Shown here piece by piece: positions 1 to 64,000 of a stretch of DNA of 64,000 nt. This stretch comes from Chloroflexota bacterium (GTDB taxonomy: Bacteria > Chloroflexota > Anaerolineae > UBA4142), in assembly GCA_016223105.1 (NCBI GenBank), contig JACRPR010000072.1:7982-71981 (forward strand), written 5' to 3'. The notes beneath the pieces were generated by a model. The model saw nothing but the letters and a program-made list of their open reading frames with translations. It was not told where the DNA came from and made no database searches. How positions within the stretch are numbered: the first letter of the stretch is position 1; each line of letters opens with the position of its first letter. The translations under genes were made by a program, and so were the position numbers.

Positions 1-16
1 GTCCTCATTCAAACGC

Positions 17-46
17 GCGACAAGGAAATCCTTGTCACGTTTTTTA
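17..46 (+). terminator. Terminator-like hairpin followed by a T-run, for a + strand gene ending upstream of the window
   Basis: GCGACAAGG-aaat-CCTTGTCAC followed by GTTTTTTATT. Confidence 0.45.
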
Positions 47-125
47 TTCAGGAATTATTCAGGCGCGCGCCAAATGCAGTGAGACATTTGTCATACAGGA
101 TTGAACACATCTCGGAGATAATCGC

Positions 126-187
126 TTGTAAGGGCGAAGCATTTTTTCGCTCTGCGCGCGGAGCGAAAAAATGCTTCGCCCTTACAA
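126..187. repeat. Perfect 27-bp-stem hairpin element
   Basis: TTGTAAGGGCGAAGCATTTTTTCGCTC (126-152), 8-nt loop, exact reverse complement at 161-187. Confidence 0.8.
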
Positions 188-190
188 ATA

Positions 191-310
191 CCCTCGCCAA
201 AATCTTCCCACGGATTCAAGGGAACACGGATGCTGAATAAAGTCTATGAAAATATCCGTGTTCTTTTGCATCTGTGGGAAAAAATTCATCCGCTCGAAGA
301 TTGGCGAAGG
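191..310 (+). repeat. MITE-like ~120-bp element, family T (copy 1 of 2)
   Basis: CCCTCGCCAAAATCTTCCCACGGATTCAAGGGAACACGGATG...GAAGATTGGCGAAGG. Closely similar to 9249-9373. Ends are inverted repeats and there is an internal GGAACACGGAT/ATCCGTGTTC hairpin. Confidence 0.75.
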
Positions 311-584
311 TATTGCCTTACGTGAATGTTATGAAAAAAAATTTTTCCGAACCGCGCACACCGCCGCCCGAAATTCCGGCGGATGAAAATAATTCAGATG
401 AACCACTCGAAATTATTTTTGCAGAAGAACTTTCACACGATTCCGCGGAGCAAGATACTGTGACGAAGCAGACATCATCCGTGCCGAGTGCGGACTCCGC
501 GCCCCAAGGAGGTGACCATCCCACACAGTAACTCGGCAATTGCGTATTCAAAAAAATTTCCATTTGATCACTCTGGAGGCAGAA

Positions 585-2573
585 ATGAAACAGTTAGCGA
601 TCGCGGTGCTTGCGCTCGCGACAATCCTGATGGTGGCATGCGGTGGTCAAGGCGCGGCGACGCCAGCCGCGACTGGTTTGACTTCGGACGCGGCGGCAGT
701 CGCGAAAGAACGCGAATTGAACGCGGATGATATTTATGCCGCGCTCAAAACGTTTACGCCATCCGGCAAACTCGATCCGTACATCATGTTTTCGTCCGGC
801 GGGCAATCGGGGCAGGTGCTGATTATCGGCGTGCCCTCGATGCGAATTCTCAAAGTGCTTGCCGTGTTCACGCCCGAATCCTGGCAAGGGTACGGCTTTG
901 GCGGCGGCGGCGAACAAGTTCTCGCCGGCGGATTTATGCCGAACAAGAAACCGATTCTCTGGGGCGACACACATCACCCCGGCTTGTCCGAAACCGCGGG
1001 CGAGTACGATGGTCAATTCCTTTTCATCAACGACAAAGCGAACGCGCGCGTCGCGGTAATTGACTTGCGCGATTTCAAAACGAAACAGATCATCAAAGCG
1101 CCGAACGCGATCAACGATCACGGTGGCGCGTTCGTTACGCCCAACACCGAGTACGTGATCGTCGGTCCGCAGTACGCCGCGCCGATCGGGTACGAGTACG
1201 CGCCGCTCGAACAGTACAAGGAAAAATATCGCGGCATTATCACGTTTTGGAAATTTGATCGCTCGAAGGGACGCATCGATCCCGCGCAATCGTTCCAGAT
1301 CGAATTGCCGCCGTACTGGCAAGACTTGTGCGACGCCGGTAAAAAAGTGAGCGACGGCTGGGTGTTCTGCAATTCGTTCAACACCGAAATGGCAACTGGC
1401 GGCGTCGAACTCGGCAATCCGCCGTTCGAAGCCGGCACGACCAAGAACGACACCGATTATCTCCACGTCTTCAATTGGAAAAAAGCGGAAGAGTTGTTCA
1501 AGGGCGGCAAAGCGGAAAAGATCAACGGAATGTCCGTGATTCGTTTAAAGACCGCGGCGGATGAAGGCGTGTTGCACTTTGTGCCAGAACCGAAATCCCC
1601 GCACGGCGCGGATGTTACGCCCGGCGGTGAGTTCGTCGTCGTCGGTGGTAAACTCGATCCGCACGTTACGATTTACTCGTTCGAAAAAATTCAGAACGCG
1701 ATCAAAGCCGGTGGATTGAGCAAGGATGCGTTCGGCGTGCCGGTGATTCCGCTCGACAAAGCGATGGAAGCGCAAGTCGAACTCGGCTTGGGACCTCTGC
1801 ACACAGTGTACGATGACAAGGGTTACGCGTACACATCCATGTTCCTCGATTCCGCCGTCGCGCGTTGGACGCTCGGTGGACCGTACGCGAGCAAACATCC
1901 CGAACCAGGTTGGAAACTCGTTCAGAAATTGCCGGTGCATTACAACATCGGGCACATCGCCGCCGCCGAAGGCGACACCGCGTCGCCCGATGGGCAGTTC
2001 GTCGTCGCGCTCAACAAGTGGAGCATTGATCGGTTCGCGAACATCGGACCCTTGCTCCCGCAAAATTTCCAACTCGTGGACATTACCAAGACCGGCGAAT
2101 CAATGAAATTGTTGTACGATATGCCGATTGGGATGGCGGAACCGCATTACGCGCAAATTATGAAAGCGGATAAACTAAAACCGTTCGAAGTGTATCCGCA
2201 GATCGGTTGGGATCCCGCGACGATGGCGGTGGATCCAAAATCAATCACGACCGAAAAAGAAGCGCGCGTCGAACGCAAAGGCAACAACGTCGAAATCTGG
2301 ATGTCGGTTGTGCGCTCGCACTTTTCGCCGGAACGCATCACGATCAAAAAAGGCGACAAGGTCACCTGGCACTTTACATCGCTCGAACGCCAGCGCGACG
2401 CGACGCACGGGTTTACGCTTTCCGGTTACAACATCAATCTTTCGCTCGAACCGGGAATGACGGAAACCATCGAGTTCGTCGCTGATCAAGCCGGCACGTA
2501 CACGTACTATTGCACCGAGTTCTGCTCGGCGTTGCACTTGGAGATGGTGGGCTATCTCTTGATCGAGCCCTAG
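585..2573 (+). CDS. nosZ: Nitrous-oxide reductase NosZ, Sec/lipoprotein-signal (clade II-like) type
   Basis: ORF 540..2573; ATG 585 preferred (GGAGG at 574-578). N-terminus MKQLAIAVLALATILMVAC is a signal peptide with a lipobox and no twin-Arg. WGDTHHP motif present. C-terminal CuA motif CTEFCSALHLEM (C-x2-FC-x3-H-x-EM). Confidence 0.92.
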   Translation: MKQLAIAVLALATILMVACGGQGAATPAATGLTSDAAAVAKERELNADDIYAALKTFTPSGKLDPYIMFSSGGQSGQVLIIGVPSMRILKVLAVFTPESWQGYGFGGGGEQVLAGGFMPNKKPILWGDTHHPGLSETAGEYDGQFLFINDKANARVAVIDLRDFKTKQIIKAPNAINDHGGAFVTPNTEYVIVGPQYAAPIGYEYAPLEQYKEKYRGIITFWKFDRSKGRIDPAQSFQIELPPYWQDLCDAGKKVSDGWVFCNSFNTEMATGGVELGNPPFEAGTTKNDTDYLHVFNWKKAEELFKGGKAEKINGMSVIRLKTAADEGVLHFVPEPKSPHGADVTPGGEFVVVGGKLDPHVTIYSFEKIQNAIKAGGLSKDAFGVPVIPLDKAMEAQVELGLGPLHTVYDDKGYAYTSMFLDSAVARWTLGGPYASKHPEPGWKLVQKLPVHYNIGHIAAAEGDTASPDGQFVVALNKWSIDRFANIGPLLPQNFQLVDITKTGESMKLLYDMPIGMAEPHYAQIMKADKLKPFEVYPQIGWDPATMAVDPKSITTEKEARVERKGNNVEIWMSVVRSHFSPERITIKKGDKVTWHFTSLERQRDATHGFTLSGYNINLSLEPGMTETIEFVADQAGTYTYYCTEFCSALHLEMVGYLLIEP

Positions 2574-2660
2574 GTCAGTAAACAGCAAGCAGTAAACAGT
2601 AAACAGTGATCAGTCGCGCGTTGACTGTTCACTGTTTACTGACCACTGATCACTGGTGAT
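2574..2660. repeat. Word-repeat hairpin (CAGTAAA/CAGTGAT words) between nosZ and the next gene
   Basis: CAGTAAACAGTGATCAGTC / GACTGTTCACTGTTTACTG, a 19-bp stem with 1 mismatch, flanked by further word copies. Confidence 0.75.
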
Positions 2661-2663
2661 ACG

Positions 2664-3344
2664 ATGAAATTTTCTCTTAACTTTGATTCCGACGTTCAAG
2701 TTCTTTTGCCGGATGGAAGCAAACGTTCGCTCATGTCCTTTCTGATTCCGAACGCGCTGTTGATGTTTGCCGCGCTCGTGTTGATGGTTTCGATGATGTT
2801 GCCGTACTGGAGTATGTCGCTCAAAGCACCGCAATACCCCAAAGGGCTCAAGGTCAACGTCTACGTCAATCATCTCGAAGGCGATGTGCGCGAGATTGAT
2901 TCGCTCAATCATTATTTGGGTATGCCGCCGCTTGATGAAGGCGGACGCTTTGAACGCTCGATCTCCATCGTCGCGATCGCGACCCTGGGTTTACTTTTGC
3001 TCGCCGGTGTGTTTGTGCATAATCAATTCGCGGCTCTGCTCGCCTTGCCCGCGCTCGGCTACCCCTTGATTTTTCTCGCGGACTTGTGGTACATTCTGTA
3101 CCAGTACGGGCACAGCATTGATCCCAAGTCTGCGCTCGGCGGCGCGATCAAACCATTCACGCCGCCGGTTTTTGGCGAAGGCAAAATCGGTCAGTTCGGC
3201 ACATTTGCCGCCCCTGAAATCGGTTTATACCTCGCGATTTTTTCCGCGCTGATCGTCCTCGCCGGCTTGTGGTTTCATCGCGCCGCGTACAAACCTCTTG
3301 TGGATGCGCGCAAACGCGTTCACGCTAGCAAGGCAACTGCATGA
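2664..3344 (+). CDS. Integral membrane protein in the nosB position (NosB-like)
   Basis: 226 aa, about 4 predicted TM helices with a periplasmic loop. Sits directly downstream of nosZ. Its stop overlaps the nosD start (ATGA at 3341-3344). The assignment rests on gene position in clade II nos clusters, not on a recognised motif. Confidence 0.45.
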   Translation: MKFSLNFDSDVQVLLPDGSKRSLMSFLIPNALLMFAALVLMVSMMLPYWSMSLKAPQYPKGLKVNVYVNHLEGDVREIDSLNHYLGMPPLDEGGRFERSISIVAIATLGLLLLAGVFVHNQFAALLALPALGYPLIFLADLWYILYQYGHSIDPKSALGGAIKPFTPPVFGEGKIGQFGTFAAPEIGLYLAIFSALIVLAGLWFHRAAYKPLVDARKRVHASKATA

Positions 3345-5650
3345 AATTGCGAATCGCGATCCTGGTTTTTAGCGCGCTCGCGTTGATCTCGATCAGCCGC
3401 GCGCACGCGCAAACCGCGAACCTCTCGCACGCGCCCGCGCTCGTCGTCTCGCCGACCGGTCCCTTCACCACGATTCAATCTGCGCTCGATGCCGCGCGCC
3501 CGGGCGATCACATTCGCGTCGAGCGCGGCGTGTACGCCGGTCCGATTATCGTCACCAAATCAGTTACGCTCGAAGGCGAGAATTTTCCGGTGATTGACAA
3601 CGGCGGCGATGGCACGGTCGTTACGCTCGACGCACCCGGCGCGATTTTGCGCGGCTTTGAATTGCGCGGCAGTGGCGTCGAACCGGATCGCGATCACTCC
3701 GGCATCGCAGTCAACGCGTCGCGCGTGATCGTCGAAAACAATCGCTTGCGCGAAGTATTGTTCGGAATTTTTGTCGCGAAGGCGAGTGATGTAATCGTGC
3801 GCGGGAACGATATTTCAAGCAAATCCGAGTACGACACCGGACGCCAGGGCGACGCGATTCGCTTGTGGTACAGCCCGCGCGCCGTCGTCGAAAATAATTA
3901 CGTGCATCACGCGCGCGATCTGATCGCGTGGTACGCGTCCGATGTGATCATTCGCAATAATCGCGTCGAGCATAGCCGCTACGGCGTGCATCTGATGTAC
4001 TGCGACCATGCGGTGATCGAACACAATCGCATCTTCGATAATTCGGTCGGCATTTACACAATGTACTCGAACGATATTCTTTTGCGCGAAAATTTTATTC
4101 GCGGCACGCGCGGACCGAGCGGTTACGCGCTCGGCTTCAAAGACGCGGACAATGTGCGCGCGACGAACAATGTGCTCGTGGACAATCGCGGCGGATTTTT
4201 TCTCGACAACACGCCGGTTACGCCGCAAGGCGAAGGATTGTTTCGCGACAACATTCTCGCGTTCAACGATGTCGGCGCGATTTTGATGCCGGCGGTGCGC
4301 GGCGCGAATTTTGAACACAACACCTTTTGGGAAAATGTCGAGCAGGTCGCGATTCAAGGAAGCGGCAAACTTGTCGGCAATCACTGGAACGAAAATTTTT
4401 GGAGCGATTATGCGGGCTACGACGCGAACGGTGACGGGCAAGGCGACCTGGCTTATCGGTCGGATCGTTTCTTTGAAGGAATGGCGGATCGCATCCCGAC
4501 ATTGCGCGCGCTGATTTACAGTCCGGTCGCGCAAGCGATTGAATTTGCCGGCTCCGCGTTCCCGATTGTGAAACCACAACCGAAAATGAGCGATCCAAAA
4601 CCGGCGATGCAAGCCGCGCCGATTCCTGGTTTTGCCTTGCCGACGCGCGATGGCGCGGGCGCGATGACCGGCGCGGCAATCGCGTTGTTATTGTTCGGCA
4701 TTGTGTCCGGCGCGTTTTCTGTCATTGCGAGCAAAGCGAAGCAATCCCCAACCGAGACCCGAAGGGTTTTCGGAAACCCTTCGGGTCTGTCCGCGTCCGT
4801 GCGCGTGGAAAATTTTTCCAAGCAGTACGGCAAGGTGCGCGCGATTGAAAACGTTTCGTTCGACGCGCGACCGGGCGAAGCATTGGCATTGTGGGGCGCA
4901 AACGGCGCGGGCAAAACAACTTTGCTCAAAGCAATCCTGGGATTGATTGATTATCGCGGCAAAATTCTGGTCGCCGATTTCGACGCGGCGCGCGCGGGAA
5001 AACAAGCGCGCGCGAACATCGGTTACGTGCCACAAGAAGCGACGTTCTACGATCTCAACGTACAAGCAACGCTCGAATTTTACGCGCGCCTCAAAAAAGC
5101 GGATCCCGCGCGCGTCCCGGTTTTGCTCGAACGCGTCGGACTCGCGGAACATGCGCGCAAACCGGTGCCCGCGTTATCGGGTGGACTCAAGCAACGACTC
5201 GCGCTCGCGGTCGCGCTGTTGAGCGATCCGCCGATTTTACTGCTCGACGAGCCGACCGCGAATCTCGACACACGCGCGCGGCGCGATTATCTCGCGCTCT
5301 TGTCCGCGTTGCATCACGAAGGCAAGACGTTGATCTTTGCGTCGCATCGCATCGAAGAAGTCGAAACGCTCGCGGATCGCGTGTTGATGATCGAAGCCGC
5401 GCAACTCGCCGAGATCATAACGCCGGAAGAATTGCGCGCGCGCCTCGCGACCGAAATCGAAATGACATTGTGGGTTGACGACGCGCAACGCGTCGCCGCG
5501 CGCGATTGTCTCGCGAATGCCGGGTTCGATCCGCGCGTCAACGGGCGCGGCACGGTGATTGTGCGCGTGCGCGCGGAACAAAAAATGCGCGCGTTCGATC
5601 TGCTGAATGAGTGCGGGGTCACGATCAAGAATTTCGAGATCGAGAATTAG
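3341..5650 (+). CDS. nosD-nosF: NosD::NosF fusion: periplasmic beta-helix Cu-maturation protein, TM helix, then ABC ATPase
   Basis: A single 769-codon frame. Signal peptide MKLRIAILVFSALALISISRAHA and a NosD-like repetitive beta-helix body. TM segment MTGAAIALLLFGIVSGAFSVIA. NosF-like ATPase with Walker A GANGAGKT, signature LSGGLKQR and Walker B LLLDEP. Confidence 0.85.
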   Translation: MKLRIAILVFSALALISISRAHAQTANLSHAPALVVSPTGPFTTIQSALDAARPGDHIRVERGVYAGPIIVTKSVTLEGENFPVIDNGGDGTVVTLDAPGAILRGFELRGSGVEPDRDHSGIAVNASRVIVENNRLREVLFGIFVAKASDVIVRGNDISSKSEYDTGRQGDAIRLWYSPRAVVENNYVHHARDLIAWYASDVIIRNNRVEHSRYGVHLMYCDHAVIEHNRIFDNSVGIYTMYSNDILLRENFIRGTRGPSGYALGFKDADNVRATNNVLVDNRGGFFLDNTPVTPQGEGLFRDNILAFNDVGAILMPAVRGANFEHNTFWENVEQVAIQGSGKLVGNHWNENFWSDYAGYDANGDGQGDLAYRSDRFFEGMADRIPTLRALIYSPVAQAIEFAGSAFPIVKPQPKMSDPKPAMQAAPIPGFALPTRDGAGAMTGAAIALLLFGIVSGAFSVIASKAKQSPTETRRVFGNPSGLSASVRVENFSKQYGKVRAIENVSFDARPGEALALWGANGAGKTTLLKAILGLIDYRGKILVADFDAARAGKQARANIGYVPQEATFYDLNVQATLEFYARLKKADPARVPVLLERVGLAEHARKPVPALSGGLKQRLALAVALLSDPPILLLDEPTANLDTRARRDYLALLSALHHEGKTLIFASHRIEEVETLADRVLMIEAAQLAEIITPEELRARLATEIEMTLWVDDAQRVAARDCLANAGFDPRVNGRGTVIVRVRAEQKMRAFDLLNECGVTIKNFEIEN
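4721..4749 (+). repeat. Family C half-element (GTCATTGCGAGCAAAGCGAAGCAATCCCC) inside the nosD::nosF linker
   Basis: Same motif as the left arm of the 79-bp element at 19355-19433. Translated here as VIASKAKQSP. Confidence 0.7.
4755..4788. repeat. Palindrome family P copy (AGACCCGAAGGGTTT-tcgg-AAACCCTTCGGGTCT), in frame in the nosD::nosF linker
   Basis: 15-bp perfect arms with a 4-nt loop. Translated as ETRRVFGNPSGL. Confidence 0.85.
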
Positions 5651-5727
5651 GGGTTGGAAGTTGGAAGTTGGAAATTAGAGATTGGATTGTCGCGCGAGGC
5701 GCATCCAGCATCCAACGTCCAACTTCA
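5651..5727. repeat. Word-repeat hairpin (GGAAGTT/GGATTGT words) between nosDF and nosY
   Basis: GGTTGGAAGTTGGAAGTTGGAAATTAGAGATTGGAT ... ATCCAGCATCCAACGTCCAACTTC. Confidence 0.7.
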
Positions 5728-5737
5728 AGGAATTACA

Positions 5738-6565
5738 ATGGAATGGCAACTCACCTGGACAATCGCGCAACGCGAATTGCGCGAGGCGTTGAAAAATAAA
5801 TGGTTGTGGTTTTACGCACTCGCGTTCGCGGGACTCGCGCTCGCGTTGTCGCAAGCCGGCGTGGCGTCGGCGGGGTACGCGGGCTTGGGCGGATTCGGGC
5901 GCACGGCGGCGAGTTTGATCAACGCGTTGTTGTTGTTCGTGCCGTTGATGGGCTTGAGCGTCGGCGCGGGCGCGCTCGCGGGAGATCGCGAACGCGGCAC
6001 CTTGTTGTACTTGCTCGCGCAACCGGTGAATCGCGCGGAAATTTTTTTCGGCAAAGCGCTCGGCGCGATGCTCGCGCTCTTCGCCGCGCTCGGGCTGGGA
6101 TTTGGATTCGCGGGGCTGGGTCTCGCATCGTCCGGCGATGGCAACGCGTTCGCGTATTTATCGCTCGCCGGCTATTCGCTTCTGCTCGCGCTCGTGTCAC
6201 TCGGACTCGGTTTCATCATCAGCGCGCTCACGCGCAAAGGCGCGACCGCGGCGGGCGCGGCATTGATCGCGTGGCTCGTCCTGGTTTTCTTTGGCGACCT
6301 CGGCGTGATGGGCGCGGCAGTTTCGTTTCGTCCGACCGCCAGCGCGTTGCTCGCGGTGATGCTCGTCAATCCCTTACAAGTATTCAAACTCGCGGCGATC
6401 TACAATTTGCGCGCGACGCTCGACACACTTGGCTCGGTGGGGCAATACGCGGATTATGAATTCGGCGCGGCGTTGCCGTTTATCTTGTTCGGTTTGCTCG
6501 CGACCTGGATCATCGCGAGTTTCGGCATCGCGTTCGCACTCTTCAATCGGCGCGGCGACCTATGA
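5738..6565 (+). CDS. nosY: NosY, ABC-2-type permease of the NosDFY complex
   Basis: ATG 5738 (AAGGA at 5727-5731); the longer 5654 start lies within the repeat hairpin. Polytopic membrane protein, MEWQLTWTIAQRELREALKNKW..., positioned after nosF. Confidence 0.8.
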   Translation: MEWQLTWTIAQRELREALKNKWLWFYALAFAGLALALSQAGVASAGYAGLGGFGRTAASLINALLLFVPLMGLSVGAGALAGDRERGTLLYLLAQPVNRAEIFFGKALGAMLALFAALGLGFGFAGLGLASSGDGNAFAYLSLAGYSLLLALVSLGLGFIISALTRKGATAAGAALIAWLVLVFFGDLGVMGAAVSFRPTASALLAVMLVNPLQVFKLAAIYNLRATLDTLGSVGQYADYEFGAALPFILFGLLATWIIASFGIAFALFNRRGDL

Positions 6566-7053
6566 GAAAATCCCAATTACCAATTACCAATTACCAATTA
6601 CTCCTGGGTTTGAGTTTGCTGATTGCGCTATTCCTGAGCGCGTGCGCGCAACCAACCGGCGAGCCGAAACCGCCGGACATTGTGTACAATCGCGATATGT
6701 GCGAAGCGTGCGGAATGATTATCAGCGATGCGCGCTTTGCCGCCGCGACGTTGACGACAGACGGACGATCGCTCAAGTTCGATGACGCGGGCGAAATGTT
6801 CGGTTATCACGCGCGCAATTCCCAGGTTCAAGTGCGCGCGTGGTTCGTCCACGATTACGATTCGCAAAAATGGATCAATGGCAAGGACGCGTTTTACGTG
6901 ATCGCGCGCGACATCAAATCGCCGATGGGCACCGGCGTCGCGACATTCGCAGAGCGCGCGAACGCGGAAACTTTGGCGAAACGCTTCAACGTCAATGTGT
7001 TGACCTTCGATCAAGCTTTCACGGCAATCAAGGAGGGCAAATCGGGAATGTAA
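6562..7053 (+). CDS. nosL: NosL copper-chaperone lipoprotein
   Basis: Start overlaps the nosY stop (ATGA). Lipobox LSAC. DMCEACGMII metal-binding motif typical of NosL. Confidence 0.85.
   Translation: MRKSQLPITNYQLLLGLSLLIALFLSACAQPTGEPKPPDIVYNRDMCEACGMIISDARFAAATLTTDGRSLKFDDAGEMFGYHARNSQVQVRAWFVHDYDSQKWINGKDAFYVIARDIKSPMGTGVATFAERANAETLAKRFNVNVLTFDQAFTAIKEGKSGM
6574..6601 (+). repeat. Tandem heptamer (CAATTAC)x4 inside the nosL 5' end
   Basis: Four exact 7-nt units, translated as PITNYQLL in the signal-peptide n-region. Related word runs at 33557-33611 and 48075-48102. Confidence 0.9.
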
Positions 7054-7104
7054 TCAGGTTGCATCGGACACCAATCACACATATAATTTATTTCGGAGGA
7101 AAAA

Positions 7105-7491
7105 ATGAAACTGCGAATGGTCTTACTCTTTTGCGTCATCGCGTTGGGCTTGACGATTGCCGCGTGCGGCGGTGGCGCGGGCGGCGCGCAACCCGCCGGC
7201 GACCGGAAGGGCGACGCGACGAAAGGCAAAACCAAGTTCGATGGAACGTGCGTCTCCTGCCACGGACCGGATGCCAAGGGCTTGCCCGGTCTCGGCAAGG
7301 ATATGACAACGAGCGCGTTCATCAAAGGTCAAACCGATCAGCAATTAGTTGATTTCGTCAAAAAGGGACGCACCGCAAATGATCCGGCGAACACGACCAA
7401 AGTGGATATGCCGGCAAAGGGCGGCAATCCCGCATTGACCGATTCAGATTTGTTCGATGTCATTGCGTACGTTCGAACGTTGATGAAGTAA
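7105..7491 (+). CDS. Monohaem c-type cytochrome lipoprotein, candidate electron donor to NosZ
   Basis: GGAGG RBS. Lipobox LTIAAC. A single CVSCH haem-binding motif. Distal Met candidate in VDMPAKG. Confidence 0.8.
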   Translation: MKLRMVLLFCVIALGLTIAACGGGAGGAQPAGDRKGDATKGKTKFDGTCVSCHGPDAKGLPGLGKDMTTSAFIKGQTDQQLVDFVKKGRTANDPANTTKVDMPAKGGNPALTDSDLFDVIAYVRTLMK

Positions 7492-7496
7492 GAACA

Positions 7497-7542
7497 AGAC
7501 CCGAAGGGTTCGCTTTGCGAAACCGCTTCGGGTCTCTTTTTT
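7497..7542. terminator. Family P palindrome (degenerate copy) acting as a convergent-gene terminator
   Basis: AGACCCGAAGGGTT-cgctttgcga-AACCGCTTCGGGTCT followed by CTTTTTTATTT. Lies between the cytochrome c stop (7491) and the stop of the minus-strand gene (7541). Confidence 0.7.
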
Positions 7543-9208
7543 ATTTCACGCGAAATTTGCCGCGTTGTGCGAAATGCGAATTGATGTAGAGTTCAATCGC
7601 GTACTCGCCGGGATCGAAAACGAATGTGTCCGTGTACCCCGGGCTCATCAAGCGATGCGCCGCGCCGGTCGCATCCAACTCCCAGGGCACGATCAGTCGC
7701 CACGACGGGTCCTCCGCGCCGTTGATGTACACTTTGAAAATGACCTGGTCGCCCTTTTTCATTCCCGCGTAATCGAACAACGCCGCGATCTCAACCGTGC
7801 CGTATTCAAATTCAGTGTCCTCCGCATAATCGGTAATGTTGCCTTTGGCGTCGTACTCCGGTTCGCCAAACGTAAACGCACCGATTTTCGCGGTGAGCGA
7901 TCCGACCGGCGGTTTGCCGGTGTACTCGAGCGCGACCGCAAGCCCTTTGAGTTGCGCGATCAGCGACTGCGCGATGGGGCGCGCGAGATCCGCGTTCGCG
8001 ATTTTTGCGCGCGGCGGTTCGCCTGTGCCGGTCGCGATCACTTGCAACAAATCATCCAGGTCAATCGCCGCGGTGTCGAGCGCCCACCACAAATTGTACG
8101 GCGGTTCTTTCCCGGCAGATTTGGCGTCCGCGACCTGGTTCGCGGCGGCGTTCATCCCTTCCACGTACGTCGCGGACGCGTCGGACGATTTGCCGGACGC
8201 GAGGAGCGCGAGCGCGAGATTGAAGCGAATCCATCCCTCGTTCGGATTTTCTTCGAGCGCGGCGCGATTCAAATCAATCGCGTTATCCAAGCGACCGAGC
8301 ATATAGTACGACCACGCGAGATTCCCGGCGATGTGCGCGCTCTTCGCATCCAACGCGCGCGCGCGTTCGTAACTCGGCACCGCCGCCGCGTAATCGCCCA
8401 ACTCGGCGTACGTATCCGCGCGATCCACGAGCGCGCTCGTGTAATCGGGCGCGGCTTGGATCGCGCGATCAAATTCCGCGATCGCTGGCTTGTGCAAACC
8501 TTGATGCGCGAGTCCGATGCCGCGCGCGTATGCCGGAATCGCGGCGCCGCGTTCGCGCAAATCCGGCACGGGTTGAATCAACAAAATGCCCGCCCACCCA
8601 ATCGCGACAAATGTAACGACAATGCCGGTCGCAGAAAAAATGACGCGCGCCGCCGCGCCGGAAATCAAGCCCGCCATACCGAGCAGAAACAACGCGACCG
8701 CGAGCAACGTGAGATGAATGATGTACGTGTTCGCTTTGTAATCCCACGCTTCTTTAACTGCGGTCGCGGCTTTGAATTTTTCGGTCAGTTCGGTGATCTC
8801 GACCAAGTACGTTTCGGCTTCGTACTTGGCAACGTTCAGATCGCCTTTCGCGCGATCAAAGTACGGCGGCGCGAGCAGGGGCGAAAGTTTTACGATTTTA
8901 TCGCGGAGCGCGGTGTACCGGCGCGCGGCATCCGGTTCGCCGCGTTTCGTCGCCGAGTCCGCGAGGATGCCGAGTTCGTACCATTGCTGATACGCTTTGT
9001 TGTAATCGTAATTCACGCGCGCGTCGCCGCTGACCTTGCGTCCGAACGCTTCGAGCGCGTAACGTTTGCTGTCACGATTCGCGCGATCATCGCGTTGCGC
9101 CGCGTCTGCTTGCAAGAACGCGATGATCGCCGCGAGCGCGGTGATCGTCGCGATCAAAACCGCGATGATTTGTTTGCCGCACCCGGTTTGGGAAGATGAT
9201 TGACTCAT
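7541..9208 (-). CDS. Membrane protein: TM, long helical region, 2 TM, TPR repeats, C-terminal beta-rich domain
   Basis: ATG 9208 (AAGGA upstream); the longer 9277 start is rejected. TPR-like repeats (AIAEFDRAIQAAPDYTSALVDRADTYAELGDYAAAVPSYERALDAK...). Function unknown. Confidence 0.6.
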   Translation of the reverse strand: MSQSSSQTGCGKQIIAVLIATITALAAIIAFLQADAAQRDDRANRDSKRYALEAFGRKVSGDARVNYDYNKAYQQWYELGILADSATKRGEPDAARRYTALRDKIVKLSPLLAPPYFDRAKGDLNVAKYEAETYLVEITELTEKFKAATAVKEAWDYKANTYIIHLTLLAVALFLLGMAGLISGAAARVIFSATGIVVTFVAIGWAGILLIQPVPDLRERGAAIPAYARGIGLAHQGLHKPAIAEFDRAIQAAPDYTSALVDRADTYAELGDYAAAVPSYERARALDAKSAHIAGNLAWSYYMLGRLDNAIDLNRAALEENPNEGWIRFNLALALLASGKSSDASATYVEGMNAAANQVADAKSAGKEPPYNLWWALDTAAIDLDDLLQVIATGTGEPPRAKIANADLARPIAQSLIAQLKGLAVALEYTGKPPVGSLTAKIGAFTFGEPEYDAKGNITDYAEDTEFEYGTVEIAALFDYAGMKKGDQVIFKVYINGAEDPSWRLIVPWELDATGAAHRLMSPGYTDTFVFDPGEYAIELYINSHFAQRGKFRVK

Positions 9209-9248
9209 TAAAATTATCCTTGCGAATTTTGAAATTCTAAATCCAATA

Positions 9249-9373
9249 CCTTCGCCAAAATCTTCCCACTGATTCAAAGGAACACGGATGAAGGAAAATA
9301 AATTGAAAATATCCGTGTTCTCGCGAAGCGTATCCGTGGGGAATTTTTTCGTTCGTGCAAGAATTGGCGAAGG
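9249..9373 (+). repeat. MITE-like element, family T (copy 2 of 2)
   Basis: CCTTCGCCAAAATCTTCCCACTGATTCAAAGGAACACGGATG...GAATTGGCGAAGG. Matches 191-310. Confidence 0.75.
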
Positions 9374-9407
9374 TTTTGTAAATCGGCAATGAATTTTTGC
9401 GCGAACT

Positions 9408-9498
9408 GGATTCGACCCCTTCGGCTTCGTTCAGGGCAATTGGCTTCAGCGCGCGGAGCGGTTTGTCCGGCCGAGCCACCGCGTAAACGCTCGACTCC
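9408..9498 (+). repeat. MITE-like element, family M, long form
   Basis: GGATTCGACCCCTTCGGCTTCGTTCAGGGCAATTGGCTTCAGCG...CCGCGTAAACGCTCGACTCC. Abuts the stop codon of gene 9500..10186. Confidence 0.8.
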
Positions 9499-9499
9499 A

Positions 9500-10186
9500 T
9501 TAGCGGATCACCAATTCGATCAGAATCGTTCCGGCAGTTCCAACGAACGTCAACACCGCGCCGAGCGCGAGCGGCGCGTAACGTAAACAGCCGCGCATCA
9601 CCTCGACTACCGTGAACGAGACCAAGCCGAACGAAAGCAGGACGACCATTCCCAACAAGCCGAGTGTTTTGCCGCGCAATTTTTCCGCGTCGTCGAATTG
9701 CGGTTCCGGGTTTAGATCTTTTTCGCGCGCGGCGTCCGCCCACATTTCGCCCAACTGTCTCTGCAGAGCGTACGTGCCATCGCGATTCAAAAAGCGATTC
9801 GGAAATAAATGTTGATTCGCGATCGCGAGATCGTGCGCTTCGAGCCGTTGTTGTTCGATCACGTTCGCGTCTTCGCCTTTGCCGGCTTGATCTTTTACCA
9901 TCATTTCGCCGAGTTGATCGTGGCGCAAGTACGCGGTGAACGCGCCGTAATTTTCGTACGCGTTCACAAAATTGAGCGCGCGCGTTTCTTCGACGTTCGT
10001 CATCGCGCGCAAGCCCGCGAAATCCGCGTCGCCCGCGGCATCCGCCGCGACCGACGCGCGCCACACCACGACCGCGCCGATCACAGTAACGAGCGCCATC
10101 AAAATCGCGATGACGGTTTGAAAACGATCATCGTTTTTTTCGACCGCGTTATTTTCGACGGCGGCAAAACTTTCGGGATTTTCCAT
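9500..10186 (-). CDS. Membrane protein (TM, ~170-aa helical region, 2 TM) with the same architecture as the N-terminal module of 7541..9208
   Basis: ATG 10186 with GGAGG RBS; the upstream extension to 10303 is repeat-encoded. Bracketed by two family M copies. Confidence 0.5.
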   Translation of the reverse strand: MENPESFAAVENNAVEKNDDRFQTVIAILMALVTVIGAVVVWRASVAADAAGDADFAGLRAMTNVEETRALNFVNAYENYGAFTAYLRHDQLGEMMVKDQAGKGEDANVIEQQRLEAHDLAIANQHLFPNRFLNRDGTYALQRQLGEMWADAAREKDLNPEPQFDDAEKLRGKTLGLLGMVVLLSFGLVSFTVVEVMRGCLRYAPLALGAVLTFVGTAGTILIELVIR

Positions 10187-10218
10187 TGCGCCTCCAAAAG
10201 GAATCGAACGACGTGACC

Positions 10219-10277
10219 GGACTCGACGCTTTAGCGGGTTGCTCGTCAAGCGAGTCACCGCGTAAACGCTCGACTCC
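10219..10277 (+). repeat. MITE-like element, family M, short form
   Basis: GGACTCGACGCTTTAGCGGGTTGCTCGTCAAGCGAGTCACCGCGTAAACGCTCGACTCC. Confidence 0.8.
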
Positions 10278-10365
10278 ATCATTTGTTCCTCATCTACGAT
10301 CAAGAATCGTCTTCAGGTAGGAATCGAATGTAGCATAGCGGAGTTGGGGTTGTCAAGGTGGGAAA

Positions 10366-10402
10366 CAAAAACCCGAAAGGTTTTCGAAAACCTTTCGGGT
10401 TT
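10366..10402 (-). terminator. Family P-like palindrome with U-tract, terminator of the FKBP gene
   Basis: AAACCCGAAAGGTTTTCGAAAACCTTTCGGGTTT, followed on the minus strand by TTTTGTTT. Lies 8 nt after the stop at 10410. Confidence 0.7.
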
Positions 10403-10409
10403 ATCGCTT

Positions 10410-10802
10410 TCATTTCACATCCAACAACTCGACTTCGAACACGAGCGTCGCGTTTGGTGGAATCACACCGCCCGCGCCGCGCGCGCCGTAACCCAGTTCC
10501 GGCGGAATCGTCAATTTGCGTTTGCCGCCGACTTTCATTCCGGCGACGCCTTGATCCCAGCCCTTGATCACTTGCCCCGCGCCCAGCACAAACGTGAATG
10601 GTTCTTTGCGATCATACGATGCATCGAATTGTTTGCCATCGGTCAATGTGCCGCGATAATGGACCGTAACGCGATTACCGACTTTCGCTTCCGCGCCGGT
10701 GCCGATTTGCAAATCCTGGATCACCAATTGATTTGGATTCGCCGGCGCGGAACACGCGACAACCGTGACCAGGATCGCGATCAATCCGAAGAATTTTTTC
10801 AT
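10410..10802 (-). CDS. FKBP-type peptidyl-prolyl cis-trans isomerase, lipoprotein
   Basis: [17 protein letters not shown] signal/lipobox. Complete FKBP domain ending ...[27 protein letters not shown]. Confidence 0.88.
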
Positions 10803-10836
10803 CGCGTTATCCAACCTCTAACAATTCGACTTCGAA

Positions 10837-11088
10837 CTAACCCAGCTCCGGCGGAATCGTCAGTTTGCGTTTGCCGCCGACCTTCATCCCGGCGACGCCT
10901 TGATCCCAGCCCTGGATCACTTGCCCCGCGCCAAGCGCAAACGCAAACGGTTGCATGCGATCGTACGACGCATCGAATTGTTTGCCGTTCGTCAACGTGC
11001 CGCGATAATGCACGGTGACGCGTTTGCCCGCGACCGCTTCCGCACCCGCGCCGATTTGCAAATCTTCAATTATAAGTTGGTTCGACAA
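10837..11088 (-). pseudogene. Truncated tandem FKBP duplicate (a 48-nt internal deletion creates a TAG)
   Basis: TTG start at 11088 after AAGGAG. Aligns with 10410..10802 up to PPELG, then TAG at 10837-10839. The in-frame remnant FEVELLEVG* follows. Confidence 0.65.
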
Positions 11089-11104
11089 TTTGATCTCCTT
11101 GGAA

Positions 11105-11180
11105 TTTAGATGTTGGAAATTGGAGGTTAGAAGTTGGAACGCGCAATCCAACTTCCAACTTCTAACATCCAACATCCAAT
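11105..11180. repeat. Word-repeat hairpin (GGAAGTT/GGATGTT words) downstream of metK
   Basis: GATGTTGGAAATTGGAGGTTAGAAGTTGGA-acgcgca-ATCCAACTTCCAACTTCTAACATCCAACATC. Confidence 0.75.
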
Positions 11181-11181
11181 T

Positions 11182-12387
11182 TTACAGACCCGCTTCCGCG
11201 CGAATCGCTTCCACCTTGTCCATCACTTCCCAGGGCGCGTCAATATCGTGGCGACCGAAATGTCCGTACGCCGCGGTCGGTTGAAAGATCGGTCGGCGCA
11301 AATTCAAATCGCGAATGATCGCCGCAGGGCGCAGATCGAAATGTTTGTTCGCGAGCTCGACGATTTTTTGATGCGGAATTTTTTCCGTGCCGAACGTTTC
11401 GACCATCACCGAGAGCGGGCGCGCGACGCCAATCGCGTATGCGACCTGGACTTCGAGGCGTTCCGCGAGTCCGGCGGCGACCAGGTTTTTCGCGACGTAA
11501 CGCGCCATATACGCGCCAGAGCGATCCACCTTCGTCGGGTCTTTGCCGGAGAACGCGCCGCCGCCGTGCCGCGCGATTCCGCCGTACGTGTCCACGATAA
11601 TCTTGCGCCCGGTCAACCCGGCATCGCCAACGGGACCGCCGATGTTGAATCGCCCGGTCGGGTTCACAAAGTATTTTGTTTTCGCGTCGAGCAGATGTGG
11701 CGGGATGATCATTTTCATCACTTGCTCGATCACATCGTCCTTGATTTTTTGTTGCGTGACATTGTCGAGATGCTGGGTCGAGATCAACACCGTGTCCACG
11801 CGCACCGGTCTGCCGTGCGCGTACTCGACCGTAACCTGGGATTTGCCATCGGGTCCGAGGTACGGCAACGCGCCGTTCTTGCGAACTTGCGCGAGTCGCT
11901 TGACGAGTTGATGCGCGAGCGAAATTGTGAGCGGCATATATTCCGCGGTTTCGTTGCACGCGAATCCGATCATCATGCCTTGATCGCCCGCGCCGATCTT
12001 GTCGATCGGATCGCCGCCGCCGTCGCGCACTTCGAGCGCGTCGTTCACGCCTTGTGCGATGTCGGGCGATTGCTTTTTGATCGCGGTTAAAATTCCGGCG
12101 GTCTTCCAATCGAGCCAGTATTTCGAATCGTTGTAGCCGATTTGTTCGAGCGTTTTTTGCACAACCTCGTACGGATTGAACGACGCGGTCGTCGTGATTT
12201 CGCCCATCACCGCGACCAAGCCGCCGCTCGCCGCCGCTTCGCACGCGACGCGCCCCATCGGGTCTTGCGTGTAAATCGCGTCGAGCACGCCGTCGGAAAT
12301 TTGATCGCACACTTTATCGGGATGCCCTTCCGTCACCGATTCCGAAGTCAAATACAATTGTGATGCGGACATGAAAGTAGTACTCAT
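11182..12387 (-). CDS. metK: S-adenosylmethionine synthetase
   Basis: [27 protein letters not shown] and [19 protein letters not shown] motifs. Confidence 0.96.
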
Positions 12388-12406
12388 TTATTTGCTCCTC
12401 ATTTTT

Positions 12407-12467
12407 GATTTCAAATTTCAAATTTCAGATTGATGAATCTGAAATCTGCAATCTGAAATCTGAAATT
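12407..12467. repeat. Word-repeat hairpin (GATTTCA/AATCTGA words) between ahcY and metK
   Basis: GATTTCAAATTTCAAATTTCAGATT-gatga-ATCTGAAATCTGCAATCTGAAATCTGAAAT. Confidence 0.8.
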
Positions 12468-12468
12468 C

Positions 12469-13764
<1,296 letters not shown>

Positions 13765-13794
13765 TTAGAAGTTGGATGTTGGAAGTTAGATGTT

Positions 13795-13879
13795 GGATTC
13801 GACCCCTTCGGCTTCGCTCAGGGCAATTGGCTTTAGCGGGTTGTTCGCTCGCGGAAAAACCGCGTAAACGCTCGACTCC
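13795..13879 (+). repeat. MITE-like element, family M, long form
   Basis: GGATTCGACCCCTTCGGCTTCGCTCAGGGCAATTGGCTTTAGCGGGTTGTTCGCTCGCGGAAAAACCGCGTAAACGCTCGACTCC. Confidence 0.85.
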
Positions 13880-13924
13880 CACTCGCGACTCAACATCTTT
13901 TGTGGAACAATTGATTTTTGAATT

Positions 13925-14506
13925 TTACAAACGACGCGAAATTTCGAAACGACACGCGGAATGATTTTGCGCGATGCACGCGCTTTCGCGCGCGTCCATT
14001 TCCACGTCGAACAAAAACGAAACGAGTCCGGCGATATAGCCGGCGAGCATCGCGCAACGCGGCATCAACTTGGCATCTTCGATTCGAGTCGCCGCGCCGC
14101 GCGCGGTGAATTTCGCGAGCGCGCCTTGCGCGAGAAATGAATTGTGCGCGATCACTGCGCCCGCGTGTTGCGCGTAATCGAGTTGGAAATCCAACTTTGC
14201 CCAACCGAGCGCGGCGTAAAAATCGGCGTAAAATTTTTCGAGTGCGGGTTTATCGGCAACGTCAATCTTGTTCGCGTTCGCGAGCGCGGCGGCGGTGCGT
14301 TTGCCGGCGCGCTTGCCGCCGAGATACAAACGCGCGTCCACAAACTTTTCGCCAAGCACGAGATAGAAATCGTCCATCACGTCGGCAATCGTGGACGCAC
14401 TCATCACAAACGCGCGCACGCCGATAAATTTGAGCGCGGCATCGTGATCGAATTGGAGTGTGCCGCTCAATTTGTACAAGTTCGACCCAGCATCGGGCGT
14501 TGCCAT
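13925..14506 (-). CDS. Stand-alone V4R (4-vinyl-reductase-like) small-molecule-binding domain protein
   Basis: ATG 14506 with GGAGG RBS; the longer ORF start lies in a repeat. C-terminal pattern CAMLAGYIAGLVSFLF...ESACIAQNHSACRFEI is typical of V4R domains. Confidence 0.55.
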   Translation of the reverse strand: MATPDAGSNLYKLSGTLQFDHDAALKFIGVRAFVMSASTIADVMDDFYLVLGEKFVDARLYLGGKRAGKRTAAALANANKIDVADKPALEKFYADFYAALGWAKLDFQLDYAQHAGAVIAHNSFLAQGALAKFTARGAATRIEDAKLMPRCAMLAGYIAGLVSFLFDVEMDARESACIAQNHSACRFEISRRL

Positions 14507-14530
14507 TGTCAGACCTCCGTCAGTCTGCGT

Positions 14531-14564
14531 AGACCCGAAGGGTTTTCGAAAACCCTTCGAGTCT
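14531..14564. repeat. Palindrome family P copy, intercistronic
   Basis: AGACCCGAAGGGTTTTCGAAAACCCTTCGAGTCT, between the kinase stop (14568) and the V4R start (14506). Confidence 0.85.
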
Positions 14565-14567
14565 GGT

Positions 14568-15512
14568 TCACAAGTCCGGCGCGCTCCCAAACGCGTCGCG
14601 ATAACGCGCGGCAAATTCTTGCAAAGTGTATTTGTGATTCTGCGTGCCGTACTCTTCGAGCGCGTACGTCGCGGCAAGACTACCCAAGCGACCGGTATTT
14701 TCCCACGCCGATTTTTTCAAATAGCCCTTGATGATCCCGGCGCGATACGCGTCGCCGACGCCGGTCGGATCGGCTTGGCGACGCGCCGACACAATCGGCA
14801 CCGTGATCATTTTGCCGTCCGCGTGGATGCGCGATCCCTTGTCGCCGAGCGTAATGATCAGCGTTTGCGTTTCGTGCGCGACCTGGTCATCGTTCCAGCC
14901 GGTTTTATTTTTCAGCATTTCAAATTCGTACTCGTTGACAATCGTCAGCGCGGAACCGCGCACGCCGTCCGCAAGTTCGTCGCCGCTCAAGCGAATGATC
15001 TGCTGGCTCGGATCGTAAATGTACGGCAGATTCAATTCTTTGCACTCGCGCGCGTACTGCACCATTGCGCGCGGATCGTTCGGTGAAATCACGACGAGAT
15101 CAATTTCGCCGGGCGCGTGTTGCTTGAACGAAAGCGTGTGCGCGTGCGCCATCGCGCCGGTGTAAAACATCGCGATCTGATTTTGCGTGCCGTCGGTACT
15201 GACGAAAAACGACGCGGTGAAATCGTCTGCGATTTCGATGATCGCGCGCGTGTCAATGTTATTCGCTTCGAGCCACGCGCGATAATCGGAAAAATCTTGA
15301 CCGACCGTCGCCATAATCCTGGGGCGCTCGCCGAGCAGAGCGAGATTGTACGCGATGTTCGTCGCGACGCCGCCGCGCTGTTTCTTCATCGAGTCCACGA
15401 GAAACGAGACGGACAAGGTTGCGATTTTTTCCGGCAAGATGTGATCTTTGAAATAGCCGGGAAATTGCATAATGTAATCGTAGGCAATCGAGCCGGTAAT
15501 GAGGACGCTCAT
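14568..15512 (-). CDS. PfkB-family sugar/nucleoside kinase, probable adenosine kinase
   Basis: 314 aa, ribokinase-like fold, C-terminal DPTGVGDAYRAG anion-hole motif. The adenosine-kinase call is inferred from the ahcY/metK/mtnA context. Confidence 0.7.
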   Translation of the reverse strand: MSVLITGSIAYDYIMQFPGYFKDHILPEKIATLSVSFLVDSMKKQRGGVATNIAYNLALLGERPRIMATVGQDFSDYRAWLEANNIDTRAIIEIADDFTASFFVSTDGTQNQIAMFYTGAMAHAHTLSFKQHAPGEIDLVVISPNDPRAMVQYARECKELNLPYIYDPSQQIIRLSGDELADGVRGSALTIVNEYEFEMLKNKTGWNDDQVAHETQTLIITLGDKGSRIHADGKMITVPIVSARRQADPTGVGDAYRAGIIKGYLKKSAWENTGRLGSLAATYALEEYGTQNHKYTLQEFAARYRDAFGSAPDL

Positions 15513-15589
15513 TCGAACTCCAGTAAATAGTGATCAGTGAACAGTGGACAGTGAACAGTGAACAGGTTTATTCTTCCACGATAAATGCC

Positions 15590-16066
15590 TTATAATTTGA
15601 ATCGCCGCGCAAACTCGGCGGGTGTCAAAATCGGGATTCGCTGAAATGATTTGAGTACGGTCAGATCGCGATCGCCGGAGACGATGTAATCCGCATCGCC
15701 TTCAACCGCGCAAGCGAGAATTGCTACATCTTTGGGATCACGCAACGCGCTTACCGGTTTTTTAATGCCAGGCGTGATCACCGCGCTCGTCACCAAGAAA
15801 TCTACCAACGCGTCGCCGCGCTCTGCCACCTGTGCGTATTTTTTAGTGATATGTGGTCGGCGGATGGTAGTTTGATATTCCTCGATCAAGTAGCGTGAGG
15901 TGAGTAGCATGATCTGACCATTCCGCGCCGCTTGAAAAATCCGCGCGGAAGGACTGAGCGTTACGATGCTCGCACTGACCAGGACATTGGTGTCAATGAC
16001 GACTCGGGGCAAATTTCTCCGCGCGAATTTCGTGAACCACGCGATTAACATCCGCCATAACTTCAT
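15590..16066 (-). CDS. PIN-domain toxin (VapC-like)
   Basis: RVVIDTNVLVSA N-terminal acidic motif and later D residues (GDADYIVSGDRDL). The start is ambiguous (ATG 16066, ATG 16051 or an internal TTG). Overlaps the antitoxin 3' end. Confidence 0.7.
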   Translation of the reverse strand: MKLWRMLIAWFTKFARRNLPRVVIDTNVLVSASIVTLSPSARIFQAARNGQIMLLTSRYLIEEYQTTIRRPHITKKYAQVAERGDALVDFLVTSAVITPGIKKPVSALRDPKDVAILACAVEGDADYIVSGDRDLTVLKSFQRIPILTPAEFARRFKL

Positions 16067-16247
16067 CTTCCGTGACTCCCGGATTGGCTTCGCGAATCGC
16101 TTGCAGGGCTTCGTCCAAGCGTTGATTCATCCGTTCACGCACATCATCGCTTAGCAATGCGCGCAAGCGCAATTTTTCCTCAAATGGCAATTGACGAATT
16201 GCCTCTAATAATTGATCAACGGTCAAATGTAAAGTTACCGTTGCCAT
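15993..16247 (-). CDS. Putative antitoxin (helical addiction-module component)
   Basis: 84 aa, immediately upstream of and overlapping the PIN gene. TVDQLLEAIRQLPFEEKLRLRALL resembles addiction-module antidote N-termini. Confidence 0.55.
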   Translation of the reverse strand: MATVTLHLTVDQLLEAIRQLPFEEKLRLRALLSDDVRERMNQRLDEALQAIREANPGVTEDEVMADVNRVVHEIRAEKFAPSRH

Positions 16248-16255
16248 GTTTCACC

Positions 16256-17293
16256 TCACTTGACTGCCCGCATCACCCGCGCTAGATTTTCTACAAACGG
16301 CGGACGCACGACGCCGCGTTCCGTTACGAGCGCGGTGATGTACTTGTGCGGCGTTACATCGAACGCGGGATTGCCGACGCGCACACCATCGGGCGCGATC
16401 GGCACGCCTTCGATGTGCGTTACTTCGCGCGCGTCGCGTTCTTCGATTTCGATCAGATCACCGTGCGCCAAATTCAGATCAATCGTCGAAGTTGGCATCA
16501 CCGCGTAAAATGGAATCCCATTTTCATGCGCGACGACCGCGACCTTGTACGTGCCGATCTTGTTCGCGACATCGCCGTTCGCCGCGACGCGATCCGATCC
16601 GACGAAACATTTTTTGACGACGCCTTTGCGAAGATAATGCCCCGCGGCATTGTCCGCGATCAACGTCATCGGCACGCCGTATTGCATCAATTCCCACGCG
16701 GTCAACCGCGCGCCTTGTAAACGCGGACGCGTTTCATCCACGAGGACGTGCACGCGCTTGCCTTGCCGATGCGCTTGAATGATGCAACCGAGCGCAGTGC
16801 CAACGTCAACGGTCGCGAGTGGTCCCGTGTTGCAGTGATGCAAAATCGTATCGCCGTCTTCGATCAATGCCGCGCCGTTCTGCGCCATCGCGGTATTGAT
16901 CGCGACATCTTCTTCCGCGATCGTTTGCGCGAGCGCGACGACGAAATCGCGCAAGCCGTGCGCGTCGAGATTCTGCGCGCGCGTCGCGTTCATCACGCGA
17001 TCCAACGCCCACATCAAATTGACCGCGGTCGGACGCGTGGCGCGCAAAATTTTTTCGGCGGCATCGAGATCGCGCAAAAATTCTTCGCGCGAAGTTGCGC
17101 GCGCTTCAATCGCCGCGAGCGCGAGACCGAACGCCGCCGCCGCGCCAATCGCCGGCGCGCCGCGAATCGTCATATCCTTGATCGCGTGTGCGACCGCGCG
17201 ATAATCGCGGCACTCGACGATTTCAAATTGGCGCGGCAGTTTGCGCTGGTCAATCATCTTGACGACATCACCGATCATTTCAATCGTTCGCAT
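16256..17293 (-). CDS. mtnA: S-methyl-5-thioribose-1-phosphate isomerase
   Basis: ATG 17293 (GGAGAG RBS). eIF-2B alpha/beta/delta family: [23 protein letters not shown] ... [19 protein letters not shown]. Confidence 0.85.
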
Positions 17294-17307
17294 CAATCTC
17301 TCCGAGC

Positions 17308-17535
17308 AAAAAAAAATCTCTCCGCGCAAGAGAGAGAACGTCAAAACACGCGTCTCATCTCCCAAGCCAAAGCACAGCGGCTTGCCGGAATTGGCACCGA
17401 TTTAGTTGGATAGTTGATTAGTTGGATAGTTGGTTAGTTGAATGTCAACTATCCAACTATGAAACTATATAACTATTGCACTACCGGTTGCCGAGGTTTC
17501 ACAGGGCCGATCCCTCCACCTCTCTGGATGAGTGT
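17308..17535 (-). promoter_or_regulatory. SAM-I (S-box) riboswitch with an intrinsic terminator, 5' of mtnA
   Basis: Minus-strand RNA: CUCAUCCAGAGAGGUGGAGGGAUCGGCCCUGUGAAACCUCGGCAACC-[~95-nt P3]-GGUGCCAAUUCCGGCAAGC...GGGAGAUGAG. This is followed by UCUCUC-uugcgcg-GAGAGA and U9. Confidence 0.88.
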
Positions 17536-17559
17536 CCAGTGGTATTTGATTGCGGAGAG

Positions 17560-17588
17560 TTTATAGCACAAGCGAAATGTTTTGTCAA
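17560..17588 (-). promoter_or_regulatory. Sigma-70-like promoter for the riboswitch-mtnA unit
   Basis: Minus strand TTGACA (17583-17588), 17-nt spacer, TATAAA (17560-17565). Confidence 0.5.
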
Positions 17589-19903
17589 TTTGAAATTTGA
17601 ATCGTGGTGAGCGTGATGTGATCGTCATTGTTCACCGGCAAACGCGCGCCGCCATTCGCGCGATACACGCCGACAAAAATTTTATACGCGCCGGGTGAAA
17701 GATCGCGCGGGATAATCAACGCGTACTCGTCCGCGACAATTTCGCCCGCGTCCCACAATGAAGTTGGATACGCGCCGCTCTGCGGCTGATCATCTTTTTG
17801 CGCGATGATTTTGCCGGTCGCGTCAACGAGATGCATGAACACGGTGTACTCTTGATCTATCGCGCCGCGCGCTTGCCAAAATAATTTCACGCGCAATGAT
17901 TCGCCATCGCGCGCGACCGAATGTCCGACAAGCGCGAGTTGATCCGCGAATTCATAGCGCGCCGGATTTTCGATTTGCACACGCGCTTGCCCAGCGATTT
18001 TGAAGCGCGCGAGCGTCGGCGTGATCGCGTTCCTGCGCGGATCGCGCGCGACCAGGTTTTCGAGCGGCACGCGGCGATAGAGCGTTACGTCAATCCGTCC
18101 GCCGCCCGGTCCGCGCGCGTCGCGCGATAACGGCACGCGATATTCGTCCGCGATAATTTCGCCGACCTGCCACAATCGCGTCGGATACAAACCGCGACCG
18201 GGGAACGCATCCCAGCGTCCGATCACATCACCACGCGCGTCGAGCAAGCGAAGCCCCACCGAAAAATCTTCCGCGATGCGTTCACGCGCGCGCCAATAAA
18301 TCGTGATCGGCAATTCGCCACCGGGCGCAACCGATTTTTGCGCGAGCGCGTAACCGATCAATTCGATCTGATCGTCGAAAATAATTTGCGTCGGATTTGG
18401 CACGCGCGCTTCATCGGAAAAACGCGCGGGCAAAGTGTACGTGGGCGCGATGAGCGTGAAAGGGGCGAGCGCGGCAAAAGTTAAAAGTAAAAAGGTAAAA
18501 ATAAAAAGTAATCCGTAATGCGTGATGCGTAAAATCTGAAATCTGAAATGTGAAATCTGAAATCCGCTCAGCCCGTAGACAAACAAAACTGCCACCGCGC
18601 TGATTGCCGGAAAAATCAGACGACCTTGCGATGCCATCGTGAGCCACGTCCAACGCACCAGCGAGAGATTGATCAGAATGAACCACAGCGCGGGCAACGC
18701 GATCAAACCGGGCAACGCGCGGCGAAAAATTCCGATCACCAAACCAATCAACGCGATCAGCGTGAACGCATCGAGAAGTGTGTACACAATTTCCGGCGCG
18801 ATGATGTTGACGCCGCCGAAATTGCCCCAAAACGAAATGCGAAATCCTTGCAGTTCGCCGAGCAAACTCGCGAACGAAACCGGCGTCGCGCGCCCACCAG
18901 CAATCGCGACCCAAACATTGAACGCTAGCGGATCGTCGTACAGCATCCAGTTGCGCGCGTACCACCAGAACGCGAGCGCGACGACGAGCGCGGCGCAAAC
19001 AAAACTGCCCTTGATAATTTCGAGTGGGTGAGCGGGTGAGTGGGTGAGTGGGAGAATTGCTCCCCCTCTCCCTCTCTTCCCCTCTCCCACTCGGTTTCGC
19101 CATAATAGATACGCGAACACAATCGCCGCGACACCGAGCAAACCCAGGTTACTAATTTTCGTGAGCGCGCCGAGACCCAGCACGATCCCAAGAATGACAA
19201 ACCGTTGCATCGTCGCACCACGCGTAACAAGTCGCGTCATCAGCAACAGCGCGAGCGTCGCGAGCATCGTCGCGAGGTTGTCATTGTTCACCGACGCGCT
19301 GATGAAAATAAACATCGGATTGCACGCGACCAGCGCGGCGGCGAATGCGGGAATGTCATTGCGAGCGAAGCGAAGCAATCCCCACCGCGCGGTGGAGATT
19401 GCTTCGTCGCCAAGGTCGCTCCTCGCAATGACAATTTCGCGCGCGAGCGCGTAGGTCAGCGCGACGGTGAGCGCGGAAAATATAATCGAGAGGAACCGGA
19501 TGAGGTGAACCGCGAGCGCGGTATTATGCCACGGAAAACTTTCCGCGTTCGTGTGGACGATCAAATTCTTGTTGCCAAAAACCAGGGGGATGCCAATTTT
19601 CGCATGCGGGTTGAGCCACACGCGCTCCGGCAAATCGCGCGCGTCAATCCAAAATGTCGCGAGCGCGCTGATCGCATAATACAGCGGTGGCTGTCCGCCC
19701 TCTTGCTCCCACAACGTTTTCACATTCGGGTCTTGGATCGGCAATCCATTCCCGGTCGCGAGATGTTGGATGAACGGATAATGCCAAATCTCATCGCCCG
19801 CTTCAAAAATCGGCGTGAGGATCGAGTACGTGATCGCAAGCGCGAGGAACGCGACCAGGATCAAAATCAGCGCGCGATTATTTGCCCACATAGATCGTTT
19901 CAA
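17585..19903 (-). CDS. GT-C fold membrane glycosyltransferase (GT39/ArnT/PMT-like), paralog 1, with two C-terminal beta-sandwich repeats
   Basis: 772 aa, more than 10 TM helices, first-loop EAGDEIWHYP acidic motif. The C-terminus carries two ~130-aa repeats (YWRA...DFSV / FWQA...EYTVFMHLVD...). Contains several in-frame repeat-derived segments. Confidence 0.7.
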   Translation of the reverse strand: MKRSMWANNRALILILVAFLALAITYSILTPIFEAGDEIWHYPFIQHLATGNGLPIQDPNVKTLWEQEGGQPPLYYAISALATFWIDARDLPERVWLNPHAKIGIPLVFGNKNLIVHTNAESFPWHNTALAVHLIRFLSIIFSALTVALTYALAREIVIARSDLGDEAISTARWGLLRFARNDIPAFAAALVACNPMFIFISASVNNDNLATMLATLALLLMTRLVTRGATMQRFVILGIVLGLGALTKISNLGLLGVAAIVFAYLLWRNRVGEGKRGRGGAILPLTHSPAHPLEIIKGSFVCAALVVALAFWWYARNWMLYDDPLAFNVWVAIAGGRATPVSFASLLGELQGFRISFWGNFGGVNIIAPEIVYTLLDAFTLIALIGLVIGIFRRALPGLIALPALWFILINLSLVRWTWLTMASQGRLIFPAISAVAVLFVYGLSGFQISHFRFQILRITHYGLLFIFTFLLLTFAALAPFTLIAPTYTLPARFSDEARVPNPTQIIFDDQIELIGYALAQKSVAPGGELPITIYWRARERIAEDFSVGLRLLDARGDVIGRWDAFPGRGLYPTRLWQVGEIIADEYRVPLSRDARGPGGGRIDVTLYRRVPLENLVARDPRRNAITPTLARFKIAGQARVQIENPARYEFADQLALVGHSVARDGESLRVKLFWQARGAIDQEYTVFMHLVDATGKIIAQKDDQPQSGAYPTSLWDAGEIVADEYALIIPRDLSPGAYKIFVGVYRANGGARLPVNNDDHITLTTIQISN
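18481..18565. repeat. Word-repeat segment (AAAAGTA, GATGCGT and AATCTGA words) inside GT-C paralog 1
   Basis: TTAAAAGTAAAAAGGTAAAAATAAAAAGTAATCCGTAATGCGTGATGCGTAAAATCTGAAATCTGAAATGTGAAATCTGAAATCC, translated as FQISHFRFQILRITHYGLLFIFTFLLLT. Confidence 0.7.
19022..19093. repeat. Word-repeat hairpin (GGGTGAG / CCCTCTC) inside GT-C paralog 1
   Basis: GAGTGGGTGAGCGGGTGAGTGGGTGAGTGGGAGAATTGCTCCCCCTCTCCCTCTCTTCCCCTCTCCCACTC, translated as GEGKRGRGGAILPLTHSPAHPL. Confidence 0.7.
19355..19433. repeat. Family C 79-bp hairpin element inside GT-C paralog 1
   Basis: GTCATTGCGAGCGAAGCGAAGCAATCCCCACCGCGCGGTGGAGATTGCTTCGTCGCCAAGGTCGCTCCTCGCAATGAC, translated as ...SDLGDEAISTARWGLLRFARNDI. Confidence 0.85.
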
Positions 19904-21674
19904 TTGTCACCGCGTCGCCAAACGACTGACCATTGGCGTCAACCATGGGCAAACGTTCCCCCGTTGCGCGATCATAAAAACCAACGCGGATCGCATAATT
20001 CCCCGGCGGCGTGTTCGCGTCAATCGGCAACACCGCGCCGTGCTTCCATTGGTCGCTCGCGCGCAAGCTACGCGTCGCCATTTGCGCGTCCGCGCCGGCG
20101 ATTTGATTACCGGCGGCATCAACGAGGTGGACAAAAATCGTATAGTCCCGATCGGTGTTTTCCAAACTCTGGAGATAAAAAATCGCCGCGAGATATTCGC
20201 CGGGTTGCACGCGCGCGCTTGCCAGATCGAAACGCGCCAATTGAATCGCGGCATTGAAATTTACCGGGAGCGGCGGCGCGGCGCGCGCATCGAACGTCGG
20301 CGCGACCGGGATTTCAATCGGACGCTCTTGTTCGTCGAGATAAATAATTAGCGGATGCGGATGCGCGCGCAAATCGGGACTGACATGCGATTGCACACTT
20401 CCGACCGCGATCGTTTTGCCGTACCGCCCCAGAAACATTCCTTCGAGACTGTCAATGTACGTGTTGATGAAATAGATGTACGTGCCGGGCGGGAACGTGG
20501 GATGGCGTTGGCGAATCGCGCGAAAGACCGCGCGCTCGTCGAGCGACATGGACGCGTATAGCGCGGCGGCTTCGTCAATTCGCAATCCATTGCCGATCAA
20601 AAAAAGCGCGACGAGCAACCCGATGCTCCACACCGCAACGCGCCGCCGATTTTGCGCGAGCCACACCACGAGCATCGCCGCGGCAATTGCGAACGCGAGC
20701 GCGGGCGCATACAAATAGCGCGATTGCGGTTTGGGAAACGGGATCACCGGGAGCAAGGTAACCAACGCGACCAATCCCAGGAATACCAGCGCGCGATTTT
20801 TTTTGCGCCACGCGCTCCATCCCGCGAACGCATAAATGCCGAGCGCGAGAATTTGATCCGCGACCGGGTTAATGCTCCACGGCACAACCAGTTCCGTCAA
20901 GTATTTGATCAAATTGGGCGCGAGGTGACTGCCCGCGCTATAACCGACCTGGCGCGTGCTAACGCCGTAGGTAATCGAGCGCAAGTCGAACGCGATCAAC
21001 GTCAGCCCGGCGAAACCGAACAGCGCGTAGCGCCGGAATAAATCGAACACGCGGAACGGTCGGCGCAACAAAATGATCTCGATGCCAAGCAGAACTGCCG
21101 GCAGAACAATGCTCGTCTCTTTGGTCATCAACGCAAGACAATAAAACAACAGGGCGCGCAAATAATCGCGCGCGCGCGCGCGTTCGAGATACGCGATCCA
21201 AAACCAGGTCGCGGCGAGCGCGAACGCGGTCGCCTCGTTTTGCGGCTCGATGGGCCACATCGCGACCCAACTGATTGTCGGCAGAGTCACAAAAAATAAC
21301 GCGGACAATAACGCGAGCCACGGATGGTGGGACAGCCGGCGCACAAGCGCGAACAACAACAAGCCGTTCAGCAAATGCAGTAACATCCAAACAACGTGAA
21401 AGCCAAACGGATCCGCGCCGAACAAGGTGTATTCGGCTAACCACATCACTCCAAACATCGGACGATACCAAATGAATTGGACGCGCGGATCGAAAAAGAA
21501 ACGCAGATACTCGCCGAGATCGAGTTTCACCAACAGCGTGATGAACGACCAATCGTCCCACAAAAAACCAATCCGCAAGCCGGGCGCGAAAAAAATCGCG
21601 ACGACCGCGCTGATCAGTAAAACGCATAACGCGGTGGAAAATTTTTCAATGGCTTTGATTTTTGAACTGGTCAT
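19878..21674 (-). CDS. GT-C fold membrane glycosyltransferase (PMT/TMTC-like), paralog 2
   Basis: ATG 21674. First-loop GFLWDDWSF motif. Polytopic N-terminal domain plus a C-terminal domain (FYLQSLENTDRDYTIFVHLVDAAGNQIAGAD...). Confidence 0.65.
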   Translation of the reverse strand: MTSSKIKAIEKFSTALCVLLISAVVAIFFAPGLRIGFLWDDWSFITLLVKLDLGEYLRFFFDPRVQFIWYRPMFGVMWLAEYTLFGADPFGFHVVWMLLHLLNGLLLFALVRRLSHHPWLALLSALFFVTLPTISWVAMWPIEPQNEATAFALAATWFWIAYLERARARDYLRALLFYCLALMTKETSIVLPAVLLGIEIILLRRPFRVFDLFRRYALFGFAGLTLIAFDLRSITYGVSTRQVGYSAGSHLAPNLIKYLTELVVPWSINPVADQILALGIYAFAGWSAWRKKNRALVFLGLVALVTLLPVIPFPKPQSRYLYAPALAFAIAAAMLVVWLAQNRRRVAVWSIGLLVALFLIGNGLRIDEAAALYASMSLDERAVFRAIRQRHPTFPPGTYIYFINTYIDSLEGMFLGRYGKTIAVGSVQSHVSPDLRAHPHPLIIYLDEQERPIEIPVAPTFDARAAPPLPVNFNAAIQLARFDLASARVQPGEYLAAIFYLQSLENTDRDYTIFVHLVDAAGNQIAGADAQMATRSLRASDQWKHGAVLPIDANTPPGNYAIRVGFYDRATGERLPMVDANGQSFGDAVTIETIYVGK

Positions 21675-21690
21675 CTGCGCTAGTCCAATT

Positions 21691-23589
21691 TTACGGTTGG
21701 CATTGACACACATTATTCGCGCTGGTCGCGCAATGGCTGGTCACGCGAATGGATTTGAGCGCGATTTCGGCGGGCGCGTCGGTCGGATCGAAACGGAGTT
21801 GTTCGATCTGATCGCCGAAAAATAATTTGCCGCTCGCGCCAAGGTTGACGCGATAGGTGCGCCATTCGCCGTCGGCTTGAATCGGGAACGCCTCGCTAAT
21901 GCCCGGGAAAAAATCGGCTTGATCGGTTGCGCGCCAAAATAGTTCGCCGCGCGTCGTCGGCGTCGCGGCGCGCGCGCGGAGCGTGATCTCGACAGCGGCA
22001 ATCGCAAGCGCGGGCATGTTGATTGGCGGACTCGCCAGGATCGGATCGTTGCCGAGGACGCGCAGTCCACGCGCGTCGTCGGGCGCGTCCATCTCGGCGA
22101 GATCGTTCCAGGTCGCCCATTCGCGCAAGCCCTGCGCGACCGTCCACTCGATTGCCGGGCGCGCGTGTCCCAAGCATTGCGCGCGCGCGCTCAACGCGTC
22201 GCGCACAGCGGGATGTTCGATCAAACGTCGCCGCGCGTACTCGATGAAAAAGATATTCGCGCGCGGCGCATCCACAATCGGAAATTTTGCGCCGAGCGTC
22301 GCATCCACCGCGCTCCGGTGGGAAATACCGAGCGCCATTTTCAAATTCAAATCGTCGAGAATCACCGGCACACCCCGCGCCATTGTGGGAATGCCGATAA
22401 AATAAAAACGCGTGCCCGGCGGAATTTGCGGAAATAGCCGCTCCATTTCTTGAACCACGCTTCCCGCGATATTTCCCGCCGTCGCCCAATTCTCGACGCG
22501 CCCGTTCAAGCCCATCGCGTACGCGCCGATGAAAAACACGGACAGCGCAAAACGCGCGACGCGCGCCCCCCGCATCGTTTGCGGAAACGGTTGCGCCACG
22601 ATTGCCGCGAGCGCGATCACAAATCCGGCGGAGGGTGTGTACGCGAGGCGCGGCGCGGGATACGCGACGGAGAGCGAAGGCATCAACGAAATGATCGTCC
22701 ACGCAATTCCCAACCACACAGTTTTGCGCCGACGATAAATCAACGCGAGGAGCGCGAACACGCCCAGCAAGGTCCAATACATCTCGACGCTGAGATCGGC
22801 AAAAAAGGGCTGGACGAATGTGATCGTATAATAATGCGCGAACAAGTTGATCACAATGTCGAGCGATTGCGTACTTTGATACAAGGATGGCGGCGCGAGA
22901 AAGGTGAAACGAATTAGGGCGTAACCGGCGAGCGCGCTCCACATCACGATTTGCGCGCGCGCGATGCGCCAGCGCAGGGTTGGAAAATGAAATAGCAGAT
23001 CATAAACGAGCAACACTGCCGGGAGCGCGAGCGTATTCTCTTTGGTCAAGTTCGCGCAGAGCATCGCGATTAACGCGACACCTAAATACAATCGTTTGGC
23101 GCGCGTGCGGAATAACCCAAAAAAAGTTGCGGACAGTAAATAGAAAAACGCGCTCAAGACATCGGTGCGATCCGAAATCCACGCGACCGATTCCGCGTGA
23201 TACGGATGCAACGCGAACAACGCGCCGGCGATAATGCCGATCCAGCGTTGGCGCGTTGTGAATCGCGTCAACACATACACGAGAAATGAACTGAGCGCGT
23301 GAAGCAGGACATTCGTCGCGTGATAGCCGAATGGCGCGCGCCCCCACATTGCGAAATCAATCAACCACAGCCATTGCACAAACGGACGCAGGAAAACAAT
23401 GCCATAGTACGTGAACAACCATTCCAGCAATCCGTGACCTTGCAGGTACGCGTCGGCATTGTCAATCAAATGCGTCATATACGAATTGTCGTCAATCAGA
23501 AAAAAACCGGACAAGCCGGGCGCGTACGCGGCAAAGCTAATGCAGATCAATCCGACGAAGATAAATCGTGAACTATGTTTCGCGATCAT
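21691..23589 (-). CDS. GT-C fold membrane glycosyltransferase (PMT/TMTC-like), paralog 3, with a divergent C-terminal domain
   Basis: ATG 23589. First-loop FFLIDDNSY motif. Polytopic. The C-terminal ~230 aa is unlike the other four paralogs. Confidence 0.6.
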   Translation of the reverse strand: MIAKHSSRFIFVGLICISFAAYAPGLSGFFLIDDNSYMTHLIDNADAYLQGHGLLEWLFTYYGIVFLRPFVQWLWLIDFAMWGRAPFGYHATNVLLHALSSFLVYVLTRFTTRQRWIGIIAGALFALHPYHAESVAWISDRTDVLSAFFYLLSATFFGLFRTRAKRLYLGVALIAMLCANLTKENTLALPAVLLVYDLLFHFPTLRWRIARAQIVMWSALAGYALIRFTFLAPPSLYQSTQSLDIVINLFAHYYTITFVQPFFADLSVEMYWTLLGVFALLALIYRRRKTVWLGIAWTIISLMPSLSVAYPAPRLAYTPSAGFVIALAAIVAQPFPQTMRGARVARFALSVFFIGAYAMGLNGRVENWATAGNIAGSVVQEMERLFPQIPPGTRFYFIGIPTMARGVPVILDDLNLKMALGISHRSAVDATLGAKFPIVDAPRANIFFIEYARRRLIEHPAVRDALSARAQCLGHARPAIEWTVAQGLREWATWNDLAEMDAPDDARGLRVLGNDPILASPPINMPALAIAAVEITLRARAATPTTRGELFWRATDQADFFPGISEAFPIQADGEWRTYRVNLGASGKLFFGDQIEQLRFDPTDAPAEIALKSIRVTSHCATSANNVCQCQP

Positions 23590-23602
23590 TGAGCGACTCG
23601 CA

Positions 23603-25408
23603 TCATTCCGCAATTACAATCGGGTCAATGCTGATTTTTTCCGGCAAAGTCGTGATGCTGATTTCGAGCCGATACGAACCCGGTTCGACCTCGAGCGGCA
23701 ATTGAAACGGGGCGATGGTCAACTCGCCTAACTTTCCCAGCCCGGCAATAATTTTTTGAGCGGACGCGACCGCGCGTCCATCCGGCGCGATCAGACGCGC
23801 CTCCGCGTGAATCACCCGTTCAAAATGATCGGTCACGCGCAAATACAGCAAGCCCAAAACCGGCTCGCCGCGTTTCAGATTCGCGCGCACGAGCTCGTAG
23901 CCGGCGAGTTGGATCAAGCCGGTGGATGGCGTGGGCGCGGGCGACATGCGCGCGGCGATGTCTTTTTCGACGCGTTGCTCTTTTTGATTGTCTTGCGCGT
24001 CCCAGTAAATCACAAACGCGTTCGCGCGCGCGCGCAAATTCGCCGGGCGTCCGTCATCGGTCGCGCGCGCGGAGACGCGCGCGCCATAATACCACAACAT
24101 CATCCCGGACAAATTTGCGCCCGGCACCGGCGGATTGAAAAAATAAAAATACGTGTCGTCCGGCAACGTCGGATGCGCTTGGCGGATGTTGCGAAACGGC
24201 ACGCGCGCGACGCGCCCATTTTCCGCGAACTCGCTCGCGGCACGCGCGATGTTCACGCTTCCAAACAGCGCGACGCCAACGATCAGCGCAAACGCGCTCC
24301 AAACGCGCGGCACACGTCCCGCGATGCGATCAATTCCGAGTGCGAGCAAAATCGCGGACGCGACGAGCGGCAAGTACAGAAAACGATTCGCGACAAACGG
24401 AAATGGCGCGACCGGCAAAATCGCGAGCGCCGCGCCGACAAGCGCGGGCAACAGCGCGTACCATTTTTTCGCGACGATCAAATACGCGAGCAATCCCGCG
24501 CCAAGCGCGAGCGCGATATAATTGAACGGCGGTGACGCGATCCACGGAAACGCGAGCGTGCCAAGATAATCCGCAAGGTTCTGCGCGATTTGGATCCCCG
24601 GATCATAGCCCTCGCGATTGACGAACACGCTTCGCCGCGTAACGATGTACTCGATCCACGCGTACGGCACAAGCACAAGCGCGAACGGCGCGTACCGTTT
24701 TGCCAATTGCGCGCGCGTCGCCGGTTGCGCGACGATGAAACGATCCATCAAGAAAAGTGTGATCGGCAACGTAACGCCAATCTCTTTTGAAAACAACGCG
24801 AACAAAAACGCGAGGAACGCGGCGACCGGCAAGATCGGACTCGACCCCTTCGGCTTTCGCTCAGGGCAATTGGCTTTAGCGGGTTGTTTAGCTGAACCGT
24901 CTACCGCGTCAACGCTCGACTCCCGATCTCTGCGCGCGGATAAATGCTCGAACCAAAACCAGGTCGCGAGCAAATAGAAAAATGTTTCGAGCGTGTCCAC
25001 CACGCCGGGCCAAAAAACGGCGAGCGCGGCAGTCGGGAGCGTTGCGAAAATCAGCGCGGCGAAAAACGCGGCGCGCGCGTTGCGCGTGATCCGGCGCACG
25101 AGCGCGAGAATCAAAAATGAATTCGCGAGATGAAGCAGAACGTTGACGAGATGATAGCCGAGCGGATTCGTTCCAAAAATTGTATTGCCGACGCGCCACA
25201 ACATGCCTTGCACCGGGCGATACCACGCGGTCTGCGCGCCGGGATCGAAATACTTTACAAGATACTCGGACAAATTCAAACGCCCGGCGAGATCGTAAAA
25301 AATCCAATCGTCGCCGTAGAAACCGAGCGCGAGCGCGGGAAAATACGCGAGCAAAACCGCCGCGCTAATGATCCCAAATTCGAGCGTAATTTTTTTTCGG
25401 TCGTTCAT
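23603..25408 (-). CDS. GT-C fold membrane glycosyltransferase (PMT/TMTC-like), paralog 4
   Basis: ATG 25408 overlaps the stop of paralog 5 (ATGA). First-loop GFYGDDWIF motif. Carries an 87-bp family M insertion in frame. Confidence 0.65.
   Translation of the reverse strand: MNDRKKITLEFGIISAAVLLAYFPALALGFYGDDWIFYDLAGRLNLSEYLVKYFDPGAQTAWYRPVQGMLWRVGNTIFGTNPLGYHLVNVLLHLANSFLILALVRRITRNARAAFFAALIFATLPTAALAVFWPGVVDTLETFFYLLATWFWFEHLSARRDRESSVDAVDGSAKQPAKANCPERKPKGSSPILPVAAFLAFLFALFSKEIGVTLPITLFLMDRFIVAQPATRAQLAKRYAPFALVLVPYAWIEYIVTRRSVFVNREGYDPGIQIAQNLADYLGTLAFPWIASPPFNYIALALGAGLLAYLIVAKKWYALLPALVGAALAILPVAPFPFVANRFLYLPLVASAILLALGIDRIAGRVPRVWSAFALIVGVALFGSVNIARAASEFAENGRVARVPFRNIRQAHPTLPDDTYFYFFNPPVPGANLSGMMLWYYGARVSARATDDGRPANLRARANAFVIYWDAQDNQKEQRVEKDIAARMSPAPTPSTGLIQLAGYELVRANLKRGEPVLGLLYLRVTDHFERVIHAEARLIAPDGRAVASAQKIIAGLGKLGELTIAPFQLPLEVEPGSYRLEISITTLPEKISIDPIVIAE
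24837..24923 (+). repeat. MITE-like element, family M, long form, in frame inside GT-C paralog 4
   Basis: 87 bp (29 codons), translated as ESSVDAVDGSAKQPAKANCPERKPKGSS. Paralogs 2 and 5 lack these residues at the aligned loop (WFWIAYLERARARDYL... / WFWITYLEKNSWQSYV...). Confidence 0.85.
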
Positions 25409-27216
25409 TCCACAATCTGAAACGGCGCAAGCGAAATCGAATCGCGGGTGGGCGCACCGATCACCGGCACGCGTGCGCCGGTCGTCGCGTCGTACAAACC
25501 GATTTGAATTTTGTATGCGTTGCCCAGCGGCGCGTCGCCGGGCACATTCAAAACGATCGCGTCCACGACGAGCCGCCGCGTTTCCCATTGCGTCGTCGGC
25601 AGTTTGCCCTTGCGCGGCGCGCTATCGGATTGCGCGATCACTTTGCCGTCCGGCGCGAGCAAATGCGCGAACACGGTGTAATCAGTTTCGATCCGATCCG
25701 TCGCGCGCCAATACAACATCAGCACAAGCGGCGCGCCGGGTTTGAGCGTCGCGCGCGCGATCTCGAATCCTTCGAGTTGGATCGACGCGGCGAATTGGAT
25801 CGGCAGATCGGGCGCACTGCGCGTCGCGATATTTTTTTCGACCGGAATTTCGACCGCGCGGCGCGCGGCATCGAACAAGTACACAAACGCGTTTTGATGC
25901 GCGCGCAGATTCGCGTAATCGTCCCAGCCGCCGACCGTAACCCCGCGACCATACCGCCCAAAAAACATTCCCGATAATCCGCCGGTGACCGGCGTGATCG
26001 GGTCGATAAAATAGAGATGCGTGTCCGGCGGAAACGTCGGATGCGCGCGTTCGATATCGCGGAACGGCACGCGCAATTGGCGCGCCCACTCCGCCGCCGC
26101 GATTGCGGAATCGTTCAGCGCGAACGCGTTGCCGAGCGCGAGCAAGGCGAGCGCGCTCGCGGCAGTCGCGCGCAAATTCAAGCGCGCGCGCGCGGAATCG
26201 AACAACGCGCCAAGAAAAATCGCGCCGGCGAACAGCGGCAAGTACAAATAGCGATGTTCGAGAAATGGGAACGGCAAAACCGGGATGAGCGTGATCAGCG
26301 CGAACACGCAGAGCAACACGAGCGCGCGACTGCGTTTACGAATGATCACGGTCGCGAGCAAAATCAGCGCGAGCGTCGTCCACGCGTAGGTGATGAACGT
26401 CCCGGTAACTTCGGGATTGAGATCAATCGAGGGAAAATCGCCCCAGGGGAAAAAGAACAGGACGAGGTATTGCGAAAAAATGTACGCCATCTTTGCGCCG
26501 ACGTGCCAACCGAACACGCCGACGAATGTGTGCGTGCTTTGGCTCGTGGATTGGATCAGCAAAAAGATGCCGCCGAAAATCGCGAACAGTGCGTACTCGC
26601 GCATCAGCCGCGCGAGCACAATCGGTTTGTGCATCAACCACCACTCGATCAAAAATAAAATCGGCGGTAGTGTGATCGCGGTTTGCTTTGCCATCAACGC
26701 GAGGACGAACATCGTAACCGCAAGTACGTAACTCTGCCAGGAATTTTTTTCGAGATACGTGATCCAAAACCAAATGCACGCGAGGTACGGCATCGTCGCG
26801 AGCGGATCAACAATGCCAACCCAGTTGACGCCGGAAATGTAGACGGTGAAGGTCGCGTAGAAAAACGCGCTCGCGAAGCCGACGCGCCATTTGCGCGTAA
26901 CGCGCGCGACGAGCGCGTAGAGCAAGAGCGCGTTGATCGCGTGAAAGCCATTATTGACGATGTGATACGCGTTCGGATTATTTCCAAAAATTTGCCACTC
27001 GATAAACCATTGAATCGCCTGGAGCGGACGATACCACACCGTCCACACGCGCGGATCGAAAATCGCGACGAGCGCGTTCGACCAATCGGTGCGCCCGGCG
27101 CGTTCGACGTAAATCCAATCGTCGAGATAAAAGCCCATTCGCAGATTAGGGTGATAGGAAATCAAAACGATCGCGCCGATAACGAGCGCGCCGATCAGAG
27201 GAATTTTGCGCGACAT
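25405..27216 (-). CDS. GT-C fold membrane glycosyltransferase (PMT/TMTC-like), paralog 5
   Basis: 603 aa. First-loop GFYLDDWIY motif. C-terminal domain LYWRATDRIETDYTVFAHLLAPDGKVIAQSD... Confidence 0.65.
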   Translation of the reverse strand: MSRKIPLIGALVIGAIVLISYHPNLRMGFYLDDWIYVERAGRTDWSNALVAIFDPRVWTVWYRPLQAIQWFIEWQIFGNNPNAYHIVNNGFHAINALLLYALVARVTRKWRVGFASAFFYATFTVYISGVNWVGIVDPLATMPYLACIWFWITYLEKNSWQSYVLAVTMFVLALMAKQTAITLPPILFLIEWWLMHKPIVLARLMREYALFAIFGGIFLLIQSTSQSTHTFVGVFGWHVGAKMAYIFSQYLVLFFFPWGDFPSIDLNPEVTGTFITYAWTTLALILLATVIIRKRSRALVLLCVFALITLIPVLPFPFLEHRYLYLPLFAGAIFLGALFDSARARLNLRATAASALALLALGNAFALNDSAIAAAEWARQLRVPFRDIERAHPTFPPDTHLYFIDPITPVTGGLSGMFFGRYGRGVTVGGWDDYANLRAHQNAFVYLFDAARRAVEIPVEKNIATRSAPDLPIQFAASIQLEGFEIARATLKPGAPLVLMLYWRATDRIETDYTVFAHLLAPDGKVIAQSDSAPRKGKLPTTQWETRRLVVDAIVLNVPGDAPLGNAYKIQIGLYDATTGARVPVIGAPTRDSISLAPFQIVE

Positions 27217-27246
27217 CGGCGCGGAGTATAGCAGAATTTACGCGCG

Positions 27247-27275
27247 ATGACAAAACCGGCAAACGCGGTTATACT
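27247..27275 (+). promoter_or_regulatory. Sigma-70-like promoter for the MBL-fold gene
   Basis: ATGACA (27247-27252), 17-nt spacer, TATACT (27270-27275). Confidence 0.4.
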
Positions 27276-27346
27276 TTGCGGGGCAAAGAAAAATCCCAAA
27301 AACCAAATTCCAAATTTCAAATCTGAAATTACCGAAAGGAGGCGCG

Positions 27347-27964
27347 ATGGAGGAAAACATTTTTTGGCTGGGGCACGATAGTTTTCGCTTGCGCGGCGAA
27401 AAAATTGTTTACATTGATCCGTGGAAACTCGCGGCGGACGCGGAAAAAGCGGACGTGATTTTGGTAACGCACGATCATCGCGATCATTTTTCCAAAGCTG
27501 ACATCGCAAAAATTTCAAAACCGGATACGGTCATCGTCGCGCCGGAATCGGTCACGAAACAATTGAGCAACGCGATCACGGTCAAGCCGGGCGATGCGAT
27601 CACGGCGAATGGCATCGCGATCCAGGTTGTGCCGGCGTACAATCCGAACAAGAAATTTCATCCGAAAGCGTCCGGGTTTGTCGGCTATATTGTAACTCTG
27701 CGCGGCAAACAGATTTATCACGCGGGCGACACCGATTTGATCTCGGAGATGACGCAGATGCAATGCGACATCGCGCTGTTGCCGGTGAGCGGGACGTACG
27801 TAATGACCGCGCTGGAAGCCGCCGAAGCCGCGCACACGCTCAAGCCCGCGCTCGCGATTCCGATGCACTGGGGCGATCCGACCGTCGTCGGCACGCGCGC
27901 GGACGCGGACGAATTCAAACGAGTGGCTAAAGTGCCGGTGAAAATTTTGGAGAAATCGAAATAG
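27347..27964 (+). CDS. Metallo-beta-lactamase-fold hydrolase
   Basis: AAGGAGG RBS. THDHRDH metal-binding motif. 205 aa. Confidence 0.75.
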   Translation: MEENIFWLGHDSFRLRGEKIVYIDPWKLAADAEKADVILVTHDHRDHFSKADIAKISKPDTVIVAPESVTKQLSNAITVKPGDAITANGIAIQVVPAYNPNKKFHPKASGFVGYIVTLRGKQIYHAGDTDLISEMTQMQCDIALLPVSGTYVMTALEAAEAAHTLKPALAIPMHWGDPTVVGTRADADEFKRVAKVPVKILEKSK

Positions 27965-27978
27965 CGCGCGAAAAAATT

Positions 27979-28144
27979 ATCCGCGAATCACGCGAATCGC
28001 GCGAATAAAATTTTCAGTACCGCCGGATTCGACGCTTCAGCGGGTTGCTCGTCCTTACGCACCACCGCGTAAACGCTCGAATCCAGACAATTGCCGAATT
28101 TGAAAATCAATAATTGTTCGCGGCGATTCGCGTGATTCGCGGAT
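27979..28144. repeat. Long-range word hairpin (CGCGAATC words) with a family M element in its loop
   Basis: ATCCGCGAATCACGCGAATCGCGCGAA (27979-28005) pairs with TTCGCGGCGATTCGCGTGATTCGCGGAT (28117-28144). Confidence 0.7.
28025..28084 (+). repeat. MITE-like element, family M, short form
   Basis: GGATTCGACGCTTCAGCGGGTTGCTCGTCCTTACGCACCACCGCGTAAACGCTCGAATCC. Confidence 0.85.
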
Positions 28145-28186
28145 AAAAAATCTTGCGAAGGTTTTGGCTTCGCAAGATTTTTTTTA
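28145..28186. terminator. Bidirectional Rho-independent terminator between the MBL gene (+) and lgt (-)
   Basis: AAAAAA-TCTTGCGAAG-gttttgg-CTTCGCAAGA-TTTTTTTT. Confidence 0.8.
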
Positions 28187-29107
28187 CGCTTGAGGTGGTT
28201 GGGGTTGTTGTGGTGGTTGCGGGCGCGGGCGACGCCGTTGGCGCGCGCGCGTCGCGGCGACCTCGGCTTTGCTCGGTCCGGTGTGGCGGTACATCAGGAT
28301 CACGCCGCAGACGACCACCAGGATCAACCCGATGATCTGCGCGGTAGCAATCCCGCTAATTAACCAGGCATCGGGGCGTTGAAACTCGGTGAGGAAGCGA
28401 ACGACGCCGTAAAAAATTCCCCAGAGCAAAAGCAGATCGCCCGCTTTCGCGTTTTGCCAGCGCCGACCAATCAGCAACAACACTCCCGCCGTGATCAACA
28501 TCGCGAGCGATTCGTAGAGAAACGTCGGATGAAAGCGCGTCGTCTCGACCGGGTACGTCGCGAGATCGGCAAAGAGGGGTAGGCGATGCGCGGCGTCAAT
28601 CGGCAGACCCCAGGGCAAATCGGTGGGATAGCCGTACAATTCCTGGTTGAAAAAATTGCCCCAGCGTCCAATCGCTTGCCCGATGGCTAAACCCGGCATC
28701 GCGATATCGATCAATGTGAGCAAATTTAATTTGGCATAGCGCGCGTACACATACGCGCCGAGTAAACCGCCGGCGACTGCGCCGTAAATGCCCAGCCCGC
28801 CCGAACGAAAATTCAAAATCTCAATCGGGTTTTGCATGTAATAATCGAACCCGACATTCGTGCCGCTCGGCGTCGAGATGACGTGATACAACCGCGCGCC
28901 GATCACGCCAAGGATCAACACGACGAGCAACGCGTTCCAAACATGATCCACGTCAATGTTGTGGCGTTTGGCTTCGACAGTGCTGAGATACGCACCCGCG
29001 AGCGCGCCGACCACAATCAAAATGCCGTACCAATAAATCGGAAAAACATTGCCGTCGGGAAGCGGAATGTTGAATGCAACCGGTGAAGGAAAGAAATTCA
29101 CTGCCAC
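28184..29107 (-). CDS. lgt: Prolipoprotein diacylglyceryl transferase
   Basis: IYWYGILIVVG, GGLGIYGAV and GRWGNFFNQELYG motifs. The start is GTG 29107, or more likely GTG 29101 after GGAG. Confidence 0.9.
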   Translation of the reverse strand: MAVNFFPSPVAFNIPLPDGNVFPIYWYGILIVVGALAGAYLSTVEAKRHNIDVDHVWNALLVVLILGVIGARLYHVISTPSGTNVGFDYYMQNPIEILNFRSGGLGIYGAVAGGLLGAYVYARYAKLNLLTLIDIAMPGLAIGQAIGRWGNFFNQELYGYPTDLPWGLPIDAAHRLPLFADLATYPVETTRFHPTFLYESLAMLITAGVLLLIGRRWQNAKAGDLLLLWGIFYGVVRFLTEFQRPDAWLISGIATAQIIGLILVVVCGVILMYRHTGPSKAEVAATRARQRRRPRPQPPQQPQPPQA

Positions 29108-29151
29108 TCCTTTGTTTTGAAAATTTCGTGGCGATTATACCACAGGTTAGG

Positions 29152-29194
29152 GAAATGACAAATGACAAATGGGCAAATGACAAATGTGATAAAT
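29152..29194 (+). repeat. Tandem (AAATGAC)-type word run downstream of rnhB
   Basis: GAAATGACAAATGACAAATGGGCAAATGACAAATGTGATAAAT. Confidence 0.7.
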
Positions 29195-29841
29195 TATTCG
29201 CGTTCGTCCGCGTTACTTTGTCGCCAATTTTTCACCGGCGCGAACGTGCGGCGATGTTCGCGCGATACGCCGCGCGCTTTTAACGCCGCGCGATGTTGCG
29301 CGGTGCCGTACCCTTTGTGTTGCGCGAACGCATAACCGGGAATTTGTGCGTCGAGATCGCGCATCAGTTGATCGCGCGTCGTTTTCGCGAGGATGGACGC
29401 GCACGCGATTGAAAGCGATTGTTGATCGCCGCGAATGATCGCGTTTTGCGGGAGCACGCGCGCGGGCAAGTTCAGCGCGTCGATCAGCAACGCGTCCGGC
29501 GCGATGCCGAGCGCGTCCAACGCGCGCATCATCGCGAGGCGCGTCGCGGGGACGATGCCGAGCGTATCAATTTCGTCGCATGTCGCCAAGCCAGTCGCGC
29601 ACGCCAGCGCGTGCGCGCGAATCGGCGCGACGAGTTCTTCGCGTTGCGCGGGCGTGAGCAATTTCGAATCGTGCACGCCGGCGAGCGCGCGGCGCGCCAC
29701 ATCGCGCGGCAAAATCACCGCGCCCGCGACGACGGGACCCGCCCACGCGCCGCGCCCCACTTCGTCCAGACCGGCGACGCGCGTTAACTCGCGCGACCAA
29801 AATTGTTTTTCAAATTTGAGCGAAGGCACCGGTTCAGCCAT
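29194..29841 (-). CDS. rnhB: Ribonuclease HII
   Basis: ATG 29841. GLDEVGRGAWAGPVVAGAV catalytic motif. DSKLLT present. Confidence 0.85.
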   Translation of the reverse strand: MAEPVPSLKFEKQFWSRELTRVAGLDEVGRGAWAGPVVAGAVILPRDVARRALAGVHDSKLLTPAQREELVAPIRAHALACATGLATCDEIDTLGIVPATRLAMMRALDALGIAPDALLIDALNLPARVLPQNAIIRGDQQSLSIACASILAKTTRDQLMRDLDAQIPGYAFAQHKGYGTAQHRAALKARGVSREHRRTFAPVKNWRQSNADERE

Positions 29842-30484
29842 TTTGATCCAAACCAATCTCGCGCGCGAGCGCGGTGTAAAACGCGCGCTTGGCGGCAAGT
29901 CGTTCGCGCGCCCATTCACGCGTCGGCGCGAAATAAAATTGCGCGATGAACAATTCGTCGCCGTCCACTTTATCGAAACCGTGTTGTGCGATCGTCGCGA
30001 ATGTGTTGGGCTTGTGCGGAAACGCGGGATTGCCCGCGAGAAACATCACGATTTCAAGCGCGCCAACTTTGCCCACCTTGTCCGCGTCCCACAACACGCG
30101 CGCGTCGGGCGCGTCATCCGGCAACGCGCCCGGCGCGCGCGAATGATTCGCGACTGCGAAAATCACGCGCGCGATTTTTTCCGGCGGAAATCCGTACGCC
30201 GCGAGATTTGCGCGCGCCCACTCGCCCGCGCGCGCGGCGTGATGGTCGCCGATGTGCTGTGGCTTGAAGCGGTCGTGAAGCCAAACCGATGCTAACACAA
30301 CATCGCGATCACCACCGACCCGATCGAGCAAGCGCAACGCGTCGCGCTCGACCTGGCGAACGTGTTCGAGCCGATAGTTGAAATACGGCGGCGCGCCATC
30401 GGGCACGCCGCGCCAAATTACGCGCGCGGCATCGGTCGTGATCGCGATCAAATCGTCGCGCAAACGCGCAAGCCAATCGGTCAT
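29834..30484 (-). CDS. HD-domain phosphohydrolase
   Basis: ATG 30484. H...HD signature (VWLHDRFKP) and a later DADKVG. Confidence 0.6.
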   Translation of the reverse strand: MTDWLARLRDDLIAITTDAARVIWRGVPDGAPPYFNYRLEHVRQVERDALRLLDRVGGDRDVVLASVWLHDRFKPQHIGDHHAARAGEWARANLAAYGFPPEKIARVIFAVANHSRAPGALPDDAPDARVLWDADKVGKVGALEIVMFLAGNPAFPHKPNTFATIAQHGFDKVDGDELFIAQFYFAPTREWARERLAAKRAFYTALAREIGLDQNG

Positions 30485-30558
30485 TGCATCACTCCTCAAA
30501 ACAAAATACCGCAAAATTCACTGGCGAGTGAATTTTGCGGTACCGCATCAAAGTAGAT

Positions 30559-30954
30559 TTAGGATTCTGCGGGTGTCGCGGCGGCGTCTGCCGCTGGCGC
30601 GGCTTCGACCGTGCGTTTCTCGCGCAAGCGCGCGGCTTTGCCGGTGCGACCGCGCAAATAGTACAACTGCGCGCGGCGAACATGCGTGTGCCCTTGCACT
30701 TCGACTTTTTCAACGCGCGGCGATTGAAGCAAGAACGTGCGCTCGACGCCGATGCCGTGCGTCGCGATGCGGCGCACCGTGAAGGATGCGTTCGCGCCGC
30801 CTTTGCGAAGGCGCATCACCGTGCCGTGAAAAACCTGCACGCGTTCGCGGTCGCCTTCGACAATGCGCGTGTGCACACGCACACGGTCGCCCGGTTCGAG
30901 ACGCGGGATATTCGGATTGCGTTCGCGTTTGCCAATTGCGGCTACCAAGTTCAT
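30559..30954 (-). CDS. rplS: 50S ribosomal protein L19
   Basis: PGDRVRVHTRIVEGDRERVQVFHGTV...RRAQLYYLRGRTGKAARL. Ala/Pro-rich C-terminal tail. Confidence 0.95.
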   Translation of the reverse strand: MNLVAAIGKRERNPNIPRLEPGDRVRVHTRIVEGDRERVQVFHGTVMRLRKGGANASFTVRRIATHGIGVERTFLLQSPRVEKVEVQGHTHVRRAQLYYLRGRTGKAARLREKRTVEAAPAADAAATPAES

Positions 30955-30970
30955 CGTCCACCACCCTCTA

Positions 30971-31013
30971 TGATTTCAAAATTTCGATTTCAAATTTCAG
31001 ATTGCCAATTTGA
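30971..31013 (+). repeat. One-armed word run (GATTTCA words) upstream of rplS
   Basis: GATTTCAAAATTTCGATTTCAAATTTCAGATTGCCAATTTGAG. Confidence 0.6.
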
Positions 31014-31090
31014 GAACGGGCGGGATTATAGCACGGTTGGCAGAATCGCGCAAATTGTAACCCGGTTTCACACGCCCCGAATAAAATGGG

Positions 31091-31642
31091 CTAGCCATCG
31101 AGCAAAATTTTTTCGAGCGTTTCGTATTCGTGCGCGCCGGTTTGTCGCGTGAGATCCACGCGCGTGACGCGCAAAGTGAGATTGATGCAAGTGCCGAGCG
31201 GCAGACCCGCGGAAACTTGCGCCGGAAAGCGCGCGAGCAAAATATGCGGAACCCAATCATCGAGCGTCAAACCGCGATTGCTCAATCCGCAGTGCCGCGC
31301 GATCCCGGCGAGATCGGAATGAATCGCGCGAAGCGTGGCGTCTTTCTCCAACGTCAACCACAAACTGCCGACATTCACATTCAGCAATTTGTCCGCGCGC
31401 ACATCGAACGCGCCAAGCGTCGCGCCATAACGCACGAGTTCGGATCGAAACGGTTCCACGTTTGCCAAACCGCTCAAGTACACCAGCGAGCAATGCAACG
31501 CGTCCACCGGCACACCGCCGCGTTGCGATGCTTCGAACGCGCGCGTCTCGACCGCGGCGAGCGCGTCGTCGCGATCAAATTTTGCCAACACGAATGCGCG
31601 ATGTTCATCGGCGGAAAATGGGGCGACGCGAACCGGATCCAT
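31091..31642 (-). CDS. 2H-phosphoesterase (LigT-like) superfamily protein with a degenerate second motif
   Basis: First motif H-C-S-L (ALHCSLVYL). Second motif PHILLARF (H-x-L instead of H-x-T/S). 183 aa. Confidence 0.4.
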   Translation of the reverse strand: MDPVRVAPFSADEHRAFVLAKFDRDDALAAVETRAFEASQRGGVPVDALHCSLVYLSGLANVEPFRSELVRYGATLGAFDVRADKLLNVNVGSLWLTLEKDATLRAIHSDLAGIARHCGLSNRGLTLDDWVPHILLARFPAQVSAGLPLGTCINLTLRVTRVDLTRQTGAHEYETLEKILLDG

Positions 31643-31645
31643 TAC

Positions 31646-31969
31646 TTATGCTGATCCTGGTTTTTGCCACGCCGCCGGTTCGGGAAAAAGCGCGTCAAAT
31701 TCATTGCCGTTGCCACGCCGTTCGCACGACGCGAGATAAACTGCTTTCCACATTTTGAAATGCGCGGTCTCTAAATGCGCGTTGCGCGCCTGCTCGTCGC
31801 GATACACTTCAAACAAACTGAAATGCGTCGGCTCGGCTTTGTCGCGAAAAACATCAAACCGAATCACGCCCGGTTCTTGAATCGTGAGGCGCGCGTTTTC
31901 CATCGTCGCGGCGAGATATGCTTCGACCTGGTCGGGCTTGATGTAATGGTGCACTTGAAAGATAAACAT
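31646..31969 (-). CDS. ABM (antibiotic-biosynthesis-monooxygenase-like) domain protein
   Basis: ATG 31969 with GGAGG RBS. ~107 aa ferredoxin-like pattern ...FSLFEVYRDEQARNAHLETAHFKMW. Confidence 0.6.
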   Translation of the reverse strand: MFIFQVHHYIKPDQVEAYLAATMENARLTIQEPGVIRFDVFRDKAEPTHFSLFEVYRDEQARNAHLETAHFKMWKAVYLASCERRGNGNEFDALFPEPAAWQKPGSA

Positions 31970-31979
31970 CGCCCCTCCT

Positions 31980-33680
31980 TCAGGGTGAGACCGCAAGTTC
32001 AACCGGCAATTTTCCCCGCGCACTCGCTTTGCCGGTCAACACCTCCGCGAGCGCGTCGATCATCGGCGGATTCGCGCCATAGATTGCGAGGTACGTCGGC
32101 GCGTTTGGAAACGCGAGCAGATCATACGGCGAACGCGTCGCGATCACAATCGTCGGCGCGTTCAGCTTGAGCAACGCGTTCACCAAATCGGCTTGCGCGC
32201 GATTTTTCGCGGCGTCGCTTGTCGCGACGATCACCACGCGACCATCTTCCGCGATTTTCAACACGGACGCGATTTCGCTCTGCGTCGGTTGTGCTTTCAC
32301 TTGCATCGTGGTCGCGCCGAGCAATTTGCCGATCCCAAAATTTCCGGTTTCGATCACAAGCAATTTCGCGTCGAGCTTGAGCGGAACGCGATTCGCGTAA
32401 TCGCGCACGAGCGTAACCGCTTGGTGCGCGACCGCGCGCGAGATTGCTTTCATTTCCGGTGAACCGACGCGAGAGAGTGCGTCTTTCGACTCCGCTTCGC
32501 TCCGCTCAGGACGCGGATTCAAAATTCCGAATTGTTGTTTCGCGCGTAAAATTCGCGCAACGGCTTGATCCAATCGCGTCTGCGAAATCACACCGCGTTG
32601 AACGTGATCCAAAAGTTGCGCGTGCACTTGGCGATGCATCGCGTATCCGGTTTGAAACAGCAAAATGTCCGCACCCGCGCGCAACGCGGCGGACGCGGCT
32701 TGCGGCGCGGGATAGCCGCTTTTCGCGATTGCGCCCATCGTCAACTCGTCCGTCATCACGAGACCGTCGTAGTGCATTTCGTCGCGCAATAATCCGGTCA
32801 ACACATTTGGCGAAAGCGTCCCGGCGAGACCTGGTGTCGGATCAATCGCGGGAAACGTGATGTGCGCGGACATTATCCCGGCGACGTTCGCGCGCATCGC
32901 GGCTTTGAACGGCACGAACTCGATTGATTCGAGTCGCGCGCGGTCATGCGGCACGGACGATAACGCGACATGCGAATCAACCGCGGTGTCGCCGTGTCCG
33001 GGAAAATGTTTTCCAATCGCGATCATCCCCGCGCTTTGCATTGCTTCGATGTACGCGACGCCGTACTCGGCGACGCGCGCGGGATCGGAACTGAACGCGC
33101 GCGTGCCGATGATCGGATTGTTCGCGTTGTTGTTCACGTCGAGGTCGGGCGTCAAATCCATATTAAATCCGAGCGCGCGCATCTCCGCGCTGATCGCCTG
33201 CGCGATGCGCCGCGCGTTCGCGAGATCGTTCGTCGCGGCGACCGCCATTTGGCTGGGAAATTCGGTGAACCCTTTTTCTTCTTTCAGCCGCGCGACGATG
33301 CCGCCCTCCTGATCAATCGTGATCAAGAGCGCGGGATCGCCGTTCGCGCGCATCGCGTTTTGCAAATCCGCATTGAGTTGCGCGACCTGGTTTGGCGATG
33401 CGACGTTGCGATCATAAAAAATCACGCCGCCGATGTGCAGTTGCGTGATCCCTTCGCGCAATTCTGGCGTGAGCGTCGTGCCGTCGAAACCGATCAACAT
33501 CAGTTGACCGATTTTTTGTTCGAGGGAGAGCGAATCGAGAGATTGAGAGAGTGAGCGATTGGGTATTGGCATTGGGGTAATTGGTAAATGGTCAGTGGTA
33601 ATTGGGGTTGGCGCGGGCGCGCAACGGACGAGCGCGACAAGCCATAGGAAAAATGTAATGATGAAAATAAATTTGTTCAT
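31980..33680 (-). CDS. Glycoside hydrolase family 3 (NagZ-like beta-N-acetylhexosaminidase) lipoprotein
   Basis: Signal/lipobox LVALVRC. LEQKIGQLMLIGF, IDQEGGIVARL and KHFPGHGDTAVDSH motifs. Has an extra C-terminal alpha/beta domain. Confidence 0.8.
   Translation of the reverse strand: MNKFIFIITFFLWLVALVRCAPAPTPITTDHLPITPMPIPNRSLSQSLDSLSLEQKIGQLMLIGFDGTTLTPELREGITQLHIGGVIFYDRNVASPNQVAQLNADLQNAMRANGDPALLITIDQEGGIVARLKEEKGFTEFPSQMAVAATNDLANARRIAQAISAEMRALGFNMDLTPDLDVNNNANNPIIGTRAFSSDPARVAEYGVAYIEAMQSAGMIAIGKHFPGHGDTAVDSHVALSSVPHDRARLESIEFVPFKAAMRANVAGIMSAHITFPAIDPTPGLAGTLSPNVLTGLLRDEMHYDGLVMTDELTMGAIAKSGYPAPQAASAALRAGADILLFQTGYAMHRQVHAQLLDHVQRGVISQTRLDQAVARILRAKQQFGILNPRPERSEAESKDALSRVGSPEMKAISRAVAHQAVTLVRDYANRVPLKLDAKLLVIETGNFGIGKLLGATTMQVKAQPTQSEIASVLKIAEDGRVVIVATSDAAKNRAQADLVNALLKLNAPTIVIATRSPYDLLAFPNAPTYLAIYGANPPMIDALAEVLTGKASARGKLPVELAVSP
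32486..32511 (+). repeat. Short repeat TCGACTCCGCTTCGCTCCGCTCAGGA inside the GH3 gene
   Basis: The reverse complement is found at 58387-58412 inside the E2 gene. Translated here as ERSEAESK. Confidence 0.75.
33557..33611 (-). repeat. CAATTAC-type word run inside the GH3 N-terminal tether
   Basis: GATTGGGTATTGGCATTGGGGTAATTGGTAAATGGTCAGTGGTAATTGGGGTTGG, translated as PITTDHLPITPMPIP just after the lipobox. Confidence 0.7.
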
Positions 33681-33719
33681 GATGCCGCGCCCAGTCCAAA
33701 CTACATATTTACACGATCT

Positions 33720-33779
33720 GGATTCGACGCTTCAGCGGGTTGTTTACCTGCGCGAGCAACCGCGTAAACGCTCGATTCC
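33720..33779 (+). repeat. MITE-like element, family M, short form
   Basis: GGATTCGACGCTTCAGCGGGTTGTTTACCTGCGCGAGCAACCGCGTAAACGCTCGATTCC. Confidence 0.85.
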
Positions 33780-33814
33780 AAAAGCACAATCAATGATCGC
33801 GATCGGTTTAGGTT

Positions 33815-33855
33815 TCACGCATCACGCATTACGTTTTACGCATTACGTTTTACGC
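33815..33855 (-). repeat. ACGTTTT/GATGCGT composite element abutting the GT2 stop codon
   Basis: TCACGCATCACGCATTACGTTTTACGCATTACGTTTTACGC. The gene stop (33850-33852) lies inside it. Confidence 0.7.
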
Positions 33856-34803
33856 TTCCTCATCGCGCGGTTTCGGCGGGGCTTCACTCACGATGTAAAG
33901 CGGACGATTTTTCACCTCGTCGTAAATCCGTCCCAGGTATTCGCCGATGATGCCGAGGAAAATTAATTGCACGCCGCCGAGAAACAGAATCGCGATGATC
34001 GAAGTCGCTTCGCCATAAAACGCATTGTTGCCGGAAAGCCGCAGAGCGATGACGACCGGAATGGTAAGGAGCGCGATGCCGGAAATCCAAAAGCCAATCG
34101 TCGTCGCGAGTTGAAGCGGGATGTACGAAAAGCCGGTGATCGCGTCGGTCGCGAATTTGAGCATTTTGCGAAACGGATATTGCGTCGTGCCGGCAAAACG
34201 TTCCTGGCGCACGTACTGAATCCCGGTTTGTTTGAATCCAACCCACACCGACAAGCCGCGCATAAAGCGATGATGCTCGCGCAATTTTCGCATCGCCAAA
34301 ACAACCTTGCGATCAATCAAGCGAAAATCGCCGGTGTCCGGCGGAATATCAATCGAAGAAAGTTTGCGAATCAGCCGATAAAAAATCGAAGCGGTGAAAA
34401 GTTTGAACCAGGTTTCGCCTTCGCGCTTGGCGCGTTGCGCGTACACCAACTCGAATCCGGTTTTCCATTTCGCGATCATTTCTAAAATCACTTCGGGCGG
34501 GTCTTGCAAATCGGAATCTATGATCGCGACGGCATCGCCTTCCGCGTAATCAATCCCGGCGGTGATCGCGATCTGGTGCGAAAAGTTGCGCGAGAAGACG
34601 ACGCACTTGACGCGCGGATCGTACGCGTGCAGTTCGCGCCCAATCGCCGGCGAACGATCGCGACTGCCGTCAAAAACCAGGACGAGTTCGCACGCGCCGT
34701 CAAGTTGATCCATCACCGCGCGCGTGCGGCGATAAAATTCCGGGAGCGTGGCTTCCTCATTAAAGACGGGCGCGACAATGGAGTAACGAGGTCGGTTTGG
34801 CAT
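33850..34803 (-). CDS. GT2 polyprenol-phosphate glycosyltransferase (Ppm1/GtrB/ArnC-like)
   Basis: [16 protein letters not shown] and [10 protein letters not shown] (DxD) motifs. Two C-terminal TM helices. Confidence 0.8.
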
Positions 34804-34810
34804 AGGTCGT

Positions 34811-34957
34811 TTGGAAATTGGAAATTAGAAATTGGAAGTTGGAAGACGTGATACGTGATGCGTGATAATCTCACGCATCACGCATCACGTTTTACGTTTT
34901 ACGTTTTACGTTTTACGTTTTACGTTTTACGTTTTACGCTTTACGCTTTACGTTTTA
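34811..34957 (-). repeat. Composite intercistronic element: (ACGTTTT)x10 tandem, a GATGCGT-word hairpin and TTGGAAA words
   Basis: Ten 7-nt units at 34887-34956. Hairpin ACGTGATACGTGATGCGTGA-taatc-TCACGCATCACGCATCACGT at 34846-34890. TTGGAAATTGGAAATTAGAAATTGGAAGTTGGAAG at 34811-34845. The substrate-binding-protein stop at 34955 lies within it. Confidence 0.85.
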
Positions 34958-36889
34958 CTTGATCGTCCAACTTTCCGCGTAGAACGGAATGTATTTGCCT
35001 TCGTTCACATCATAGTACGTGAACGGCGGATAGAGCGCATTGCTCAAGACCGCGCCGCTTGCCATGATGTTGTCCGTCGAATAGAGATTGTAATTCGCTT
35101 TCGGTGGTTGCACGTACGGGTACGAGGTCTTGAATTCTTTCGCGCGATTCGTCGCGCTCGGTTTGAGTTGACCGCTCAAGAGCTGGCGCGCGACCGGCGA
35201 ATTGTTCTGATTGTTTTTGTAAATCTTGTCGTCCACCGGCAACCAACCGGTCACCCGCGTCTTGGTGTCAATCGGATCGGTGAGGTAGCGTTCGAACATC
35301 ATCAAGACGGGCAAACTGTCGTTGAAGAACGATGCGACATCGGCGATGTAGGGTTTTTGTTTTTCCGCGTCAAACCCTTCCGCCATCTTGTCCACCCATT
35401 CCTTGATGTTGATCTCTTTGCCATCCGCGGTTTTTTGCTTGAACGGCAAGTTGATGCCGCGTTCGCCTTCGTTGCCTTCGGGATTGTTTTTCCAACCCGC
35501 GCTCACCACACCCGGGCGCAAGTTGTAATCGAAGGAAACGTACGGGTGAAAGTACGTAAAGCGGAAACCAATGTCCATCGAAATTTGATACTTGCCGGCT
35601 TTGTGGAGGTTGGTGCGTTCGGACGATTGGTACGGCTTGACCGTGATCTTGATGCCGAACTTGGTTAATTGTTGCGCGACGTTTTCGGACGACGCGAGGT
35701 ATTCGGTGAAATCGGCGGGCACGCTCAATTCAAATTCCAGTTTCTTGCCCTTGTCATCCACCCAAATGCCATCCGCGCCTTTTTTGAAATTGAGCCCAGT
35801 CAACAACGCTTCGGCTTTTTTCACATCCGCATCGTACGTGTTGAGTTTGGCAAGTTGCGCGGCGGAAAGCCAGGTCGGCACTGCGGCATCGGTAAAGCCG
35901 GCTTCGTACTTGACCGGGCGGCACGCATCGCCGAACGCAACCTTGCAATTTTCAACGCGATCAATCGCGTACGCGAATGCCTGGCGCACTTCTTTTTTGT
36001 TCAGCGGATAGACATCGTTGTTAAAGTACATCCCGGGTCCGTTCGTCCCAGGTCCGCCGAGCACGACCATGTGATTGCCGACCGCGCGAATCGCTTGCAA
36101 ATTCGCGGGGCTGTACGCGTTCGAGGAATAGTCCATATCGTTCGAGAGATACAATGGCATATCCTGAACGGTGTCGCCCCAGTACACGGTAACTTTGTCG
36201 AAATCAATCTTGTCCGCGTTGAACCCGGACGCGTTCTTGACCATCGTGAATTGCGCTTCGGTAACTTGTTTCGGATCAATGTTGAACGGACCGTAGACGA
36301 TCGCGCTCGGCGGGCGGAACGCGTTCATTTCGTCGAGCGTTTTGGTTACGTCCGCGCTTTTGCGGTCAGTGTTATTTTTGCGAAAACCGGCGGCGGCGTC
36401 CATCCATTTGCCGTACTGCGCGTACGGACGCGTGACGGTCGCGCGCACAATCGTGTCGAGAATCGCGGGACCGGGGGTTTTGATCGTGAACTCGACGGTC
36501 GCGTCATCTTTCGCGACGACATCGTTCAGCGCGTTCCAGGTCGAGCTGGTTTGCATCCACAAAATGTTGTACGTGCCGACGACATCTTTCGAGCTGAACG
36601 CGGAGCCGTCGCTCCATTTCATGCCCTTGCGAAGATTGATCGTGATCGTTGTAACGCCGGGCGCGGCGGGTTTAGTTGGCTCTGCCGGTTTCGTGGCAAC
36701 CGGCGCGGTCGTCGCCGCGGGCTTGGTGGGTTCCGGTGCTTTGGTTGCCGGCACCGCGGTCGGCGGCACCGCCGCCGTTGGTTTCGGCGCGTCGGTCGGT
36801 TTAGGCGCGGGCGTCGGCGTTGGCGCGGCGCACGCGACGAGCGCGACAAGCGCGATCAGCAATGTGAGCGCGAGCAAAATCTTTTTCAT
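34955..36889 (-). CDS. ABC transporter substrate-binding lipoprotein, family 5 (peptide/nickel/oligosaccharide type)
   Basis: Lipobox LVAC followed by a ~60-aa Pro/Thr/Ala tether. Family-5 body (INLRKGMKWSDGSAFSSKDVV...). Confidence 0.8.
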   Translation of the reverse strand: MKKILLALTLLIALVALVACAAPTPTPAPKPTDAPKPTAAVPPTAVPATKAPEPTKPAATTAPVATKPAEPTKPAAPGVTTITINLRKGMKWSDGSAFSSKDVVGTYNILWMQTSSTWNALNDVVAKDDATVEFTIKTPGPAILDTIVRATVTRPYAQYGKWMDAAAGFRKNNTDRKSADVTKTLDEMNAFRPPSAIVYGPFNIDPKQVTEAQFTMVKNASGFNADKIDFDKVTVYWGDTVQDMPLYLSNDMDYSSNAYSPANLQAIRAVGNHMVVLGGPGTNGPGMYFNNDVYPLNKKEVRQAFAYAIDRVENCKVAFGDACRPVKYEAGFTDAAVPTWLSAAQLAKLNTYDADVKKAEALLTGLNFKKGADGIWVDDKGKKLEFELSVPADFTEYLASSENVAQQLTKFGIKITVKPYQSSERTNLHKAGKYQISMDIGFRFTYFHPYVSFDYNLRPGVVSAGWKNNPEGNEGERGINLPFKQKTADGKEINIKEWVDKMAEGFDAEKQKPYIADVASFFNDSLPVLMMFERYLTDPIDTKTRVTGWLPVDDKIYKNNQNNSPVARQLLSGQLKPSATNRAKEFKTSYPYVQPPKANYNLYSTDNIMASGAVLSNALYPPFTYYDVNEGKYIPFYAESWTIK

Positions 36890-36905
36890 TTTCTTCTCCT
36901 CCGAA

Positions 36906-36960
36906 TTAGTTGGATAGTTGAATTGTTGAATTGTTGGATAGTTGGATAGTTGTTGGTTGA
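36906..36960 (+). repeat. One-armed word run (GGATAGTT/GAATTGTT words)
   Basis: TTAGTTGGATAGTTGAATTGTTGAATTGTTGGATAGTTGGATAGTTGTTGGTTGA. Confidence 0.7.
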
Positions 36961-36983
36961 ATCACCTCCTTGTGATTTATTTT

Positions 36984-37166
36984 TTACCGATTCGACCACC
37001 GCACGACCAGCGCGATGATCGCGATAAAGCCGATGCCAATTATAAGCGACGTTACGCTAATGACAAATTCTGCCGTGCCGGGCGCGACAAAAAATAGCAA
37101 GCCGCCGGACGTGAGTGTAAAAAAAAGCGCGATGCGAAACCATGCCAAGCCAAGTTCTGGGTTCAT
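36984..37166 (-). CDS. Possible small two-TM membrane protein
   Basis: 60 aa with two hydrophobic helices. No convincing RBS. Only its position within the operon supports it. Confidence 0.3.
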   Translation of the reverse strand: MNPELGLAWFRIALFFTLTSGGLLFFVAPGTAEFVISVTSLIIGIGFIAIIALVVRWSNR

Positions 37167-37172
37167 TGTTGC

Positions 37173-37227
37173 TGATGCGTGATGCGTGAAAATTATTCAC
37201 GCATCACGTTTTACGTTTTGCGATTTA
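37173..37227 (-). repeat. ACGTTTT/GATGCGT composite element abutting the ATPase stop codon
   Basis: TGATGCGTGATGCGTGAA-aatta-TTCACGCATCACG followed by TTTTACGTTTTGCGATTTA. The stop at 37211-37213 lies inside it. Confidence 0.8.
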
Positions 37228-38203
37228 CCAAGTGACACGCGACACGCGCGCCATTCGCCTCGAGCAATCCCGGCACATTCTGCTCGCACACCGCGCCGAT
37301 GAATTGCGGACAGCGCGGATGAAACGCGCAACCCGTCGGCAGACGCAAGAGACTCGGCACATCCATACTGCGTAGTTCGATGTGCTTTTTGCGCCGCGTC
37401 ACTTCGGGGTCGGCTTCCGGGATCGCGGAAAGCAAAACCTGGGTGTACGGATGTTGCGGTCGTTCGACCAGGTCGCGCGCCGGCGCGAGTTCGACGAGTC
37501 GTCCCAGGTACATTACGCCGATGCGCCCTTCCCACGCAAAGTATTTCGCGAGCGCGAGATCGTGCGTGATGAACAATACCGCCAGCCCCATCGCGTCTTT
37601 GAGTTTCGTCAACGTGTTGAGCAAACTGATCCGAATCGAAACATCCACCATCGAAACGGCTTCGTCCGCGATGATGAACGACGGCGCGACCGTGAGCGCG
37701 CGCGCGATCGAAACGCGTTGGCGTTGTCCGCCGGAAAGTTGATGCGGAAATTTTTCGAGGTAATCGTCCGGCGGCGTGAGGTCAACGCGCGCGAGCAATT
37801 CGCGCACGCGTTCGCGCGTCGCCGCGTCGCCGCGCGTGAAACCGTGATGGCGCAGTGGCGCGGCGATAATATCGGCAATCGTGTGCGTCGGATTCAGCGA
37901 GGCGTACGGATCCTGGTGAATCATTTGCACGCCAAGCCGGTATTGTTTGCGATCATCGCCGCGCAAGTTCGCGATGTTTTGATTGCGAAACAAAATTTCG
38001 CCGGACGATACCGGCAAAACGCCCGCGATCATTTTGCCGGTCGTCGTTTTGCCGCATCCCGATTCGCCGACGAGACACACAATCTCGCCTTCGCGAATCG
38101 CGAGCGACACATCGTCCACCGCCTTGATCGTTTGGCGTTTGACGGCGAACGTGCGCGTAACGTGGTTGAGGGTGAGAATGGGGTTGGACATTGGATTATG
38201 CAA
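37211..38203 (-). CDS. ABC transporter ATP-binding protein (OppF/DppF-like)
   Basis: Walker A GESGCGKTT, signature LSGGQRQR, Walker B IIADEAVS, C-terminal oligopeptide-type extension. The start is TTG 38203 or ATG 38191. Confidence 0.85.
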   Translation of the reverse strand: MHNPMSNPILTLNHVTRTFAVKRQTIKAVDDVSLAIREGEIVCLVGESGCGKTTTGKMIAGVLPVSSGEILFRNQNIANLRGDDRKQYRLGVQMIHQDPYASLNPTHTIADIIAAPLRHHGFTRGDAATRERVRELLARVDLTPPDDYLEKFPHQLSGGQRQRVSIARALTVAPSFIIADEAVSMVDVSIRISLLNTLTKLKDAMGLAVLFITHDLALAKYFAWEGRIGVMYLGRLVELAPARDLVERPQHPYTQVLLSAIPEADPEVTRRKKHIELRSMDVPSLLRLPTGCAFHPRCPQFIGAVCEQNVPGLLEANGARVACHLVNRKT

Positions 38204-38555
38204 GAACCATCGGCAAGGGTTTTAATTCGCGCCGCAACGGATCCAACGCCAACCCAAGCGATTCAAGCGTGAACGCGCCCAAAAGTTCGCTGTCGCCGGC
38301 TTCACCAAAAATCACATCCGCGCCACCAATCCGTTCGCCGTATTTGAAGATCGCAACGCCTTTTTTACGCGCGATGGTTGTGCCATCCGCCAAGCGAAAT
38401 TTTTCTGTCGTCAACGGTTTGATGCCCAGTTTTTCCAGAATGGGCGTCGGCACGACCGAATAGATCGCGCCCGAGTCAACGAGGAACTCGATGGTTTCAG
38501 TTATTTCAGGATTCGCGACATTTGCAACTTGAACACTCAAAACAGCCAGTCCCAT
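38196..38555 (-). CDS. Retropepsin-like (clan AA) aspartic protease domain protein
   Basis: ATG 38555 (GGGAGAGG upstream). FLVDSGAIYSVV D-S-G active-site motif. 119 aa single domain. Confidence 0.6.
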   Translation of the reverse strand: MGLAVLSVQVANVANPEITETIEFLVDSGAIYSVVPTPILEKLGIKPLTTEKFRLADGTTIARKKGVAIFKYGERIGGADVIFGEAGDSELLGAFTLESLGLALDPLRRELKPLPMVLA

Positions 38556-38576
38556 TTTTGCCTCTCCCGAAAATAA

Positions 38577-38630
38577 GTTTGTAGGGCGCGCTTGCGCGTT
38601 CTGAACGGCGATGAATCGCCGACTACAAAC
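38577..38630. repeat. Hairpin element GTTTGTAG...CTACAAAC between the RHH and protease genes
   Basis: GTTTGTAGGGCGCGCTTGCGCGTTCTGAACGGCGATGAATCGCCGACTACAAAC, with outer 8-bp arms and two inner hairpins. Confidence 0.7.
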
Positions 38631-38662
38631 AATCAATTGTCCTTTCAAAATATAATCGCGGA

Positions 38663-38890
38663 TCAATAGCGATCGTGCTCGGTAGAAAGATCAGGCAAGC
38701 CGGAGTGAAAACGTCCGGCGGCGGCAAGCGCGCGGCGTTTGCGTTCCGCGCGATCTAACGCGCCGCGCGCGCGTAACATTTGATCTACCGCTTGGCGAAT
38801 CAAATCCGCCGGTTTTTTTTTCTGCGCCGCCGCGAGCGATTTCAACGCGCGCGCTTGCGCTTCACTCAGTTCAATTTGAGTTCTGACCAT
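38663..38890 (-). CDS. Ribbon-helix-helix (CopG/VapB-like) antitoxin-type protein
   Basis: GGAGG RBS. N-terminus MVRTQIELSEAQARALKSLA is an RHH pattern. The C-terminus ...FHSGLPDLSTEHDRY is typical of VapB-like RHH antitoxins. Confidence 0.6.
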   Translation of the reverse strand: MVRTQIELSEAQARALKSLAAAQKKKPADLIRQAVDQMLRARGALDRAERKRRALAAAGRFHSGLPDLSTEHDRY

Positions 38891-38902
38891 CGTTCCTCCT
38901 AT

Positions 38903-39880
38903 TCATGTCGTACGCCAATTCCAACACGCGACGCGATGCCCGCTCGCAATCTCTTCCAGTTCCGGCTCATCGCGTTTGCACCGCGCGTCCGCGCGCGGAC
39001 AGCGCGGATGAAATTTACACCCGCTTGGCAATTCGATCAAGTCCGGCGGCGAACCTGGGATCGAAGTCAAATCTTCTTTCGCGCCTTGAAGCGTCGGCAC
39101 CGCGTTGATCAAGCCAATCGTGTACGGATGCGCGGGCGTTTTGAACGTCGTCGTAACATCTGCAAATTCGACGATTTTGCCGGCGTACACCGTCGCGACA
39201 CGATCGGCGAGTTCGGCGGCGAGCGACAAATCGTGCGAAATAAAAATCAACGAGAAATCGAGTTTGCCGCGCAATTCTTTCAGCACGTCCATAATATTGC
39301 GTTGCGTCAGAATGTCGAGCGCGGTCGTCGGCTCATCGAGAATCAAGAGTTGCGGTTCGAGCAGTAAGCCGAGCGCGATCAGCACGCGTTGCCGCATGCC
39401 GCCGGACAATTCGTGCGGAAACGATTTCCACACGCGTTCCGGATCGAGCCGGACGAGCGTGAGCAAATGTTCCGCGCGTTCTTTCAGCGCGCGCCCTTGC
39501 AAATAGTTATGCGCGCGCGCCGTGTCGCCGAATTGATCCGCGATGCGTAAAACCGGGTTGAGCGAGTTGAGCGCGGATTGAAACACCATCGCGCACTCTT
39601 TCCAACGAAACTCGCGGAGGGCTTTGCCCTTCAGCGTGAGCGCGTCAATCGTTTTATTGTCGCGATGATACAGCGCATTGCCCTGCGTGATCTTCGCGGT
39701 ACTCGGAAGCAATTGCACCACGCCCAAGCCGAGCGTCGTTTTGCCGGAACCGCTTTCGCCGATCAGCGCGAGCGCATCGCCACGCGCAACGTCGAAGGAC
39801 ACGTTGCGAATCGCGCGCACCTTGCCGCGCCGCGCGGCGTATTCGATGGATAAATTTTGAACAGATAAAGTTGGAGGCAT
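38903..39880 (-). CDS. ABC transporter ATP-binding protein (OppD/DppD-like)
   Basis: ATG 39880; the upstream extension is repeat-encoded. Walker A GESGSGKTT, signature LSGGMRQR, Walker B LILDEPTT. Confidence 0.85.
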   Translation of the reverse strand: MPPTLSVQNLSIEYAARRGKVRAIRNVSFDVARGDALALIGESGSGKTTLGLGVVQLLPSTAKITQGNALYHRDNKTIDALTLKGKALREFRWKECAMVFQSALNSLNPVLRIADQFGDTARAHNYLQGRALKERAEHLLTLVRLDPERVWKSFPHELSGGMRQRVLIALGLLLEPQLLILDEPTTALDILTQRNIMDVLKELRGKLDFSLIFISHDLSLAAELADRVATVYAGKIVEFADVTTTFKTPAHPYTIGLINAVPTLQGAKEDLTSIPGSPPDLIELPSGCKFHPRCPRADARCKRDEPELEEIASGHRVACWNWRTT

Positions 39881-39968
39881 AGTTGGATGGTTGGATAGTT
39901 GGGTAGTTGGGTAGTTGAATAGTTGCGTGGTTGGAAGAATTATCCAACTATCCAACTATTCAACTATC
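39880..39968. repeat. Word-repeat hairpin (GGATAGTT/GGGTAGTT words)
   Basis: ATAGTTGGATGGTTGGATAGTTGGGTAGTTGGGTAGTTGAATAGTTG ... TTATCCAACTATCCAACTATTCAACTATC. Confidence 0.75.
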
Positions 39969-39971
39969 TAA

Positions 39972-40085
39972 TTTGACAATGTCAGATTAGCCACAGAATC
40001 ACACAGAAACACACAGAATAAGAAAAAATTTCTGTGAAATTCTGTGTGTTTCTGTGGCAGAAAAAGGAAATCTGACATTGCCAAA
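39972..40085. repeat. Nested two-level hairpin (outer GACAATGTCAGATT, inner CACAGAA words)
   Basis: TTTGACAATGTCAGATT-[AGCCACAGAATCACACAGAAACACACAGAA ... TTCTGTGAAATTCTGTGTGTTTCTGTGGC]-AATCTGACATTGCCAAA. Confidence 0.8.
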
Positions 40086-40976
40086 CTAAACACTTGTGCG
40101 TAACCTGGGATTGAAAACTTCTTCGAGCGAACGCGCGAACGAGATGAGCGCGAGTTGAAACAGCACGATCGCGCCAATCGGCGCAATAATGCTCCACGAC
40201 GCGGCGGCGGTGTACAGCACGCCGCGCCGCTCCGCCGCGGAAATCATCACGCCCCAATTTGCGCCCGAGTACGGCACGATGCCGAGAAAGACCAAACCGG
40301 TCTGTTGATAAATCGCGAACGTCATGGTGAAAATCGTCGAGACCGCGATGAACGACATCATATTCGGCAAAATCTCGCGGAAAATAATTTGGCGCGTGCC
40401 GAGATCGAGCATCGTCGCGGCTTCGATGTAATCGCGTTTCTTGAGCGACAACACCTGGGCGCGCACCTGACGCGACAAGCCGGGCCAATCCAGGAACGCC
40501 ATCAAAAGCGAAAGCGTAACGGGATCGTTTAATTTGATGACGGTCGCGATCACCGCGAGCAGAGGAAATTTTGGAATCGTCATCCAGATATTGACGAGTT
40601 CCATCAACGCACTATCCACGCGTCCGCCGACGAACGCGCTGAACGCGCCGACCGTTACCGCGAGCAAGGTCGCGATGATGCCGGTCAGAAACGCGGTAAT
40701 CACAATGTCTTTGCCGCCATTGATCACCTTGCGTAAATTATCCTGTCCTTGAAAATCGGTGCCAAGAAAATGTTTTTCCGACGGACCCTGATTAATGTCC
40801 GCGACGTTCGCCGAAGTTTCGGGTTGCCAAATGATCGGACCGACAAACGAGAGCAGGACGATGACGAGCGTCATCACAAAACCGAACAAGCCCATCTTGT
40901 TGCGCGCGAGCAGTTTGAATGTTTTGATCGTCTCGCGCGCAAAACCGCCGATCCCATCGCGTAACGCGTTCATCAA
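40086..40976 (-). CDS. ABC transporter permease (OppC/DppC-like)
   Basis: 296 aa, 6 TM, binding-protein-dependent transport inner-membrane signature region (..AATMLDLGTRQIIFREILPN..). Confidence 0.85.
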   Translation of the reverse strand: MMNALRDGIGGFARETIKTFKLLARNKMGLFGFVMTLVIVLLSFVGPIIWQPETSANVADINQGPSEKHFLGTDFQGQDNLRKVINGGKDIVITAFLTGIIATLLAVTVGAFSAFVGGRVDSALMELVNIWMTIPKFPLLAVIATVIKLNDPVTLSLLMAFLDWPGLSRQVRAQVLSLKKRDYIEAATMLDLGTRQIIFREILPNMMSFIAVSTIFTMTFAIYQQTGLVFLGIVPYSGANWGVMISAAERRGVLYTAAASWSIIAPIGAIVLFQLALISFARSLEEVFNPRLRTSV

Positions 40977-42046
40977 TTGCCCCCTCCCGCGATGCGGATG
41001 CGCGGATCGAGCCAGCCGTACAGAAAATCGGCGATCAAGTTGGAAAAGACGACCGCGAACGTGATGACCAAAAACACGCCTTGCATCACCGGATAATCGC
41101 GATTGCCGAGACTATCCGCCAACAAAAATCCGACGCCGCGATACGCAAACAAGCGTTCGAGCAACAGCGAGCCGCCGACTGCGAACCCGATCGAAATCGC
41201 GAGCCGCGTGAACAAGGGCAGGGTCGCGTTGCGTCCGACGTACGCGGTGAGGATGCGAAAATCGCTCAAGCCGCGCGCGCGCGCGGCGGTAACGTAATCT
41301 TCGCCGAGCGTCGCGATCGTGTTGCTCTTCATAATCAAAATCCACGAGCCAACTGACGCCAGGACATACACGAGCAAAAGCACTTTGACGTGACTGAACG
41401 CATCCGCGAAAAATTCGAGCGAAAATTCCGGTTGGATCCCGGGCGATAACGCGCCGCGCATTTCGCTAAACGGAATAATTTTCCACGTTACGCCGAGCAA
41501 TAAAATTGCGAGCAAGCCGATCAGGTACGGCGACACGGCGTCGAGCGTCGCGGCGATGTTGCTGATCAGATGATCGAACCAGGTGTCGCGCGCGTACGCA
41601 ATGAGCGCGCCGAGCGCGATGCCGATGATGAACGTGATCGCGAGCGACAAGCCGACGCTGAACAAGGTCCAGGGCAGAACTTGCGCGATCATATCCGCCA
41701 CGTTGAGCCCGCGCGAGCGGTACGATTTGCCGAAATCGCCGCGCACGACGTTCGCGAGATAATCGAGATATTGCTCGTGCGCCGGCTGATTGAGATCAAT
41801 GCCCATGAGCGACGCGGCTTGATTGAGCGCTTCGTCCGCGGAGAATCCTTGCGCGGTGAGGTCTTGGATCAAAATGTCCACCGCGTTGCCCGGCATTGCG
41901 CGCACCACAAAGAACGTGATCGTCACGACCACCCAAATTGTGAACATTGCTTTGACGATGCGGCGCAGGACATAGTTCGATGTGATGCGTTCGATCCGCG
42001 CGAGCAGTGAAAATGTTTGTGGCTGGGTTTGAGAAGTTACTGCCAT
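40973..42046 (-). CDS. ABC transporter permease (OppB/DppB-like)
   Basis: 357 aa. ...YVTAARARGLSDFRILTAYVGRNATLP EAA-loop region. Overlaps the next permease gene by 4 nt. Confidence 0.85.
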   Translation of the reverse strand: MAVTSQTQPQTFSLLARIERITSNYVLRRIVKAMFTIWVVVTITFFVVRAMPGNAVDILIQDLTAQGFSADEALNQAASLMGIDLNQPAHEQYLDYLANVVRGDFGKSYRSRGLNVADMIAQVLPWTLFSVGLSLAITFIIGIALGALIAYARDTWFDHLISNIAATLDAVSPYLIGLLAILLLGVTWKIIPFSEMRGALSPGIQPEFSLEFFADAFSHVKVLLLVYVLASVGSWILIMKSNTIATLGEDYVTAARARGLSDFRILTAYVGRNATLPLFTRLAISIGFAVGGSLLLERLFAYRGVGFLLADSLGNRDYPVMQGVFLVITFAVVFSNLIADFLYGWLDPRIRIAGGGN

Positions 42047-42074
42047 AAATAACCTCGAAGGTTGTGCGGCAAAT

Positions 42075-42545
42075 TTATAAATTTGCCATACGTTTCCAAA
42101 ATATCAACTCGCTCACACCTTGTATCACATAATCATCCAATTTGCCAACTTGATGATAACCGAGCCGCGCGTAAAATTTTTGCGCGTCCGTGTTGAAATC
42201 GGAAACCAGGAGAAAAATGTCGCGCGCTTGCGCGTGCGTTTCCGCAAACTGCATCAACGCGCGACCGACGCCGCCCGCGCGCGCGTCCGGTCTGATGCCG
42301 ATCAGTTGGATGTACGCACTCCGGTTGAACGCGCCGCGCGCGACAAGCCACACAAAACCGATCACATCATCCCCGCGCGTCGCGACAAAAATCGTCGCGC
42401 CGGTCGCGAGCCCGTCCGCTAAACGCGCGGCGAAACCGGCTTCAGTTACATTGTAACGTTGCCACAACGGTGTCGCCGCGACCCAGCGCGCGATGCCGGG
42501 AATGTCGGCGCGCGCAAGCGGGCGGAAGGTGAGTGAGTCGGTCAT
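42075..42545 (-). CDS. GNAT-family N-acetyltransferase
   Basis: 156 aa. QLIGIRPDARAGGVGRALM acetyl-CoA-binding motif (R/Q-x-x-G-x-G/A). Confidence 0.7.
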   Translation of the reverse strand: MTDSLTFRPLARADIPGIARWVAATPLWQRYNVTEAGFAARLADGLATGATIFVATRGDDVIGFVWLVARGAFNRSAYIQLIGIRPDARAGGVGRALMQFAETHAQARDIFLLVSDFNTDAQKFYARLGYHQVGKLDDYVIQGVSELIFWKRMANL

Positions 42546-42549
42546 TTTT

Positions 42550-42625
42550 TATGGGACGCGGATGAGCGCGGAGGAACGCGGATAAAAAAGAATAATCCGC
42601 GTTCGTCCGCGTTTGTCCGCGTCCA
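42550..42625. repeat. Family R ~76-bp hairpin element (copy 1 of 3)
   Basis: TATGGGACGCGGATGAGCGCGGAGGAACGCGGATAAAAAAGAATAATCCGCGTTCGTCCGCGTTTGTCCGCGTCCA. Confidence 0.85.
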
Positions 42626-42627
42626 AT

Positions 42628-43470
42628 TTACATTCGCAAACGCGGATCGAGCGCGTCGCGCAAACCGTCGCCGAGTAAGTTGAAACCCAGCACACCGAGC
42701 ATAATCGCCAGCCCCGGCGAAATCGCCATCCACGGCGCGATCTCCATCATCCGCCGGCTCTCGCTCAACATACTGCCCCAGGATGGTTGCGGCGGTTGCG
42801 TGCCGAGACCCAGGAACGACAACGCGGCTTCGGTCAACATCGCCCACGAGAGCGCGAGCGAAACCTGGACGATGATCGGCGCGACCATATTCGGTAAAAT
42901 GTGGCGCGTCAAAATTTGCAAATGATTCGAGCCGACACACCGCGCCGCCGCGACAAATTCCATTTCTTTGATCGCGAGCACGGGACCGCGCGCGACGCGC
43001 GCAAAGATCGGCGTGTAGACGACGGCAATCGCGAGAATCGTGTTCGTCGCGCCCGGACCGAGCGCGGCGACAATCGAAAGCGCGAGCAAGATCGCCGGGA
43101 ACGCGAAAAATAAATCCATCACGCGCATAATCGCATTGTCCGCGATGCCGCCCGCGTAACCGGACAACATTCCAATCGCGGTGCCGATCAATGTCGCCAA
43201 GCCAACCGCGAAAAGCGCGATGCGAAGCGAACTCGACGCGCCGTGCATCAAGCGGCTGAGAATGTCGCGCCCAAATTCATCCGTGCCGAAAAGATGGTGC
43301 GCGCCCGGCTCTTGCAAACGATCCGCCGCGCGTTGCTCAATCGGCGAGTACGGCGCGAGCACACCGGCAAACACCGCGACGATCAAATAGATCGCGACGA
43401 GCAGTAAGCCAATGTTTGCCGCCGGGTAACGGAGGAGGCGCGGGAGTTTTCTTCGCAAAGTTGATTTCAT
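42628..43470 (-). CDS. ABC transporter permease (DppC-like), second system
   Basis: ATG 43470. 6 TM. EAA-loop region EFVAAARCVGSNHLQILTRHILPN. Confidence 0.85.
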   Translation of the reverse strand: MKSTLRRKLPRLLRYPAANIGLLLVAIYLIVAVFAGVLAPYSPIEQRAADRLQEPGAHHLFGTDEFGRDILSRLMHGASSSLRIALFAVGLATLIGTAIGMLSGYAGGIADNAIMRVMDLFFAFPAILLALSIVAALGPGATNTILAIAVVYTPIFARVARGPVLAIKEMEFVAAARCVGSNHLQILTRHILPNMVAPIIVQVSLALSWAMLTEAALSFLGLGTQPPQPSWGSMLSESRRMMEIAPWMAISPGLAIMLGVLGFNLLGDGLRDALDPRLRM

Positions 43471-43530
43471 AGCGATGTGGCGCGGGCGGCTCGCCCGCAA
43501 ACGCGCGGCGGGCGAGCCGCCCGCGGCAGA

Positions 43531-44484
43531 TTACTCGTACCGGATTCGCGGATTCACAAACGCGTACGCGAGATCGGCGAGCAGATTGATGATCACAAAA
43601 TTGAACGCGATAAAAATCACCGCGCCTTGCACGACCGCGTAATCGCGTTGGCTGATGCCGTTGAGCAACAAGCGCCCGACGCCGGGCAACGCGTACACTT
43701 CTTCGACGACAATCGCGCCGCCGAGCAAATAGCCCATCTCGACGCCGACGAGCGTGATCACCGGGATCAACGCGTTCTTCAAACAATGTCCCACGATCAC
43801 CGCTTGCTCGCGCAAACCTTTGCCGCGCGCGGTGCGCGCGTAATCCTGAAACAATTCTTCGAGCAAGGATGATCGCGTCGCGCGCATCACCGACGCGGAA
43901 AACGCGAGACCGAGCGTGATCGCGGGAAATAAAATTTGTTGCAAATTCAAAAGCGGGTTTTGCGTAAACTCGACATAGTTGCCCGAGTTGGGCAAAATTC
44001 CAAGATAAAGCGACAAGACCAGGATGATGATCGTGCCGAGCCAAAAATTTGGAAGCGCGAGACCGACGAGCGAAAATAATCGTCCGAACAAATCGAGAAA
44101 CGAATCGCGTTTGACCGCGGACAAAATTCCAACCGGCAAACCGATCAGCAAACCGACGATCACCGCGCCGAGCGCGAGTTCGAGCGTGAGCGGAAAGCGA
44201 TTGAGAATTTCGCCCAACACCGGTTGTCCACTGCGAACCGAAAATCCAAAATTGCCTTGCAGTGCGTTCGTGATCCAAATCCAGTACTGTTCCGGCAAAG
44301 ATTTATCCAAACCAAAATACGCGCGCAGAGACGCGGCTTGCACTTCAGTTAATTTGTATTGCGTGCCGATCATCGCGCTGATCGTGTCGCCGGGAATTAG
44401 TCGCATCACCAGAAACACAATGATCGAAATACCAAACAGAGTCGGCACAAGCGCGACGAGACGTTGTAAGATAAAGCGTTGCAT
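43531..44484 (-). CDS. ABC transporter permease (DppB-like), second system
   Basis: 317 aa. DYARTARGKGLREQAVIVGHCLKNALIP EAA-loop region. Confidence 0.85.
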   Translation of the reverse strand: MQRFILQRLVALVPTLFGISIIVFLVMRLIPGDTISAMIGTQYKLTEVQAASLRAYFGLDKSLPEQYWIWITNALQGNFGFSVRSGQPVLGEILNRFPLTLELALGAVIVGLLIGLPVGILSAVKRDSFLDLFGRLFSLVGLALPNFWLGTIIILVLSLYLGILPNSGNYVEFTQNPLLNLQQILFPAITLGLAFSASVMRATRSSLLEELFQDYARTARGKGLREQAVIVGHCLKNALIPVITLVGVEMGYLLGGAIVVEEVYALPGVGRLLLNGISQRDYAVVQGAVIFIAFNFVIINLLADLAYAFVNPRIRYE

Positions 44485-44496
44485 AGTTCGAGTGGG

Positions 44497-44557
44497 TAGT
44501 AAACAGTGAACAGTCTACGCACGACTGATCACTGTTTACTGTTTACTGTTGACTGAC
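44497..44557. repeat. Word-repeat hairpin (CAGTAAA/CAGTGAA words)
   Basis: GTAGTAAACAGTGAACAGTC-tacgcac-GACTGATCACTGTTTACTGTTTACTGTTGACTGAC. Confidence 0.75.
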
Positions 44558-46212
44558 TATTTGTCGAGCCAGGTTTCGCGCAGGTACGTGTTCGCGCCGT
44601 TCGCCAGCGGCACAAAGCCCTTGACGTACGATTGCATCACACGATACTCGTAGCCGACGTACAGCCACACCCAGGGCACGGCGTCCGCAAGTTTCTTTTG
44701 AATGTTGTCGTAAATCTCTTTGCGTTTCGCCGGGTCAGCGGTGACGCGACCTTGTTCCAACAACTTGTCAATTTCCGGGTCTTTGTAATTCGCGACCAGG
44801 TTCAAGTTGCCGGTGCTGTGCCAATAGCGGAAGAACATGATGTCGGGATCGGGATTGCCACCGTTGAGCGCGACCGTCGCATCGAAATCGCCCTTGAGCC
44901 AGCGATCCACATACACGCCCAGCTCGAGCGATTCGATTTCCGATTCGATGCCGATCTTTTTCAATTGCGCTTGAATGTTTTGCGCTTCGGCGAGCGCGGT
45001 CGGCGGTTCAGCATTCGCCGCCATAATTTTGAATTTCACGGTTGGATTACCGGCATCCGCCAACAATTTTTTCGCGCGATCCATGTCTTTGGTGTAGCAG
45101 AACAAATCTTTTTGCGCGGTGCGATAGAACGGCGGCGTCGCGGGCGAAGTAACTTCACCTTCACCGAGCGACGCGACATCGAGAACTTCTTGACGATCAA
45201 TCGCGCACGACACGGCTTGGCGCACCTTAACATCTTCGAACATCGCGCGCGACGCGTTCAATTGCAAAACGTGATACGCGAGAGCGGGCGCGCGCGTGAT
45301 CGTAAGACCGCTTCCGCCTGCGCCGGCGCGAATGCCGACGCGCGGATCGTTGATCAACGCCCAGTCAATCGTTTTCGCGCGCAAGCCGGCGAGAATGCTC
45401 GCTTCATCTGGGATTGTGCGGAACTCGATGCCCGCGAGACGCGGTTGACCTGGGATCCAATAATCCTTGTTCGCGTCGAGTTTCAAAATTTTGTCCGGTT
45501 GCCAATCCGCGATCTTGAACGCGCCGGTGCCATTCGAAACTTTTGCCGGGTCTTGTCCGCCGCTCACTGCTTTGCGCGAAAGGATCGCGCTGTTGAGCAA
45601 CGTCATCGACGCGGGCAACGCGCCGTTCGCGGTTTTCAGCGTGAACACGACCGTGCTCGCGTCCGGCGTTTCGATCTTGTCAATCAGCGCGTAATTCGCG
45701 CGCGCCGCCGCGCCGGTTTTTTCATCGAGGATGCGCTCGAATGAAAATTTCACATCGTCCGAAGTCATCGCATCGCCGTTGTGAAATTTCACATTCTTGC
45801 GAAGCGTCATCGTGAGCGTCTTGCCATCTTCGGACCACTTCCACGATTCGGCGAGATGCGGAACGACTTTCATATCTTTGTCGAGCGTCACGAGCGGATC
45901 ATAAATCAACTCGAGCACGCGGAACGACGCGAACGCGGTTTGTTTGTGCGGGTCTAGCCCGGTCATATCCGTCGCGCGCGCCGCGAACAGGATGCCGCCG
46001 GTTTTCGGCGCGGCAGTCGGCGCGGGCGTAACCGTAACAACTTTTTCGACGACTTTGGTTTGTTCGACGACCGTCGTCGCTTGCACGACGCGCGTTTGTT
46101 CGACAACTTTGGTTTGCACGACCGGCGCGGGCGCGGTCGGCGCGGCGCACGCGATCAACATTATCGCGGCAAGCGCGAGCAGAGAAACGATCAGTGTGAT
46201 TTTGCGTAACAT
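44557..46212 (-). CDS. ABC transporter substrate-binding lipoprotein, family 5, second system
   Basis: ATG 46212 with GGAGGAG RBS. Lipobox LIAC. Repetitive tether QTKVVEQTRVVQATTVVEQTKVVEKVV. Family-5 body. Confidence 0.8.
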   Translation of the reverse strand: MLRKITLIVSLLALAAIMLIACAAPTAPAPVVQTKVVEQTRVVQATTVVEQTKVVEKVVTVTPAPTAAPKTGGILFAARATDMTGLDPHKQTAFASFRVLELIYDPLVTLDKDMKVVPHLAESWKWSEDGKTLTMTLRKNVKFHNGDAMTSDDVKFSFERILDEKTGAAARANYALIDKIETPDASTVVFTLKTANGALPASMTLLNSAILSRKAVSGGQDPAKVSNGTGAFKIADWQPDKILKLDANKDYWIPGQPRLAGIEFRTIPDEASILAGLRAKTIDWALINDPRVGIRAGAGGSGLTITRAPALAYHVLQLNASRAMFEDVKVRQAVSCAIDRQEVLDVASLGEGEVTSPATPPFYRTAQKDLFCYTKDMDRAKKLLADAGNPTVKFKIMAANAEPPTALAEAQNIQAQLKKIGIESEIESLELGVYVDRWLKGDFDATVALNGGNPDPDIMFFRYWHSTGNLNLVANYKDPEIDKLLEQGRVTADPAKRKEIYDNIQKKLADAVPWVWLYVGYEYRVMQSYVKGFVPLANGANTYLRETWLDK

Positions 46213-46353
46213 TTTATCTCCTCCTGGAATCCAATCTGAACGATTGACCGAGCAAAGGTCGGGGTAGCCATCCTCCTTTCGATTTTTTATCCGCGAACCC
46301 TGGCACTTGCGTTCCCGCCAGGGCAAGTGTAACGCGAATCTCCGCGAATTTTT

Positions 46354-46430
46354 TATGGGACGTAGATGAACGCAGATGAACGCAGATTTTTTCTTCTTAT
46401 CCGCGTTCGTCCGCGTTTGTCCGCGTCCCA
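46354..46430. repeat. Family R hairpin element (copy 2 of 3)
   Basis: TATGGGACGTAGATGAACGCAGATGAACGCAGATTTTTTCTTCTTATCCGCGTTCGTCCGCGTTTGTCCGCGTCCCA. Confidence 0.85.
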
Positions 46431-46633
46431 GAACTACCGATTTCTTCCGCGAGCGGCGCGAGCAATTCCAACTTCCACGGTTCGACGCGCGGCGCGACGG
46501 AACACGCGGTACTCAAAATATATCCGCCGCCGATTTTGCCGATGTTAATTCGTTCGCCTGCTTCCGCGATCACTTGATCGCGCGTTTCATAATCGAGCAA
46601 CGCGACCGAGTTCAAGTTTCCTTTGATGAACAA
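46397..46633 (-). pseudogene. C-terminal remnant of a URO-D/MtaA-family (uroporphyrinogen-decarboxylase-like) gene
   Basis: Only ~80 codons (…AEAKRRIGAKLFIKGNLNSVALLDYETRDQVIAEAGERINIGKIGGGYILSTACSVAP…) survive. No N-terminal ~250 aa. Both ends run into repeat elements. Confidence 0.45.
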
Positions 46634-46670
46634 CTTTGCGCCGATGCGTCGTTTCGCTTCTGCGAGTAAA

Positions 46671-46726
46671 GGATGAGGGATGAAGGATGAAGGATGAAAA
46701 TTCAGGCGGAGCGTTCATCCTTCACC
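46671..46726. repeat. Word-repeat hairpin (GGATGAA words)
   Basis: GGATGAGGGATGAAGGATGAAGGATGAAAATTCAGGCGGAGCGTTCATCCTTCACC. Confidence 0.7.
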
Positions 46727-46729
46727 CGT

Positions 46730-47884
46730 TCAATACAGCAAGTATTTTTTTCTGATCAGATCAAACCGCGCGAGATCGGCGTCCCACGCGCGCGTGATAG
46801 TTTCGATGGAATGATTCGCGATCAACCCTTCGCGCACGCGCACATCGCCGGTGAGCAAATCGAAATGCGGTGGGCGACCTTCCCAACTCGTTTGCAAAAA
46901 CTCGAATTGATTTGGCGCGAGCGCGCGGCAAGTCGCGATAACATGCAAGCCGGTCGGAATCGCGCGGAACGCGTTGCGGTCGGTGATGTGCAATTGCGCG
47001 CCGAAACATTCGACGCCCGCGTGTTTGCTCGAACACGGCGTGAATGCAATCGGACGAAAAATCACGCCGGCGAGTTTCAACGCGTTGAGCGATTCCGCGA
47101 GCGCGTAGCCATCGAGAAACGGCGCGCCGACAATTTCAAACGGGAACGGCGTGCCGCGCCCTTCGGAAAGATTTGTGCCTTCGATGAAACACATTCCCGG
47201 GTACGGAATCGTCGTCGCGAAATTTGGAATGCCGGGCGATGGCGTAACCCAGGTCAAGCCGGTTTCATCGAACCACATTGCGCGATCCCAGTCGCGCATT
47301 TCAATCACGCGCAAATCCGCGTTGATGTTCAACTCGCGATTGTAGAATCGCGCGAGTTCGCCGAGCGTCATTCCGAATCGAATCGGGAGCGCGCCGTGCC
47401 CGATGAACGATTGCAAACCTGGGTCGAGCAGTGCGCCTTCGATGATTCTGCCGGTGATTGGATTCGGGCGATCCAAAACGATGAGCGGTTTTTGATTTTC
47501 CGCGCAGGATTCGAGCGCGAGTCCGAGTGTCGCGGTGTAGGTGTAAAAGCGCGCGCCGACATCTTGCAGATCGAAAAGCAAAATGTCCACATCCGTGAGC
47601 ATTGCGCGCGTCGGCTTGCGAATCTTACCATAGAGCGAATAGACCGGCAACCCCGTGCGCGCATCGCGCCCCGATTCGACTGCCGCGCCGTCCGCCGCAG
47701 ACGCGCTGAATCCGTGTTCGGGTCCGAATAGCGCGACGAGATGCACGCCCGCGTCGCGCAACGCGTCCACGTTCGAACGCAGATCGCGCGTAACGCCGGT
47801 TGGGTTCGTGATCAGACCGACGCGTTGGTTACAAAGCACATCCAATTTTTCGGTGAGTAAAATTTCGAGACCGGTTTGAATCAT
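46730..47884 (-). CDS. DUF1343 family protein (NamZ-like exo-beta-N-acetylmuramidase candidate)
   Basis: 384 aa. RVGLITNPTGV, LFGPEHGF and DLQDVGARFYTY motifs characteristic of DUF1343. Confidence 0.8.
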   Translation of the reverse strand: MIQTGLEILLTEKLDVLCNQRVGLITNPTGVTRDLRSNVDALRDAGVHLVALFGPEHGFSASAADGAAVESGRDARTGLPVYSLYGKIRKPTRAMLTDVDILLFDLQDVGARFYTYTATLGLALESCAENQKPLIVLDRPNPITGRIIEGALLDPGLQSFIGHGALPIRFGMTLGELARFYNRELNINADLRVIEMRDWDRAMWFDETGLTWVTPSPGIPNFATTIPYPGMCFIEGTNLSEGRGTPFPFEIVGAPFLDGYALAESLNALKLAGVIFRPIAFTPCSSKHAGVECFGAQLHITDRNAFRAIPTGLHVIATCRALAPNQFEFLQTSWEGRPPHFDLLTGDVRVREGLIANHSIETITRAWDADLARFDLIRKKYLLY

Positions 47885-47899
47885 AGTCGAATACTCTTT

Positions 47900-48072
47900 G
47901 GAGTCGAGCGTTTACGCGGTAACTTGACAAAGGAGATTGATCGAGAATTCGCGTCAACGAATCGCTTCGCGCAACGAATAAACGAATCGCGGGCGGTGTC
48001 AGCATATTCGTTTATTCGTTCAAAATTCCTAGACGCGGAATTTCCAATGCAACCCGCTAAAGCGTCGAATCC
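47900..48072 (-). repeat. Family M element in inverse orientation with a ~110-bp insert replacing the variable core
   Basis: Ends are GGAGTCGAGCGTTTACGCGGT... and ...CAACCCGCTAAAGCGTCGAATCC. The interior contains its own hairpin GAACGAATAAACGAAT/ATTCGTTTATTCGTTC. Confidence 0.7.
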
Positions 48073-48074
48073 AG

Positions 48075-48102
48075 AATTGCCAATTACCAATTACCGATTG
48101 CC
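48075..48102 (+). repeat. CAATTAC-type word run supplying the stop codon of anmK::murQ
   Basis: GAATTGCCAATTACCAATTACCGATTGCC. On the minus strand it reads ...GGC AAT CGG TAA (GNR*). Confidence 0.7.
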
Positions 48103-50151
48103 CAACGCGCCGCGCACCGAACCACCCGCCGCGCGCAAACGTCGCCGCGCGTCGTCCGCCGAAACACGCGCGAGCGCGATCACAATCGCGGTCTTCACTT
48201 CGCCGTCCGCGCGCGCGAGCAATTGCTCCGCCTCGTCCTCCGCGATGCGCGCCGCGGTCGCGACGATGCGCCGCGCGCGGTCGCGCAGTTTCACATTCGT
48301 CGCTTGCACATCCACCATCAAATTGCCGAACGTTTTGCCAAGCCGGATCATTACGCCGGTGCTGAGTTTGTTCAGCACCAATTTTTGCGCGGTGCCGGAT
48401 TTCATCCGCGTCGAACCGGCGATCACTTCGGGCCCGACGAGCGGCGCGATGTTGATCTGCGCGACATCCTGGATCGGCGCGGGGCGATTGCACGCGACCG
48501 AGATCGTCAGCGCGCCGCGCGCGTGCGCTTCGATCAACGCGCCGATCACATACGGCGTGCGCCCGCTCGCCGCGAGCCCGACGACCGAATCGCGCGCGGA
48601 CACATTCAAATTCGCGAGATCGAGTTTGCCTTGCTCCGCGTCATCCTCCGCGCCTTCAATCGAACGCGTGATCGCCGCGTTGCCGCCCGCGATGATCGCG
48701 ATCACTTGATCGGGGCGCGTGCTAAATGTCGGCGGCATTTCCGACGCGTCGAGCACACCGAGCCGCCCCGACGTGCCTGCGCCGATGTAAATCAACCGAC
48801 CACCCGCGCGCATCCGTTCCGCAATCGCGTCCACCGCTTGCGCGATGTGCGGCAGTTCAACCGCAACCGCGTGCGCGACGCGTTGATCTTCCGCGTTGAT
48901 GCGCCGCAACATTTCGAGCGTGGACAACGTATCAATCTCCGCTGTCGCGGGGTTGTGCGCTTCGGTGAAGTTGGAGGTTGGATGTTCGATGTTGGAAGTT
49001 GGACGCGCGCCGGGGGTGATGTTGCCGAGAATGACCGGATGCCGCGCGCCGGTTGCCGCGGGGACATTGCCGGCGCGCTGAAACCAGGTCTCGTGCGCGA
49101 GAATCGCGAACGCGAGCGCTTCTTTCGCTTCGCTCGCGACGCCCAGCTCATCAATAGCGATCACGCGCGCGGGCGCGAGCAAATCGCGCAGAATTTGCAT
49201 CAAGGTTCGATTCAACGCGCCGCCGCCGGAAACGATCACCTCGTCCACGCGCGTCGGCAGAAAATCGCGATACGCTTGCGCGATCGAGTGCGCGGTGAAC
49301 GCGGTGAGCGTCGCGATAATGTCGTGATCGGAAATGCCGCGCGCTTTTGCGCGCTCCCACACCGGCGCGCCGAATTGCGCGCCGAACAATTCGCGCCCGG
49401 TTGTTTTTGGCGGCGATTGTTGCAAGTACGGTTCGTTCATCAACTCGCGCAAGAGTTGATCATTCACGCGACCTTGCGCGGCGAGCGCGCCATCGCGATC
49501 AAATGTTTGCGCGCCATTCGTCGCGCGTTGCGTCGCGTAATCAATCAGCATATTGCCGGGACCGGTGTCGAACGCGAATGGCGGTAGGGGCGACGCATGC
49601 GTCGCCCCTACCGGCGGCAAATACGTCACATTCCCAATGCCGCCAATGTTCTGCGCGGCGCGCGTCAAAACGGGATGCGCGAACAATATCACGTCGAGGT
49701 GCGGCACGAGCGGCGCGCCTTGTCCGCCCGCCGCCATATCGCGCGTGCGAAAATTTGAAATCGTCGTGATGCCAGTGCGCTCCGCGATCACCGCCGGTTC
49801 GCCGAGTTGCATTGTGGACGCGTCCTTGCCTTCGGGAATATGCCACAGCGTTTGACCGTGACTGCCGATGAGATCGACCTGGTCCGGTTGCAGTTGCGCG
49901 CGCGCGATCACATCGAGCGCGGCGCGCGCGAACGCTTCGCCGAGTTGAAAGTTGAGCGCGCACAAACGATCCACCGTGCCGTGCGCGGGGCGAAAGCACG
50001 CGAGAATTTCGTCGCGCAACGCGGGATCGAAATGCGCGTGATGATGCGCGCGCAGTTTCCATTCGAGCGCGGGCGGTGCGCCGGTAATTTCGACGACGAC
50101 GGCATCAATGCCATCTGCGGATGTGCCTGAAATCATTCCAACGACAAGCAT
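48091..50151 (-). CDS. anmK-murQ: AnmK::MurQ fusion: anhydro-N-acetylmuramic acid kinase fused to N-acetylmuramic acid-6-phosphate etherase
   Basis: A single 686-codon frame. N-terminus [18 protein letters not shown] (AnmK). C-terminal SIS domain [25 protein letters not shown] (MurQ). The linker is repeat-encoded. Confidence 0.85.
48967..49003 (+). repeat. GGAAGTT/GGATGTT word run forming the AnmK-MurQ linker
   Basis: GAAGTTGGAGGTTGGATGTTCGATGTTGGAAGTTGGA, translated on the minus strand as [13 protein letters not shown]. Confidence 0.8.
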
Positions 50152-50162
50152 AATTTAATCCT

Positions 50163-50262
50163 GGGGGTTGGAAGAGTGTCATTCCGAACGAAGTGAGGAA
50201 TCTCCTGTTCGTCACGCGAGACACTTTGCTTTTCCAACTTCCAACATCTAATTCCCGACTTC
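50163..50262. repeat. Nested hairpin (outer GGAAGTT words, inner GTCATTCCGAACGAAGTGAGGAATCTCC element) between the GntR gene and anmK::murQ
   Basis: GGGGGTTGGAAG-AGTGTCATTCCGAACGAAGTGAGGAATCTCCTGTTCGTCACGCGAGACACT-TTGCTTTTCCAACTTCCAAC. Confidence 0.7.
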
Positions 50263-50985
50263 CAACGTCGAGTGGAATTTGTAACGGTCGCCGCGATAGA
50301 TTGAATGAACGTGTTCGATCAAGATGCCTTGGTCGGTATACGTCACGCGTTCCATTTTGAGCACCGGCGCGGGCAAGTCCAATCGCAACAATGTGGCTTG
50401 GCGCGCGTCGGCGAGCCCGGCTTCGATCGTTTGTTCCGCGCGCGTGAGTCGAAAACCGTACTCGTGTTCAAGCACCGCGTAAAGCGATTCGGTTGCGAAA
50501 TCGTGCCGAAGCAAATTTGGAACGCGCGCGTGCGGAATGTGGACGGTTTCAATCGCGAGCGGTATTTTGTCGGCGATGCGGAGACGCGCGAGCAAAACGG
50601 TTTCGGAATTGGGGAGAATGTTCAACCGTTGCGCGAGCGCGTCATCCGCGCGCACGATCCGCGCTTTGAGTACGCGCGATGCGGGGTGACTACCGCGCGC
50701 TTGGACATCCTGGCTAAAGCCGGAGAGCGTTTTGAGTTCCTGATCAATTTTGGGCGTGTTCGCGAACGTGCCTTTGCCGATGCGACTGTAGATCAAACCT
50801 TCGCGCGTGAGATCGAGCAATGCCTGCCGCACGGTCATACGACTGACGCGAAAACGCGCGCACAGATCGCGTTCGGAGGGAAGTTGCTGGTGCGCGCGCA
50901 ATTTGCCGGCAAGAATGTCGGCACGGAGTGAATCTTTAAGTTGGGCGTACAACGGGAGGGGGTGGTTGCGGTTCAGACGCGCCAT
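50248..50985 (-). CDS. GntR/HutC-family transcriptional regulator (UTRA effector domain)
   Basis: ATG 50985. wHTH region LPSERDLCARFRVSRMTVRQALLDL. C-terminal UTRA-like region. Confidence 0.85.
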   Translation of the reverse strand: MARLNRNHPLPLYAQLKDSLRADILAGKLRAHQQLPSERDLCARFRVSRMTVRQALLDLTREGLIYSRIGKGTFANTPKIDQELKTLSGFSQDVQARGSHPASRVLKARIVRADDALAQRLNILPNSETVLLARLRIADKIPLAIETVHIPHARVPNLLRHDFATESLYAVLEHEYGFRLTRAEQTIEAGLADARQATLLRLDLPAPVLKMERVTYTDQGILIEHVHSIYRGDRYKFHSTLEVGN

Positions 50986-51000
50986 TGCGACTCCAATCAA

Positions 51001-51024
51001 CTGGTTATAACCGGTATAGACCAG
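51001..51024. promoter_or_regulatory. Candidate GntR/HutC operator (dre-like inverted repeat)
   Basis: CTGGTTATAACC|GGTATAGACCAG, imperfect dyad, 16 nt upstream of the regulator start codon. Confidence 0.45.
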
Positions 51025-51175
51025 TTTGGATTATAGCGAATATGTCGGCGCGTGTCAAAAACGAATTTTACAGCCCAAAGCGAATCGCCTTCTCTCTTCG
51101 CACGGGAGAAGGCGATTCATTCTTGCGGAAGATGTCTCGTACGCGAATTAGCAATCGTGGCGGAGAGAATGATTC

Positions 51176-51619
51176 CTATGCTTTCGCTTGCGCTTTCGGA
51201 TAAACATAGTCTACCATCCACTGCACGCCGAACTTGTCCGTGAAACTTCCATAGTAATCGCCCCAGGGCGCATCGGCGATAGGTTGCTCGATCACGCCGC
51301 CCGCGGACAGGGCGTGAAAGATCCGGTCCGCTTCGGCTTTGCTGTCCGGCTGGATTGATATGCGGACATTGTTGCCCGGCATCAATTTTTGCCCAAATGC
51401 TTCAAGCGTATCGGACGCCATCAAGACATCCTCTTTGCCGATTGGCAAGCCGATGTGCATAATTTTATTCGCGTGCTCATTGGGAATATTCATCCCTTCC
51501 ATCGGCATATCCTTGAAGCGGGTCAGCGAGGTGAACTCGCCGCCAAAAACGGACTTGAAAAAGTTGAACACTTGCTCGGTGTTGCCCGCAAAGTTGAGAT
51601 AGATGTTCAGTTTTGTCAT
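51176..51619 (-). CDS. VOC (glyoxalase/PhnB-like) family protein
   Basis: 147 aa. ...PWGDYYGSFTDKFGVQWMV C-terminal pattern of PhnB/3-demethylubiquinone methyltransferase-like VOC proteins. Confidence 0.6.
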   Translation of the reverse strand: MTKLNIYLNFAGNTEQVFNFFKSVFGGEFTSLTRFKDMPMEGMNIPNEHANKIMHIGLPIGKEDVLMASDTLEAFGQKLMPGNNVRISIQPDSKAEADRIFHALSAGGVIEQPIADAPWGDYYGSFTDKFGVQWMVDYVYPKAQAKA

Positions 51620-51624
51620 ACCGA

Positions 51625-52572
51625 TTATCTCCTTTCGCCCTTGAATGCTTGCTCTAATTTCGCAATGTCGTATTTCTTCATCGGCAAGAACGCTTGGGTC
51701 ACGCGATCAATTTGTTCTGGAGTGCCGCGGCTCATCATCGCGTCCATCGCGGTGGGAGCAATCTGCCAGGAGAGACCATATTGATCTTTGAGCCAACCAC
51801 ACTGTTCCGCCTCGGCAACCGCAGAGAGTTTTTCCCAGTAATAATCAATTTCATTTTGATTATCACAGCGCACGATGAAAGAGATGGCTTCATTGAAGGC
51901 AAAGTTATGTTCGTGGGCACTGTCCATCGCGGCAAACCATTGACCCTCAAGCATGAAATCGGAAAACATGATCGTTCCTTCTTTGTCTGGTTCCTGCCCC
52001 TTGCCATAGCGGAGGACATTGCCGGGTTTTACATTCTTAAACACGGAACGATAGAAATGTGCCGCTTCCTCCGCCTTTCCGCATACCTTGCCGACGAACA
52101 TAAGGAAAGGCGCGATAAAAGCACGTTCCTCGCCGGCAAAGGGACGTTCCGCGTCGGCGGGGTTTGACAAAATCAGTTGCCATGAAAGCCCGTATTTGTC
52201 CGCGACCCAGCCAAAGCGATCACTGAACGGATACTTGTCAAGCGGCATCAGCGCGGTGCCGCCGTCGGATAATTTCTCCCACAGTGCGTCGAGATTCTTG
52301 CGCGCGGTCTTGTCCCGCGATGAGTCAAAGTTGACGATGAACGACACGGACGGATTGAATTTGAAAAGTGGTCCTGCGCTGATCGCCATAAACGGCTGAC
52401 CGGCAAGTTCAAACGAAACAATGTCCACATCGCCTGATGGCGTATCGCGCAGTGTCGTGATGTTTGTGATCTTCGAGCCGTTCCCAAAAGCGGAGACATA
52501 GAATTCGCCCGCCTCCCGCGCGTGTTTGTCAAACCACAAGTTGGGTGTAATTTTGTGATTGAAGATGGTCAT
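51625..52572 (-). CDS. Two-domain VOC (PhnB/YjdN-like) family protein
   Basis: 315 aa with two repeats each ending in ...(R/Q)(F/Y)G(W/L)(V/S)...YGLSWQ(L/I). Confidence 0.6.
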
Positions 52573-52703
52573 ACTTGTTCCTCCTTACTTGACCTCATTT
52601 AGATGACTCGTATCACCGCTCCATTGGTAAGTATAGAACATTTGTCCGCTAAAATATACCACGAAAATACGGACGCGTGCATCAAGATTTCGTTTGAAAA
52701 AGT

Positions 52704-52740
52704 AAAAACCCGAAGGGTCTGAGAGACCCTTCGGGTTTTT
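52704..52740 (-). terminator. Family P-like palindrome with flanking A/T runs, terminator of the liv operon
   Basis: AAAAACCCGAAGGGTCTGAGAGACCCTTCGGGTTTTT, 7 nt after the stop at 52747. Confidence 0.8.
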
Positions 52741-52746
52741 ATTCCA

Positions 52747-53457
52747 TCACAATCCCAGGTACGCCTTGCGCACACTTTCCATCTCGCGCACCTGTTTCGC
52801 TTCGCCCTCCGTTTCGATGCGTCCGTTTGCCATCACGTACGCGTAATCACTCACGGCGAGCGCCATTTGCACATTCTGTTCGACCAGGAGCATCGTATAT
52901 CCTTCGGCTTTCAACTTGCGAATCACTTCGAACAGATTCAACACGAGGAGCGGCGAAAGACCGAGCGAGAGTTCATCGAACATGAGAATCTTGGGCTTGC
53001 CCATCAACCCGCGCGCGATCGCGAGCATTTGTTGTTCGCCGCCGGAAAGCGTGCCGGAAACTTGCGCGCGGCGTTCTTTCAAACGCGGCAAAAGTTCAAA
53101 GACCCATTCGAGATTTTTTTTGTACTCGCCGCGCGCGCTTCCCGGCGTCGCGCCCATTTCCAAATTTTCTTGCACGGTCATATCGGTAAAGAGTTGGCGA
53201 CCTTCTGGCACGAGCACCAACCCCATCTGCGCTTTGTCGTGCGGCGAAAGTTTGGTTACGTCGCGGCTATCGAAATGCACACTGCCTTGCATCGCCGGCA
53301 GTAAACCCATCACCGTGCGGAGAAGCGTCGTTTTGCCTGCGCCATTCGAGCCGACGAGCGAAGTCAATTTCCCCGGTTGCAATTTCAGCGAAACGCCCCA
53401 CAGGATTTGCACTTGCCCGTATCCCGATTCAACGTTTTTGATTTCAAGCGTAGCCAT
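52747..53457 (-). CDS. livF: Branched-chain amino-acid ABC transporter ATP-binding protein
   Basis: Walker A GSNGAGKTT, signature LSGGEQQM, Walker B MFDELSLGL. Confidence 0.85.
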   Translation of the reverse strand: MATLEIKNVESGYGQVQILWGVSLKLQPGKLTSLVGSNGAGKTTLLRTVMGLLPAMQGSVHFDSRDVTKLSPHDKAQMGLVLVPEGRQLFTDMTVQENLEMGATPGSARGEYKKNLEWVFELLPRLKERRAQVSGTLSGGEQQMLAIARGLMGKPKILMFDELSLGLSPLLVLNLFEVIRKLKAEGYTMLLVEQNVQMALAVSDYAYVMANGRIETEGEAKQVREMESVRKAYLGL

Positions 53458-54203
53458 TATCCGCCCTCCAGAAATCTTTGCGCGACTTTGGGATCGCCGA
53501 GGTACGCTTCGATGACGCGCTCATTCGCCGACACTTCTGCCGGCGTGCCTTCCGCGATTTTCGCGCCGTAATCCAACACGACGACGCGATCCGAAAGATT
53601 CATCACCGCGTGCATCAAGTGTTCGATCATCATAATCGTTACACCCTGCCCGCGCACCTTGCGAATCACGGCGACCATCCCGGCGACTTCTTGCTCATTC
53701 AATCCGGCAAGCACTTCGTCAAGCAAAATCAAAATCGGTTTTTGCGCGAGCGCGCGCGCGAGCTCGAGCCGTTTCTTTTGCGCGACGTTGAGTTTCGCGG
53801 CAAGCATCTCGGCGCGATCCTTCAGTCCGACGAACTCGAGCACTTCGTCCGCGATTTTGGATGCCGCGTCCAAGCCATGTTTTTCGCGACCGAAACACGC
53901 GCCGACCGTTACATTTTCGCGCACGGTCAACTCGTTGAGCGGGCGCACGATTTGATGCGTGCGCGACATGCCCATTTGCGCGAGCGCGAACGGCGGCTTG
54001 CCGGTCATATCCGCGCCGCGAAAAATGACGCGTCCCTCGGTCGGCGGAAACACGCCGTTGACCGCGTTGAACAAGGTCGTCTTGCCCGCGCCGTTCGGTC
54101 CGATCAATCCCAGGATTTCATTTTCTTTGACGGTGAAGGACACTTTGTCGAGCGCGAGCAAACCCCCAAAGCGTCGGCTCACGTTTTGGATTTCGAGAAT
54201 CAT
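53457..54203 (-). CDS. livG: Branched-chain amino-acid ABC transporter ATP-binding protein
   Basis: ATG 54203 overlaps the livM stop (ATGA). Walker A GPNGAGKTT. LivG-type C-terminal extension. Confidence 0.85.
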   Translation of the reverse strand: MILEIQNVSRRFGGLLALDKVSFTVKENEILGLIGPNGAGKTTLFNAVNGVFPPTEGRVIFRGADMTGKPPFALAQMGMSRTHQIVRPLNELTVRENVTVGACFGREKHGLDAASKIADEVLEFVGLKDRAEMLAAKLNVAQKKRLELARALAQKPILILLDEVLAGLNEQEVAGMVAVIRKVRGQGVTIMMIEHLMHAVMNLSDRVVVLDYGAKIAEGTPAEVSANERVIEAYLGDPKVAQRFLEGG

Positions 54204-55168
54204 TCCAAATACCTCCGCAGAACCGGCGATTGTTGGCGCAACCAACCGATCACCCCAGCCGTAACGAACAAGACGATGATGAGCAGTAACGCGCCGGAGA
54301 TAACGAGGTGCGCGTTGCTGAACGTAGGATCGGTGATCAAGAAACCGCGCAAGCGTTCGTACACGAACGCGCCGATGATTGGACCGGTGACCGTGCCGAA
54401 TCCGCCGAGCATCACCATCACGAGCGCTTCAATCGAACGATGCAGTTCGAACGCGGGACCGGGTTCGATGTTGCCGTTCTTGAAGAAAAAGAGCGCGCCC
54501 GCGAGCGCGGGAAAGAACGCCGAGATCGCGTACGTCATTACTTTGGCGCGCGCCGGGTCAATGCCCAATACCATCGCGGTATCCTGGTCTTCGCGAATTG
54601 CCATCAACGCCAAACCGAATTTCGATTTCTTGATCATGAAACTCGCGGTGATCGTCAACAGCGCGACCAGGATGATTCCATAGTACGCGAGTTGCGACGC
54701 CTCTTTCGCGCCGCCGTACGCATCGTACACCGAAAATTGCAACAGCATCCCCACCGCGCCGCCGAGTTGATCAATGTTGGTCACCAGGGTGCGAAATGCT
54801 TCGTTGATGCCGATGGTCGCGAGCGCAAAGTACGCGCCGCGCAAACGCAGAACCGGCATGCCCATCAAAAACGCGATCAGACTCGCGACGCCGCCGCCGA
54901 TGAGCGCGGCGAGCGCGACGTGCATTTGCAAAGTCTGCACCAGGAAGAAACCGGTGTAACCGCCGATGCCGAAGAAAACAATGTGTCCGAAACTCACATA
55001 GCCGGTGTAACCCATAATGATGTTGACGCTAGAGGCGAGTATGATGAGCATCAACAGGACAAAGAGTTCTTCGCGCAACGCCGGCAAGTTCGCGATCATT
55101 GGAATTAACGCGACGGCGAGGACAACGAGCAAAACGATCCAGAGCGAGGGACTGGTTAATACTTTCAT
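54200..55168 (-). CDS. livM: Branched-chain amino-acid ABC transporter permease
   Basis: 322 aa polytopic. GYTGYVSFGH motif. Confidence 0.85.
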   Translation of the reverse strand: MKVLTSPSLWIVLLVVLAVALIPMIANLPALREELFVLLMLIILASSVNIIMGYTGYVSFGHIVFFGIGGYTGFFLVQTLQMHVALAALIGGGVASLIAFLMGMPVLRLRGAYFALATIGINEAFRTLVTNIDQLGGAVGMLLQFSVYDAYGGAKEASQLAYYGIILVALLTITASFMIKKSKFGLALMAIREDQDTAMVLGIDPARAKVMTYAISAFFPALAGALFFFKNGNIEPGPAFELHRSIEALVMVMLGGFGTVTGPIIGAFVYERLRGFLITDPTFSNAHLVISGALLLIIVLFVTAGVIGWLRQQSPVLRRYLE

Positions 55169-55169
55169 T

Positions 55170-56036
55170 TTAGCGCGCTCCCAGGATCCCGTTCGGACGG
55201 AACAACAGAATCAAAATGAACACGACGAACTCGAACACCGGCACATAACTGACCGGCATAAAAATCGTCGTGATACTTTCGAGCAAGCCGATGATGATGC
55301 CGCCGAGCAGTGCGCCGGTCGGATTGCCCAAGCCGCCGAGCACGACGATCACAAAACTTTTTGTTTCGAGTCCGCCGCCGGAGAGAACGGTGAAACCAAA
55401 GAGGGTTGCGAGGAGCGAACCGGCAACCATCGCCAGCACGGTGCCGATGCCGAAACTCAACGCGAGAATCCAGGATGAGTTGATGCCCATCAATTCCGCG
55501 GCGGCGCGATTGTTCGCGACCGCGCGAATGGATTTGCCGGTGTGCGTGCGATAGAGGAACGCGTAGAGCGCGCCGGTAACGAGCGAAGCGATCAACACCG
55601 CGACGACGCGCGTGCCGAGAACCGTGATCGTGCCGGCGCGAAACGAAGGCAGTTCGAGCGATAGCCCGCGCGGGCTGGTCGTAAACAAAATCGTCAGCGC
55701 GCCGATCAGCATCATATTCACGGAGAACGTCGCGAGCAGAGTCGTCAATTCCGGCGCGTTGATGACGCGATGCACCGCGACAAAGTACGTTACGATGCCG
55801 GTCACAAGTCCCAGCACAATGACAATCGGCAAAGCAACGTACGGATTAATGCCCAGGTTTTGACTCAACACCAGGACGGCGAACATGCCCATCACGATAA
55901 ACGGTCCGTGACCGAGATTGATCACTTTCATTACGCCAAAGATCAGCGTGAGCCCCATCGCCATCAAGCCAAAGACAAACCCGAGCGTCAACCCATCAAT
56001 GGACGAAGCGATCAAGACTTCAAAGTTCATTGTCAC
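55170..56036 (-). CDS. livH: Branched-chain amino-acid ABC transporter permease
   Basis: 288 aa polytopic. VINLGHGPF motif. Confidence 0.85.
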   Translation of the reverse strand: MTMNFEVLIASSIDGLTLGFVFGLMAMGLTLIFGVMKVINLGHGPFIVMGMFAVLVLSQNLGINPYVALPIVIVLGLVTGIVTYFVAVHRVINAPELTTLLATFSVNMMLIGALTILFTTSPRGLSLELPSFRAGTITVLGTRVVAVLIASLVTGALYAFLYRTHTGKSIRAVANNRAAAELMGINSSWILALSFGIGTVLAMVAGSLLATLFGFTVLSGGGLETKSFVIVVLGGLGNPTGALLGGIIIGLLESITTIFMPVSYVPVFEFVVFILILLFRPNGILGAR

Positions 56037-56059
56037 CTCTGTAGTTGCATAGTGAAATA

Positions 56060-56119
56060 GTTCGATAGTGCGATAGTTAAAAACTATCGCACTATCGAAC
56101 TAGGAAACTATCGCACTAT
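56060..56119. repeat. Word-repeat hairpin (CGATAGTG words) between the liv substrate-binding-protein gene and livH
   Basis: GTTCGATAGTGCGATAGTT-aaaa-AACTATCGCACTATCGAAC followed by TAGGAAACTATCGCACTAT. Confidence 0.8.
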
Positions 56120-57507
56120 TTGCGAAGTTGTCCGTCCGCCGATTTGGCTTCGAGCGGCCAAACGATGTTCGTGATCAATTTGCCGGCAGAATCTTTCTGC
56201 CACTGCATATAAACCATATCGTGCGCGGTCTGCTTGCCGTGCGTCTTGGCATCGGTGCTGAATTTGACGACGCCGTAGAACGTCATCAAGTTCATCTTGT
56301 CGAGCGCGGCGACAATTTTCGCGGGATCAACACTGTCCGCATCTTCAATCGCTTTTTGGAGAATCAAACCCTGAGCGTAACCGCCGGCGGAGTGGTACGA
56401 CGGCGTATCTTTGTATTTCGCGACGTACGCGTCGGTGAACGCTTTGACACTCACACCATAGTAGGGGATGTTCGCGGCTTTGGCGGATTCCGCGCTGTAC
56501 GTCACTTGGGGTTCCCACTGGCTGGGTCCGATGATGTACTGCGCGGCATCGCCGATATCTTTAAAGGTCGGTTCCGGCGGCGCGACGAGCAAAGAGACAA
56601 AGCGCACCGGAATCTTTTTCTCGTAAAGTTGTTTGGCGAAGGTCGTGCCATCGGCAAAGTGACCGCCGCCCAAAATCGCGTCGGGGTTGGTCGCGCTGAT
56701 CTTGTTGATGAACGGAGAGAAATCGGTCGCGCCGGTATCGTACCCCTCGAACATCACGACGTTCAACCCTTTGCTTTCCGCGTACGGTTTCAGCGCGTTC
56801 GCGACCGAGGTCGAGAAGGCATCTTTTTCGTACACGATCGCGATCTTTTTCGCGGTCGGGTCAATCTTCATCAACATATCTGCCGCGCCGGTGAGATAGC
56901 GACTCGCGGGCGTGTACAATTGGAACGTGTTCTTGAAACCTTGTTCCATCGTTACATCGTCCGCCGCGCCGGCGGTGATCATCACTTTGCCGTTCTGTTC
57001 ACCGACGACTGCCGCGGCGCGCGCGAGACCGCTACTGTATGGGCTGAGGAGGAAATCGGCTTTGTCTTCGTTGATGAGTTTGGCGTAGAGCGCTTGCACG
57101 CGATCGGTCTTACTCTCATCATCGTAGAATTTCATTTCCGGCATATAGACCGTGCCGTCTTTCAACTTGATGCCGCCGGCTTTCGCCACATCATCAAGCC
57201 ACAACTGTAAACCTTCGACCTGTTTCTTTGAAGCGACTTGTTGCGCGCCGGTCTGGGATGCGGTGAAACCGATCAAAAGTTTCTTTGCCGCGACGGGTGG
57301 TTTAGTCGCGGCGGCGGGCGGCTTGGTTGCTTCAGGCGCTTTGGTCGCGGCGGCGGGCGCAGAAGTCGCGGCGACCGGCGCGGTCGTTGGCGCGGGCGCT
57401 TTGGTGGGGGGCGCGGATGTGGGTGCCGCCGTCGGCGCGGCGCACGCGGTCAGGATCAGCGCAGTCAATAGAACGCCGATCCACAACAATCGGGGAAACT
57501 TGCTCAT
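56116..57507 (-). CDS. Type-1 periplasmic-binding-fold (LivJ/K-like) substrate-binding lipoprotein
   Basis: ATG 57507 (GGAG upstream). Lipobox LTAC followed by a ~55-aa Pro/Thr/Ala tether. Confidence 0.8.
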   Translation of the reverse strand: MSKFPRLLWIGVLLTALILTACAAPTAAPTSAPPTKAPAPTTAPVAATSAPAAATKAPEATKPPAAATKPPVAAKKLLIGFTASQTGAQQVASKKQVEGLQLWLDDVAKAGGIKLKDGTVYMPEMKFYDDESKTDRVQALYAKLINEDKADFLLSPYSSGLARAAAVVGEQNGKVMITAGAADDVTMEQGFKNTFQLYTPASRYLTGAADMLMKIDPTAKKIAIVYEKDAFSTSVANALKPYAESKGLNVVMFEGYDTGATDFSPFINKISATNPDAILGGGHFADGTTFAKQLYEKKIPVRFVSLLVAPPEPTFKDIGDAAQYIIGPSQWEPQVTYSAESAKAANIPYYGVSVKAFTDAYVAKYKDTPSYHSAGGYAQGLILQKAIEDADSVDPAKIVAALDKMNLMTFYGVVKFSTDAKTHGKQTAHDMVYMQWQKDSAGKLITNIVWPLEAKSADGQLRK

Positions 57508-57673
57508 CGTCTTCTTCTCCTTTTTCTTTTCGCGCATCTTGGCGATTTTTGGAAATTCATTCCATTGGCACAGGCATTGGGTTGCGAACCCGCGTGTGGC
57601 GCAATCATCACCTCGCTGTGATTAAATTTGCAAGGAAGGCAGTGGAGACGAAAGGTTAAAATATCTTAATGCG

Positions 57674-57702
57674 ATTATATCCGCTAGATTCAAATAAATC
57701 AA
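57674..57702 (-). promoter_or_regulatory. Sigma-70-like promoter of the liv operon
   Basis: Minus strand TTGATT (57697-57702), 17-nt spacer, TATAAT (57674-57679). Implies a ~160-nt leader. Confidence 0.5.
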
Positions 57703-57707
57703 ATTCA

Positions 57708-58988
57708 TTACGCCAACAACGCGAATGGCTCTTCAATCAGATTCGCGAGCGCGTCGAGAAATTGCGCGGCGCGCGCGCCATCCACAACACGATGATCGCT
57801 CGAAAGCGTGAGCGTCAGCATCGGGCGCACGGCGGGCTGACCCTTGATCGCGATCACGCGCTCCGCGATGCGTCCGACCGCGAGGATCGCGGCTTGCGGC
57901 GCGTTGATGATCGCGCTGAACGCGTCCACGTTGTACATTCCCAGGTTCGTCAGCGTGAATGTGCCGCCCGCGATGTCCGCCGGTTTCAACTTGTTCGCGC
58001 CCGCGCGTTCCACAATATCTTTGCGGCGCGTCGCGATTTCACCAATCGCAAGCGCGTCCGCGCGATGCACAACCGGCACGATCAAGCCATCCTCAAGCGC
58101 GGTCGCGATGCCGATGTTGATCGCGTCGTTGAGTTTGATTGTGTTGTCCATCCAGCTCGCGTTCACGCGCGGATGATCACGCAACGCGATCGCGATCAGC
58201 TTGACGAGCAAATCCGTGTACGTCGGTTTGACGCCGGAGCGTTTCGCGATGATCGGCGCGATCCGCGCGCGCAATTCGACGAGCGCGGTCGCGTCCACAT
58301 CGCGCGTGAGAAAAAAGTGTGGCACGGTTGTCCAACTTGTCGTCATTCGTTCCGCCATCACGCGCCAGACGGTGGAGATGTCAGCATCCTGAGCGGAGCG
58401 AAGCGGAGTCGAAGGATGCGGTGATCCGGCGCGAGCAGGGGCGAGGGTGTAAGTCGCCGACATGTTTAACACATCATTCGCGATGATTGCGCCGTCGGGA
58501 CCAGAGCCGCGCAACGTTGCAAGATCAATGCCGCGTTCACTCGCGAGACGACGCGCTTTGGGTGACGCGGGGACGAGACCCGAAGGGTTTGGCAAACCCT
58601 TCGGGTCTTTGTTTAGGTACGCGATCACATCCGCCTTCTCAATTCGTCCGCCGGTCGGCTTCACGCGCGCGAGATCAACGCGATGCTCCTCCGCGATTTT
58701 GCGCGCGACCGGCGACGCGCTCAGACCCGAAGGGTTTACAAAACCCTTCGGGTCTTCAACAATCAGCGCGATCGTTTGCCCGACCGGGATCACATCCCCT
58801 TCGCGTGCGGTGCCGTTCGAAAGTACACCGCTCGTGGTCGCTTCGATCTCGACGGTAACTTTGTCCGTCTCGATCTCCATAATCGGCTCGCCCTTGATGA
58901 CCTGGGCACCTTCGCTTTTGAGCCAGCGTAAAATTTTTCCGGTATCCTGCGCCATTTCGAGAGCAGGCATGATGAATTCGGTAGTCAT
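57708..58988 (-). CDS. Dihydrolipoamide acyltransferase (E2) of a 2-oxoacid dehydrogenase complex, with two peripheral-subunit-binding domains
   Basis: ATG 58988. Lipoyl domain IETDKVTVEIE. Two PSBDs (PVARKIAEEHRVDL..., SPKARRLASERGIDL...). Catalytic domain with DHRVVDG. Confidence 0.88.
   Translation of the reverse strand: MTTEFIMPALEMAQDTGKILRWLKSEGAQVIKGEPIMEIETDKVTVEIEATTSGVLSNGTAREGDVIPVGQTIALIVEDPKGFVNPSGLSASPVARKIAEEHRVDLARVKPTGGRIEKADVIAYLNKDPKGLPNPSGLVPASPKARRLASERGIDLATLRGSGPDGAIIANDVLNMSATYTLAPARAGSPHPSTPLRSAQDADISTVWRVMAERMTTSWTTVPHFFLTRDVDATALVELRARIAPIIAKRSGVKPTYTDLLVKLIAIALRDHPRVNASWMDNTIKLNDAINIGIATALEDGLIVPVVHRADALAIGEIATRRKDIVERAGANKLKPADIAGGTFTLTNLGMYNVDAFSAIINAPQAAILAVGRIAERVIAIKGQPAVRPMLTLTLSSDHRVVDGARAAQFLDALANLIEEPFALLA
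58387..58412 (-). repeat. Short repeat (reverse complement of 32486-32511) inside the E2 linker
   Basis: TCCTGAGCGGAGCGAAGCGGAGTCGA, translated as STPLRSAQD. Confidence 0.75.
58576..58608. repeat. Palindrome family P copy, in frame in an E2 linker
   Basis: AGACCCGAAGGGTTTGGCAAACCCTTCGGGTCT, translated as KDPKGLPNPSGL. Confidence 0.88.
58723..58755. repeat. Palindrome family P copy, in frame in an E2 linker
   Basis: AGACCCGAAGGGTTTACAAAACCCTTCGGGTCT, translated as EDPKGFVNPSGL. Confidence 0.88.
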
Positions 58989-59002
58989 CCAAGTGAGTTC
59001 CT

Positions 59003-59060
59003 TTATTTCCCTTATTTCCCTCATTTCCGTATCGGGAAATGAGGGAAATGAAGGAAATTA
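59003..59060. repeat. Word-repeat hairpin (GGAAATGA words) between the M24 and E2 genes
   Basis: ATTTCCCTTATTTCCCTCATTTCC-gtatc-GGGAAATGAGGGAAATGAAGGAAAT. Confidence 0.8.
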
Positions 59061-60383
59061 TCCGCGCACTGCCGCGACCATTTTCTTCACATCCTCACTC
59101 GGTTCGGGATCGTGCACGCGCGTTGTCGGCAGAGGACCGGTCGCGGTGTAATAGTGATGACCGGCAACCATCAAATCGTTCGCCGGAAAACGCGTGATGA
59201 TTTCGTGCCCGGTTTCGGTAACGACAATTTCCTCTTCGATGCGCGCCGCGCTCCAACCATCGGTCGAGGGCCAAAAGGTTTCGAGCGCGAACACCATCCC
59301 AGGTTTCAATTCGGTGGGATGCTCGAGCGAGACGAGACGGCTGATCACCGGCTTTTCCCAAATCGCGAGACCGACGCCGTGCCCGTACTGCAACGCGAAC
59401 GCGGCTTCTTCATTCGCGAATCCAAACTCGGTGGCTTTAGGCCACACGGACGCGACTTCGCCGGTGGTGCGCCCAGGTCGAATCAATTCGATTGCCGCGT
59501 CGAGATAATCGCGGCAACGTTTGTACGCGTCCACCATCGCGCGCGACGCGTAGCCAATCGTAAAGCAACGATAGTAGCAAGTGCGATAGCCCATATACGA
59601 TTGTAATACATCGTAATACACTGGATCGCCGGGGCGCAACATTCGATCCGAAAAAACGTGCGGGTGTGGATTGCAACGTTCGCCGGAAATCGCGTTCACC
59701 GCTTCGACGTATTCCGATCCCAGGTCGTACAACACTTTACTCACGATGCCGACCGCTTCGTTCTCGCGCATCCCAGGTTTCATCGCGCGATAGAGTTCGT
59801 CGTACGCGGCATCCACTTGCGCGGCGGCGTGCGTGAGAAGCGCGATCTCGTCTACTGTTTTGATCAAGCGCGCGTCGGACATCAATTGTTGACCGTCAAC
59901 GATTTTTAATCCCTTGTTCTGCAACGCGAACAGAACCGGCACTTCGGCAATGTCCACGCCGACCGGTTCGTTTTCGAGTCCGCGCTCTTTCAACTCGACC
60001 CAGATTTTGTTCGCGACATCTTCCGCGCGTCCCATCTCCGGCGACATTGCGCCGCGCAAAAGCGAAATGCCGGGACGCGAGCGTTTTTCGCCGAGCCAGG
60101 GCGCGTAGAGTTGATGATGCTTTGCCGCCGAACCAAAATCCCACAGAATCGGCTCGTCGTCCTGCGGCAACAACGTAAAGCGATTCATTTTATCTTGCGC
60201 CCAAGTGCCGATGTGCGTCGCGGTGAGATAACGGACATTGTTCATATCGAAACACAACAGCGCACCCATCTCGGATTCTTTCAATAATTTTTTCGCGCGC
60301 GCCAATCGTTCGCGGCGCAAGCGATCAAAATCAATGCGCTGTTCCCAATCCACTTGCATTGTGCCGTAGGTTTTGATTGCCAT
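59058..60383 (-). CDS. M24-family metallopeptidase-fold protein (creatinase/prolidase-like, with a creatinase-N-type domain)
   Basis: ATG 60383 (AAGGAG RBS). Pita-bread C-terminal domain (..HGVGLAIWEKP.., ..GMVFALETF.., ..EEEIVVTETG..). Substrate not inferable. Confidence 0.7.
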   Translation of the reverse strand: MAIKTYGTMQVDWEQRIDFDRLRRERLARAKKLLKESEMGALLCFDMNNVRYLTATHIGTWAQDKMNRFTLLPQDDEPILWDFGSAAKHHQLYAPWLGEKRSRPGISLLRGAMSPEMGRAEDVANKIWVELKERGLENEPVGVDIAEVPVLFALQNKGLKIVDGQQLMSDARLIKTVDEIALLTHAAAQVDAAYDELYRAMKPGMRENEAVGIVSKVLYDLGSEYVEAVNAISGERCNPHPHVFSDRMLRPGDPVYYDVLQSYMGYRTCYYRCFTIGYASRAMVDAYKRCRDYLDAAIELIRPGRTTGEVASVWPKATEFGFANEEAAFALQYGHGVGLAIWEKPVISRLVSLEHPTELKPGMVFALETFWPSTDGWSAARIEEEIVVTETGHEIITRFPANDLMVAGHHYYTATGPLPTTRVHDPEPSEDVKKMVAAVRG

Positions 60384-60393
60384 TGTAAACTCC

Positions 60394-60750
60394 TTATCGT
60401 ATTTCTGCTTTATGGAAATAGAATGGTTTGCAAACATTCAAGAGTTGTTGAACTTGGTGTGTCGAGACAAAAACAATATCGAGGTGTTCGTGTGTCCCGA
60501 ACATTGAACTAAAAATTTTCCAGATTTGTTTTGCGATTTCCTCATCAGCACCGGTCGGGACATCCAAACACAAAGCGATGCTGTACGTTTTTGCATCATC
60601 GTACGAGACAATAGCGAGAAACGCTGTCTTTATTTTATCATTCTTTTTGAACAAATTGATGAACTTGGTCTTTAATTGGCGTTCTGGAACACCATCTTGC
60701 TCACCTAAAAATTGGATTTGTGGAACATTAAAATTGTCTAACGGTGACAT
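60394..60750 (-). CDS. Hypothetical protein, conspicuously AT-rich ORF (possibly SseB-C-like)
   Basis: ATG 60750 with AAGGAG RBS. 118 aa. By eye it is much more AT-rich than its neighbours. The pattern KTAFLAIVSYDD...YSIALCLDV...LDIVFV...CKPFY is weakly reminiscent of SseB C-terminal domains. Confidence 0.4.
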   Translation of the reverse strand: MSPLDNFNVPQIQFLGEQDGVPERQLKTKFINLFKKNDKIKTAFLAIVSYDDAKTYSIALCLDVPTGADEEIAKQIWKIFSSMFGTHEHLDIVFVSTHQVQQLLNVCKPFYFHKAEIR

Positions 60751-60757
60751 TGGATTT

Positions 60758-61195
60758 TTACTCCTTGACTTTTTCCCACACCAATTGCCCCACTGCTTCC
60801 GCGCCGGCAAGGATCAATGGCGACGTTCGCAACGTGAGACGATTGCCGGAAAATTCGTAAAAACGCACCAGGTCAATGCCGACCCAGTTCGGATGCCACG
60901 CGCCTTCGATGTGATGCGTTACCGTGTGTTTATCCGCGTCAAGCGTGTACGTGCCAAAGTAACCGAGGTAGCCGCGAAACGCGGTCTGAGTCTCGTGCGG
61001 CGCACCACTCAAACGATCGCCGGTCGCAAACAGCGGACGATCACGGCGCATAATTTGCACCGCCATATTTCCATCCGCATCGTAAATAATCCGCCCGGTT
61101 GGATTCACGCCGTACATATCAATAACCTCGCCGTTCGCGCGACGATAATCGGCGGAAATCAATTTCCAGGTTCCGATAAATTTATCGTTCGACAT
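60758..61195 (-). CDS. Lipocalin-like domain protein
   Basis: ATG 61195. FIGTWKLIS...NPTGRIIYDADGNMAVQIM...YLGYFGTYTLD pattern of bacterial lipocalin-like domains. Confidence 0.6.
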   Translation of the reverse strand: MSNDKFIGTWKLISADYRRANGEVIDMYGVNPTGRIIYDADGNMAVQIMRRDRPLFATGDRLSGAPHETQTAFRGYLGYFGTYTLDADKHTVTHHIEGAWHPNWVGIDLVRFYEFSGNRLTLRTSPLILAGAEAVGQLVWEKVKE

Positions 61196-61210
61196 TCGCA
61201 ACTCCAATTG

Positions 61211-61285
61211 TAATGCGTGATGCGTGATGCGTGATGCGTGAACCTCACGAATCACGCATCACGTTTTACGTTTTACGTTTTACGA
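61211..61285 (-). repeat. ACGTTTT/GATGCGT composite element abutting the E1-beta stop codon
   Basis: TAATGCGTGATGCGTGATGCGTGATGCGTGA-acc-TCACGAATCACGCATCACG followed by (TTTTACG)x3. The stop at 61280-61282 lies inside it. Confidence 0.85.
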
Positions 61286-62266
61286 TTTCCCGCAGAGCAT
61301 ACGCGCCATTTCAAAAACTGTTTGCTCCGTCGGCACCGTTACATCTTCGAGCGTGGGCGAAAATGGCACCGGCACATTCAGTGCACCCATTCGTTTGACC
61401 GGCGCGTCGAGATAGTAAAACGCGCCTTCCGCGATGACCGACGCGATTTCGGCGGTGACACCGTACTGCTCGTACCCTTCGTCAATCACAATCGCGCGCG
61501 AAGTTTTTTTCGCGGACTCGATACAAGTTTTTTTATCGAGCGGCAACGTCGTGCGCGGATCGATCACCTCCGCGCCGATACCGATTTGCGCGAGCATCTC
61601 CGCCGCGCCGAGCGCGACCTGCACCATCGAACTTGTCGCGACGAGCGTGATGTCACTGCCCGCGCGTTTCACATCGGCAACGCCGAACGGAATCGTGTAA
61701 TCATCCGTCGGTACAACACCTTTCATTTTGAACATCATCTTGTCTTCAAAAAAAACGACCGGGTTGTTATCGCGAATCGCGGTTTTCAGCAAACCCTTGG
61801 CATCGTACGGCGTTGATGGAATCGCGACTTTCAACCCAGGAATGTGGCTGACCCACGCGTGCAAACTTTGCGAGTGTTGCGCCGCCGAGCGTCGCGTCGC
61901 GCCCATCGTCGTGCGAAACACCATCGGCACATTCAGTTTGCCGCCGGACATGTAATGCACTTTGGCGGCTTGGTTCGCGATTTGATCCATCGCCAGTGTG
62001 AGAAAATCGCCGAACATTAAATCCACAACCGGGCGCATCCCGGTCATCGCCGCGCCAACGCCGATGCCGGAAAAACCAGGTTCAGAAATCGGCGTGTCAA
62101 TCACGCGCGCTGTGCCAAACTCTTCGACCAAGCCGGATAAAACTTTGAACGGCGTTCCCGCTTCGGCGACATCTTCGCCGAAGATGAACACGCGCGCATC
62201 GCGCCGCATCTCCTCCGCGAGCGCTTCGCGGATCGCTTCGGCAAACGTGATTTCGCGATCAGACAT
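61280..62266 (-). CDS. 2-oxoacid dehydrogenase E1 component, beta subunit
   Basis: 328 aa. VFIFGEDV...GTARVIDTPISEPGFSGIGVGAAMTGMRPVV transketolase-like pyrimidine-binding domain. Confidence 0.9.
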   Translation of the reverse strand: MSDREITFAEAIREALAEEMRRDARVFIFGEDVAEAGTPFKVLSGLVEEFGTARVIDTPISEPGFSGIGVGAAMTGMRPVVDLMFGDFLTLAMDQIANQAAKVHYMSGGKLNVPMVFRTTMGATRRSAAQHSQSLHAWVSHIPGLKVAIPSTPYDAKGLLKTAIRDNNPVVFFEDKMMFKMKGVVPTDDYTIPFGVADVKRAGSDITLVATSSMVQVALGAAEMLAQIGIGAEVIDPRTTLPLDKKTCIESAKKTSRAIVIDEGYEQYGVTAEIASVIAEGAFYYLDAPVKRMGALNVPVPFSPTLEDVTVPTEQTVFEMARMLCGKS

Positions 62267-62288
62267 TGCGTTCTCCAGACAACGGATT

Positions 62289-62364
62289 TATGGGACGCGG
62301 ACAAACGCGGATGAACGCGGATAATTTTCTCTTGTCCATGTTTGTCCGTGTTAATCCGCGTCCA
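62289..62364. repeat. Family R hairpin element (copy 3 of 3) between E1 alpha and E1 beta
   Basis: TATGGGACGCGGACAAACGCGGATGAACGCGGATAATTTTCTCTTGTCCATGTTTGTCCGTGTTAATCCGCGTCCA. Confidence 0.85.
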
Positions 62365-62373
62365 ATTTTATTT

Positions 62374-63345
62374 TTACGCATACACATCTTCATCCACCTC
62401 GCGCGCATCCGGGAACGGCGCATCGAGCGCGAACGCGACGCCGGCTTCGACTTCCGCGTTCACATCCGCTTCAATGCGTTCAAGCACGCTTGCATCGGTC
62501 AGTTTTTGCGCGATAAGACGCGTCGAGAGAATTTTAAGCGGGTCGCGATTCGTCATCCATTCGCGTTCTTCTTCTTTCGCGCGATAGTACGCGCGATTAA
62601 TGTCGCCGACGTGATGTCCATAATAGCGATACGTGTCGCACTGCAAAAACGCCGGACCTTCACCGCGCCGCGCGCGTTCGACGAGCTTTTGCATCGCCAT
62701 GAAAACCGCGTGCACATCTTGACCGTCCACGATTTCCGCGCGCATCCCAAACGTTTGCGCGCGCGCGATAAATTCACCGGCGGCAGTTTCGGTGTGATGC
62801 GTGTACTCGCCGTACAAATTATTTTCGCAGACGTAAATCACCGGCAATTTCCACAACGCCGCCATGTTCGCAACTTCGTAAAACAATCCTTGCCCCAACG
62901 CGCCATCGCCAAAAAAGCATACGGCGACCTGCCCACTGCGCCGCATCTTTGCCGACATTGCCGCGCCCGTCGCGATGCCCATGCTTCCACCGACAATCGC
63001 GTTCGCGCCCAGGTTGCCGGAATCTGGGTCGGCGATGTGCATCGAGCCGCCCTTGCCGCGACAATAGCCGGCTTCTTTGCCGAGCAATTCCGCGAACATG
63101 CGATCCACGCGCGCGCCTTTCGCGAGACAGTGCCCATGCCCGCGATGTGTGCTGGTGATGTAATCGTCGCGATCGAGTGCCTCGCACACGCCGACGGCAA
63201 CCGCTTCCTCGCCGGAATACAGATGCGCGAGTCCCGGCATTTTCGCGCTCTTGTACAGTTCGTTCACTTTTTCTTCAAACGCGCGAATCTTTGCCATTTG
63301 TTGATACATCTGCAAAGATTGTTCGAGGTCTATGTGTTCGGTCAT
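62374..63345 (-). CDS. 2-oxoacid dehydrogenase E1 component, alpha subunit (TPP-binding)
   Basis: 323 aa. YSGEEAVAVG...HRGHGH...GDGALGQGLFYEVANMAALWKLPVIYVCENN TPP motif. Confidence 0.9.
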   Translation of the reverse strand: MTEHIDLEQSLQMYQQMAKIRAFEEKVNELYKSAKMPGLAHLYSGEEAVAVGVCEALDRDDYITSTHRGHGHCLAKGARVDRMFAELLGKEAGYCRGKGGSMHIADPDSGNLGANAIVGGSMGIATGAAMSAKMRRSGQVAVCFFGDGALGQGLFYEVANMAALWKLPVIYVCENNLYGEYTHHTETAAGEFIARAQTFGMRAEIVDGQDVHAVFMAMQKLVERARRGEGPAFLQCDTYRYYGHHVGDINRAYYRAKEEEREWMTNRDPLKILSTRLIAQKLTDASVLERIEADVNAEVEAGVAFALDAPFPDAREVDEDVYA

Positions 63346-63356
63346 TCGTTGACTCC

Positions 63357-63410
63357 AAAACGTAAAGCGTAAAACGTGAAACGTAATTGCGCTTTACGTT
63401 TTACGTTTTA
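63357..63410 (-). repeat. ACGTTTT-word hairpin abutting the stop codon of the dehydrogenase gene
   Basis: AAAACGTAAAGCGTAAAACGTGAAACGTAA-ttgc-GCTTTACGTTTTACGTTTTAT. The stop at 63408-63410 lies inside it. Confidence 0.8.
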
Positions 63411-64000
63411 TTCTACTCCGCTCATTTTCGCTAACGCCCGAAACATCACCGCGAAATCTTCTTTCGCAAACCCCATCCCGCGCGCGGTCGTGAGCATTTC
63501 GTTCGTCGCCGCGGTCGTCGGCAGTGGCACGTCGAGTTGGCGACCCAGTTCGAGCGCGAGCAACAAATCTTTTTGCATCATATTCACATCGAACCACGCT
63601 TCGTCCGGCAATTTCAAAACGAACGGTCCGCGATATTTCACCATCGGCGAGGCGATCACGCTGTTGAGCAACACTTCAACGGCGGTCGCGCGTTTGATCC
63701 CGGCTTTTTCCGCGATCAAAACGCCTTCGCTGAACGCAAGCATTTGCACCGCGAGCGATAAATTCGTCGCGATCTTCATCGTTACCGCGAGCCCGTTCGC
63801 GCCGACGTAATTTACTTTCGGACCGATCGCGAGCAGAACCGGTTTTATCTTTTCGAACGTGGCTGGATCGCCCGCGACCATCAGCGACACATTGCCTTGT
63901 TCGAGTGTGATGACACTGCCGGAGACCGGACAATCGAGCATTTGCGCGCCGCGCGCCGCGACAGACTTTGCGATTTCGCGCGATGCCGCCGGGCTGACCG
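63408..64000 (-). CDS. 3-hydroxyisobutyrate / 6-phosphogluconate-dehydrogenase-like NAD(P)-dependent oxidoreductase (5' end outside the window)
   Basis: C-terminal all-helical domain ...GANGLAVTMKIATNLSLAVQMLAFSEGVLIAEKAG...MMQKDLLLALE. The reading frame is open to the window edge. Confidence 0.75.
   Translation of the reverse strand, partial: VSPAASREIAKSVAARGAQMLDCPVSGSVITLEQGNVSLMVAGDPATFEKIKPVLLAIGPKVNYVGANGLAVTMKIATNLSLAVQMLAFSEGVLIAEKAGIKRATAVEVLLNSVIASPMVKYRGPFVLKLPDEAWFDVNMMQKDLLLALELGRQLDVPLPTTAATNEMLTTARGMGFAKEDFAVMFRALAKMSGVE

Follow-up and report, generated by a model that had tools for sequence, protein, structure and literature searches.

The window, a 64,000-nt stretch of DNA from a Chloroflexota bacterium, carries the co-directional genes of several operons: nos, ahcY-metK, three ABC operons (two opp-type, one liv-type) and E1alpha-E1beta-E2. 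Most of the hairpins described here lie between the genes of these operons, as an earlier note on this DNA had observed. That note had also proposed one construction at more than 20 sites, with a tandem array of a short word as one arm of a hairpin and its complement as the other. TRF detected an array at all 25 of the sites concerned. The two-armed construction was present at about 14 of them (2574, 5651, 11105, 12407, 17400, 27979, 34811 by way of an adjacent hairpin, 39880, 39989, 44497, 46671 with a short 3' arm, 50163, 56060 and 59003), and about 11 proved to be one-armed only (6574, 13750, 15521, 18530, 27300, 29152, 30971, 33557, 36906, 48075 and 48967), a form the note had allowed for at some sites. 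At least eight sites of the same kind had been missed (33808, 34846, 37173, 42551, 46345, 47973, 61210, 62290 and 63357).

We located tandem arrays with TRF and paired arms with a reverse-complement pairing test, using dinucleotide shuffles (n=30) as the null. Merged, these amount to 86 arrays of period 5-12 in the window (shuffle mean 19.7, maximum 28), 50 of them with period 7 or 8 (6.2 in shuffles); periods 9 and 10 also occur. Pairs of an array and a reverse-complement array no more than 40 nt apart number 14 in the window and 0.03 in the shuffles. Intergenic DNA makes up 5,691 bases, or 8.9% of the window, and 53 of the 86 arrays lie in it or border it; the genic arrays are mostly GC-rich and low-scoring, and their count is about at chance level. 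Folded as sense RNA, 15 hairpins had z-scores between -2.85 and -9.59, and for 14 of the 15 none of 200 shuffles folded equally well. The intergenic word hairpins are real and far from random. They are not assembly artefacts, since independent NCBI and JGI assemblies show the same construction at orthologous sites.

The arrays match the STRR and Xanthomonas type of intergenic heptamer array, which is defined by imperfect head-to-tail repetition of a roughly 7-nt unit, 2-15 times. Units are spaced 7, 8, 9 or 10 nt apart, a loop of 3-20 nt is followed by the reverse-complement array, and the resulting stems span 13-28 bp. Each family combines a short invariant core (CAGT, GTTGGA, CAGATT, CGT, TAGTTG, ACGCGGA or GGAAAT, according to family) with 1-3 freely varying positions, and families recur 2-6 times each within the window.

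All features below are on the minus strand unless stated otherwise. In the nos operon, a CAGTAAA/CAGTGAT hairpin (2574-2663, plus strand; z = -4.8) fills the spacer from nosZ (540-2573) to the gene at 2664. It is homologous along its whole length to the CAGTAAA hairpin between oppB and the second gene for a solute-binding protein, or SBP (44485-44556; z = -4.8). Between nosDF and nosY lies a GGAAGTT/AACNTCC hairpin (5651-5727, plus strand; z = -4.1; Pfam match); nosY probably starts at the ATG at 5738. A GGATGTT/GGAAGTT hairpin (11099-11179; z = -8.5) separates metK from the first FKBP gene, and a TCAGATT/AATCTGA hairpin (12401-12466; z = -4.7) begins at the stop codon of ahcY and runs up to the Shine-Dalgarno sequence of metK.

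The first SBP gene is followed by a composite element (34811-34958; z = -8.7) made up of (AAAACGT)x10 from the stop codon, a CGTGATG hairpin (34846-34890) and (TTTCCAA)x5. AAAACGT units with a CGTGATG hairpin reappear at 37173-37228, where they overlap an oppF-like gene at its 3' end and provide its stop codon, and at 61210-61288 (z = -5.7), where (AAAACGT)x4 starts from the E1beta stop codon and the CGTGATG hairpin comes after it. An AAAACGT/ACGTTTT hairpin (63357-63410; z = -2.9) lies between a 3-hydroxyisobutyrate-dehydrogenase-like gene and E1alpha.

Longer units build the 8-mer hairpin GGATAGTT / AACTATCC (39879-39971; z = -8.7), the 10-mer hairpin CACAGAANNN (39990-40060; z = -7.9), the 9-mer hairpin TTTCCNTNA / GGGAAATNA between the M24 peptidase and E2 genes (58998-59058; z = -7.2) and the 8-mer hairpin CGATAGTN directly 3' of the liv-type SBP gene (56057-56119; z = -9.6), which has 21 perfect base pairs. 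Another 10-mer hairpin, ACGCGGANNA (42551-42627; z = -8.8), lies between oppC and a GNAT gene and has the family ends ATTGGACGCGGA...TCCGCGTCCCATAAAAA. The ACGCGGA 10-mer family has its second copy at 46345-46430 (z = -7.8), where all units of the 3' arm carry an identical C-to-T change, and its third between E1alpha and E1beta (62290-62365; z = -4.4). A (GGATGAA)x4 array at 46669-46725 has a short complementary 3' arm. Word hairpins and other repeats nest in one another's loops: the 9-mer hairpin CGCGAATC(A) (27979-28142, no strand assigned) has a TIR element (28025-28084) in its loop; an AACGAAT hairpin (47973-48020) sits in a TIR element (47900-48072) and is followed by an AATTACC array (48075-48099), the feature as a whole covering 47973-48099. 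GGAAGTT/AACTTCC arms surround an inner plain hairpin at 50160-50266, in a spacer whose ortholog in the related locus L090 measures only 6 nt.

Three sites lie in frame inside ORFs: a one-armed (CCAATTA)x4 in the n-region of the NosL lipoprotein signal peptide (6573-6601, plus strand), abutting TCAGATT, ACGCATN and ACTTTTT arrays in a PMT_2-family membrane glycosyltransferase (18476-18564), and a one-armed AACATCC/AACTTCC array in the linker of an AnmK-MurQ(SIS) fusion (48970-49003). The intercistronic placement claimed by the earlier note holds for most sites and fails for these (its 6574, 18530 and 48967), as it does for 17400, which belongs to a SAM-I riboswitch as its P3 apex. Other one-armed arrays are CAGTGAA (sense strand CTGTTCA) just upstream of pfkB (15521-15565), which corresponds to the 3' arm of the complete hairpin that L086 and L082 have; AAATTCC/AAATCTG in the 5' region of the gene at 27347 (27291-27322, plus strand); AAATGAC between lgt and rnhB (29153-29186); and 5.8 copies of the 8-mer TAGTTGGA upstream of an SBP gene (36903-36952). 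Further arrays lie upstream of rplS (ATTTCAA/GATTTCA, 30973-31011), from the TAA stop codon of a GT2 gene onward (AAAACGT/GATGCGT, 33808-33858) and at the very start of the GH3 ORF (GAGAGATT and GGTAATT, 33537-33605), the last of which are probably its 5' UTR. Upstream of ahcY, a GGATGTT/AACATCC array (13750-13798) adjoins a 60-90-nt TIR element (13795-13879), beyond which a single remnant unit of the other arm is found. Some one-armed arrays stand directly upstream of start codons. One-armed and in-frame arrays have no hairpin role, which counts against the stem-loop reading preferred below.

The two-armed hairpins are closely fitted to their spacers. In 12 of 15 the stem starts -2 to 29 nt past the upstream stop codon, and in 12 of 15 it ends 2-43 nt before the next start codon; a Shine-Dalgarno sequence comes directly 3' of the hairpin in the spacers that we inspected. 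The earlier note had held that these stems lack a U-tract and are not classical terminators, and the counts agree: the 8 nt downstream contain 0-4 T after word hairpins and 5-7 T after plain AGACCCGAAGGGTTT-type palindromes, which in the window stand at operon ends, more than 130 nt from the next gene start. Intrinsic (Rho-independent) termination was rejected for the word hairpins on the missing T-run and the close next start. We also considered whether every word supplies a stop codon. TAA, TAG or TGA occurs on the sense strand in about 8 of 12 gene-end arrays, which is not clearly above the expectation for AT-rich 7-mers, so the idea is no more than a side remark.

A word hairpin directly follows all three genes for ABC-transporter binding proteins in the window. 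Among 16 homologues of the SBP-to-oppB junction (67-95% protein identity), 12 have a hairpin with z <= -3.7, and these hairpins are made of unrelated sequences.

One hairpin belongs to a known RNA. The 8-mer hairpin ATAGTTNN (17397-17480) forms the extended P3 stem of a SAM-I riboswitch (17352-17534) upstream of mtnA, and this riboswitch was the sole match to Rfam 15 at gathering score. The apex of P3 is built of 8-mers in the window and L086 and of 7-mers in L081 and L082, where a GGTAATT-word hairpin takes the orthologous position. At E<=1, word hairpins matched only eukaryotic miRNA-precursor models in Rfam, weakly, as generic hairpins would.

Comparison of orthologous spacers, which the earlier note had proposed as a check, revealed words gaining and losing whole units between relatives (the window versus L088, L089 versus L090, the window versus L082), in support of its suggestion that the words arose by slippage. 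In these alignments arm length changes by whole units, the signature of replication slippage, and the stem still pairs after a gain or loss because both arms are periodic. Array length is constant between genomes 99.3-99.7% identical, so the arrays are not hypermutable.

Slippage is not the only change, and the earlier note had overlooked that whole hairpins are swapped between close relatives. Relatives whose proteins are 94-97% identical retain a hairpin at the same junctions, often from a different word family. The ahcY-metK spacer has words of the GATTTCA family in the window and L082, CAATTAC in L081 and CAGTAGA in L086; the metK-FKBP spacer has the window's family in L086 and plain terminator-like hairpins in L081 and L082. 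L082 and L086 have genes 95-99% identical, yet two of their spacers are wholly different. Wholesale swapping of one family for another at a junction can occur within about 5% nucleotide divergence. At many junctions a hairpin is present in one genome and absent from a close relative (96 nt versus 6 nt, 291 nt versus 12 nt), a pattern that neutral or selfish turnover fits better than function does.

Also overlooked was that the members of a word family are dispersed homologous copies and not independent inventions. The nosZ and oppA spacers match almost completely across about 53 columns, which take in irregular units and the greater part of the loop, and they resemble each other more than the oppA spacer resembles the loop of its own ortholog. 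The three copies of the ACGCGGA family have a common unit order and common ends, and positions 34847-34914 and 61223-61288 are 91% identical over 68 nt. Because copies in unrelated operons have an irregular unit order in common, the families were copied rather than reinvented, and whole elements have been copied or converted between unrelated spacers within one genome. Related genomes use the same vocabulary of word families at different loci; the 9-mer family of 58998-59058, for example, is found at other junctions in L081, L082 and L086. Among the genome contigs searched, the best MetK match was 67-68% identical. Three more distant Chloroflexota loci (L002, L006 and L015) have the same construction with other words, the construction is missing from most of the other 77 MetK loci, and among oppB loci array density drops with distance.

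We lean towards the reading, to which we give somewhat better than even chances, that these are lineage-specific, dispersed, STRR/REP-like palindromic microsatellites, some of which act as intercistronic mRNA stem-loops. They would correspond, in Anaerolineae-type Chloroflexota, to the STRRs of cyanobacteria and the inverted heptamer arrays of Xanthomonas, and would fill the genomic niche that REP elements hold in enterobacteria. The sites they occupy are places where a hairpin is tolerated or wanted: stop-to-Shine-Dalgarno spacers, the loops of repeats, a riboswitch apex and occasionally protein linkers. The hairpins would be transcribed within polycistronic mRNAs and, having no U-tract, should not terminate transcription. 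They may instead act as barriers to 3' exonucleases, as processing sites for a double-strand RNase, or both, which would uncouple the stability of the upstream and downstream cistrons. Such a role would be clearest for the hairpins that follow solute-binding-protein genes in ABC operons; many of the other copies are probably just passengers, neutral or selfish.

An unlikely alternative that still deserves weight is that the hairpins are functionless, a pure by-product of mutation. A slippage-prone replication or repair background would generate 7-10-nt arrays in unconstrained DNA, template switching at quasi-palindromes would invert them, and hairpins would persist only where harmless. The presence/absence differences among close relatives, the many one-armed arrays and the in-frame arrays tolerated in protein linkers and a signal peptide all suit this account, as does the widespread over-representation of heptamer SSRs that has been attributed to polymerase slippage (PMC4692102). 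So does the lack of a G·U bias in the stems: mismatches in the window are G·U in 6 cases and A·C in 13, and with relatives included the G·U count is 18 for the sense strand and 26 for the antisense strand, which is no RNA-strand signature and makes mismatch asymmetry no argument for an RNA function of the stems. Against it, 12 of 16 relatives keep the SBP-permease hairpin although its sequence has turned over completely, hairpins end short of the Shine-Dalgarno sequence, the arrays are not hypermutable, and slippage alone cannot yield the irregular unit order common to distant loci.

That common order, with near-identical copies in unrelated operons, could also point to non-autonomous mobile DNA of REP/REPIN or MITE type, mobilized in trans by hairpin-recognizing RAYT or IS200-like transposases encoded elsewhere. 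The family vocabulary held in common at different loci of related genomes, the wholesale replacement of elements, the mutual nesting with other repeats and the defined ends of the ACGCGGA family would all suit such elements. We nevertheless consider this improbable. No transposase domain was found among the roughly 58 proteins of the 64 kb window; GTAG, CTAC, CGTC or GACG lies near either foot of 6 of 18 hairpins, about as often as by chance and at inconsistent positions, so that no REP-type tag is apparent; and no target-site duplication was visible between filled and empty junctions, in relatives too diverged for exact edges. Ten or more families would require many enzymes, and the variable unit number is unlike typical cut-and-paste copies. 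A MITE in the strict sense was rejected since the whole element is a palindrome, with no non-palindromic body between terminal inverted repeats. Integron attC sites were rejected because core operon genes (nos, metK, opp, liv, E1/E2) surround the hairpins and no integrase was found in the window, although one variable small-gene locus flanked by CAGT hairpins was noted. A CRISPR reading was rejected on context and anatomy. In viral contigs the CAGT apex pattern had 0 matches, and (GGAAGTT)3 occurred in two unrelated contigs (34% and 49% GC), as one one-armed array each.

More speculative, and in our judgement quite improbable, is an uncharacterized, lineage-specific, hairpin-directed copy-paste process that writes and overwrites word hairpins. 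Its agent could be a single-strand enzyme of HUH/Y1 type, or templated repair triggered by palindrome cleavage, and it would recognize structure plus a short periodic core, not a fixed sequence. Such a process would produce a shared family vocabulary moving among stop-codon-proximal spacers, colonized loops of other repeats and a colonized riboswitch helix apex, within-genome copies more alike than orthologous ones, and whole elements swapped at about 5% divergence.

The words might instead be periodic binding arrays, their cores read every 7-10 nt by a protein that binds RNA or ssDNA (a cold-shock-domain protein, say, covering about 7 nt per domain) and tunes the translation or stability of neighboring cistrons. 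In the CAGT family, CAGT is conserved and position 5 fully degenerate across 87 units, a core-versus-variable pattern that is partly circular because families were chosen by core. One-armed arrays directly upstream of start codons would suit a binding role, and the same idea has been put forward for the TAACTGA repeats of Beggiatoaceae (PMC4679880) and for Nostoc heptamers (bioRxiv 10.1101/2022.06.06.494920). We find it very doubtful: many unrelated cores with four periods would call for many proteins or very loose specificity, and at two-armed sites the cores are buried in duplex. Least credible of all are non-canonical, U-tract-less terminators or attenuators inside operons, which would explain long stable stems directly past stop codons but are hard to reconcile with canonical T-run terminators at operon ends in the same genome, with hairpins 2-43 nt before a next cistron that must be co-expressed (nosZ-nosDFY, oppABC, E1alpha-E1beta) and with a word hairpin that belongs to a riboswitch aptamer.

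Biologists have known of short intergenic repeats such as REPs, STRRs and heptamer arrays for decades, but their origin and function are poorly understood. This lineage offers an unusually rich natural experiment, with at least ten word families, four unit lengths, different families at one junction a few percent apart, a post-SBP hairpin whose position is kept while its sequence is replaced, and a riboswitch helix hosting two families. The birth and exchange of new RNA stem-loops, and whether repeats are selfish, neutral or regulatory, can be tested here. The arrays also have practical effects on annotation, through mis-called start codons and apparent gene fusions, and can break short-read assemblies of Chloroflexota MAGs.

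The earlier note did not recognize a described repeat class, and here it has to be corrected. Xanthomonas has been described as having 70-75 pairs per genome of convergent heptamer arrays that could form stem-loops (PMC4692102), and intergenic heptamers are also known from cyanobacteria (STRR), Beggiatoaceae (PMC4679880) and Chloroflexus aurantiacus (PMC6749651). The Xanthomonas GGGAATC heptamers (Rehm et al. 2015) are strongly enriched in intergenic DNA, most copies are transcribed, and a sister species keeps their gene context while length and sequence vary; the same study mentions the cyanobacterial STRR heptamers (PMC4692102). Tandem intergenic heptamers, convergent stem-loop pairs and lengths that vary at a kept gene context are features in common. 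Where Xanthomonas has one G-rich word with G-quadruplex potential, this lineage, of another phylum, has at least ten mostly AT-rich families without G-tracts, periods of 7, 8, 9 and 10, and replacement of one family by another at the same junction.

Mazel et al. are said to have described the cyanobacterial STRR (short tandemly repeated repetitive) heptamers in 1990. STRRs comprise several heptamer families per genome, dispersed and intergenic, also inside operons, as do the families found here. Jackman and Mulligan reportedly found in 1995 that nif intergenic regions, built of such repeats, are structured yet differ strongly among closely related cyanobacteria. The words differ from the STRR units CCCCAGT, TTGGTCA and CAACAGT, periods of 8-10 nt occur in addition, and the phylum is another. 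No window consensus equals one of these units or the Xanthomonas GGGAATC, the nearest being CAGTNNN to CAACAGT. Only a few paired inverted arrays were found in Nostoc, unlike in the window.

REPs downstream of malE and hisJ stabilize the upstream (SBP) segment of the mRNA, and here a word hairpin takes that position in 3/3 SBP genes. The REP, BIME and REPIN elements of proteobacteria are short imperfect extragenic palindromes in many copies (PMC3733652, PMC3116915). Like REPs, the word hairpins are multi-copy imperfect palindromes that form sequence families, lie between co-directional genes just past stop codons and lack a U-tract, with some copies inside genes; unlike REPs, they have no GTAG/CGTC tag, no RAYT in the window, periodic arms of variable unit number and many families.

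The TAACTGA repeats of Beggiatoaceae and Microcystis (MacGregor 2015) are almost exclusively direct (1/170 inverted) and were proposed to be unstructured (PMC4679880). These arrays of 2-6 units resemble ours in being intergenic, often ending a few nucleotides before start codons, with few in ORFs and a patchy phylogenetic distribution; they differ in using a single direct word where the window has many words that form hairpins. Within the phylum, the available part of a study of Chloroflexus aurantiacus describes (GATAGRA)n satellites, likewise heptamer-derived and in many copies per genome (PMC6749651, Subirana & Messeguer 2019); they derive from one heptamer, and that part of the account reports neither a palindromic arrangement nor an operon context (PMC6749651). 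The word hairpins are a further example of a kind known from Xanthomonas, from cyanobacteria and, by position, from the REP elements of enterobacteria.

Tandem arrays were recovered by TRF at every coordinate where the earlier note had reported repeated short words, so the listed sites are real arrays. After merging, the window contains 86 arrays of period 5–12, compared with 19.7 (maximum 28) in dinucleotide shuffles; for arrays of period 7 or 8 the numbers are 50 and 6.2, and for an array followed within 40 nt by its inverted complement, 14 and 0.03. Intergenic DNA makes up 8.9% of the window, yet it holds or edges 53 of the 86 arrays, and the arrays inside genes are mainly GC-rich and low-scoring, with a number close to chance level. 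An assembly artefact, a possibility raised at the outset, can be dismissed because orthologous positions in independent assemblies show the same construction. Of the 25 sites originally listed, about 14 are two-armed, having as arms a tandem array of a 7–10-nt word and its reverse complement (hereafter, word hairpins), and about 11 are lone, one-armed arrays. Three of the sites (6574, 18530, and 48967) lie in frame within ORFs, and 17400 belongs to a SAM-I riboswitch as its P3 stem. At least nine sites can be added to the list (33808, 34846, 37173, 42551, 46345, 47973, 61210, 62290, and 63357). Folded as sense-strand RNA, 15 hairpins gave z-scores between -2.85 and -9.59.

The window is a bacterial chromosome segment with a GC content of 56% and most genes on the minus strand. 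Pfam domains identify a nosZ-nosDF-nosY-nosL operon, mtnA, pfkB, ahcY, and metK, membrane glycosyltransferases of the PMT_2 family (dolichyl-phosphate-mannose-type), lgt, rnhB, and rplS, two opp-type and one liv-type ABC operons, anmK-murQ, and a 2-oxoacid dehydrogenase cluster (E1alpha/E1beta/E2). The closest MetK sequences in species-representative genomes come from Chloroflexota (Anaerolineae, Thermogemmatispora) at only 67–68% identity. AhcY homologues of 94–95% identity come from JGI metagenomes and from a single NCBI MAG labelled 'Chloroflexi bacterium' (GCA_016219275.1), and OppB homologues of 90–95% identity from additional metagenome contigs. Of 80 MetK loci, three on other contigs of Chloroflexota (L002, L006, and L015; 61–65% GC) were the only further ones with the same construction, using their own, GC-richer words; the Firmicutes and most other Chloroflexota loci lack it. 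Loci with oppB at ≥90% identity carry 4.5–8 period-7/8 arrays per 10 kb, and those at ≤78% mostly 0–3.6, the exceptions being a few short contigs. Word hairpins very probably form a class of palindromic microsatellite elements that are dispersed in the genome and specific to this lineage.

For 12 of 15 word hairpins, the distance from the upstream stop codon to the start of the stem is -2 to 29 nt, and, likewise in 12 of 15, the stem ends 2–43 nt short of the next start codon; in the spacers inspected, the Shine-Dalgarno sequence directly follows the 3' arm. The suggestion that these structures are not classical terminators was borne out: the 8 nt after word hairpins contain 0–4 T, versus 5–7 T after three plain palindromes in the window (10369, 30507, and 52703), of which 10369 and 52703 are of the AAAAACCCGAAGGGTCT...AGACCCTTCGGGTTTTT type, with the next gene more than 130 nt away. 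Canonical terminators therefore close operons in this genome, and word hairpins are something else. A palindrome of the form AGACCCGAAGGGTTT-N3-4-AAACCCTTCGGGTCT (4755–4788, 58576–58608, and 58723–58755; also 7497–7535, 10369–10402, 14531–14564, and 52703–52741) acts between genes as a terminator-like hairpin accompanied by A/T runs and occurs in frame within ORFs as well. The E2 linkers contain it twice, once before each E3-binding domain, encoding DPKGFVNPSGL and DPKGLPNPSGL, and the NosD-NosF junction once, where both proteins are fused in one 769-aa ORF; these in-frame copies are reminiscent of Rickettsia palindromic elements.

Three comparative results stand out, the first being that structure persists through changes of sequence. 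In four genomes with 91–97% identity in the flanking proteins, a hairpin takes up the ahcY-metK spacer all the way from the stop codon to the Shine-Dalgarno sequence; its words are TCAGATT in the window and in L082, CAATTAC in L081, and CAGTAGA in L086 (L-numbers denote homologous loci on contigs from relatives). The words 3' of the oppA-like gene are CAGTAAA in the window and L088, GATTGCA in L089 and L090, and GGTATTC-like in L095; more distant relatives have ordinary palindromes there, and 12 of the 16 junctions behind this gene carry a hairpin with z ≤ -3.7. The SAM-I riboswitch 5' of mtnA (RF00162, 74.7 bits; window 17352–17534, minus strand; L081 6864–7014, L082 5746–5903, L086 6475–6657) has an insertion at the apex of P3. 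In the window and L086 this is a 77-nt hairpin of ATAGTTNN 8-mer words; in L081 and L082 it measures 48–54 nt and consists of GGTAATT 7-mer words. The window and its close relatives have a vocabulary in common (GGAAGTT, CAGT, GATTTCA, CAATTAC, GGAAATNA, and CGCGAAT), used at different junctions.

Unit number is unchanged between contigs 99.3–99.7% identical, despite SNPs, and whole-unit indels appear among relatives of 93–95% identity, so that the expansion and contraction of words, proposed earlier as a check, is indeed seen. Between L082 and L086, whose genes are 95–99% identical, two spacers are completely different, and spacers filled in the window can be nearly empty in a relative (96 versus 6 nt; 291 versus 12 nt). 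Turnover is fast, and the arrays are not hypermutable. That 291-nt spacer, 12 nt in L086, houses the second copy of another repeat of about 80–125 nt (ccttcgccaaaatcttcccacNgattcaaNggaacacggat..., containing an inverted repeat; 187–264 and 9245–9321, 85% identity). In the mtnA-pfkB interval (window 15513–17296; L081 7103–8941; L082 5818–8239; L086 6716–8266), the small genes vary from one relative to the next: the window has a PIN toxin, L081 and L082 have MNT/HepT, and an Asp_protease_2 gene is present in L082 and L086. The gene inserted in L086 lies between two CAGT-word hairpins; the window retains only the 3' arm (15521–15565). A similar Asp_protease_2 gene with a small partner gene is inserted between the two opp ATPase genes (38196–38890).

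Sequence comparison identifies the word families as homologous copies. The nosZ spacer (2574–2663, plus-strand operon) aligns along its length with the oppA spacer (44485–44556, minus-strand operon) over about 53 near-identical columns, including irregular CAGTAAA-CAGTGAT-CAGTC units and 5 of 7 loop bases, with a single 7-nt unit difference and identical orientation relative to transcription; in its loop, the oppA spacer is nearer to the nosZ spacer than to its own L088 ortholog. The three copies of the ACGCGGANNA 10-mer family are alike in unit order and ends (ATTGGACGCGGA...TCCGCGTCCCATAAAAA), and a composite of (AAAACGT)n from the stop codon plus a CGTGATG hairpin occurs four times. Arrays of the AAAACGT family begin at or overlap the upstream ORF end (33829–33858, 34887–34958, 37206–37228, and 61261–61288), so that a repeat unit supplies the TAA stop; as 7 is not divisible by 3, TAA comes up in all three frames within three units. 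Every family combines an invariant core with one to three nearly random positions, as in the 87 units of the CAGT family, where CAGT is conserved and position 5 is A25/C22/G23/T17, though this analysis is partly circular.

Slippage explains the changes in unit number, and since periodic arms still pair afterwards, it is a quick route to building or resizing a stem. Slippage cannot give the irregular unit order shared by unrelated operons or family swaps at about 5% divergence, so a copy-paste process must also act, for which ectopic conversion, template switching, or transposition would be candidates. There is no transposase among the roughly 58 window proteins. Seven copies of a 60–90-nt TIR element (ends GGAKTCGA...TCGAMTCC, internal ...CCGCGTAAACGCTCGA motif) are present (9408–9498, 10219–10277, 13795–13879, 24837–24923, 28025–28084, 33720–33779, and 47900–48072), one of them in frame within a 601-aa ORF. 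Elements are nested: the CGCGAATC word hairpin (27982–28142) has a TIR element in its loop, a second copy of that element encloses the word hairpin at 47973–48020, and a plain hairpin at 50160–50266 is flanked by word arms.

Most stems come close to perfect Watson-Crick pairing (92%), and they are probably young. Mismatches would be G·U on the sense strand in 18 cases and on the antisense strand in 26; with no sense-strand bias, the comparison gives no evidence for selection acting on the stems at the RNA level. A word hairpin lies immediately after all three ABC-operon solute-binding protein genes (34955–36889, 44557–46212, and 56116–57537), near 34846, 44498, and 56058 respectively, and the permease and ATPase genes downstream mostly overlap or abut. 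REP stem-loops in this position behind enterobacterial malE and hisJ stabilise those mRNA segments. Tentatively, word hairpins might be co-transcribed as long stems that do not terminate transcription, with those at some junctions acting as barriers at mRNA 3' ends or as double-strand RNase sites. The clearest functional case would be behind solute-binding protein genes, since family members keep a hairpin there whatever its sequence; a good many of the remaining copies appear to be neutral or selfish. We regard the description as very probable, the RNA function as less likely than not, and the two taken as one statement as slightly more likely than not.

At three places word arrays are translated in frame: they encode a hydrophobic stretch (GFQISHFRFQILRITHYGLLFIFTFLLLTF) of a PMT_2-family membrane glycosyltransferase (18476–18564, minus strand), the linker in a fused AnmK-MurQ ORF (48970–49003, minus strand), and, in the signal peptide of the NosL lipoprotein, the n-region (MRKSQLPITNYQL; 6573–6601, plus strand). 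Elsewhere, start codons are over-extended because mechanical ORF calls enter arrays (5654, 10837–11175, 31980–33680, and 46397–46633); the ATG at 5738 is the more likely start of nosY, and the first FKBP gene begins only after the hairpin at 11099–11179. Automatic annotation of such genomes will misplace starts and may fuse genes.

The earlier note recognised no described repeat class here, but described kin exist, and word hairpins are not a categorically new class. They resemble REPs by position and presumed role (PMC3733652) and differ in the absent GTAG tag: no GTAG/CGTC tag was found at word hairpins. Rfam has no family for them or for the TIR element. Cyanobacterial STRRs, Beggiatoaceae TAACTGA arrays (PMC4679880), and (GATAGRA)n satellites of Chloroflexus aurantiacus (PMC6749651) are of the same general kind. 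The closest described system is the convergent GGGAATC heptamer arrays of Xanthomonas, with 70–75 stem-loop-capable pairs per genome, most arrays transcribed, and gene context kept between species while length varies (PMC4692102). Word hairpins are notable for their many families and four periods, for the swapping of families at fixed junctions, and for having colonised a riboswitch helix.

Follow-up and report, generated by a model that had tools for sequence, protein, structure and literature searches.

What is understood, to our knowledge, of the mechanism by which CuZ and CuA are assembled derives entirely from the clade I Pseudomonas NosDFY(L) system, in which one NosD sits on a NosF2Y2 transporter; the solved Pseudomonas stutzeri complexes contain 1 NosD, 2 NosF and 2 NosY (16 NosD chains over 16 PDB entries, 30 NosF chains over 15 and 34 NosY chains over 17). 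In clade II nos clusters, nosB sits directly downstream of nosZ, and some of these clusters encode a NosB-NosC2 fusion (PMC11409646). The literature that we searched describes no fusion of NosD to NosF, its matches to 'nosDF' being prefixes of nosDFY. Among short palindromic repeats, REPs are extragenic by definition, while Rickettsia palindromic elements (RPEs) are about 100-150 bp in size. RPEs are found both between genes and in frame within unrelated housekeeping genes, where they occupy structurally tolerant sites and contribute an extra peptide while function is kept (PMC10969869).

The window analysed here, a stretch of 64,000 nucleotides from a Chloroflexota bacterium, contains on its plus strand the genes nosZ, nosB-like, nosDF, nosY, nosL and a c-type cytochrome, in an order shared with two related loci (L081 and L082). 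With its Sec-dependent NosZ and nosB-like gene, this is a clade II nos cluster. The nitrous-oxide reductase encoded by nosZ (540..2573) has nos_propeller and cupredoxin Pfam domains and scores 844 bits against TIGR04246 (cutoff 625). Directly 3' of it, in the nosB position, lies a gene for a 226-aa membrane protein (2664..3344) that has zero Pfam or NCBIfam matches; the label nosB-like is positional, as is the likeness to Wolinella NosB. This protein shares 62% identity with the first 213 aa of a database protein (P0124) that runs on into NosD and NosF, and its stop codon overlaps the nosDF start (ATGA). Downstream of nosDF, a spacer with GTTGGAA-type heptamer tandem repeats (repeat family D4; 5651..5737) leads to nosY (5738..6565), a 275-aa permease read from the ATG at 5738, with an ABC2_membrane_2 Pfam domain and a match to NosY of PDB 7o0y_D (E = 3e-24); its L081 orthologue is likewise 275 aa. 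The copper chaperone lipoprotein NosL (6562..7053; PF05573) is 90% identical to that of L081, and the cytochrome gene (7105..7491) encodes Cytochrom_C and Cytochrome_CBB3 Pfam domains. Seven nucleotides past the cytochrome stop, a diverged hairpin resembling the family P palindrome described below (7498..7534) is followed by the T-run tcttttttatt and is likely the operon terminator.

An earlier examination of this DNA (hereafter, the sequence-only reading) had reported one unbroken 769-codon frame in which a signal peptide and NosD beta-helix, a hydrophobic helix, a linker and a complete NosF ATPase follow one another. The ORF call confirms the frame (3341..5650, plus strand; 769 aa and a stop), and profile matches (Pfam, NCBIfam), homologues and an AF2 model agree with the order of its parts. 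Judged by sequence, the product, with a predicted mass of ~83 kDa, is a genuine NosD-TM-linker-NosF polypeptide. The same protein is present at NCBI as P0001, which is assigned to a Chloroflexi MAG and named a NosD family protein; the exact sequence is single-source, since the window is probably the same MAG contig.

At the N-terminus, the model has a hydrophobic helix (aa 2-25) containing an AHA motif, and aa 1-23, ending in AHA (3341..3409), form a putative Sec signal peptide with a cleavage site placed by eye. The NosD beta-helix and C-terminal NosD region (aa 45-424; 3473..4612) cover the full TIGR04247 profile (1-377) with 369.3 bits (cutoff 300), and aa 57-424 align with NosD of PDB 7o0y_A (E = 4.8e-28). 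The product also matches PF05048 (120.8 bits, cutoff 23.6) and PF13229 Beta_helix (111 bits), and AF2 predicts regular short strands over aa 34-356, with pLDDT mostly >90, consistent with a right-handed beta-helix. A Foldseek search of the PDB returned no NosD in its top 50, ABC ATPases having filled the list, so that the assignment to NosD draws on sequence. There follows a single TM helix, aa 439-463 (4655..4729; AAIALLLFGIVSGAFSVIA), identified from the AF2 model and hydropathy (Kyte-Doolittle = 2.39), which we take to be the ancestral NosD membrane anchor. Across a set of 120 homologues, net charge is +2.4 after and +0.4 before the helix, as the positive-inside rule would have it; this pattern backs the predicted extracytoplasmic side for NosD. 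The helix and the positive charge behind it also agree with the out-TM-in topology that had been proposed for the fusion.

The cytoplasmic linker (aa 464-485, ~22 aa; 4730..4795) is predicted to be disordered, with pLDDT <50 over aa 464-482, and is unconserved in alignment A1. Beyond it, the model is confident for the NosF ABC ATPase with its C-terminal domain (aa 486-769; 4796..5647). This part contains ABC_tran (PF00005; aa 503-640, 104.6 bits) and the motifs GANGAGKT (Walker A), LSGGLKQR (signature), LLLDEP (Walker B) and SHR (H-loop), all invariant in the same alignment. Residues 486-706 align with NosF of PDB 7o0y_B (E = 1.4e-37), and Foldseek gives a target-normalised TM-score of 0.70 to that chain at 33% identity over 287 columns. 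Among single-domain bacterial proteins of the PDB, P. stutzeri NosF gives the best match, and it is also a top fold match, while eukaryotic ABCA proteins outscore it by means of their two domains. None of the NosF-specific NCBIfam models reached its own cutoff on the product, and the NosF assignment is made mainly because of gene context. GTG codons at V487 and V489, considered as internal starts for a separate NosF, have by eye no upstream Shine-Dalgarno-like sequence.

Repeat and palindrome searches uphold the description of 4721-4788 as a family C half-element abutting a family P palindrome. The half-element (4721..4754, plus strand) comprises the left arm of family C and the start of its loop, and encodes V461-S469 and the next residues. 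Its arm, GTCATTGCGAGCAAAGCGAAGCAATCC at 4721-4747, is identical at 26 of 27 positions to the copy at 19355-19381, and the post-arm sequence (CCCCAACCG vs CCCCACCGCG) also agrees with the full C copy, though no right arm of the family is found in the junction; family C has 2 matches in the window against 0.00 expected by chance. The palindrome (4755..4788, plus strand; repeat family D8), with a perfect 15-bp stem and a 4-nt loop, encodes E472-L483 and is 94% identical to the copy at 14531-14565; the window holds seven P palindromes, with 14 arm matches vs 0.39 expected. Because the residues encoded by C (461-469) and P (472-483) reach nearly to the start of NosF homology at ~486, repeat DNA makes up essentially the whole linker (junction translation VIASKAKQS...ETRRVFGNPSGL). 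As RNA, 4700-4820 folds at -50.2 kcal/mol (z = -4.0). An Rfam scan of the window returned a SAM riboswitch and nothing matching family C or P. The terminator scan found no T-run after the nosDF hairpin, and a role as an internal terminator was rejected for want of a T-tail. A hairpin-induced frameshift yielding NosD alone was likewise rejected as unsupported: the sequence has no slippery site, and the other frame runs to 4946 before it closes.

We consider it probable, at roughly 85%, that this gene is an ancient and genuine NosD-NosF fusion of clade II NosZ copper maturation, in which the linker repeats are secondary, a consequence and not a cause. The Sec-type N-terminal helix precedes the NosD beta-helix, which the single TM helix anchors, and a short, disordered and positively charged linker enters the cytoplasm and leads straight into the NosF ATPase. 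By homology to P. stutzeri NosDFY(L), NosF would dimerise on a NosY dimer, and ATP hydrolysis would drive a conformational change by which NosD takes Cu from NosL and hands it to NosZ. A covalent 1:1 ratio of D to F is at odds with all solved P. stutzeri complexes, in which a single NosD accompanies two NosF and two NosY, so that this homology-based mechanism may not transfer unchanged. In this genome, two lineage-specific hairpin repeats have overwritten the linker, with P apparently nested in, or beside, the loop that follows the C left arm. Both are open in the frame used and would hence be translated, and they probably persist because the linker is without sequence constraint.

Comparison with relatives shows this overwriting from another side. 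The two closest, L081 (88% aa identity) and L084 (69%), have different hairpin repeat families at the same linker spot, a complete hairpin of a different family in L081 and a third family in L084, which points to repeat turnover inside a pre-existing fusion. At the nucleotide level, nosDF and L081 are 87% identical save for one unalignable block (~4720-4810), on both sides of which the flanks are in phase with orthologues. Exact and loose searches of 987 kb of related loci (82 loci, including L081 and L084) gave 0 matches to the P palindrome or the C core.

The remaining copies in the window indicate that translation of these repeats is not peculiar to nosDF. The sequence-only reading had placed both element types between genes elsewhere, but the sole other C copy and two P copies are translated in frame, bringing the translated copies to 3/7 for P and 2/2 for C. 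The full C hairpin (19355..19441 on the plus strand; z = -4.8) lies in frame on the minus strand within a GT-C/PMT_2 glycosyltransferase gene (17585-19903, 772 aa). When the 26 residues that it encodes are removed in silico, PMT_2 scores 52.3 instead of 42.9 bits and its match crosses the junction, a gain which supports C as a secondary acquisition in this gene. Two P palindromes lie in frame, on the minus strand, in the gene for E2, a 2-oxoacid dehydrogenase E2 acyltransferase: one in the linker between the lipoyl and first E3-binding domains (58724..58754, DPKGFVNPSGL) and one in the linker before the second E3-binding domain (58577..58607, DPKGLPNPSGL). The same repeat families thus appear to insert in frame at disordered or loop regions of unrelated genes. 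Intergenic P or P-like copies are only four, at 7498, 10370, 14532 and 52707, that at 14532..14563 lying 5 nt past the stop of a PfkB kinase gene. Inspection of the four best P copies showed no evident target-site duplication. We conclude that the junction repeats are recent, harmless in-frame insertions in a floppy linker.

The E2 gene also provides an argument for a different view of the repeats, in which the fusion is still ancient but the hairpins are REP-like and non-neutral, kept at domain boundaries for a role at the nucleic-acid level such as protein binding, mRNA stabilisation or processing, or a translational pause; such a pause would fall between the NosD-TM and NosF halves. In the L083 orthologue of E2, P is present at both linker sites with arms identical at 61 of 61 positions and differing loops, although identity between the two genes is 76% overall and falls to 60% at third codon positions. 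Perfect arm conservation of this kind hints at nucleotide-level constraint on P, as opposed to neutral passengers, but gene conversion between copies of the family, or reinsertion at specific sites, could explain it just as well. All three of the closest nosDF genes have a strong linker hairpin (z = -4.9, -7.5 and -5.0), and by a hand tally the density of hairpins with stems >=14 bp is ~10-fold higher in linkers than elsewhere in the gene; this tally alone is informative, a census at stems >=11 bp being noisy in GC-rich DNA (background 0.66 per kb). Against this, no hairpin with a stem of at least 11 bp was found in 50 of the 60 orthologous linkers examined, the presence of three families at one site in close relatives speaks for turnover rather than conservation, and the nosDF hairpin, having no T-run, is no terminator. 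We regard non-neutral hairpins as an unlikely, if arguable, reading. We hold a broader proposal to be similarly doubtful, namely that stop-free hairpin repeats are general linker cassettes of Chloroflexi-type genomes, which favour domain boundaries (nosDF, E2 linkers), replace one another, are perhaps kept by nucleotide-level selection and perhaps supplied the read-through spacer for some nos fusions (B-D, D-F, B-D-F, B-D-F-Y). These four fusions of nos accessory genes look independent. As a separate proposal of the same low standing, covalent linkage of D to F would imply a machine of the composition NosD2F2Y2, unlike the solved D1F2Y2.

The distribution of the fusion bears on its age. There are 405 database proteins with E <= 1e-20 to the nosDF product, and the homologues inspected, at 39-88% identity, have the same NosD-TM-linker-NosF architecture. 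Both NosD and ABC_tran Pfam domains are present in all 120 listed homologues (54-88% identity, 660-916 aa), all but two of which (118/120) have the TM helix, while the linker is unconserved and of variable length. Searches of species-representative GTDB genomes gave 543 tblastn-confirmed stretches, the best 80 of which cover the whole protein (roughly residues 1-50 to 768), and 60 sources have a frame without stops between the C-terminal motif of NosD and Walker A. By record labels, the genomes that carry the fusion belong to at least six phyla, with titles that name Anaerolineae, Ardenticatenia, Dehalococcoidia, Calditrichota, Planctomycetota, Tectomicrobia, Eremiobacterota and Poribacteria. 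Stand-alone NosD relatives end in a TM helix and basic tail in 8 of 8 cases inspected; with the anchor already in place, fusion required merely the loss of a stop codon. Elsewhere, NosB-D, NosB-D-F and NosB-D-F-Y fusions occur. The fusion is thus old and common to hundreds of uncultured bacteria.

These observations argue against the origin suggested by the sequence-only reading, in which nosD and nosF were separate in a recent ancestor and were joined here by read-through of a stop-free C/P intercistronic repeat. The proposal has its attractions, as the linker is almost wholly repeat DNA, P is open in 6/6 reading frames and the C arm in 5/6, and repeats of such kinds do occur between genes. 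However, the fusion and its conserved TM helix extend to relatives of ~40% identity in several labelled phyla, mostly with non-repeat linkers, the relative at 88% is fused yet has neither C nor P, both elements are absent from the related loci searched, and NosD homologues that are not fused already have the TM anchor. The same fusion in orthologues with non-repeat linkers establishes that the fusion is real and refutes its repeat origin in this lineage, for which we consider read-through highly improbable. An assembly or sequencing error as the source of the fusion, with a stop and a start removed or a frameshift hidden by the collapse of a repeat, is scarcely credible: the junction does coincide with repeats, at which metagenome assemblies tend to err, and the exact sequence comes from one source (P0001: 1 member, 1 contig), but hundreds of independent assemblies (NCBI, JGI, ENA, Logan) have the same continuous architecture, the flanks of the replaced block keep phase with orthologues, and NosF homology begins right after the linker with no separate start and ribosome-binding site.

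It follows that a repeat-rich junction alone neither dates nor explains a gene fusion. In a large set of clade II N2O reducers that are abundant in the environment, Anaerolineae among them, NosD would be membrane-anchored and covalently tied to NosF at 1:1, and these fusions predict a complex geometry different from that solved. Fusion of NosB-like, and even NosY, in some relatives is Rosetta-stone-type evidence that NosB-like works with the maturation machine.

Among described systems, P. stutzeri NosDFY(L) (PDB 7O0Y, 7O17, 7OSF and related entries) is the closest, with homologous NosD, NosF and NosY and likewise with gene adjacency to nosL and nosZ. It is a clade I system, whereas the present cluster is clade II. 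Its D and F are separate chains, whereas here one polypeptide joins them via a TM helix and forces the ratio to 1:1; P. stutzeri NosD is without a TM helix, its chain ending ~12 residues past the homologous region. The NosB-NosC2 fusion is a precedent for membrane-anchored accessory fusions in clade II, though its partners differ from the D-F pair. The repeats resemble REP/BIME elements in being palindromes of 30-40 nt that occur about once per 10 kb, nested or adjacent (C arm and P), with copies often just after stop codons and terminator-like; unlike REPs, they include translated copies, 3/7 for P and both for C. They are like RPEs and other in-frame MITE insertions in lying in frame within nosDF, E2 and GT-C glycosyltransferase genes, which remain intact, but at 27-87 nt they are much shorter than RPEs and unrelated in sequence, their host is of Chloroflexi type and not Rickettsia, and several of their families take each other's place at a single linker among close relatives. 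The relation of the C and P elements to RPEs is one of analogy, not membership, and the locus offers a clean non-Rickettsia example of short palindromic repeats that are translated in frame in disordered linkers and in loops and that turn over rapidly among close relatives.

The nosD-nosF fusion is real: a single uninterrupted open reading frame at 3341-5650 on the plus strand encodes 769 amino acids, residues 45-424 match the NCBIfam NosD family (TIGR04247, 369 bits against a cutoff of 300), and Pfam places NosD and Beta_helix ahead of ABC_tran (residues 503-640), with homology to Pseudomonas stutzeri NosF beginning at residue 486. The Walker A, signature and Walker B motifs that the sequence-only reading had quoted for the ATPase are present and invariant across 28 aligned homologues. 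An AlphaFold2 model computed from a 28-sequence alignment predicts a confident beta-helix (34-356), a helix (439-463) and a confident NosF part (487-768; TM-score 0.70 to the solved NosF 7o0y_B, normalised to target), with residues 464-482 at pLDDT < 50. As modelled, this agrees with the layout seen in homologues, in which a helix lies between the domains and the linker is variable. The surrounding nos cluster is of clade II type and comprises a Sec-type nosZ (540-2573; TIGR04246, 844 bits), a gene for a 226-aa membrane protein at the nosB position (2664-3344; no family match), nosDF, nosY (5738-6565), nosL (6562-7053) and a c-type cytochrome gene (7105-7491).

The fusion is also genuine and ancient, and many other genomes share it. 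Searching ~5.8 billion proteins with the nosDF product returned 405 matches at E <= 1e-20, and among the matches listed, drawn from NCBI, JGI, ENA and Logan assemblies, 120 of 120 carry both NosD and ABC_tran by Pfam (660-916 aa, 54-88% identity). Where these homologues are named, they bear a plain 'NosD' annotation, and fused proteins are already abundant in databases under that name. Scanning GTDB at one genome per species gave 543 tblastn-confirmed stretches; the best 80 of these begin at about residue 1-50 of the query, extend to 768 and have record titles including Anaerolineae, Ardenticatenia, Dehalococcoidia and Aggregatilineales, and further Calditrichota, Planctomycetota, Tectomicrobia, Eremiobacterota and Poribacteria MAGs, at 39-63% identity. 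Under a strict regular-expression criterion, 60 sources read without a stop from the C-terminal PQPK motif of NosD through to Walker A. An inter-domain 19-residue window with a Kyte-Doolittle value of at least 1.6 is found in 118 of the 120 listed homologues, and their mean net charge over 15 residues rises from +0.4 before the helix to +2.4 behind it, in line with a helix that crosses from outside to inside. The segment between helix and NosF has no conservation, and the distance from helix end to Walker A varies from 50 to 131 residues.

An exhaustive HMMER search with the NosD part, using 50%-identity representatives, recovered 497 relatives at E <= 1e-30, whose length classes were confirmed on example proteins with Pfam: stand-alone NosD (430-500 aa), D-F (about 690-810 aa), a ~220-aa N-terminal extension plus NosD (B-D; P0148, 623 aa), extension-D-F (B-D-F; P0124, 913 aa) and extension-D-F-NosY (B-D-F-Y; P0150, 1290 aa). 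In 8 of 8 sequences inspected, stand-alone NosD has at its C-terminus a hydrophobic helix and then a short basic tail, so the TM anchor is an ancestral trait of this NosD type, and a D-F fusion therefore needs only loss of the stop codon after the cytoplasmic tail of the anchor. Over 212 residues, the extension at the N-terminus of P0124 shares 62% identity with the window's 226-aa protein, whose gene (2664-3344) has a stop that overlaps the nosDF start (ATGA). Since the nosB-position membrane protein is fused to NosD in other organisms (B-D, B-D-F, B-D-F-NosY), this Rosetta-stone-type evidence suggests that it belongs to the NosDFY maturation machinery.

As the sequence-only reading had proposed, the junction DNA is built of two repeat elements. 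The first is a piece of family C at 4721-4747 (GTCATTGCGAGCAAAGCGAAGCAATCC), a second copy of which lies at 19355-19381 with 26 of 27 positions identical (0 matches expected from shuffles); the second is a perfect family P palindrome with a 15-bp stem at 4755-4788, from a family with seven members in the window and 14 arm matches where 0.39 would be expected. Read in frame, the C piece gives V461-S469, its first three residues forming the last part of the TM helix, and the P palindrome gives E472-L483; with NosF homology starting at 486, the cytoplasmic linker is nearly all repeat-encoded. The C sequence runs a few bases into the loop of the full copy (CCCCAACCG vs CCCCACCGCG) and then adjoins P, which suggests insertion of P into a C element's loop, or recombination there, with loss of that element's right arm. 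The mRNA fold of 4700-4820 reaches -50.2 kcal/mol (z = -4.0), making the hairpin very stable; a terminator scan found no T-tail after it, and a role as terminator was rejected on that ground. The repeat-encoded linker peptide is most likely a neutral spacer.

Whether these repeats are a cause or a consequence of the fusion is decided by the orthologues. The sequence-only reading had suggested that the fusion arose by read-through of an intercistronic repeat, and had set orthologue alignment as one test, with the same fusion on non-repeat linkers counting against a repeat origin; the alignment returned orthologues fused without C or P, and mostly without a linker hairpin of 11 bp or more in the stem. 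The closest relative, P0002 (88% amino acid identity), is encoded in the same cluster on two JGI contigs (L081 and L082). The nosDF genes of the window and L081 share 87% DNA identity, with 46-60 identities per 60-nt window, and the sole unalignable block is at about 4720-4810, where L081 has 30 nt of ordinary sequence and then a whole hairpin from another family (GTCACCCTGAGCGAAGCGAAGGATCTCGC...GCGAGATGCTTCGCTCCGCTCAGCATGAC, z = -7.5). In the next relative, P0043 on L084 (69% identity), the linker (L084 ~1875-1948) holds a third family (GGGACGCAGATGAACGCAGATGAACGCAGA...GTCTGCGTCCC, z = -5.0), whose ~77-nt copies in the window (GGGACGCGGATGAACGCGGAT...ATCCGCGTTCGTCCGCGTTTGTCCGCGTCC) are intergenic, at 42548-42624, 46352-46428 and 62287-62363. 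In 987 kb of 82 related loci there is no occurrence of the P palindrome or of the C core, against 4-7 P copies in the 64-kb window, and 50 of 60 orthologous linkers have no hairpin with a stem of at least 11 bp. Stems of at least 14 bp, counted by hand, number 5 distinct in ~9.9 kb of linker DNA vs 7 in ~137 kb of the rest of the gene, a ~10-fold higher density, and repeat-type linker peptides (TQMNADERG, tandem SEIASHKPLAMTQAQ and LPITNYQ types) are found in many other orthologues. Taken together, the unconstrained linker of a pre-existing fusion repeatedly gains and swaps lineage-specific hairpin repeats; those in nosDF are secondary in-frame passengers in a disordered linker, and an origin of the fusion by repeat read-through is not supported.

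Comparison of the homologue alignment and linkers also identified NosDF orthologues (P0005, P0023, P0004, P0055/P0061, P0051) with repeat-type peptides at other tolerant sites. Such peptides lie, for instance, between the signal peptide and mature N-terminus (NVIASSFVRSNPPAGQEIASSQKTLFAMT; ACPERSRRAS), within the ABC domain past the Q-loop region (RDERLEIEQSLVSHLSSP) or, as four tandem SEIASHKPLAMTQAQ units, in the linker.

The accompanying view that both elements elsewhere in the window are confined to intergenic DNA was wrong, as a C copy in a glycosyltransferase and two P copies in a 2-oxoacid dehydrogenase acyltransferase (E2) are all translated. Family C has a single further copy, a full 87-nt hairpin (19355-19441, z = -4.8), read on the minus strand as VIARSDLGDEAISTARWGLLRFARND within a 772-aa GT-C/PMT_2 membrane glycosyltransferase (ORF 17585-19903, minus strand). 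Once its 26 C-encoded residues are deleted in silico, PMT_2 scores 52.3 instead of 42.9 bits, with a match that now crosses the junction, and the Pfam matches for PMT_2, PMT and DUF2142 become better and longer; this copy is therefore an in-frame insertion into the PMT_2/GT-C domain. The E2 gene (57708-59024, minus strand) encodes two E3-binding domains, at about aa 104-139 and 151-186. One P copy (58724-58754, translated DPKGFVNPSGL) falls exactly between the lipoyl domain and the first of these, and the other (58577-58607, DPKGLPNPSGL) exactly between the two, each being 33 nt or exactly 11 codons. The E2 orthologue on L083, whose nucleotide identity is 76% overall and 60% at third positions of codons, also has P palindromes at both of these linker sites (929-955, 1082-1114), with 61 of 61 arm positions identical and loops that differ. 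This conservation argues against pure neutrality of P; it could be due to stem-level selection, to gene conversion within the family or to site-specific reinsertion. The window's four intergenic P or P-like copies include three that are terminator-like with T-runs (7498, 10370, 52707).

Several further repeats were observed. The E2 linker before the catalytic domain contains a third repeat fragment, of CTGAGCGGAGCGAAG type (58381-58419, translated ...PLRSAQDA...), with a partner copy at 32479-32517 within a GH3 glycosidase ORF. Tandem 7-8-nt repeats (CCAATTA, GTTGGAA, AGTAAAC, CGTTTTA, AATCTGA, AGTTGGAT), reminiscent of cyanobacterial STRR sequences, occur throughout the genome and are mostly intergenic; in the window they lie at 5636-5700, 2577-2649, 34867-34956, 12422-12466, 17397-17443, 36885-36955 and 39866-39936. 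The CCAATTA array at 6569-6604 (nosL codons ~3-14) is translated, as QLPITNYQL, within the N-region of the lipoprotein signal peptide of NosL; this signal peptide exceeds that of the 90%-identical L081 NosL by 7 aa. The AGTTGGAT-type repeat at 17397-17443 is inside a SAM riboswitch match (RF00162, 17352-17534, minus strand, 74.7 bits) upstream of a 369-aa ORF (16256-17365, minus strand). Two copies of a 245-nt direct repeat, 84% identical and 349 nt apart (10489-10733 and 10838-11082), adjoin a P-like terminator hairpin (10370-10401). Upstream of the nos cluster, a palindrome at 126-187 has 31-nt perfect arms without spacer (TTGTAAGGGCGAAGCATTTTTTCGCTCTGCG / CGCGGAGCGAAAAAATGCTTCGCCCTTACAA, 97% complementary) and could represent a further repeat family or a regulatory site.

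The protein parts belong to the NosD and NosF/ABC families, and the system is a variant of NosDFY(L) in which a TM-anchored NosD is fused to NosF. The locus displays the domain order, topology signals, disordered linker, intact ATPase motifs and co-located nosY, nosL and nosZ. Judging from the P. stutzeri machinery, dimers of NosF seated on a NosY dimer would use ATP to drive NosD conformations, which would in turn relay Cu from NosL to NosZ. P. stutzeri NosD ends about 12 residues past the homologous region and has no C-terminal TM anchor, whereas NosD of the fused and related type does. Solved complexes contain NosD as 16 chains in 16 entries, NosF as 30 in 15 and NosY as 34 in 17, hence D1F2Y2, whereas the D-F fusion imposes a D:F ratio of 1:1; either two beta-helices would be accommodated or one would stay tethered but undocked. 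The literature searched contained no published description of a NosD-NosF fusion; one paper mentions a NosB-NosC2 fusion in clade II clusters (PMC11409646). Of interest here are mainly this question of stoichiometry, the series of fusions up to B-D-F-Y, and a clear example outside Rickettsia of palindromic repeats that are translated. REPs, which are extragenic by definition, resemble the window repeats in size and terminator-like placement but differ in that several window copies are translated. Repeat behaviour was also compared with that of Rickettsia palindromic elements and other in-frame MITEs (PMC10969869): the in-frame behaviour is alike, but the window elements are far shorter and share no sequence relationship with them, so that the likeness to Rickettsia palindromic elements is one of analogy and not of membership.

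Follow-up and report, generated by a model that had tools for sequence, protein, structure and literature searches.

The hairpins found in a 64-kb stretch of Chloroflexota DNA, which was analysed as a whole (64,000 nucleotides, hereafter the window), are most probably REP/REPIN-like dispersed palindromes of Chloroflexota, and a RAYT-type HUH single-tyrosine transposase is proposed as their cognate enzyme. Assignment to a REP/REPIN-RAYT system follows from three observations: palindromes flank a RAYT-like gene, palindrome and gene co-vary, and the modelled fold of the gene product resembles 4ER8. The initial annotation of this DNA had described a palindrome family serving both as terminator-like hairpins and as translated protein linkers. 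Its observation is confirmed and its interpretation partly supported, and it did not recognise the family as REP/REPIN-like and linked to a RAYT-type transposase.

As read from the seven window copies, a complete unit has the form A-GACCCGAAGGGTTT-(3-4 nt)-AAACCCTTCGGGTC-T and a stem of 15 bp. It is laid out as 5'-A GACC-N5-GGTTT, a loop of 3-4 nt and AAACC-N5-GGTC T-3', giving 33-34 nt in total, and within each 15-nt arm there is a further, near-perfect palindrome of the form 6-3-6 or 7-1-7. RNA folding energies of the window hairpins range from -24 to -30 kcal/mol. All seven copies are present where they had first been noticed, against 0.00 expected for the full pattern in 100 shuffles, and the 10-mer arm core was observed 20 times in the window against 3.2 expected by chance. 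Solitary half-sites are absent from the window, all of the left arms (7/7) and all of the right arms (7/7) being paired. The arm core of the window subfamily is CCGAAGG. The copies, their host genes and a neighbouring element are as follows.

4755-4788: copy 1, 34 nt, AGACCCGAAGGGTTT-TCGG-AAACCCTTCGGGTCT, perfect 15-bp stem and 4-nt loop, -27 kcal/mol
7498-7536: copy 2, AGACCCGAAGGGTT-CGCTTTGCG-AAACCGCTTCGGGTCT, outer stem as in copy 1, one bulge, -26 kcal/mol
10369-10402, minus strand: copy 3, AAACCCGAAAGGTTT-TCGA-AAACCTTTCGGGTTT, a compensated G>A variant
14531-14564: copy 4, one stem mismatch, intercistronic
52706-52738, minus strand: copy 5, AAACCCGAAGGGTCT-GAG-AGACCCTTCGGGTTT, an isomer with AAA/TTT outside, -29.6 kcal/mol
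58576-58608, minus strand: copy 6, 33 nt, perfect stem and 3-nt loop, in E2 linker 2, peptide DPKGLPNPSGL
58723-58755, minus strand: copy 7, 33 nt, perfect stem and 3-nt loop, in E2 linker 1, peptide DPKGFVNPSGL
3341-5650, plus strand: NosD-TM-linker-NosF fusion gene, 769 aa, 100% identical to MBI5650719.1, host of copy 1
4722-4752, plus strand: left half of a further palindromic element not related to the family, GTCATTGCGAGCAAAGCGAAGCAATCCCCA, translated as VIASKAKQSP
57708-58988, minus strand: 2-oxoacid dehydrogenase E2 gene (lipoyl domain, two E3-binding domains, catalytic domain), host of copies 6 and 7

Copies 2, 3 and 5 lie just after stop codons and are accompanied by T-runs, as had been noted. 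Copy 2 begins 6 nt past the cytochrome c stop (7491), faces a convergent TPR gene whose stop is at 7541, and is followed by a T-run at 7537-7549, which gives it a terminator-like shape; its loop is enlarged by a CGC-TTT-GCG mini-stem, with CTCTTTTTTATTT directly after. Copy 3 is downstream of an FKBP gene (10410-10814, minus strand), has the minus-strand tail TTGTTT and was detected by a terminator scan. Copy 5 is placed between A5 and T5 runs downstream of an ABC ATPase gene (52747-53457, minus strand), and its symmetric order of A-run, hairpin and T-run is the shape of a bidirectional terminator. These three thus have the anatomy of intrinsic terminators, a GC-rich hairpin and a U-tract after a gene, and from this anatomy they may be expected to terminate transcription. 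Copies 1, 4, 6 and 7 do not have it; they are without a T-run and so cannot be classical terminators, copy 4 being located 4 nt past the pfkB stop (14568) and before a V4R-domain gene. Unlike intrinsic terminators, the hairpin is a shared repeat rather than locus-specific, and four of the seven copies are without a T-run.

The other three copies are in frame in inter-domain linkers. Copy 1 encodes part of the cytoplasmic linker that connects the TM helix of NosD to the NosF (ABC ATPase) part of the fusion, with the GTCATTGCGAGCAAAGCGAAGCAATCCCCA half-element directly 5' of it in the same linker. The junction itself was not made by the element, as the NosD-NosF fusion architecture is conserved across Chloroflexota. 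Copies 6 and 7 each stand just ahead of one E3-binding domain of E2, which, compared with its orthologues, probably starts at M13 of its ORF: linker 1 joins the lipoyl domain to the first E3-binding domain, and linker 2 separates this domain from the second one. Being palindromic, the unit encodes the same peptides in either orientation, and because the CCGAAGG arm core is free of stop codons in all six frames, every in-frame insertion stays open. The peptide DPKGF-x-NPSGL, initially given for the whole family, fits the two E2 copies of 33 nt, which read DPKGFVNPSGL (copy 7) and DPKGLPNPSGL (copy 6); the 34-nt copy 1, whose first arm is read in a different frame from the E2 copies, instead encodes ETRRVFGNPSGL. 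The Pro/Gly-rich peptide represents only one of the three frames used by coding copies, which read DPKGFxNPSGL, RPEGFxKPFGS and TRRVxxTLRV.

The family extends far beyond the window. A search for further copies, the check suggested by the initial annotation itself, came out strongly in its favour: among species-representative genomes, dozens of Chloroflexota MAGs carry the exact 26-base palindrome, which was found at more than 106 loci unrelated to one another. Among the matches listed, nearly all loci are labelled Chloroflexota and are distributed amongst Anaerolineae, Ardenticatenia, Thermoflexia, Caldilineaceae and Limnocylindria. The flanks of exact copies are unrelated and the loops variable, and only the outer A and T are conserved (96-98%). 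ORF 3' ends hold 54 of the 113 exact copies among the matches listed, 15 of these 54 being between convergent genes. The share inside ORFs is between 14% (Pfam-verified) and 33% (a mechanical upper bound), and such copies are found mostly between domains or in loops. Pfam domains are identified on both sides of the copy in one ORF in a PEP-utilising enzyme and in AIR-synthase-like, BTAD-AAA-TPR, cyclase-AAA-TPR and other proteins, and on one side only in TIR-CHAT, GH2 and FliK. Copies within a domain occur in HATPase_c, AMP-binding and Fpg, the Fpg copy being a clean 13-residue insertion relative to MutM 1L1T. In ORFs, 34-nt copies are as frequent as 33-nt copies, so that simple cut-and-paste of the unit does not explain them.

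No RAYT gene is present within the 64-kb window; the candidate enzyme is encoded in related loci. In L030, an ORF at 4538-5182 contains the motifs YHIYNRGN, NHFHF and YIHRNPQ, and copies of the palindrome lie on both its flanks and, in frame, inside it. The L030 protein scored 27.6 bits (E=2e-6) against the NCBIfam model REP_Tyr_transpos (NF047646), a weak match below the model cut-off, and a Pfam search with it gave no match; its homologues are named RayT by JGI, and some match PF01797. The invariant residues of the RAYT-like family are N57, H58, H60 and Y144. When the family profile was compared with the PDB, 4ER8 was the sole match, and the AF2 model (pLDDT 91) was matched best by Foldseek to the same structure (E=1e-7, TM 0.69), followed by IS200/IS605 TnpA. 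This modelled structure places the RAYT-like protein among the HUH-Y1 enzymes of TnpA-REP type, with E. coli TnpA-REP (4ER8) as the best match to its predicted fold. RAYT-like genes often adjoin restriction-modification genes.

Superfamily palindromes flank the RAYT-like gene in all five genome loci (5/5; L030 and L111-L114) and in most of 80 metagenome loci. In the latter, the 150 nt next to the gene contain a palindrome of this architecture upstream in 43 of 78 cases and downstream in 51 of 77, and a palindrome is located inside the gene in 38 of 80, often in frame, where it falls in a low-confidence surface loop of the protein model. At least 10 arm subfamilies were distinguished; within a locus, the in-gene copy included, mostly one subfamily is used, and this differs between loci. 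CCGAAGG copies adjoin CCTAAGG-type REPtrons in L030 and L113, so that the two subfamilies occur together beside a RAYT. None of about 85 RAYT loci is flanked by the CCGAAGG subfamily only; the enzyme mobilising it is therefore inferred, and would be a CCTAAGG-type RAYT acting in trans. RAYTs of this clade include P0244 and P0241, and hairpins carrying AGACCCTAAGGGTTT or AGACCCGAAGGGTTT are their putative targets.

The superfamily palindromes (AGACC-N5-GGTYT / ARACC-N5-GGTCT) share one architecture with compensated arm variants, and their turnover at orthologous sites speaks for the REP/REPIN-like reading. Five E2 orthologues each carry a perfect palindrome in linker 1, ending 4-6 nt before the same codons, and three palindrome types are represented at this one site; that of L197 reads GTAG-AGAC...GTCT-CTAC. 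Linkers with similar peptides in E2 orthologues are likewise encoded by palindromic DNA, and the refuting result named by the initial annotation, such linkers encoded by non-palindromic DNA, did not appear. Compared with L109, an 88%-identical relative that has a hairpin orthologous to copy 2, the window differs both in the cytochrome c terminator and in the NosD-F linker. What changes at orthologous sites is which palindrome they carry, not whether they carry one, and conversion or re-use of the site fits this at least as well as fresh insertion.

The strongest competing explanation, which we regard as improbable, is that the hairpins are host structures made in place by template-switch (fold-back) mutation and kept by RNA-structure selection, serving to end transcription, to stabilise mRNA or to make ribosomes pause at domain borders. 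In its favour are the perfect palindromes of three different sequences at one E2 site in five orthologues, arm changes that are always compensated, and the fact that relatives retain, at orthologous sites, two tandem-unit hairpins as well as the hairpin of the cytochrome c terminator. Local origin, however, cannot give dozens of genomes the same 30-nt stem at more than 106 loci that are unrelated, does not account for palindromes that bracket and co-vary with a RAYT-like gene, and gives no obvious use for a pause to the copies within enzyme domains.

Less probable again is that the palindromes are binding sites of a dimeric DNA-binding protein or a signal of the DNA-uptake type. The arms are near-palindromic by themselves, and since each 15-nt arm is a palindrome, the unit would consist of two adjacent operator-like sites; restriction-modification genes often stand beside the RAYT-like genes. 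In Neisseria, uptake sequences that come in inverted pairs likewise serve as terminators, and coding DNA tolerates them in certain reading frames; in this they resemble the Chloroflexota units. They are, however, mostly single 10-12-mers, whereas solitary arms are absent from the window, where arms are always paired; membership was rejected because a single-copy core would be expected, yet 7/7 left and 7/7 right arms are paired. Many copies lie within ORFs, and the adjacent conserved gene encodes, by its predicted fold, a hairpin-processing HUH enzyme and not a regulator.

It is very improbable that the units are MITEs, remnants of a DDE-type insertion sequence whose transposase moves them. 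Their palindromic form, their dispersal and their lack of coding content of their own would suit this reading, and in-frame insertion is known for other bacterial MITEs (PMC5896051, PMC10969869), but 33-34 nt is far short of MITE size (70-300 bp), target-site duplications are absent with flanks unconserved except for the outer A and T, and the gene found with the units is a RAYT, no DDE transposase being associated. An assembly or sequencing artefact, for example adapter or hairpin chimeras, is extremely improbable: all the sequences are metagenome assemblies and RAYT contigs are often very short, but the palindrome is found in assemblies from many groups and methods, keeps reading frames open, occupies orthologous sites in relatives and forms compensated subfamilies.

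REP/REPIN-RAYT systems of E. coli and Pseudomonas (Nunvar 2010; Bertels and Rainey 2011; Messing 2012, PDB 4ER8) are the closest known counterpart. The Chloroflexota palindromes share with them short length, GC-richness, high copy number and a predominant location at the 3' ends of genes; in related loci, though not within the window itself, a single HUH-Y1 gene is bracketed in the REPtron layout, the repeat co-varies with that gene, and the best structural match of its protein is 4ER8. Unlike REPs, they do not have the GT[AG]G or CGTC foot, as the unit ends in AGAC...GTCT, and their perfect 15-bp stem with palindromic arms resembles a very compact REP doublet; whereas REPs are usually species-specific, an identical sequence is common to several Chloroflexota classes, and a larger share of copies (14-33%) lies inside ORFs. 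Atypical feet have been reported for RAYT subclass 2.6 and class 3 (PMC6006769). RAYT subclass 2.4 (Quentin et al. 2018, PMC6006769) is similar in its symmetric "double foot" REPs, which have one foot at either end, and there too the palindrome occurs inside the RAYT gene (38 of 80 loci here). Subclass 2.4 is found mainly in Cyanobacteria and Bacteroidetes, with feet GT[AG]G...C[TC]AC (PMC6006769); the Chloroflexota clade is likened to it by shared features, and the L197 relative carries GTAG...CTAC ends. In-frame insertion into functional genes, tolerated in loops and linkers, is also known for the Rickettsia RPE (Ogata et al. 2000) and for ORF-internal REPs (Di Nocera et al. 2013, PMC3733652). 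RPE units are 100-150 bp, are restricted to Rickettsia and have no known transposase, whereas the Chloroflexota units are 33-34 nt and add 11-13 residues; membership in RPE was rejected, as length and host range do not fit.

For the REP/REPIN-like reading, the following mechanism is proposed. The RAYT, which would mobilise these copies, may recognise the hairpin on single-stranded DNA, cut it and rejoin it, so that copies spread or are replaced, and selection would retain them only at sites where they do little harm or bring some benefit. Behind stop codons, the 15-bp GC-rich RNA hairpins may terminate transcription if a U-tract follows, or protect mRNA 3' ends, and copies at 3' ends may in this way terminate or stabilise transcripts. 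In coding DNA, copies would persist where 11-12 extra residues fit, that is in inter-domain linkers and surface loops. In-frame REPs, even inside RAYT genes, have already been published, and the Chloroflexota palindromes represent a new example of a known phenomenon rather than a new kind of system.

The palindrome that recurs in the window has a full unit of A-GACCCGAAGGGTTT, a loop of 3-4 nt and AAACCCTTCGGGTC-T, with a stem of 15 bp. The repeat unit proposed in the initial annotation is real but too short, as the 15-bp-stem unit extends beyond it. A consensus search of the window with up to 3 mismatches found the copies at 4756 and 14532 (chance expectation 0.00), and the arm core CCGAAGGGTT (10 bases, 1 mismatch) gave 20 matches in the window against 3.2 expected, of which the seven reported pairs account for 14. 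A half-site search of the window encountered no arm alone: every left arm (ACCCGAAGGGT) is followed by its right partner (ACCCTTCGGGT), always in that order, and each 15-nt arm is near-palindromic on its own (ACCC-GAA-GGGT). Folded as RNA, the seven copies reach energies between -23.6 and -29.6 kcal/mol; relative to shuffled sequence their z-scores are -5 to -7.5. Each copy was confirmed by direct sequence reading, and the neighbouring genes were assigned by Pfam:

4755-4788 (copy 1), 34 nt, in frame in a 769-aa NosD plus ABC-ATPase ORF; peptide ETRRVFGNPSGL
7498-7536 (copy 2), 6 nt past the stop codon of a cytochrome c gene, between convergent genes; a T-run follows
10369-10402 (copy 3), past the stop codon of an FKBP gene (minus strand); T-run on the minus strand
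14531-14564 (copy 4), between pfkB and a V4R-domain gene, without a T-run
52706-52738 (copy 5), past the stop codon of an ABC ATPase gene (minus strand); T-run on the minus strand
58576-58608 (copy 6), 33 nt, in frame in an E2 acyltransferase, immediately preceding an E3-binding domain; peptide DPKGLPNPSGL
58723-58755 (copy 7), 33 nt, in frame in the E2 acyltransferase, immediately preceding an E3-binding domain; peptide DPKGFVNPSGL

The repeat family and its two location classes, hairpins after stop codons and in-frame linkers, are thus as the initial annotation described them. Copy 3 was also picked up by a simple terminator scan, and no Rfam family matches any of the seven copies.

The exact pattern is found at 106 or more loci in one scan of species-representative genomes; the genome from which the window comes is absent from the matches listed. 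Among the matches listed, the carriers are nearly all Chloroflexota MAGs by record title, and include Anaerolineae, Ardenticatenaceae, Ca. Leptovillus (Ardenticatenia), Thermoflexia, Caldilineaceae and Ca. Aquidulcis (Limnocylindria). A few exact matches lie in bins of other phyla (loci L013 and L064, Rhodothermales; L023, Burkholderiaceae; L053, Bathyarchaeota), which could reflect bin contamination or horizontal transfer. The exact copies among the matches listed have unrelated flanks and variable loops (3 nt in 68 copies, 4 nt in 35), with only the outer A and T conserved (96-98%); neither a target-site duplication nor a guide tetranucleotide was found in their flanks, and they have no GTAG or CGTC foot. 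Placement of the 113 exact copies among the matches listed, relative to mechanical ORFs of at least 100 aa, is REP-like: 54 lie at an ORF 3' end (15 of them between convergent genes), 37 inside an ORF, 12 on the 5' side only, and 10 are unplaced or at a locus edge. Literature searches on the sequence itself and on palindromic repeats of Anaerolineae or Chloroflexi returned primers and general REP papers only, with no description of this family.

The window's palindrome belongs to a dispersed superfamily. When hairpins of 12 or more pairs were catalogued across 815 kb, a single architecture emerged, with compensated arm cores: CCGAAGG (that of the window's subfamily), CCTAAGG, CTGACAGG, CTTCGAGG, CTGGAAGG, CCGCAGG and CCCAAGG. 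At one locus, L030, seven copies in 5 kb bracket a 214-aa ORF, one of them in frame within it. The encoded protein contains the motifs YHIYNRGN, NHFHF and YIHRNPQ. It has no Pfam hit, with the insert included or removed, and matches the NCBIfam 'REP-associated tyrosine transposase' below cut-off (E=2e-6). It has 1168 homologues at E<=1e-5, many labelled 'REP element-mobilizing transposase RayT' by JGI and some possessing PF01797; the N-H-x-H and Y residues are invariant in an alignment of 35 homologues. The family profile hits a single PDB entry, 4ER8 (E. coli TnpA-REP). An AlphaFold model (pLDDT 91, pTM 0.87) has the RAYT fold, with 4ER8 as its best structural match (E=1e-7) followed by IS200/IS605 transposases, and the palindrome-encoded residues form a low-confidence loop. 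The corresponding variable loop in many members reads KTLRVSxTLRV, QTLKVSxTFRV or QTPRVxETLGV, all translated palindromes. Among 120 homologues, none has the window's subfamily (TRRV..TLRV) inside it.

Palindromes also flank the RAYT-like gene in all four further genome loci (L111-L114). In a set of 80 metagenome loci, palindromes sharing this architecture occur within 150 nt of the gene, on its upstream side in 43 of 78 and on its downstream side in 51 of 77, and 38 of the 80 have one inside the gene. This is the layout of a REPtron, a RAYT gene bracketed by repeats, and repeat and enzyme co-vary, the subfamily being mostly shared within one metagenome locus and different between loci. None of the 5 genome and 80 metagenome RAYT loci is flanked by CCGAAGG alone, and CCGAAGG copies lie beside CCTAAGG-type REPtrons in L030 and L113; from this we infer that the CCGAAGG subfamily is mobilised in trans. 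Restriction-modification genes adjoin the RAYT-like gene in five of five genome loci; four have Eco57I/MmeI-type enzymes or their fragments, and L114 has a type I system, with the RAYT gene between its hsdS and hsdR. These neighbourhoods are:

L030, 767-3826
L111, 1768-2613
L112, 1563-2184
L113, 4706-7765
L114, 736-7906

Orthologous sites were also compared. The NosD-NosF fusion, identical in the window to protein MBI5650719.1, is a conserved Chloroflexota architecture in which a TM helix follows the NosD part and a hypervariable cytoplasmic linker leads on to an ABC ATPase. The idea that the element created this fusion was rejected, as the architecture recurs, with or without the element, in hundreds of proteins (about 780 aa each) from Chloroflexota. 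In an 88%-identical relative (L109) the linker carries a different palindromic element, GTCACCCTGAGCGAAGCGAAGGATCTC...GAGATGCTTCGCTCCGCTCAGCATGAC, and the window's linker retains only the left half of an L109-type element (4722-4752), followed by copy 1. The L109 orthologue of copy 2, the terminator-like hairpin, is of the CCTAAGG type and imperfect. In the E2 acyltransferase the layout of two E3-binding domains is conserved and the linkers are hypervariable. At the DNA level, each of five orthologues has a palindrome in linker 1 whose end lies 4-6 nt ahead of the ASPVA codons, the same ones in every case, and three types are represented:

E2 linker 1, window and L195: AGACCCGAAGGGTTT
E2 linker 1, L107 and L196: AGACCTGGAAGGTCT / AGACCTTCCAGGTCT
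E2 linker 1, L197 10236-10267: GTAG-AGACGTTGCG-TGCA-CGCAACGTCT-CTAC

The L197 palindrome has a classical GTAG...CTAC double foot and its stem likewise begins AGAC, so that it may link AGAC-type units to GTAG-type REPs. Linker 2 contains, depending on the orthologue, a full unit, an enlarged-loop unit, a hybrid unit or a right-arm remnant. A site thus retains its copy even as one sequence gives way to another, both arms always changing together. Tandem duplication of the element with an E3-binding domain was rejected as the origin of the two E2 copies, because the two-domain layout is conserved in element-free orthologues and the domains have diverged, whereas the two palindromes are identical except for their loops. 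The E2 gene lies beside a gene for an M24 peptidase and an operon encoding a branched-chain amino-acid ABC transporter (window 57708-60437); no E1 genes lie beside it, and in L197 E1 alpha and beta are upstream of the peptidase gene.

Such conservation of site would fit hairpins formed in situ as structural elements, a reading that fits neither the recurrence of one identical unit at over 100 unrelated loci nor the link to RAYT. Palindromic arms would also be expected of protein-binding or uptake sites, a reading at odds with the absence of single arms in the half-site search of the window. MITEs are rejected on account of unit size, absent target duplication and absent conserved flank, and an artefact because the units are present in assemblies made independently and leave reading frames open.

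The family is assigned to the REP-type repeats, with a RAYT partner in Chloroflexota. REP/REPIN-RAYT is the closest known system; the Chloroflexota unit differs in having no GT[AG]G foot, in its perfect 15-bp stem with self-palindromic arms, in exact sequence identity across several classes, and in the high share of copies in ORFs. Intragenic palindromes have their classic example in the RPEs of Rickettsia. RAYT subclass 2.4 was described by Quentin et al. 2018 (PMC6006769), and REPs within ORFs were listed by Di Nocera et al. 2013 (PMC3733652). The RAYT would cut and rejoin hairpins on single-stranded DNA, so that copies spread or are replaced. Surviving copies would be of two sorts: those in protein segments that tolerate them, and those at gene 3' ends, where the 15-bp stem followed by a U-tract may terminate transcription or protect mRNA.

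The in-frame copies are within genuine proteins, and copy-spanning ORFs display a coding-like GC1/2/3 pattern. Among the 113 exact copies in the matches listed, 16 are verified in ORFs by Pfam, the mechanical count of 37 being an upper bound. All three frames are in use (DPKGFxNPSGL, RPEGFxKPFGS, TRRVxxTLRV), 34-nt units encode mixed frames, and 33-nt units, a multiple of three, are not enriched in ORFs (ratio about 62:38, against 65:33 overall). Positions assigned by Pfam in other genomes are:

L090, preceding a mobile PEP-utilising domain
L055, between AIRS and AIRS_C
L037 and L018, between AAA and TPR regions
L034, after TIR-CHAT
L104, within a FliK linker
L079, inside HATPase_c
L069, inside AMP-binding (insertion limits inexact, the PDB alignment being heavily gapped)
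L050, inside the Fpg N-domain, a clean 13-residue insertion at a turn relative to MutM 1L1T

In L074 (6041-7474) one ORF encodes both a 3-hydroxyacyl-CoA dehydrogenase part (residues 9-290) and an AcnX swivel-domain part (residues 377-437), with a copy joining them; here, in contrast to NosD-NosF, the element may have fused two genes.

By sequence alone, the CCGAAGG core is open in six of six frames, and two of three frames of the CCTAAGG core, the type that flanks RAYT genes, contain TAA or TAG; a single compensated change separates them and eliminates every stop codon. This openness may explain the occurrence of CCGAAGG in ORFs, and the subfamily may be an orphan under selection to survive there. 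Selection for RNA or DNA structure may likewise maintain hairpins at fixed domain borders, for example as a translational pause aiding domain folding. E2 linker 1, with the same site in five orthologues and three unrelated palindromes, would be an example, and the RAYT system would then repeatedly supply and replace hairpins. Selection for some in-frame or border hairpins, rather than mere tolerance, is a low-probability possibility, and we consider it quite unlikely that the palindromes are more than tolerated passengers.

Other repeats also occur in the window. A second class of long hairpins occupies many intergenic gaps, with arms of short tandem units whose sequence varies by place (e.g. 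CAGTAAA, GATAGTT, TGCGTGA, ATTTCCC, ACGCGGAT):

Long hairpins: 2573-2655, 11103-11182, 12401-12466, 17403-17475, 34843-34900, 37178-37208, 39879-39971
Long hairpins, continued: 42551-42627, 44498-44540, 56042-56118, 59005-59058, 61206-61287, 63363-63410

That at 56042-56118 is kept at the orthologous spot in L107 (3749-3791), between binding-protein and permease genes, and that at 2573-2655 in L109 (2525-2566). TRMNADER-like peptides in NosD-NosF linkers of other species resemble translated tandem-unit hairpins. A SAM-I riboswitch (17352-17534, minus strand, 74.7 bits), upstream of an IF-2B-family gene, has a 77-nt insertion at a stem tip where the consensus has 6 nt; the insertion coincides with hairpin 17403-17475, so a riboswitch loop that tolerates insertion seems to have received a hairpin repeat. 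A third type of repeat, palindromic and some 89 bp long, reads GTCATTGCGAGCGAAGCGAAGCAATCCCCACC-GCGC-GGTGGAGATTGCTTCG...CTCGCAATGAC and lies at 19352-19440 inside a 772-aa PMT_2-family ORF (17585-19903, minus strand). A half copy at 4722-4752 adjoins hairpin copy 1, and a different subfamily (GTCACCCTGAGCGAAGCGAAGGATCTC...) lies in the L109 NosD-NosF linker at about 4680-4745. Finally, a 62-nt near-perfect loopless palindrome (TTGTAAGGGCGAAGCATTTTTTCGCTCTGCG / CGCGGAGCGAAAAAATGCTTCGCCCTTACAA) at 126-187, upstream of nosZ, is unrelated to the other families.

Chloroflexota are known mostly from metagenomes, and they gain here a defined REP-type repeat superfamily with a matching RAYT clade; no new kind of mechanism is revealed. 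The family accounts for unusual 11-mers, rich in Pro/Gly or in Arg, that many annotated proteins contain (DPKGFxNPSGL, RPEGFxKPFGS, TLRVxxTLRV) and for some assembly breaks near the genes concerned. As it is shared exactly across several classes, the repeat could serve as a lineage marker and a flag of bin contamination. The site replacements in E2, NosD-NosF and the terminator-like hairpin provide a clean natural system, in which the joint turnover of REPs and their transposase, as well as the gain of new linker sequence by proteins, could be followed.
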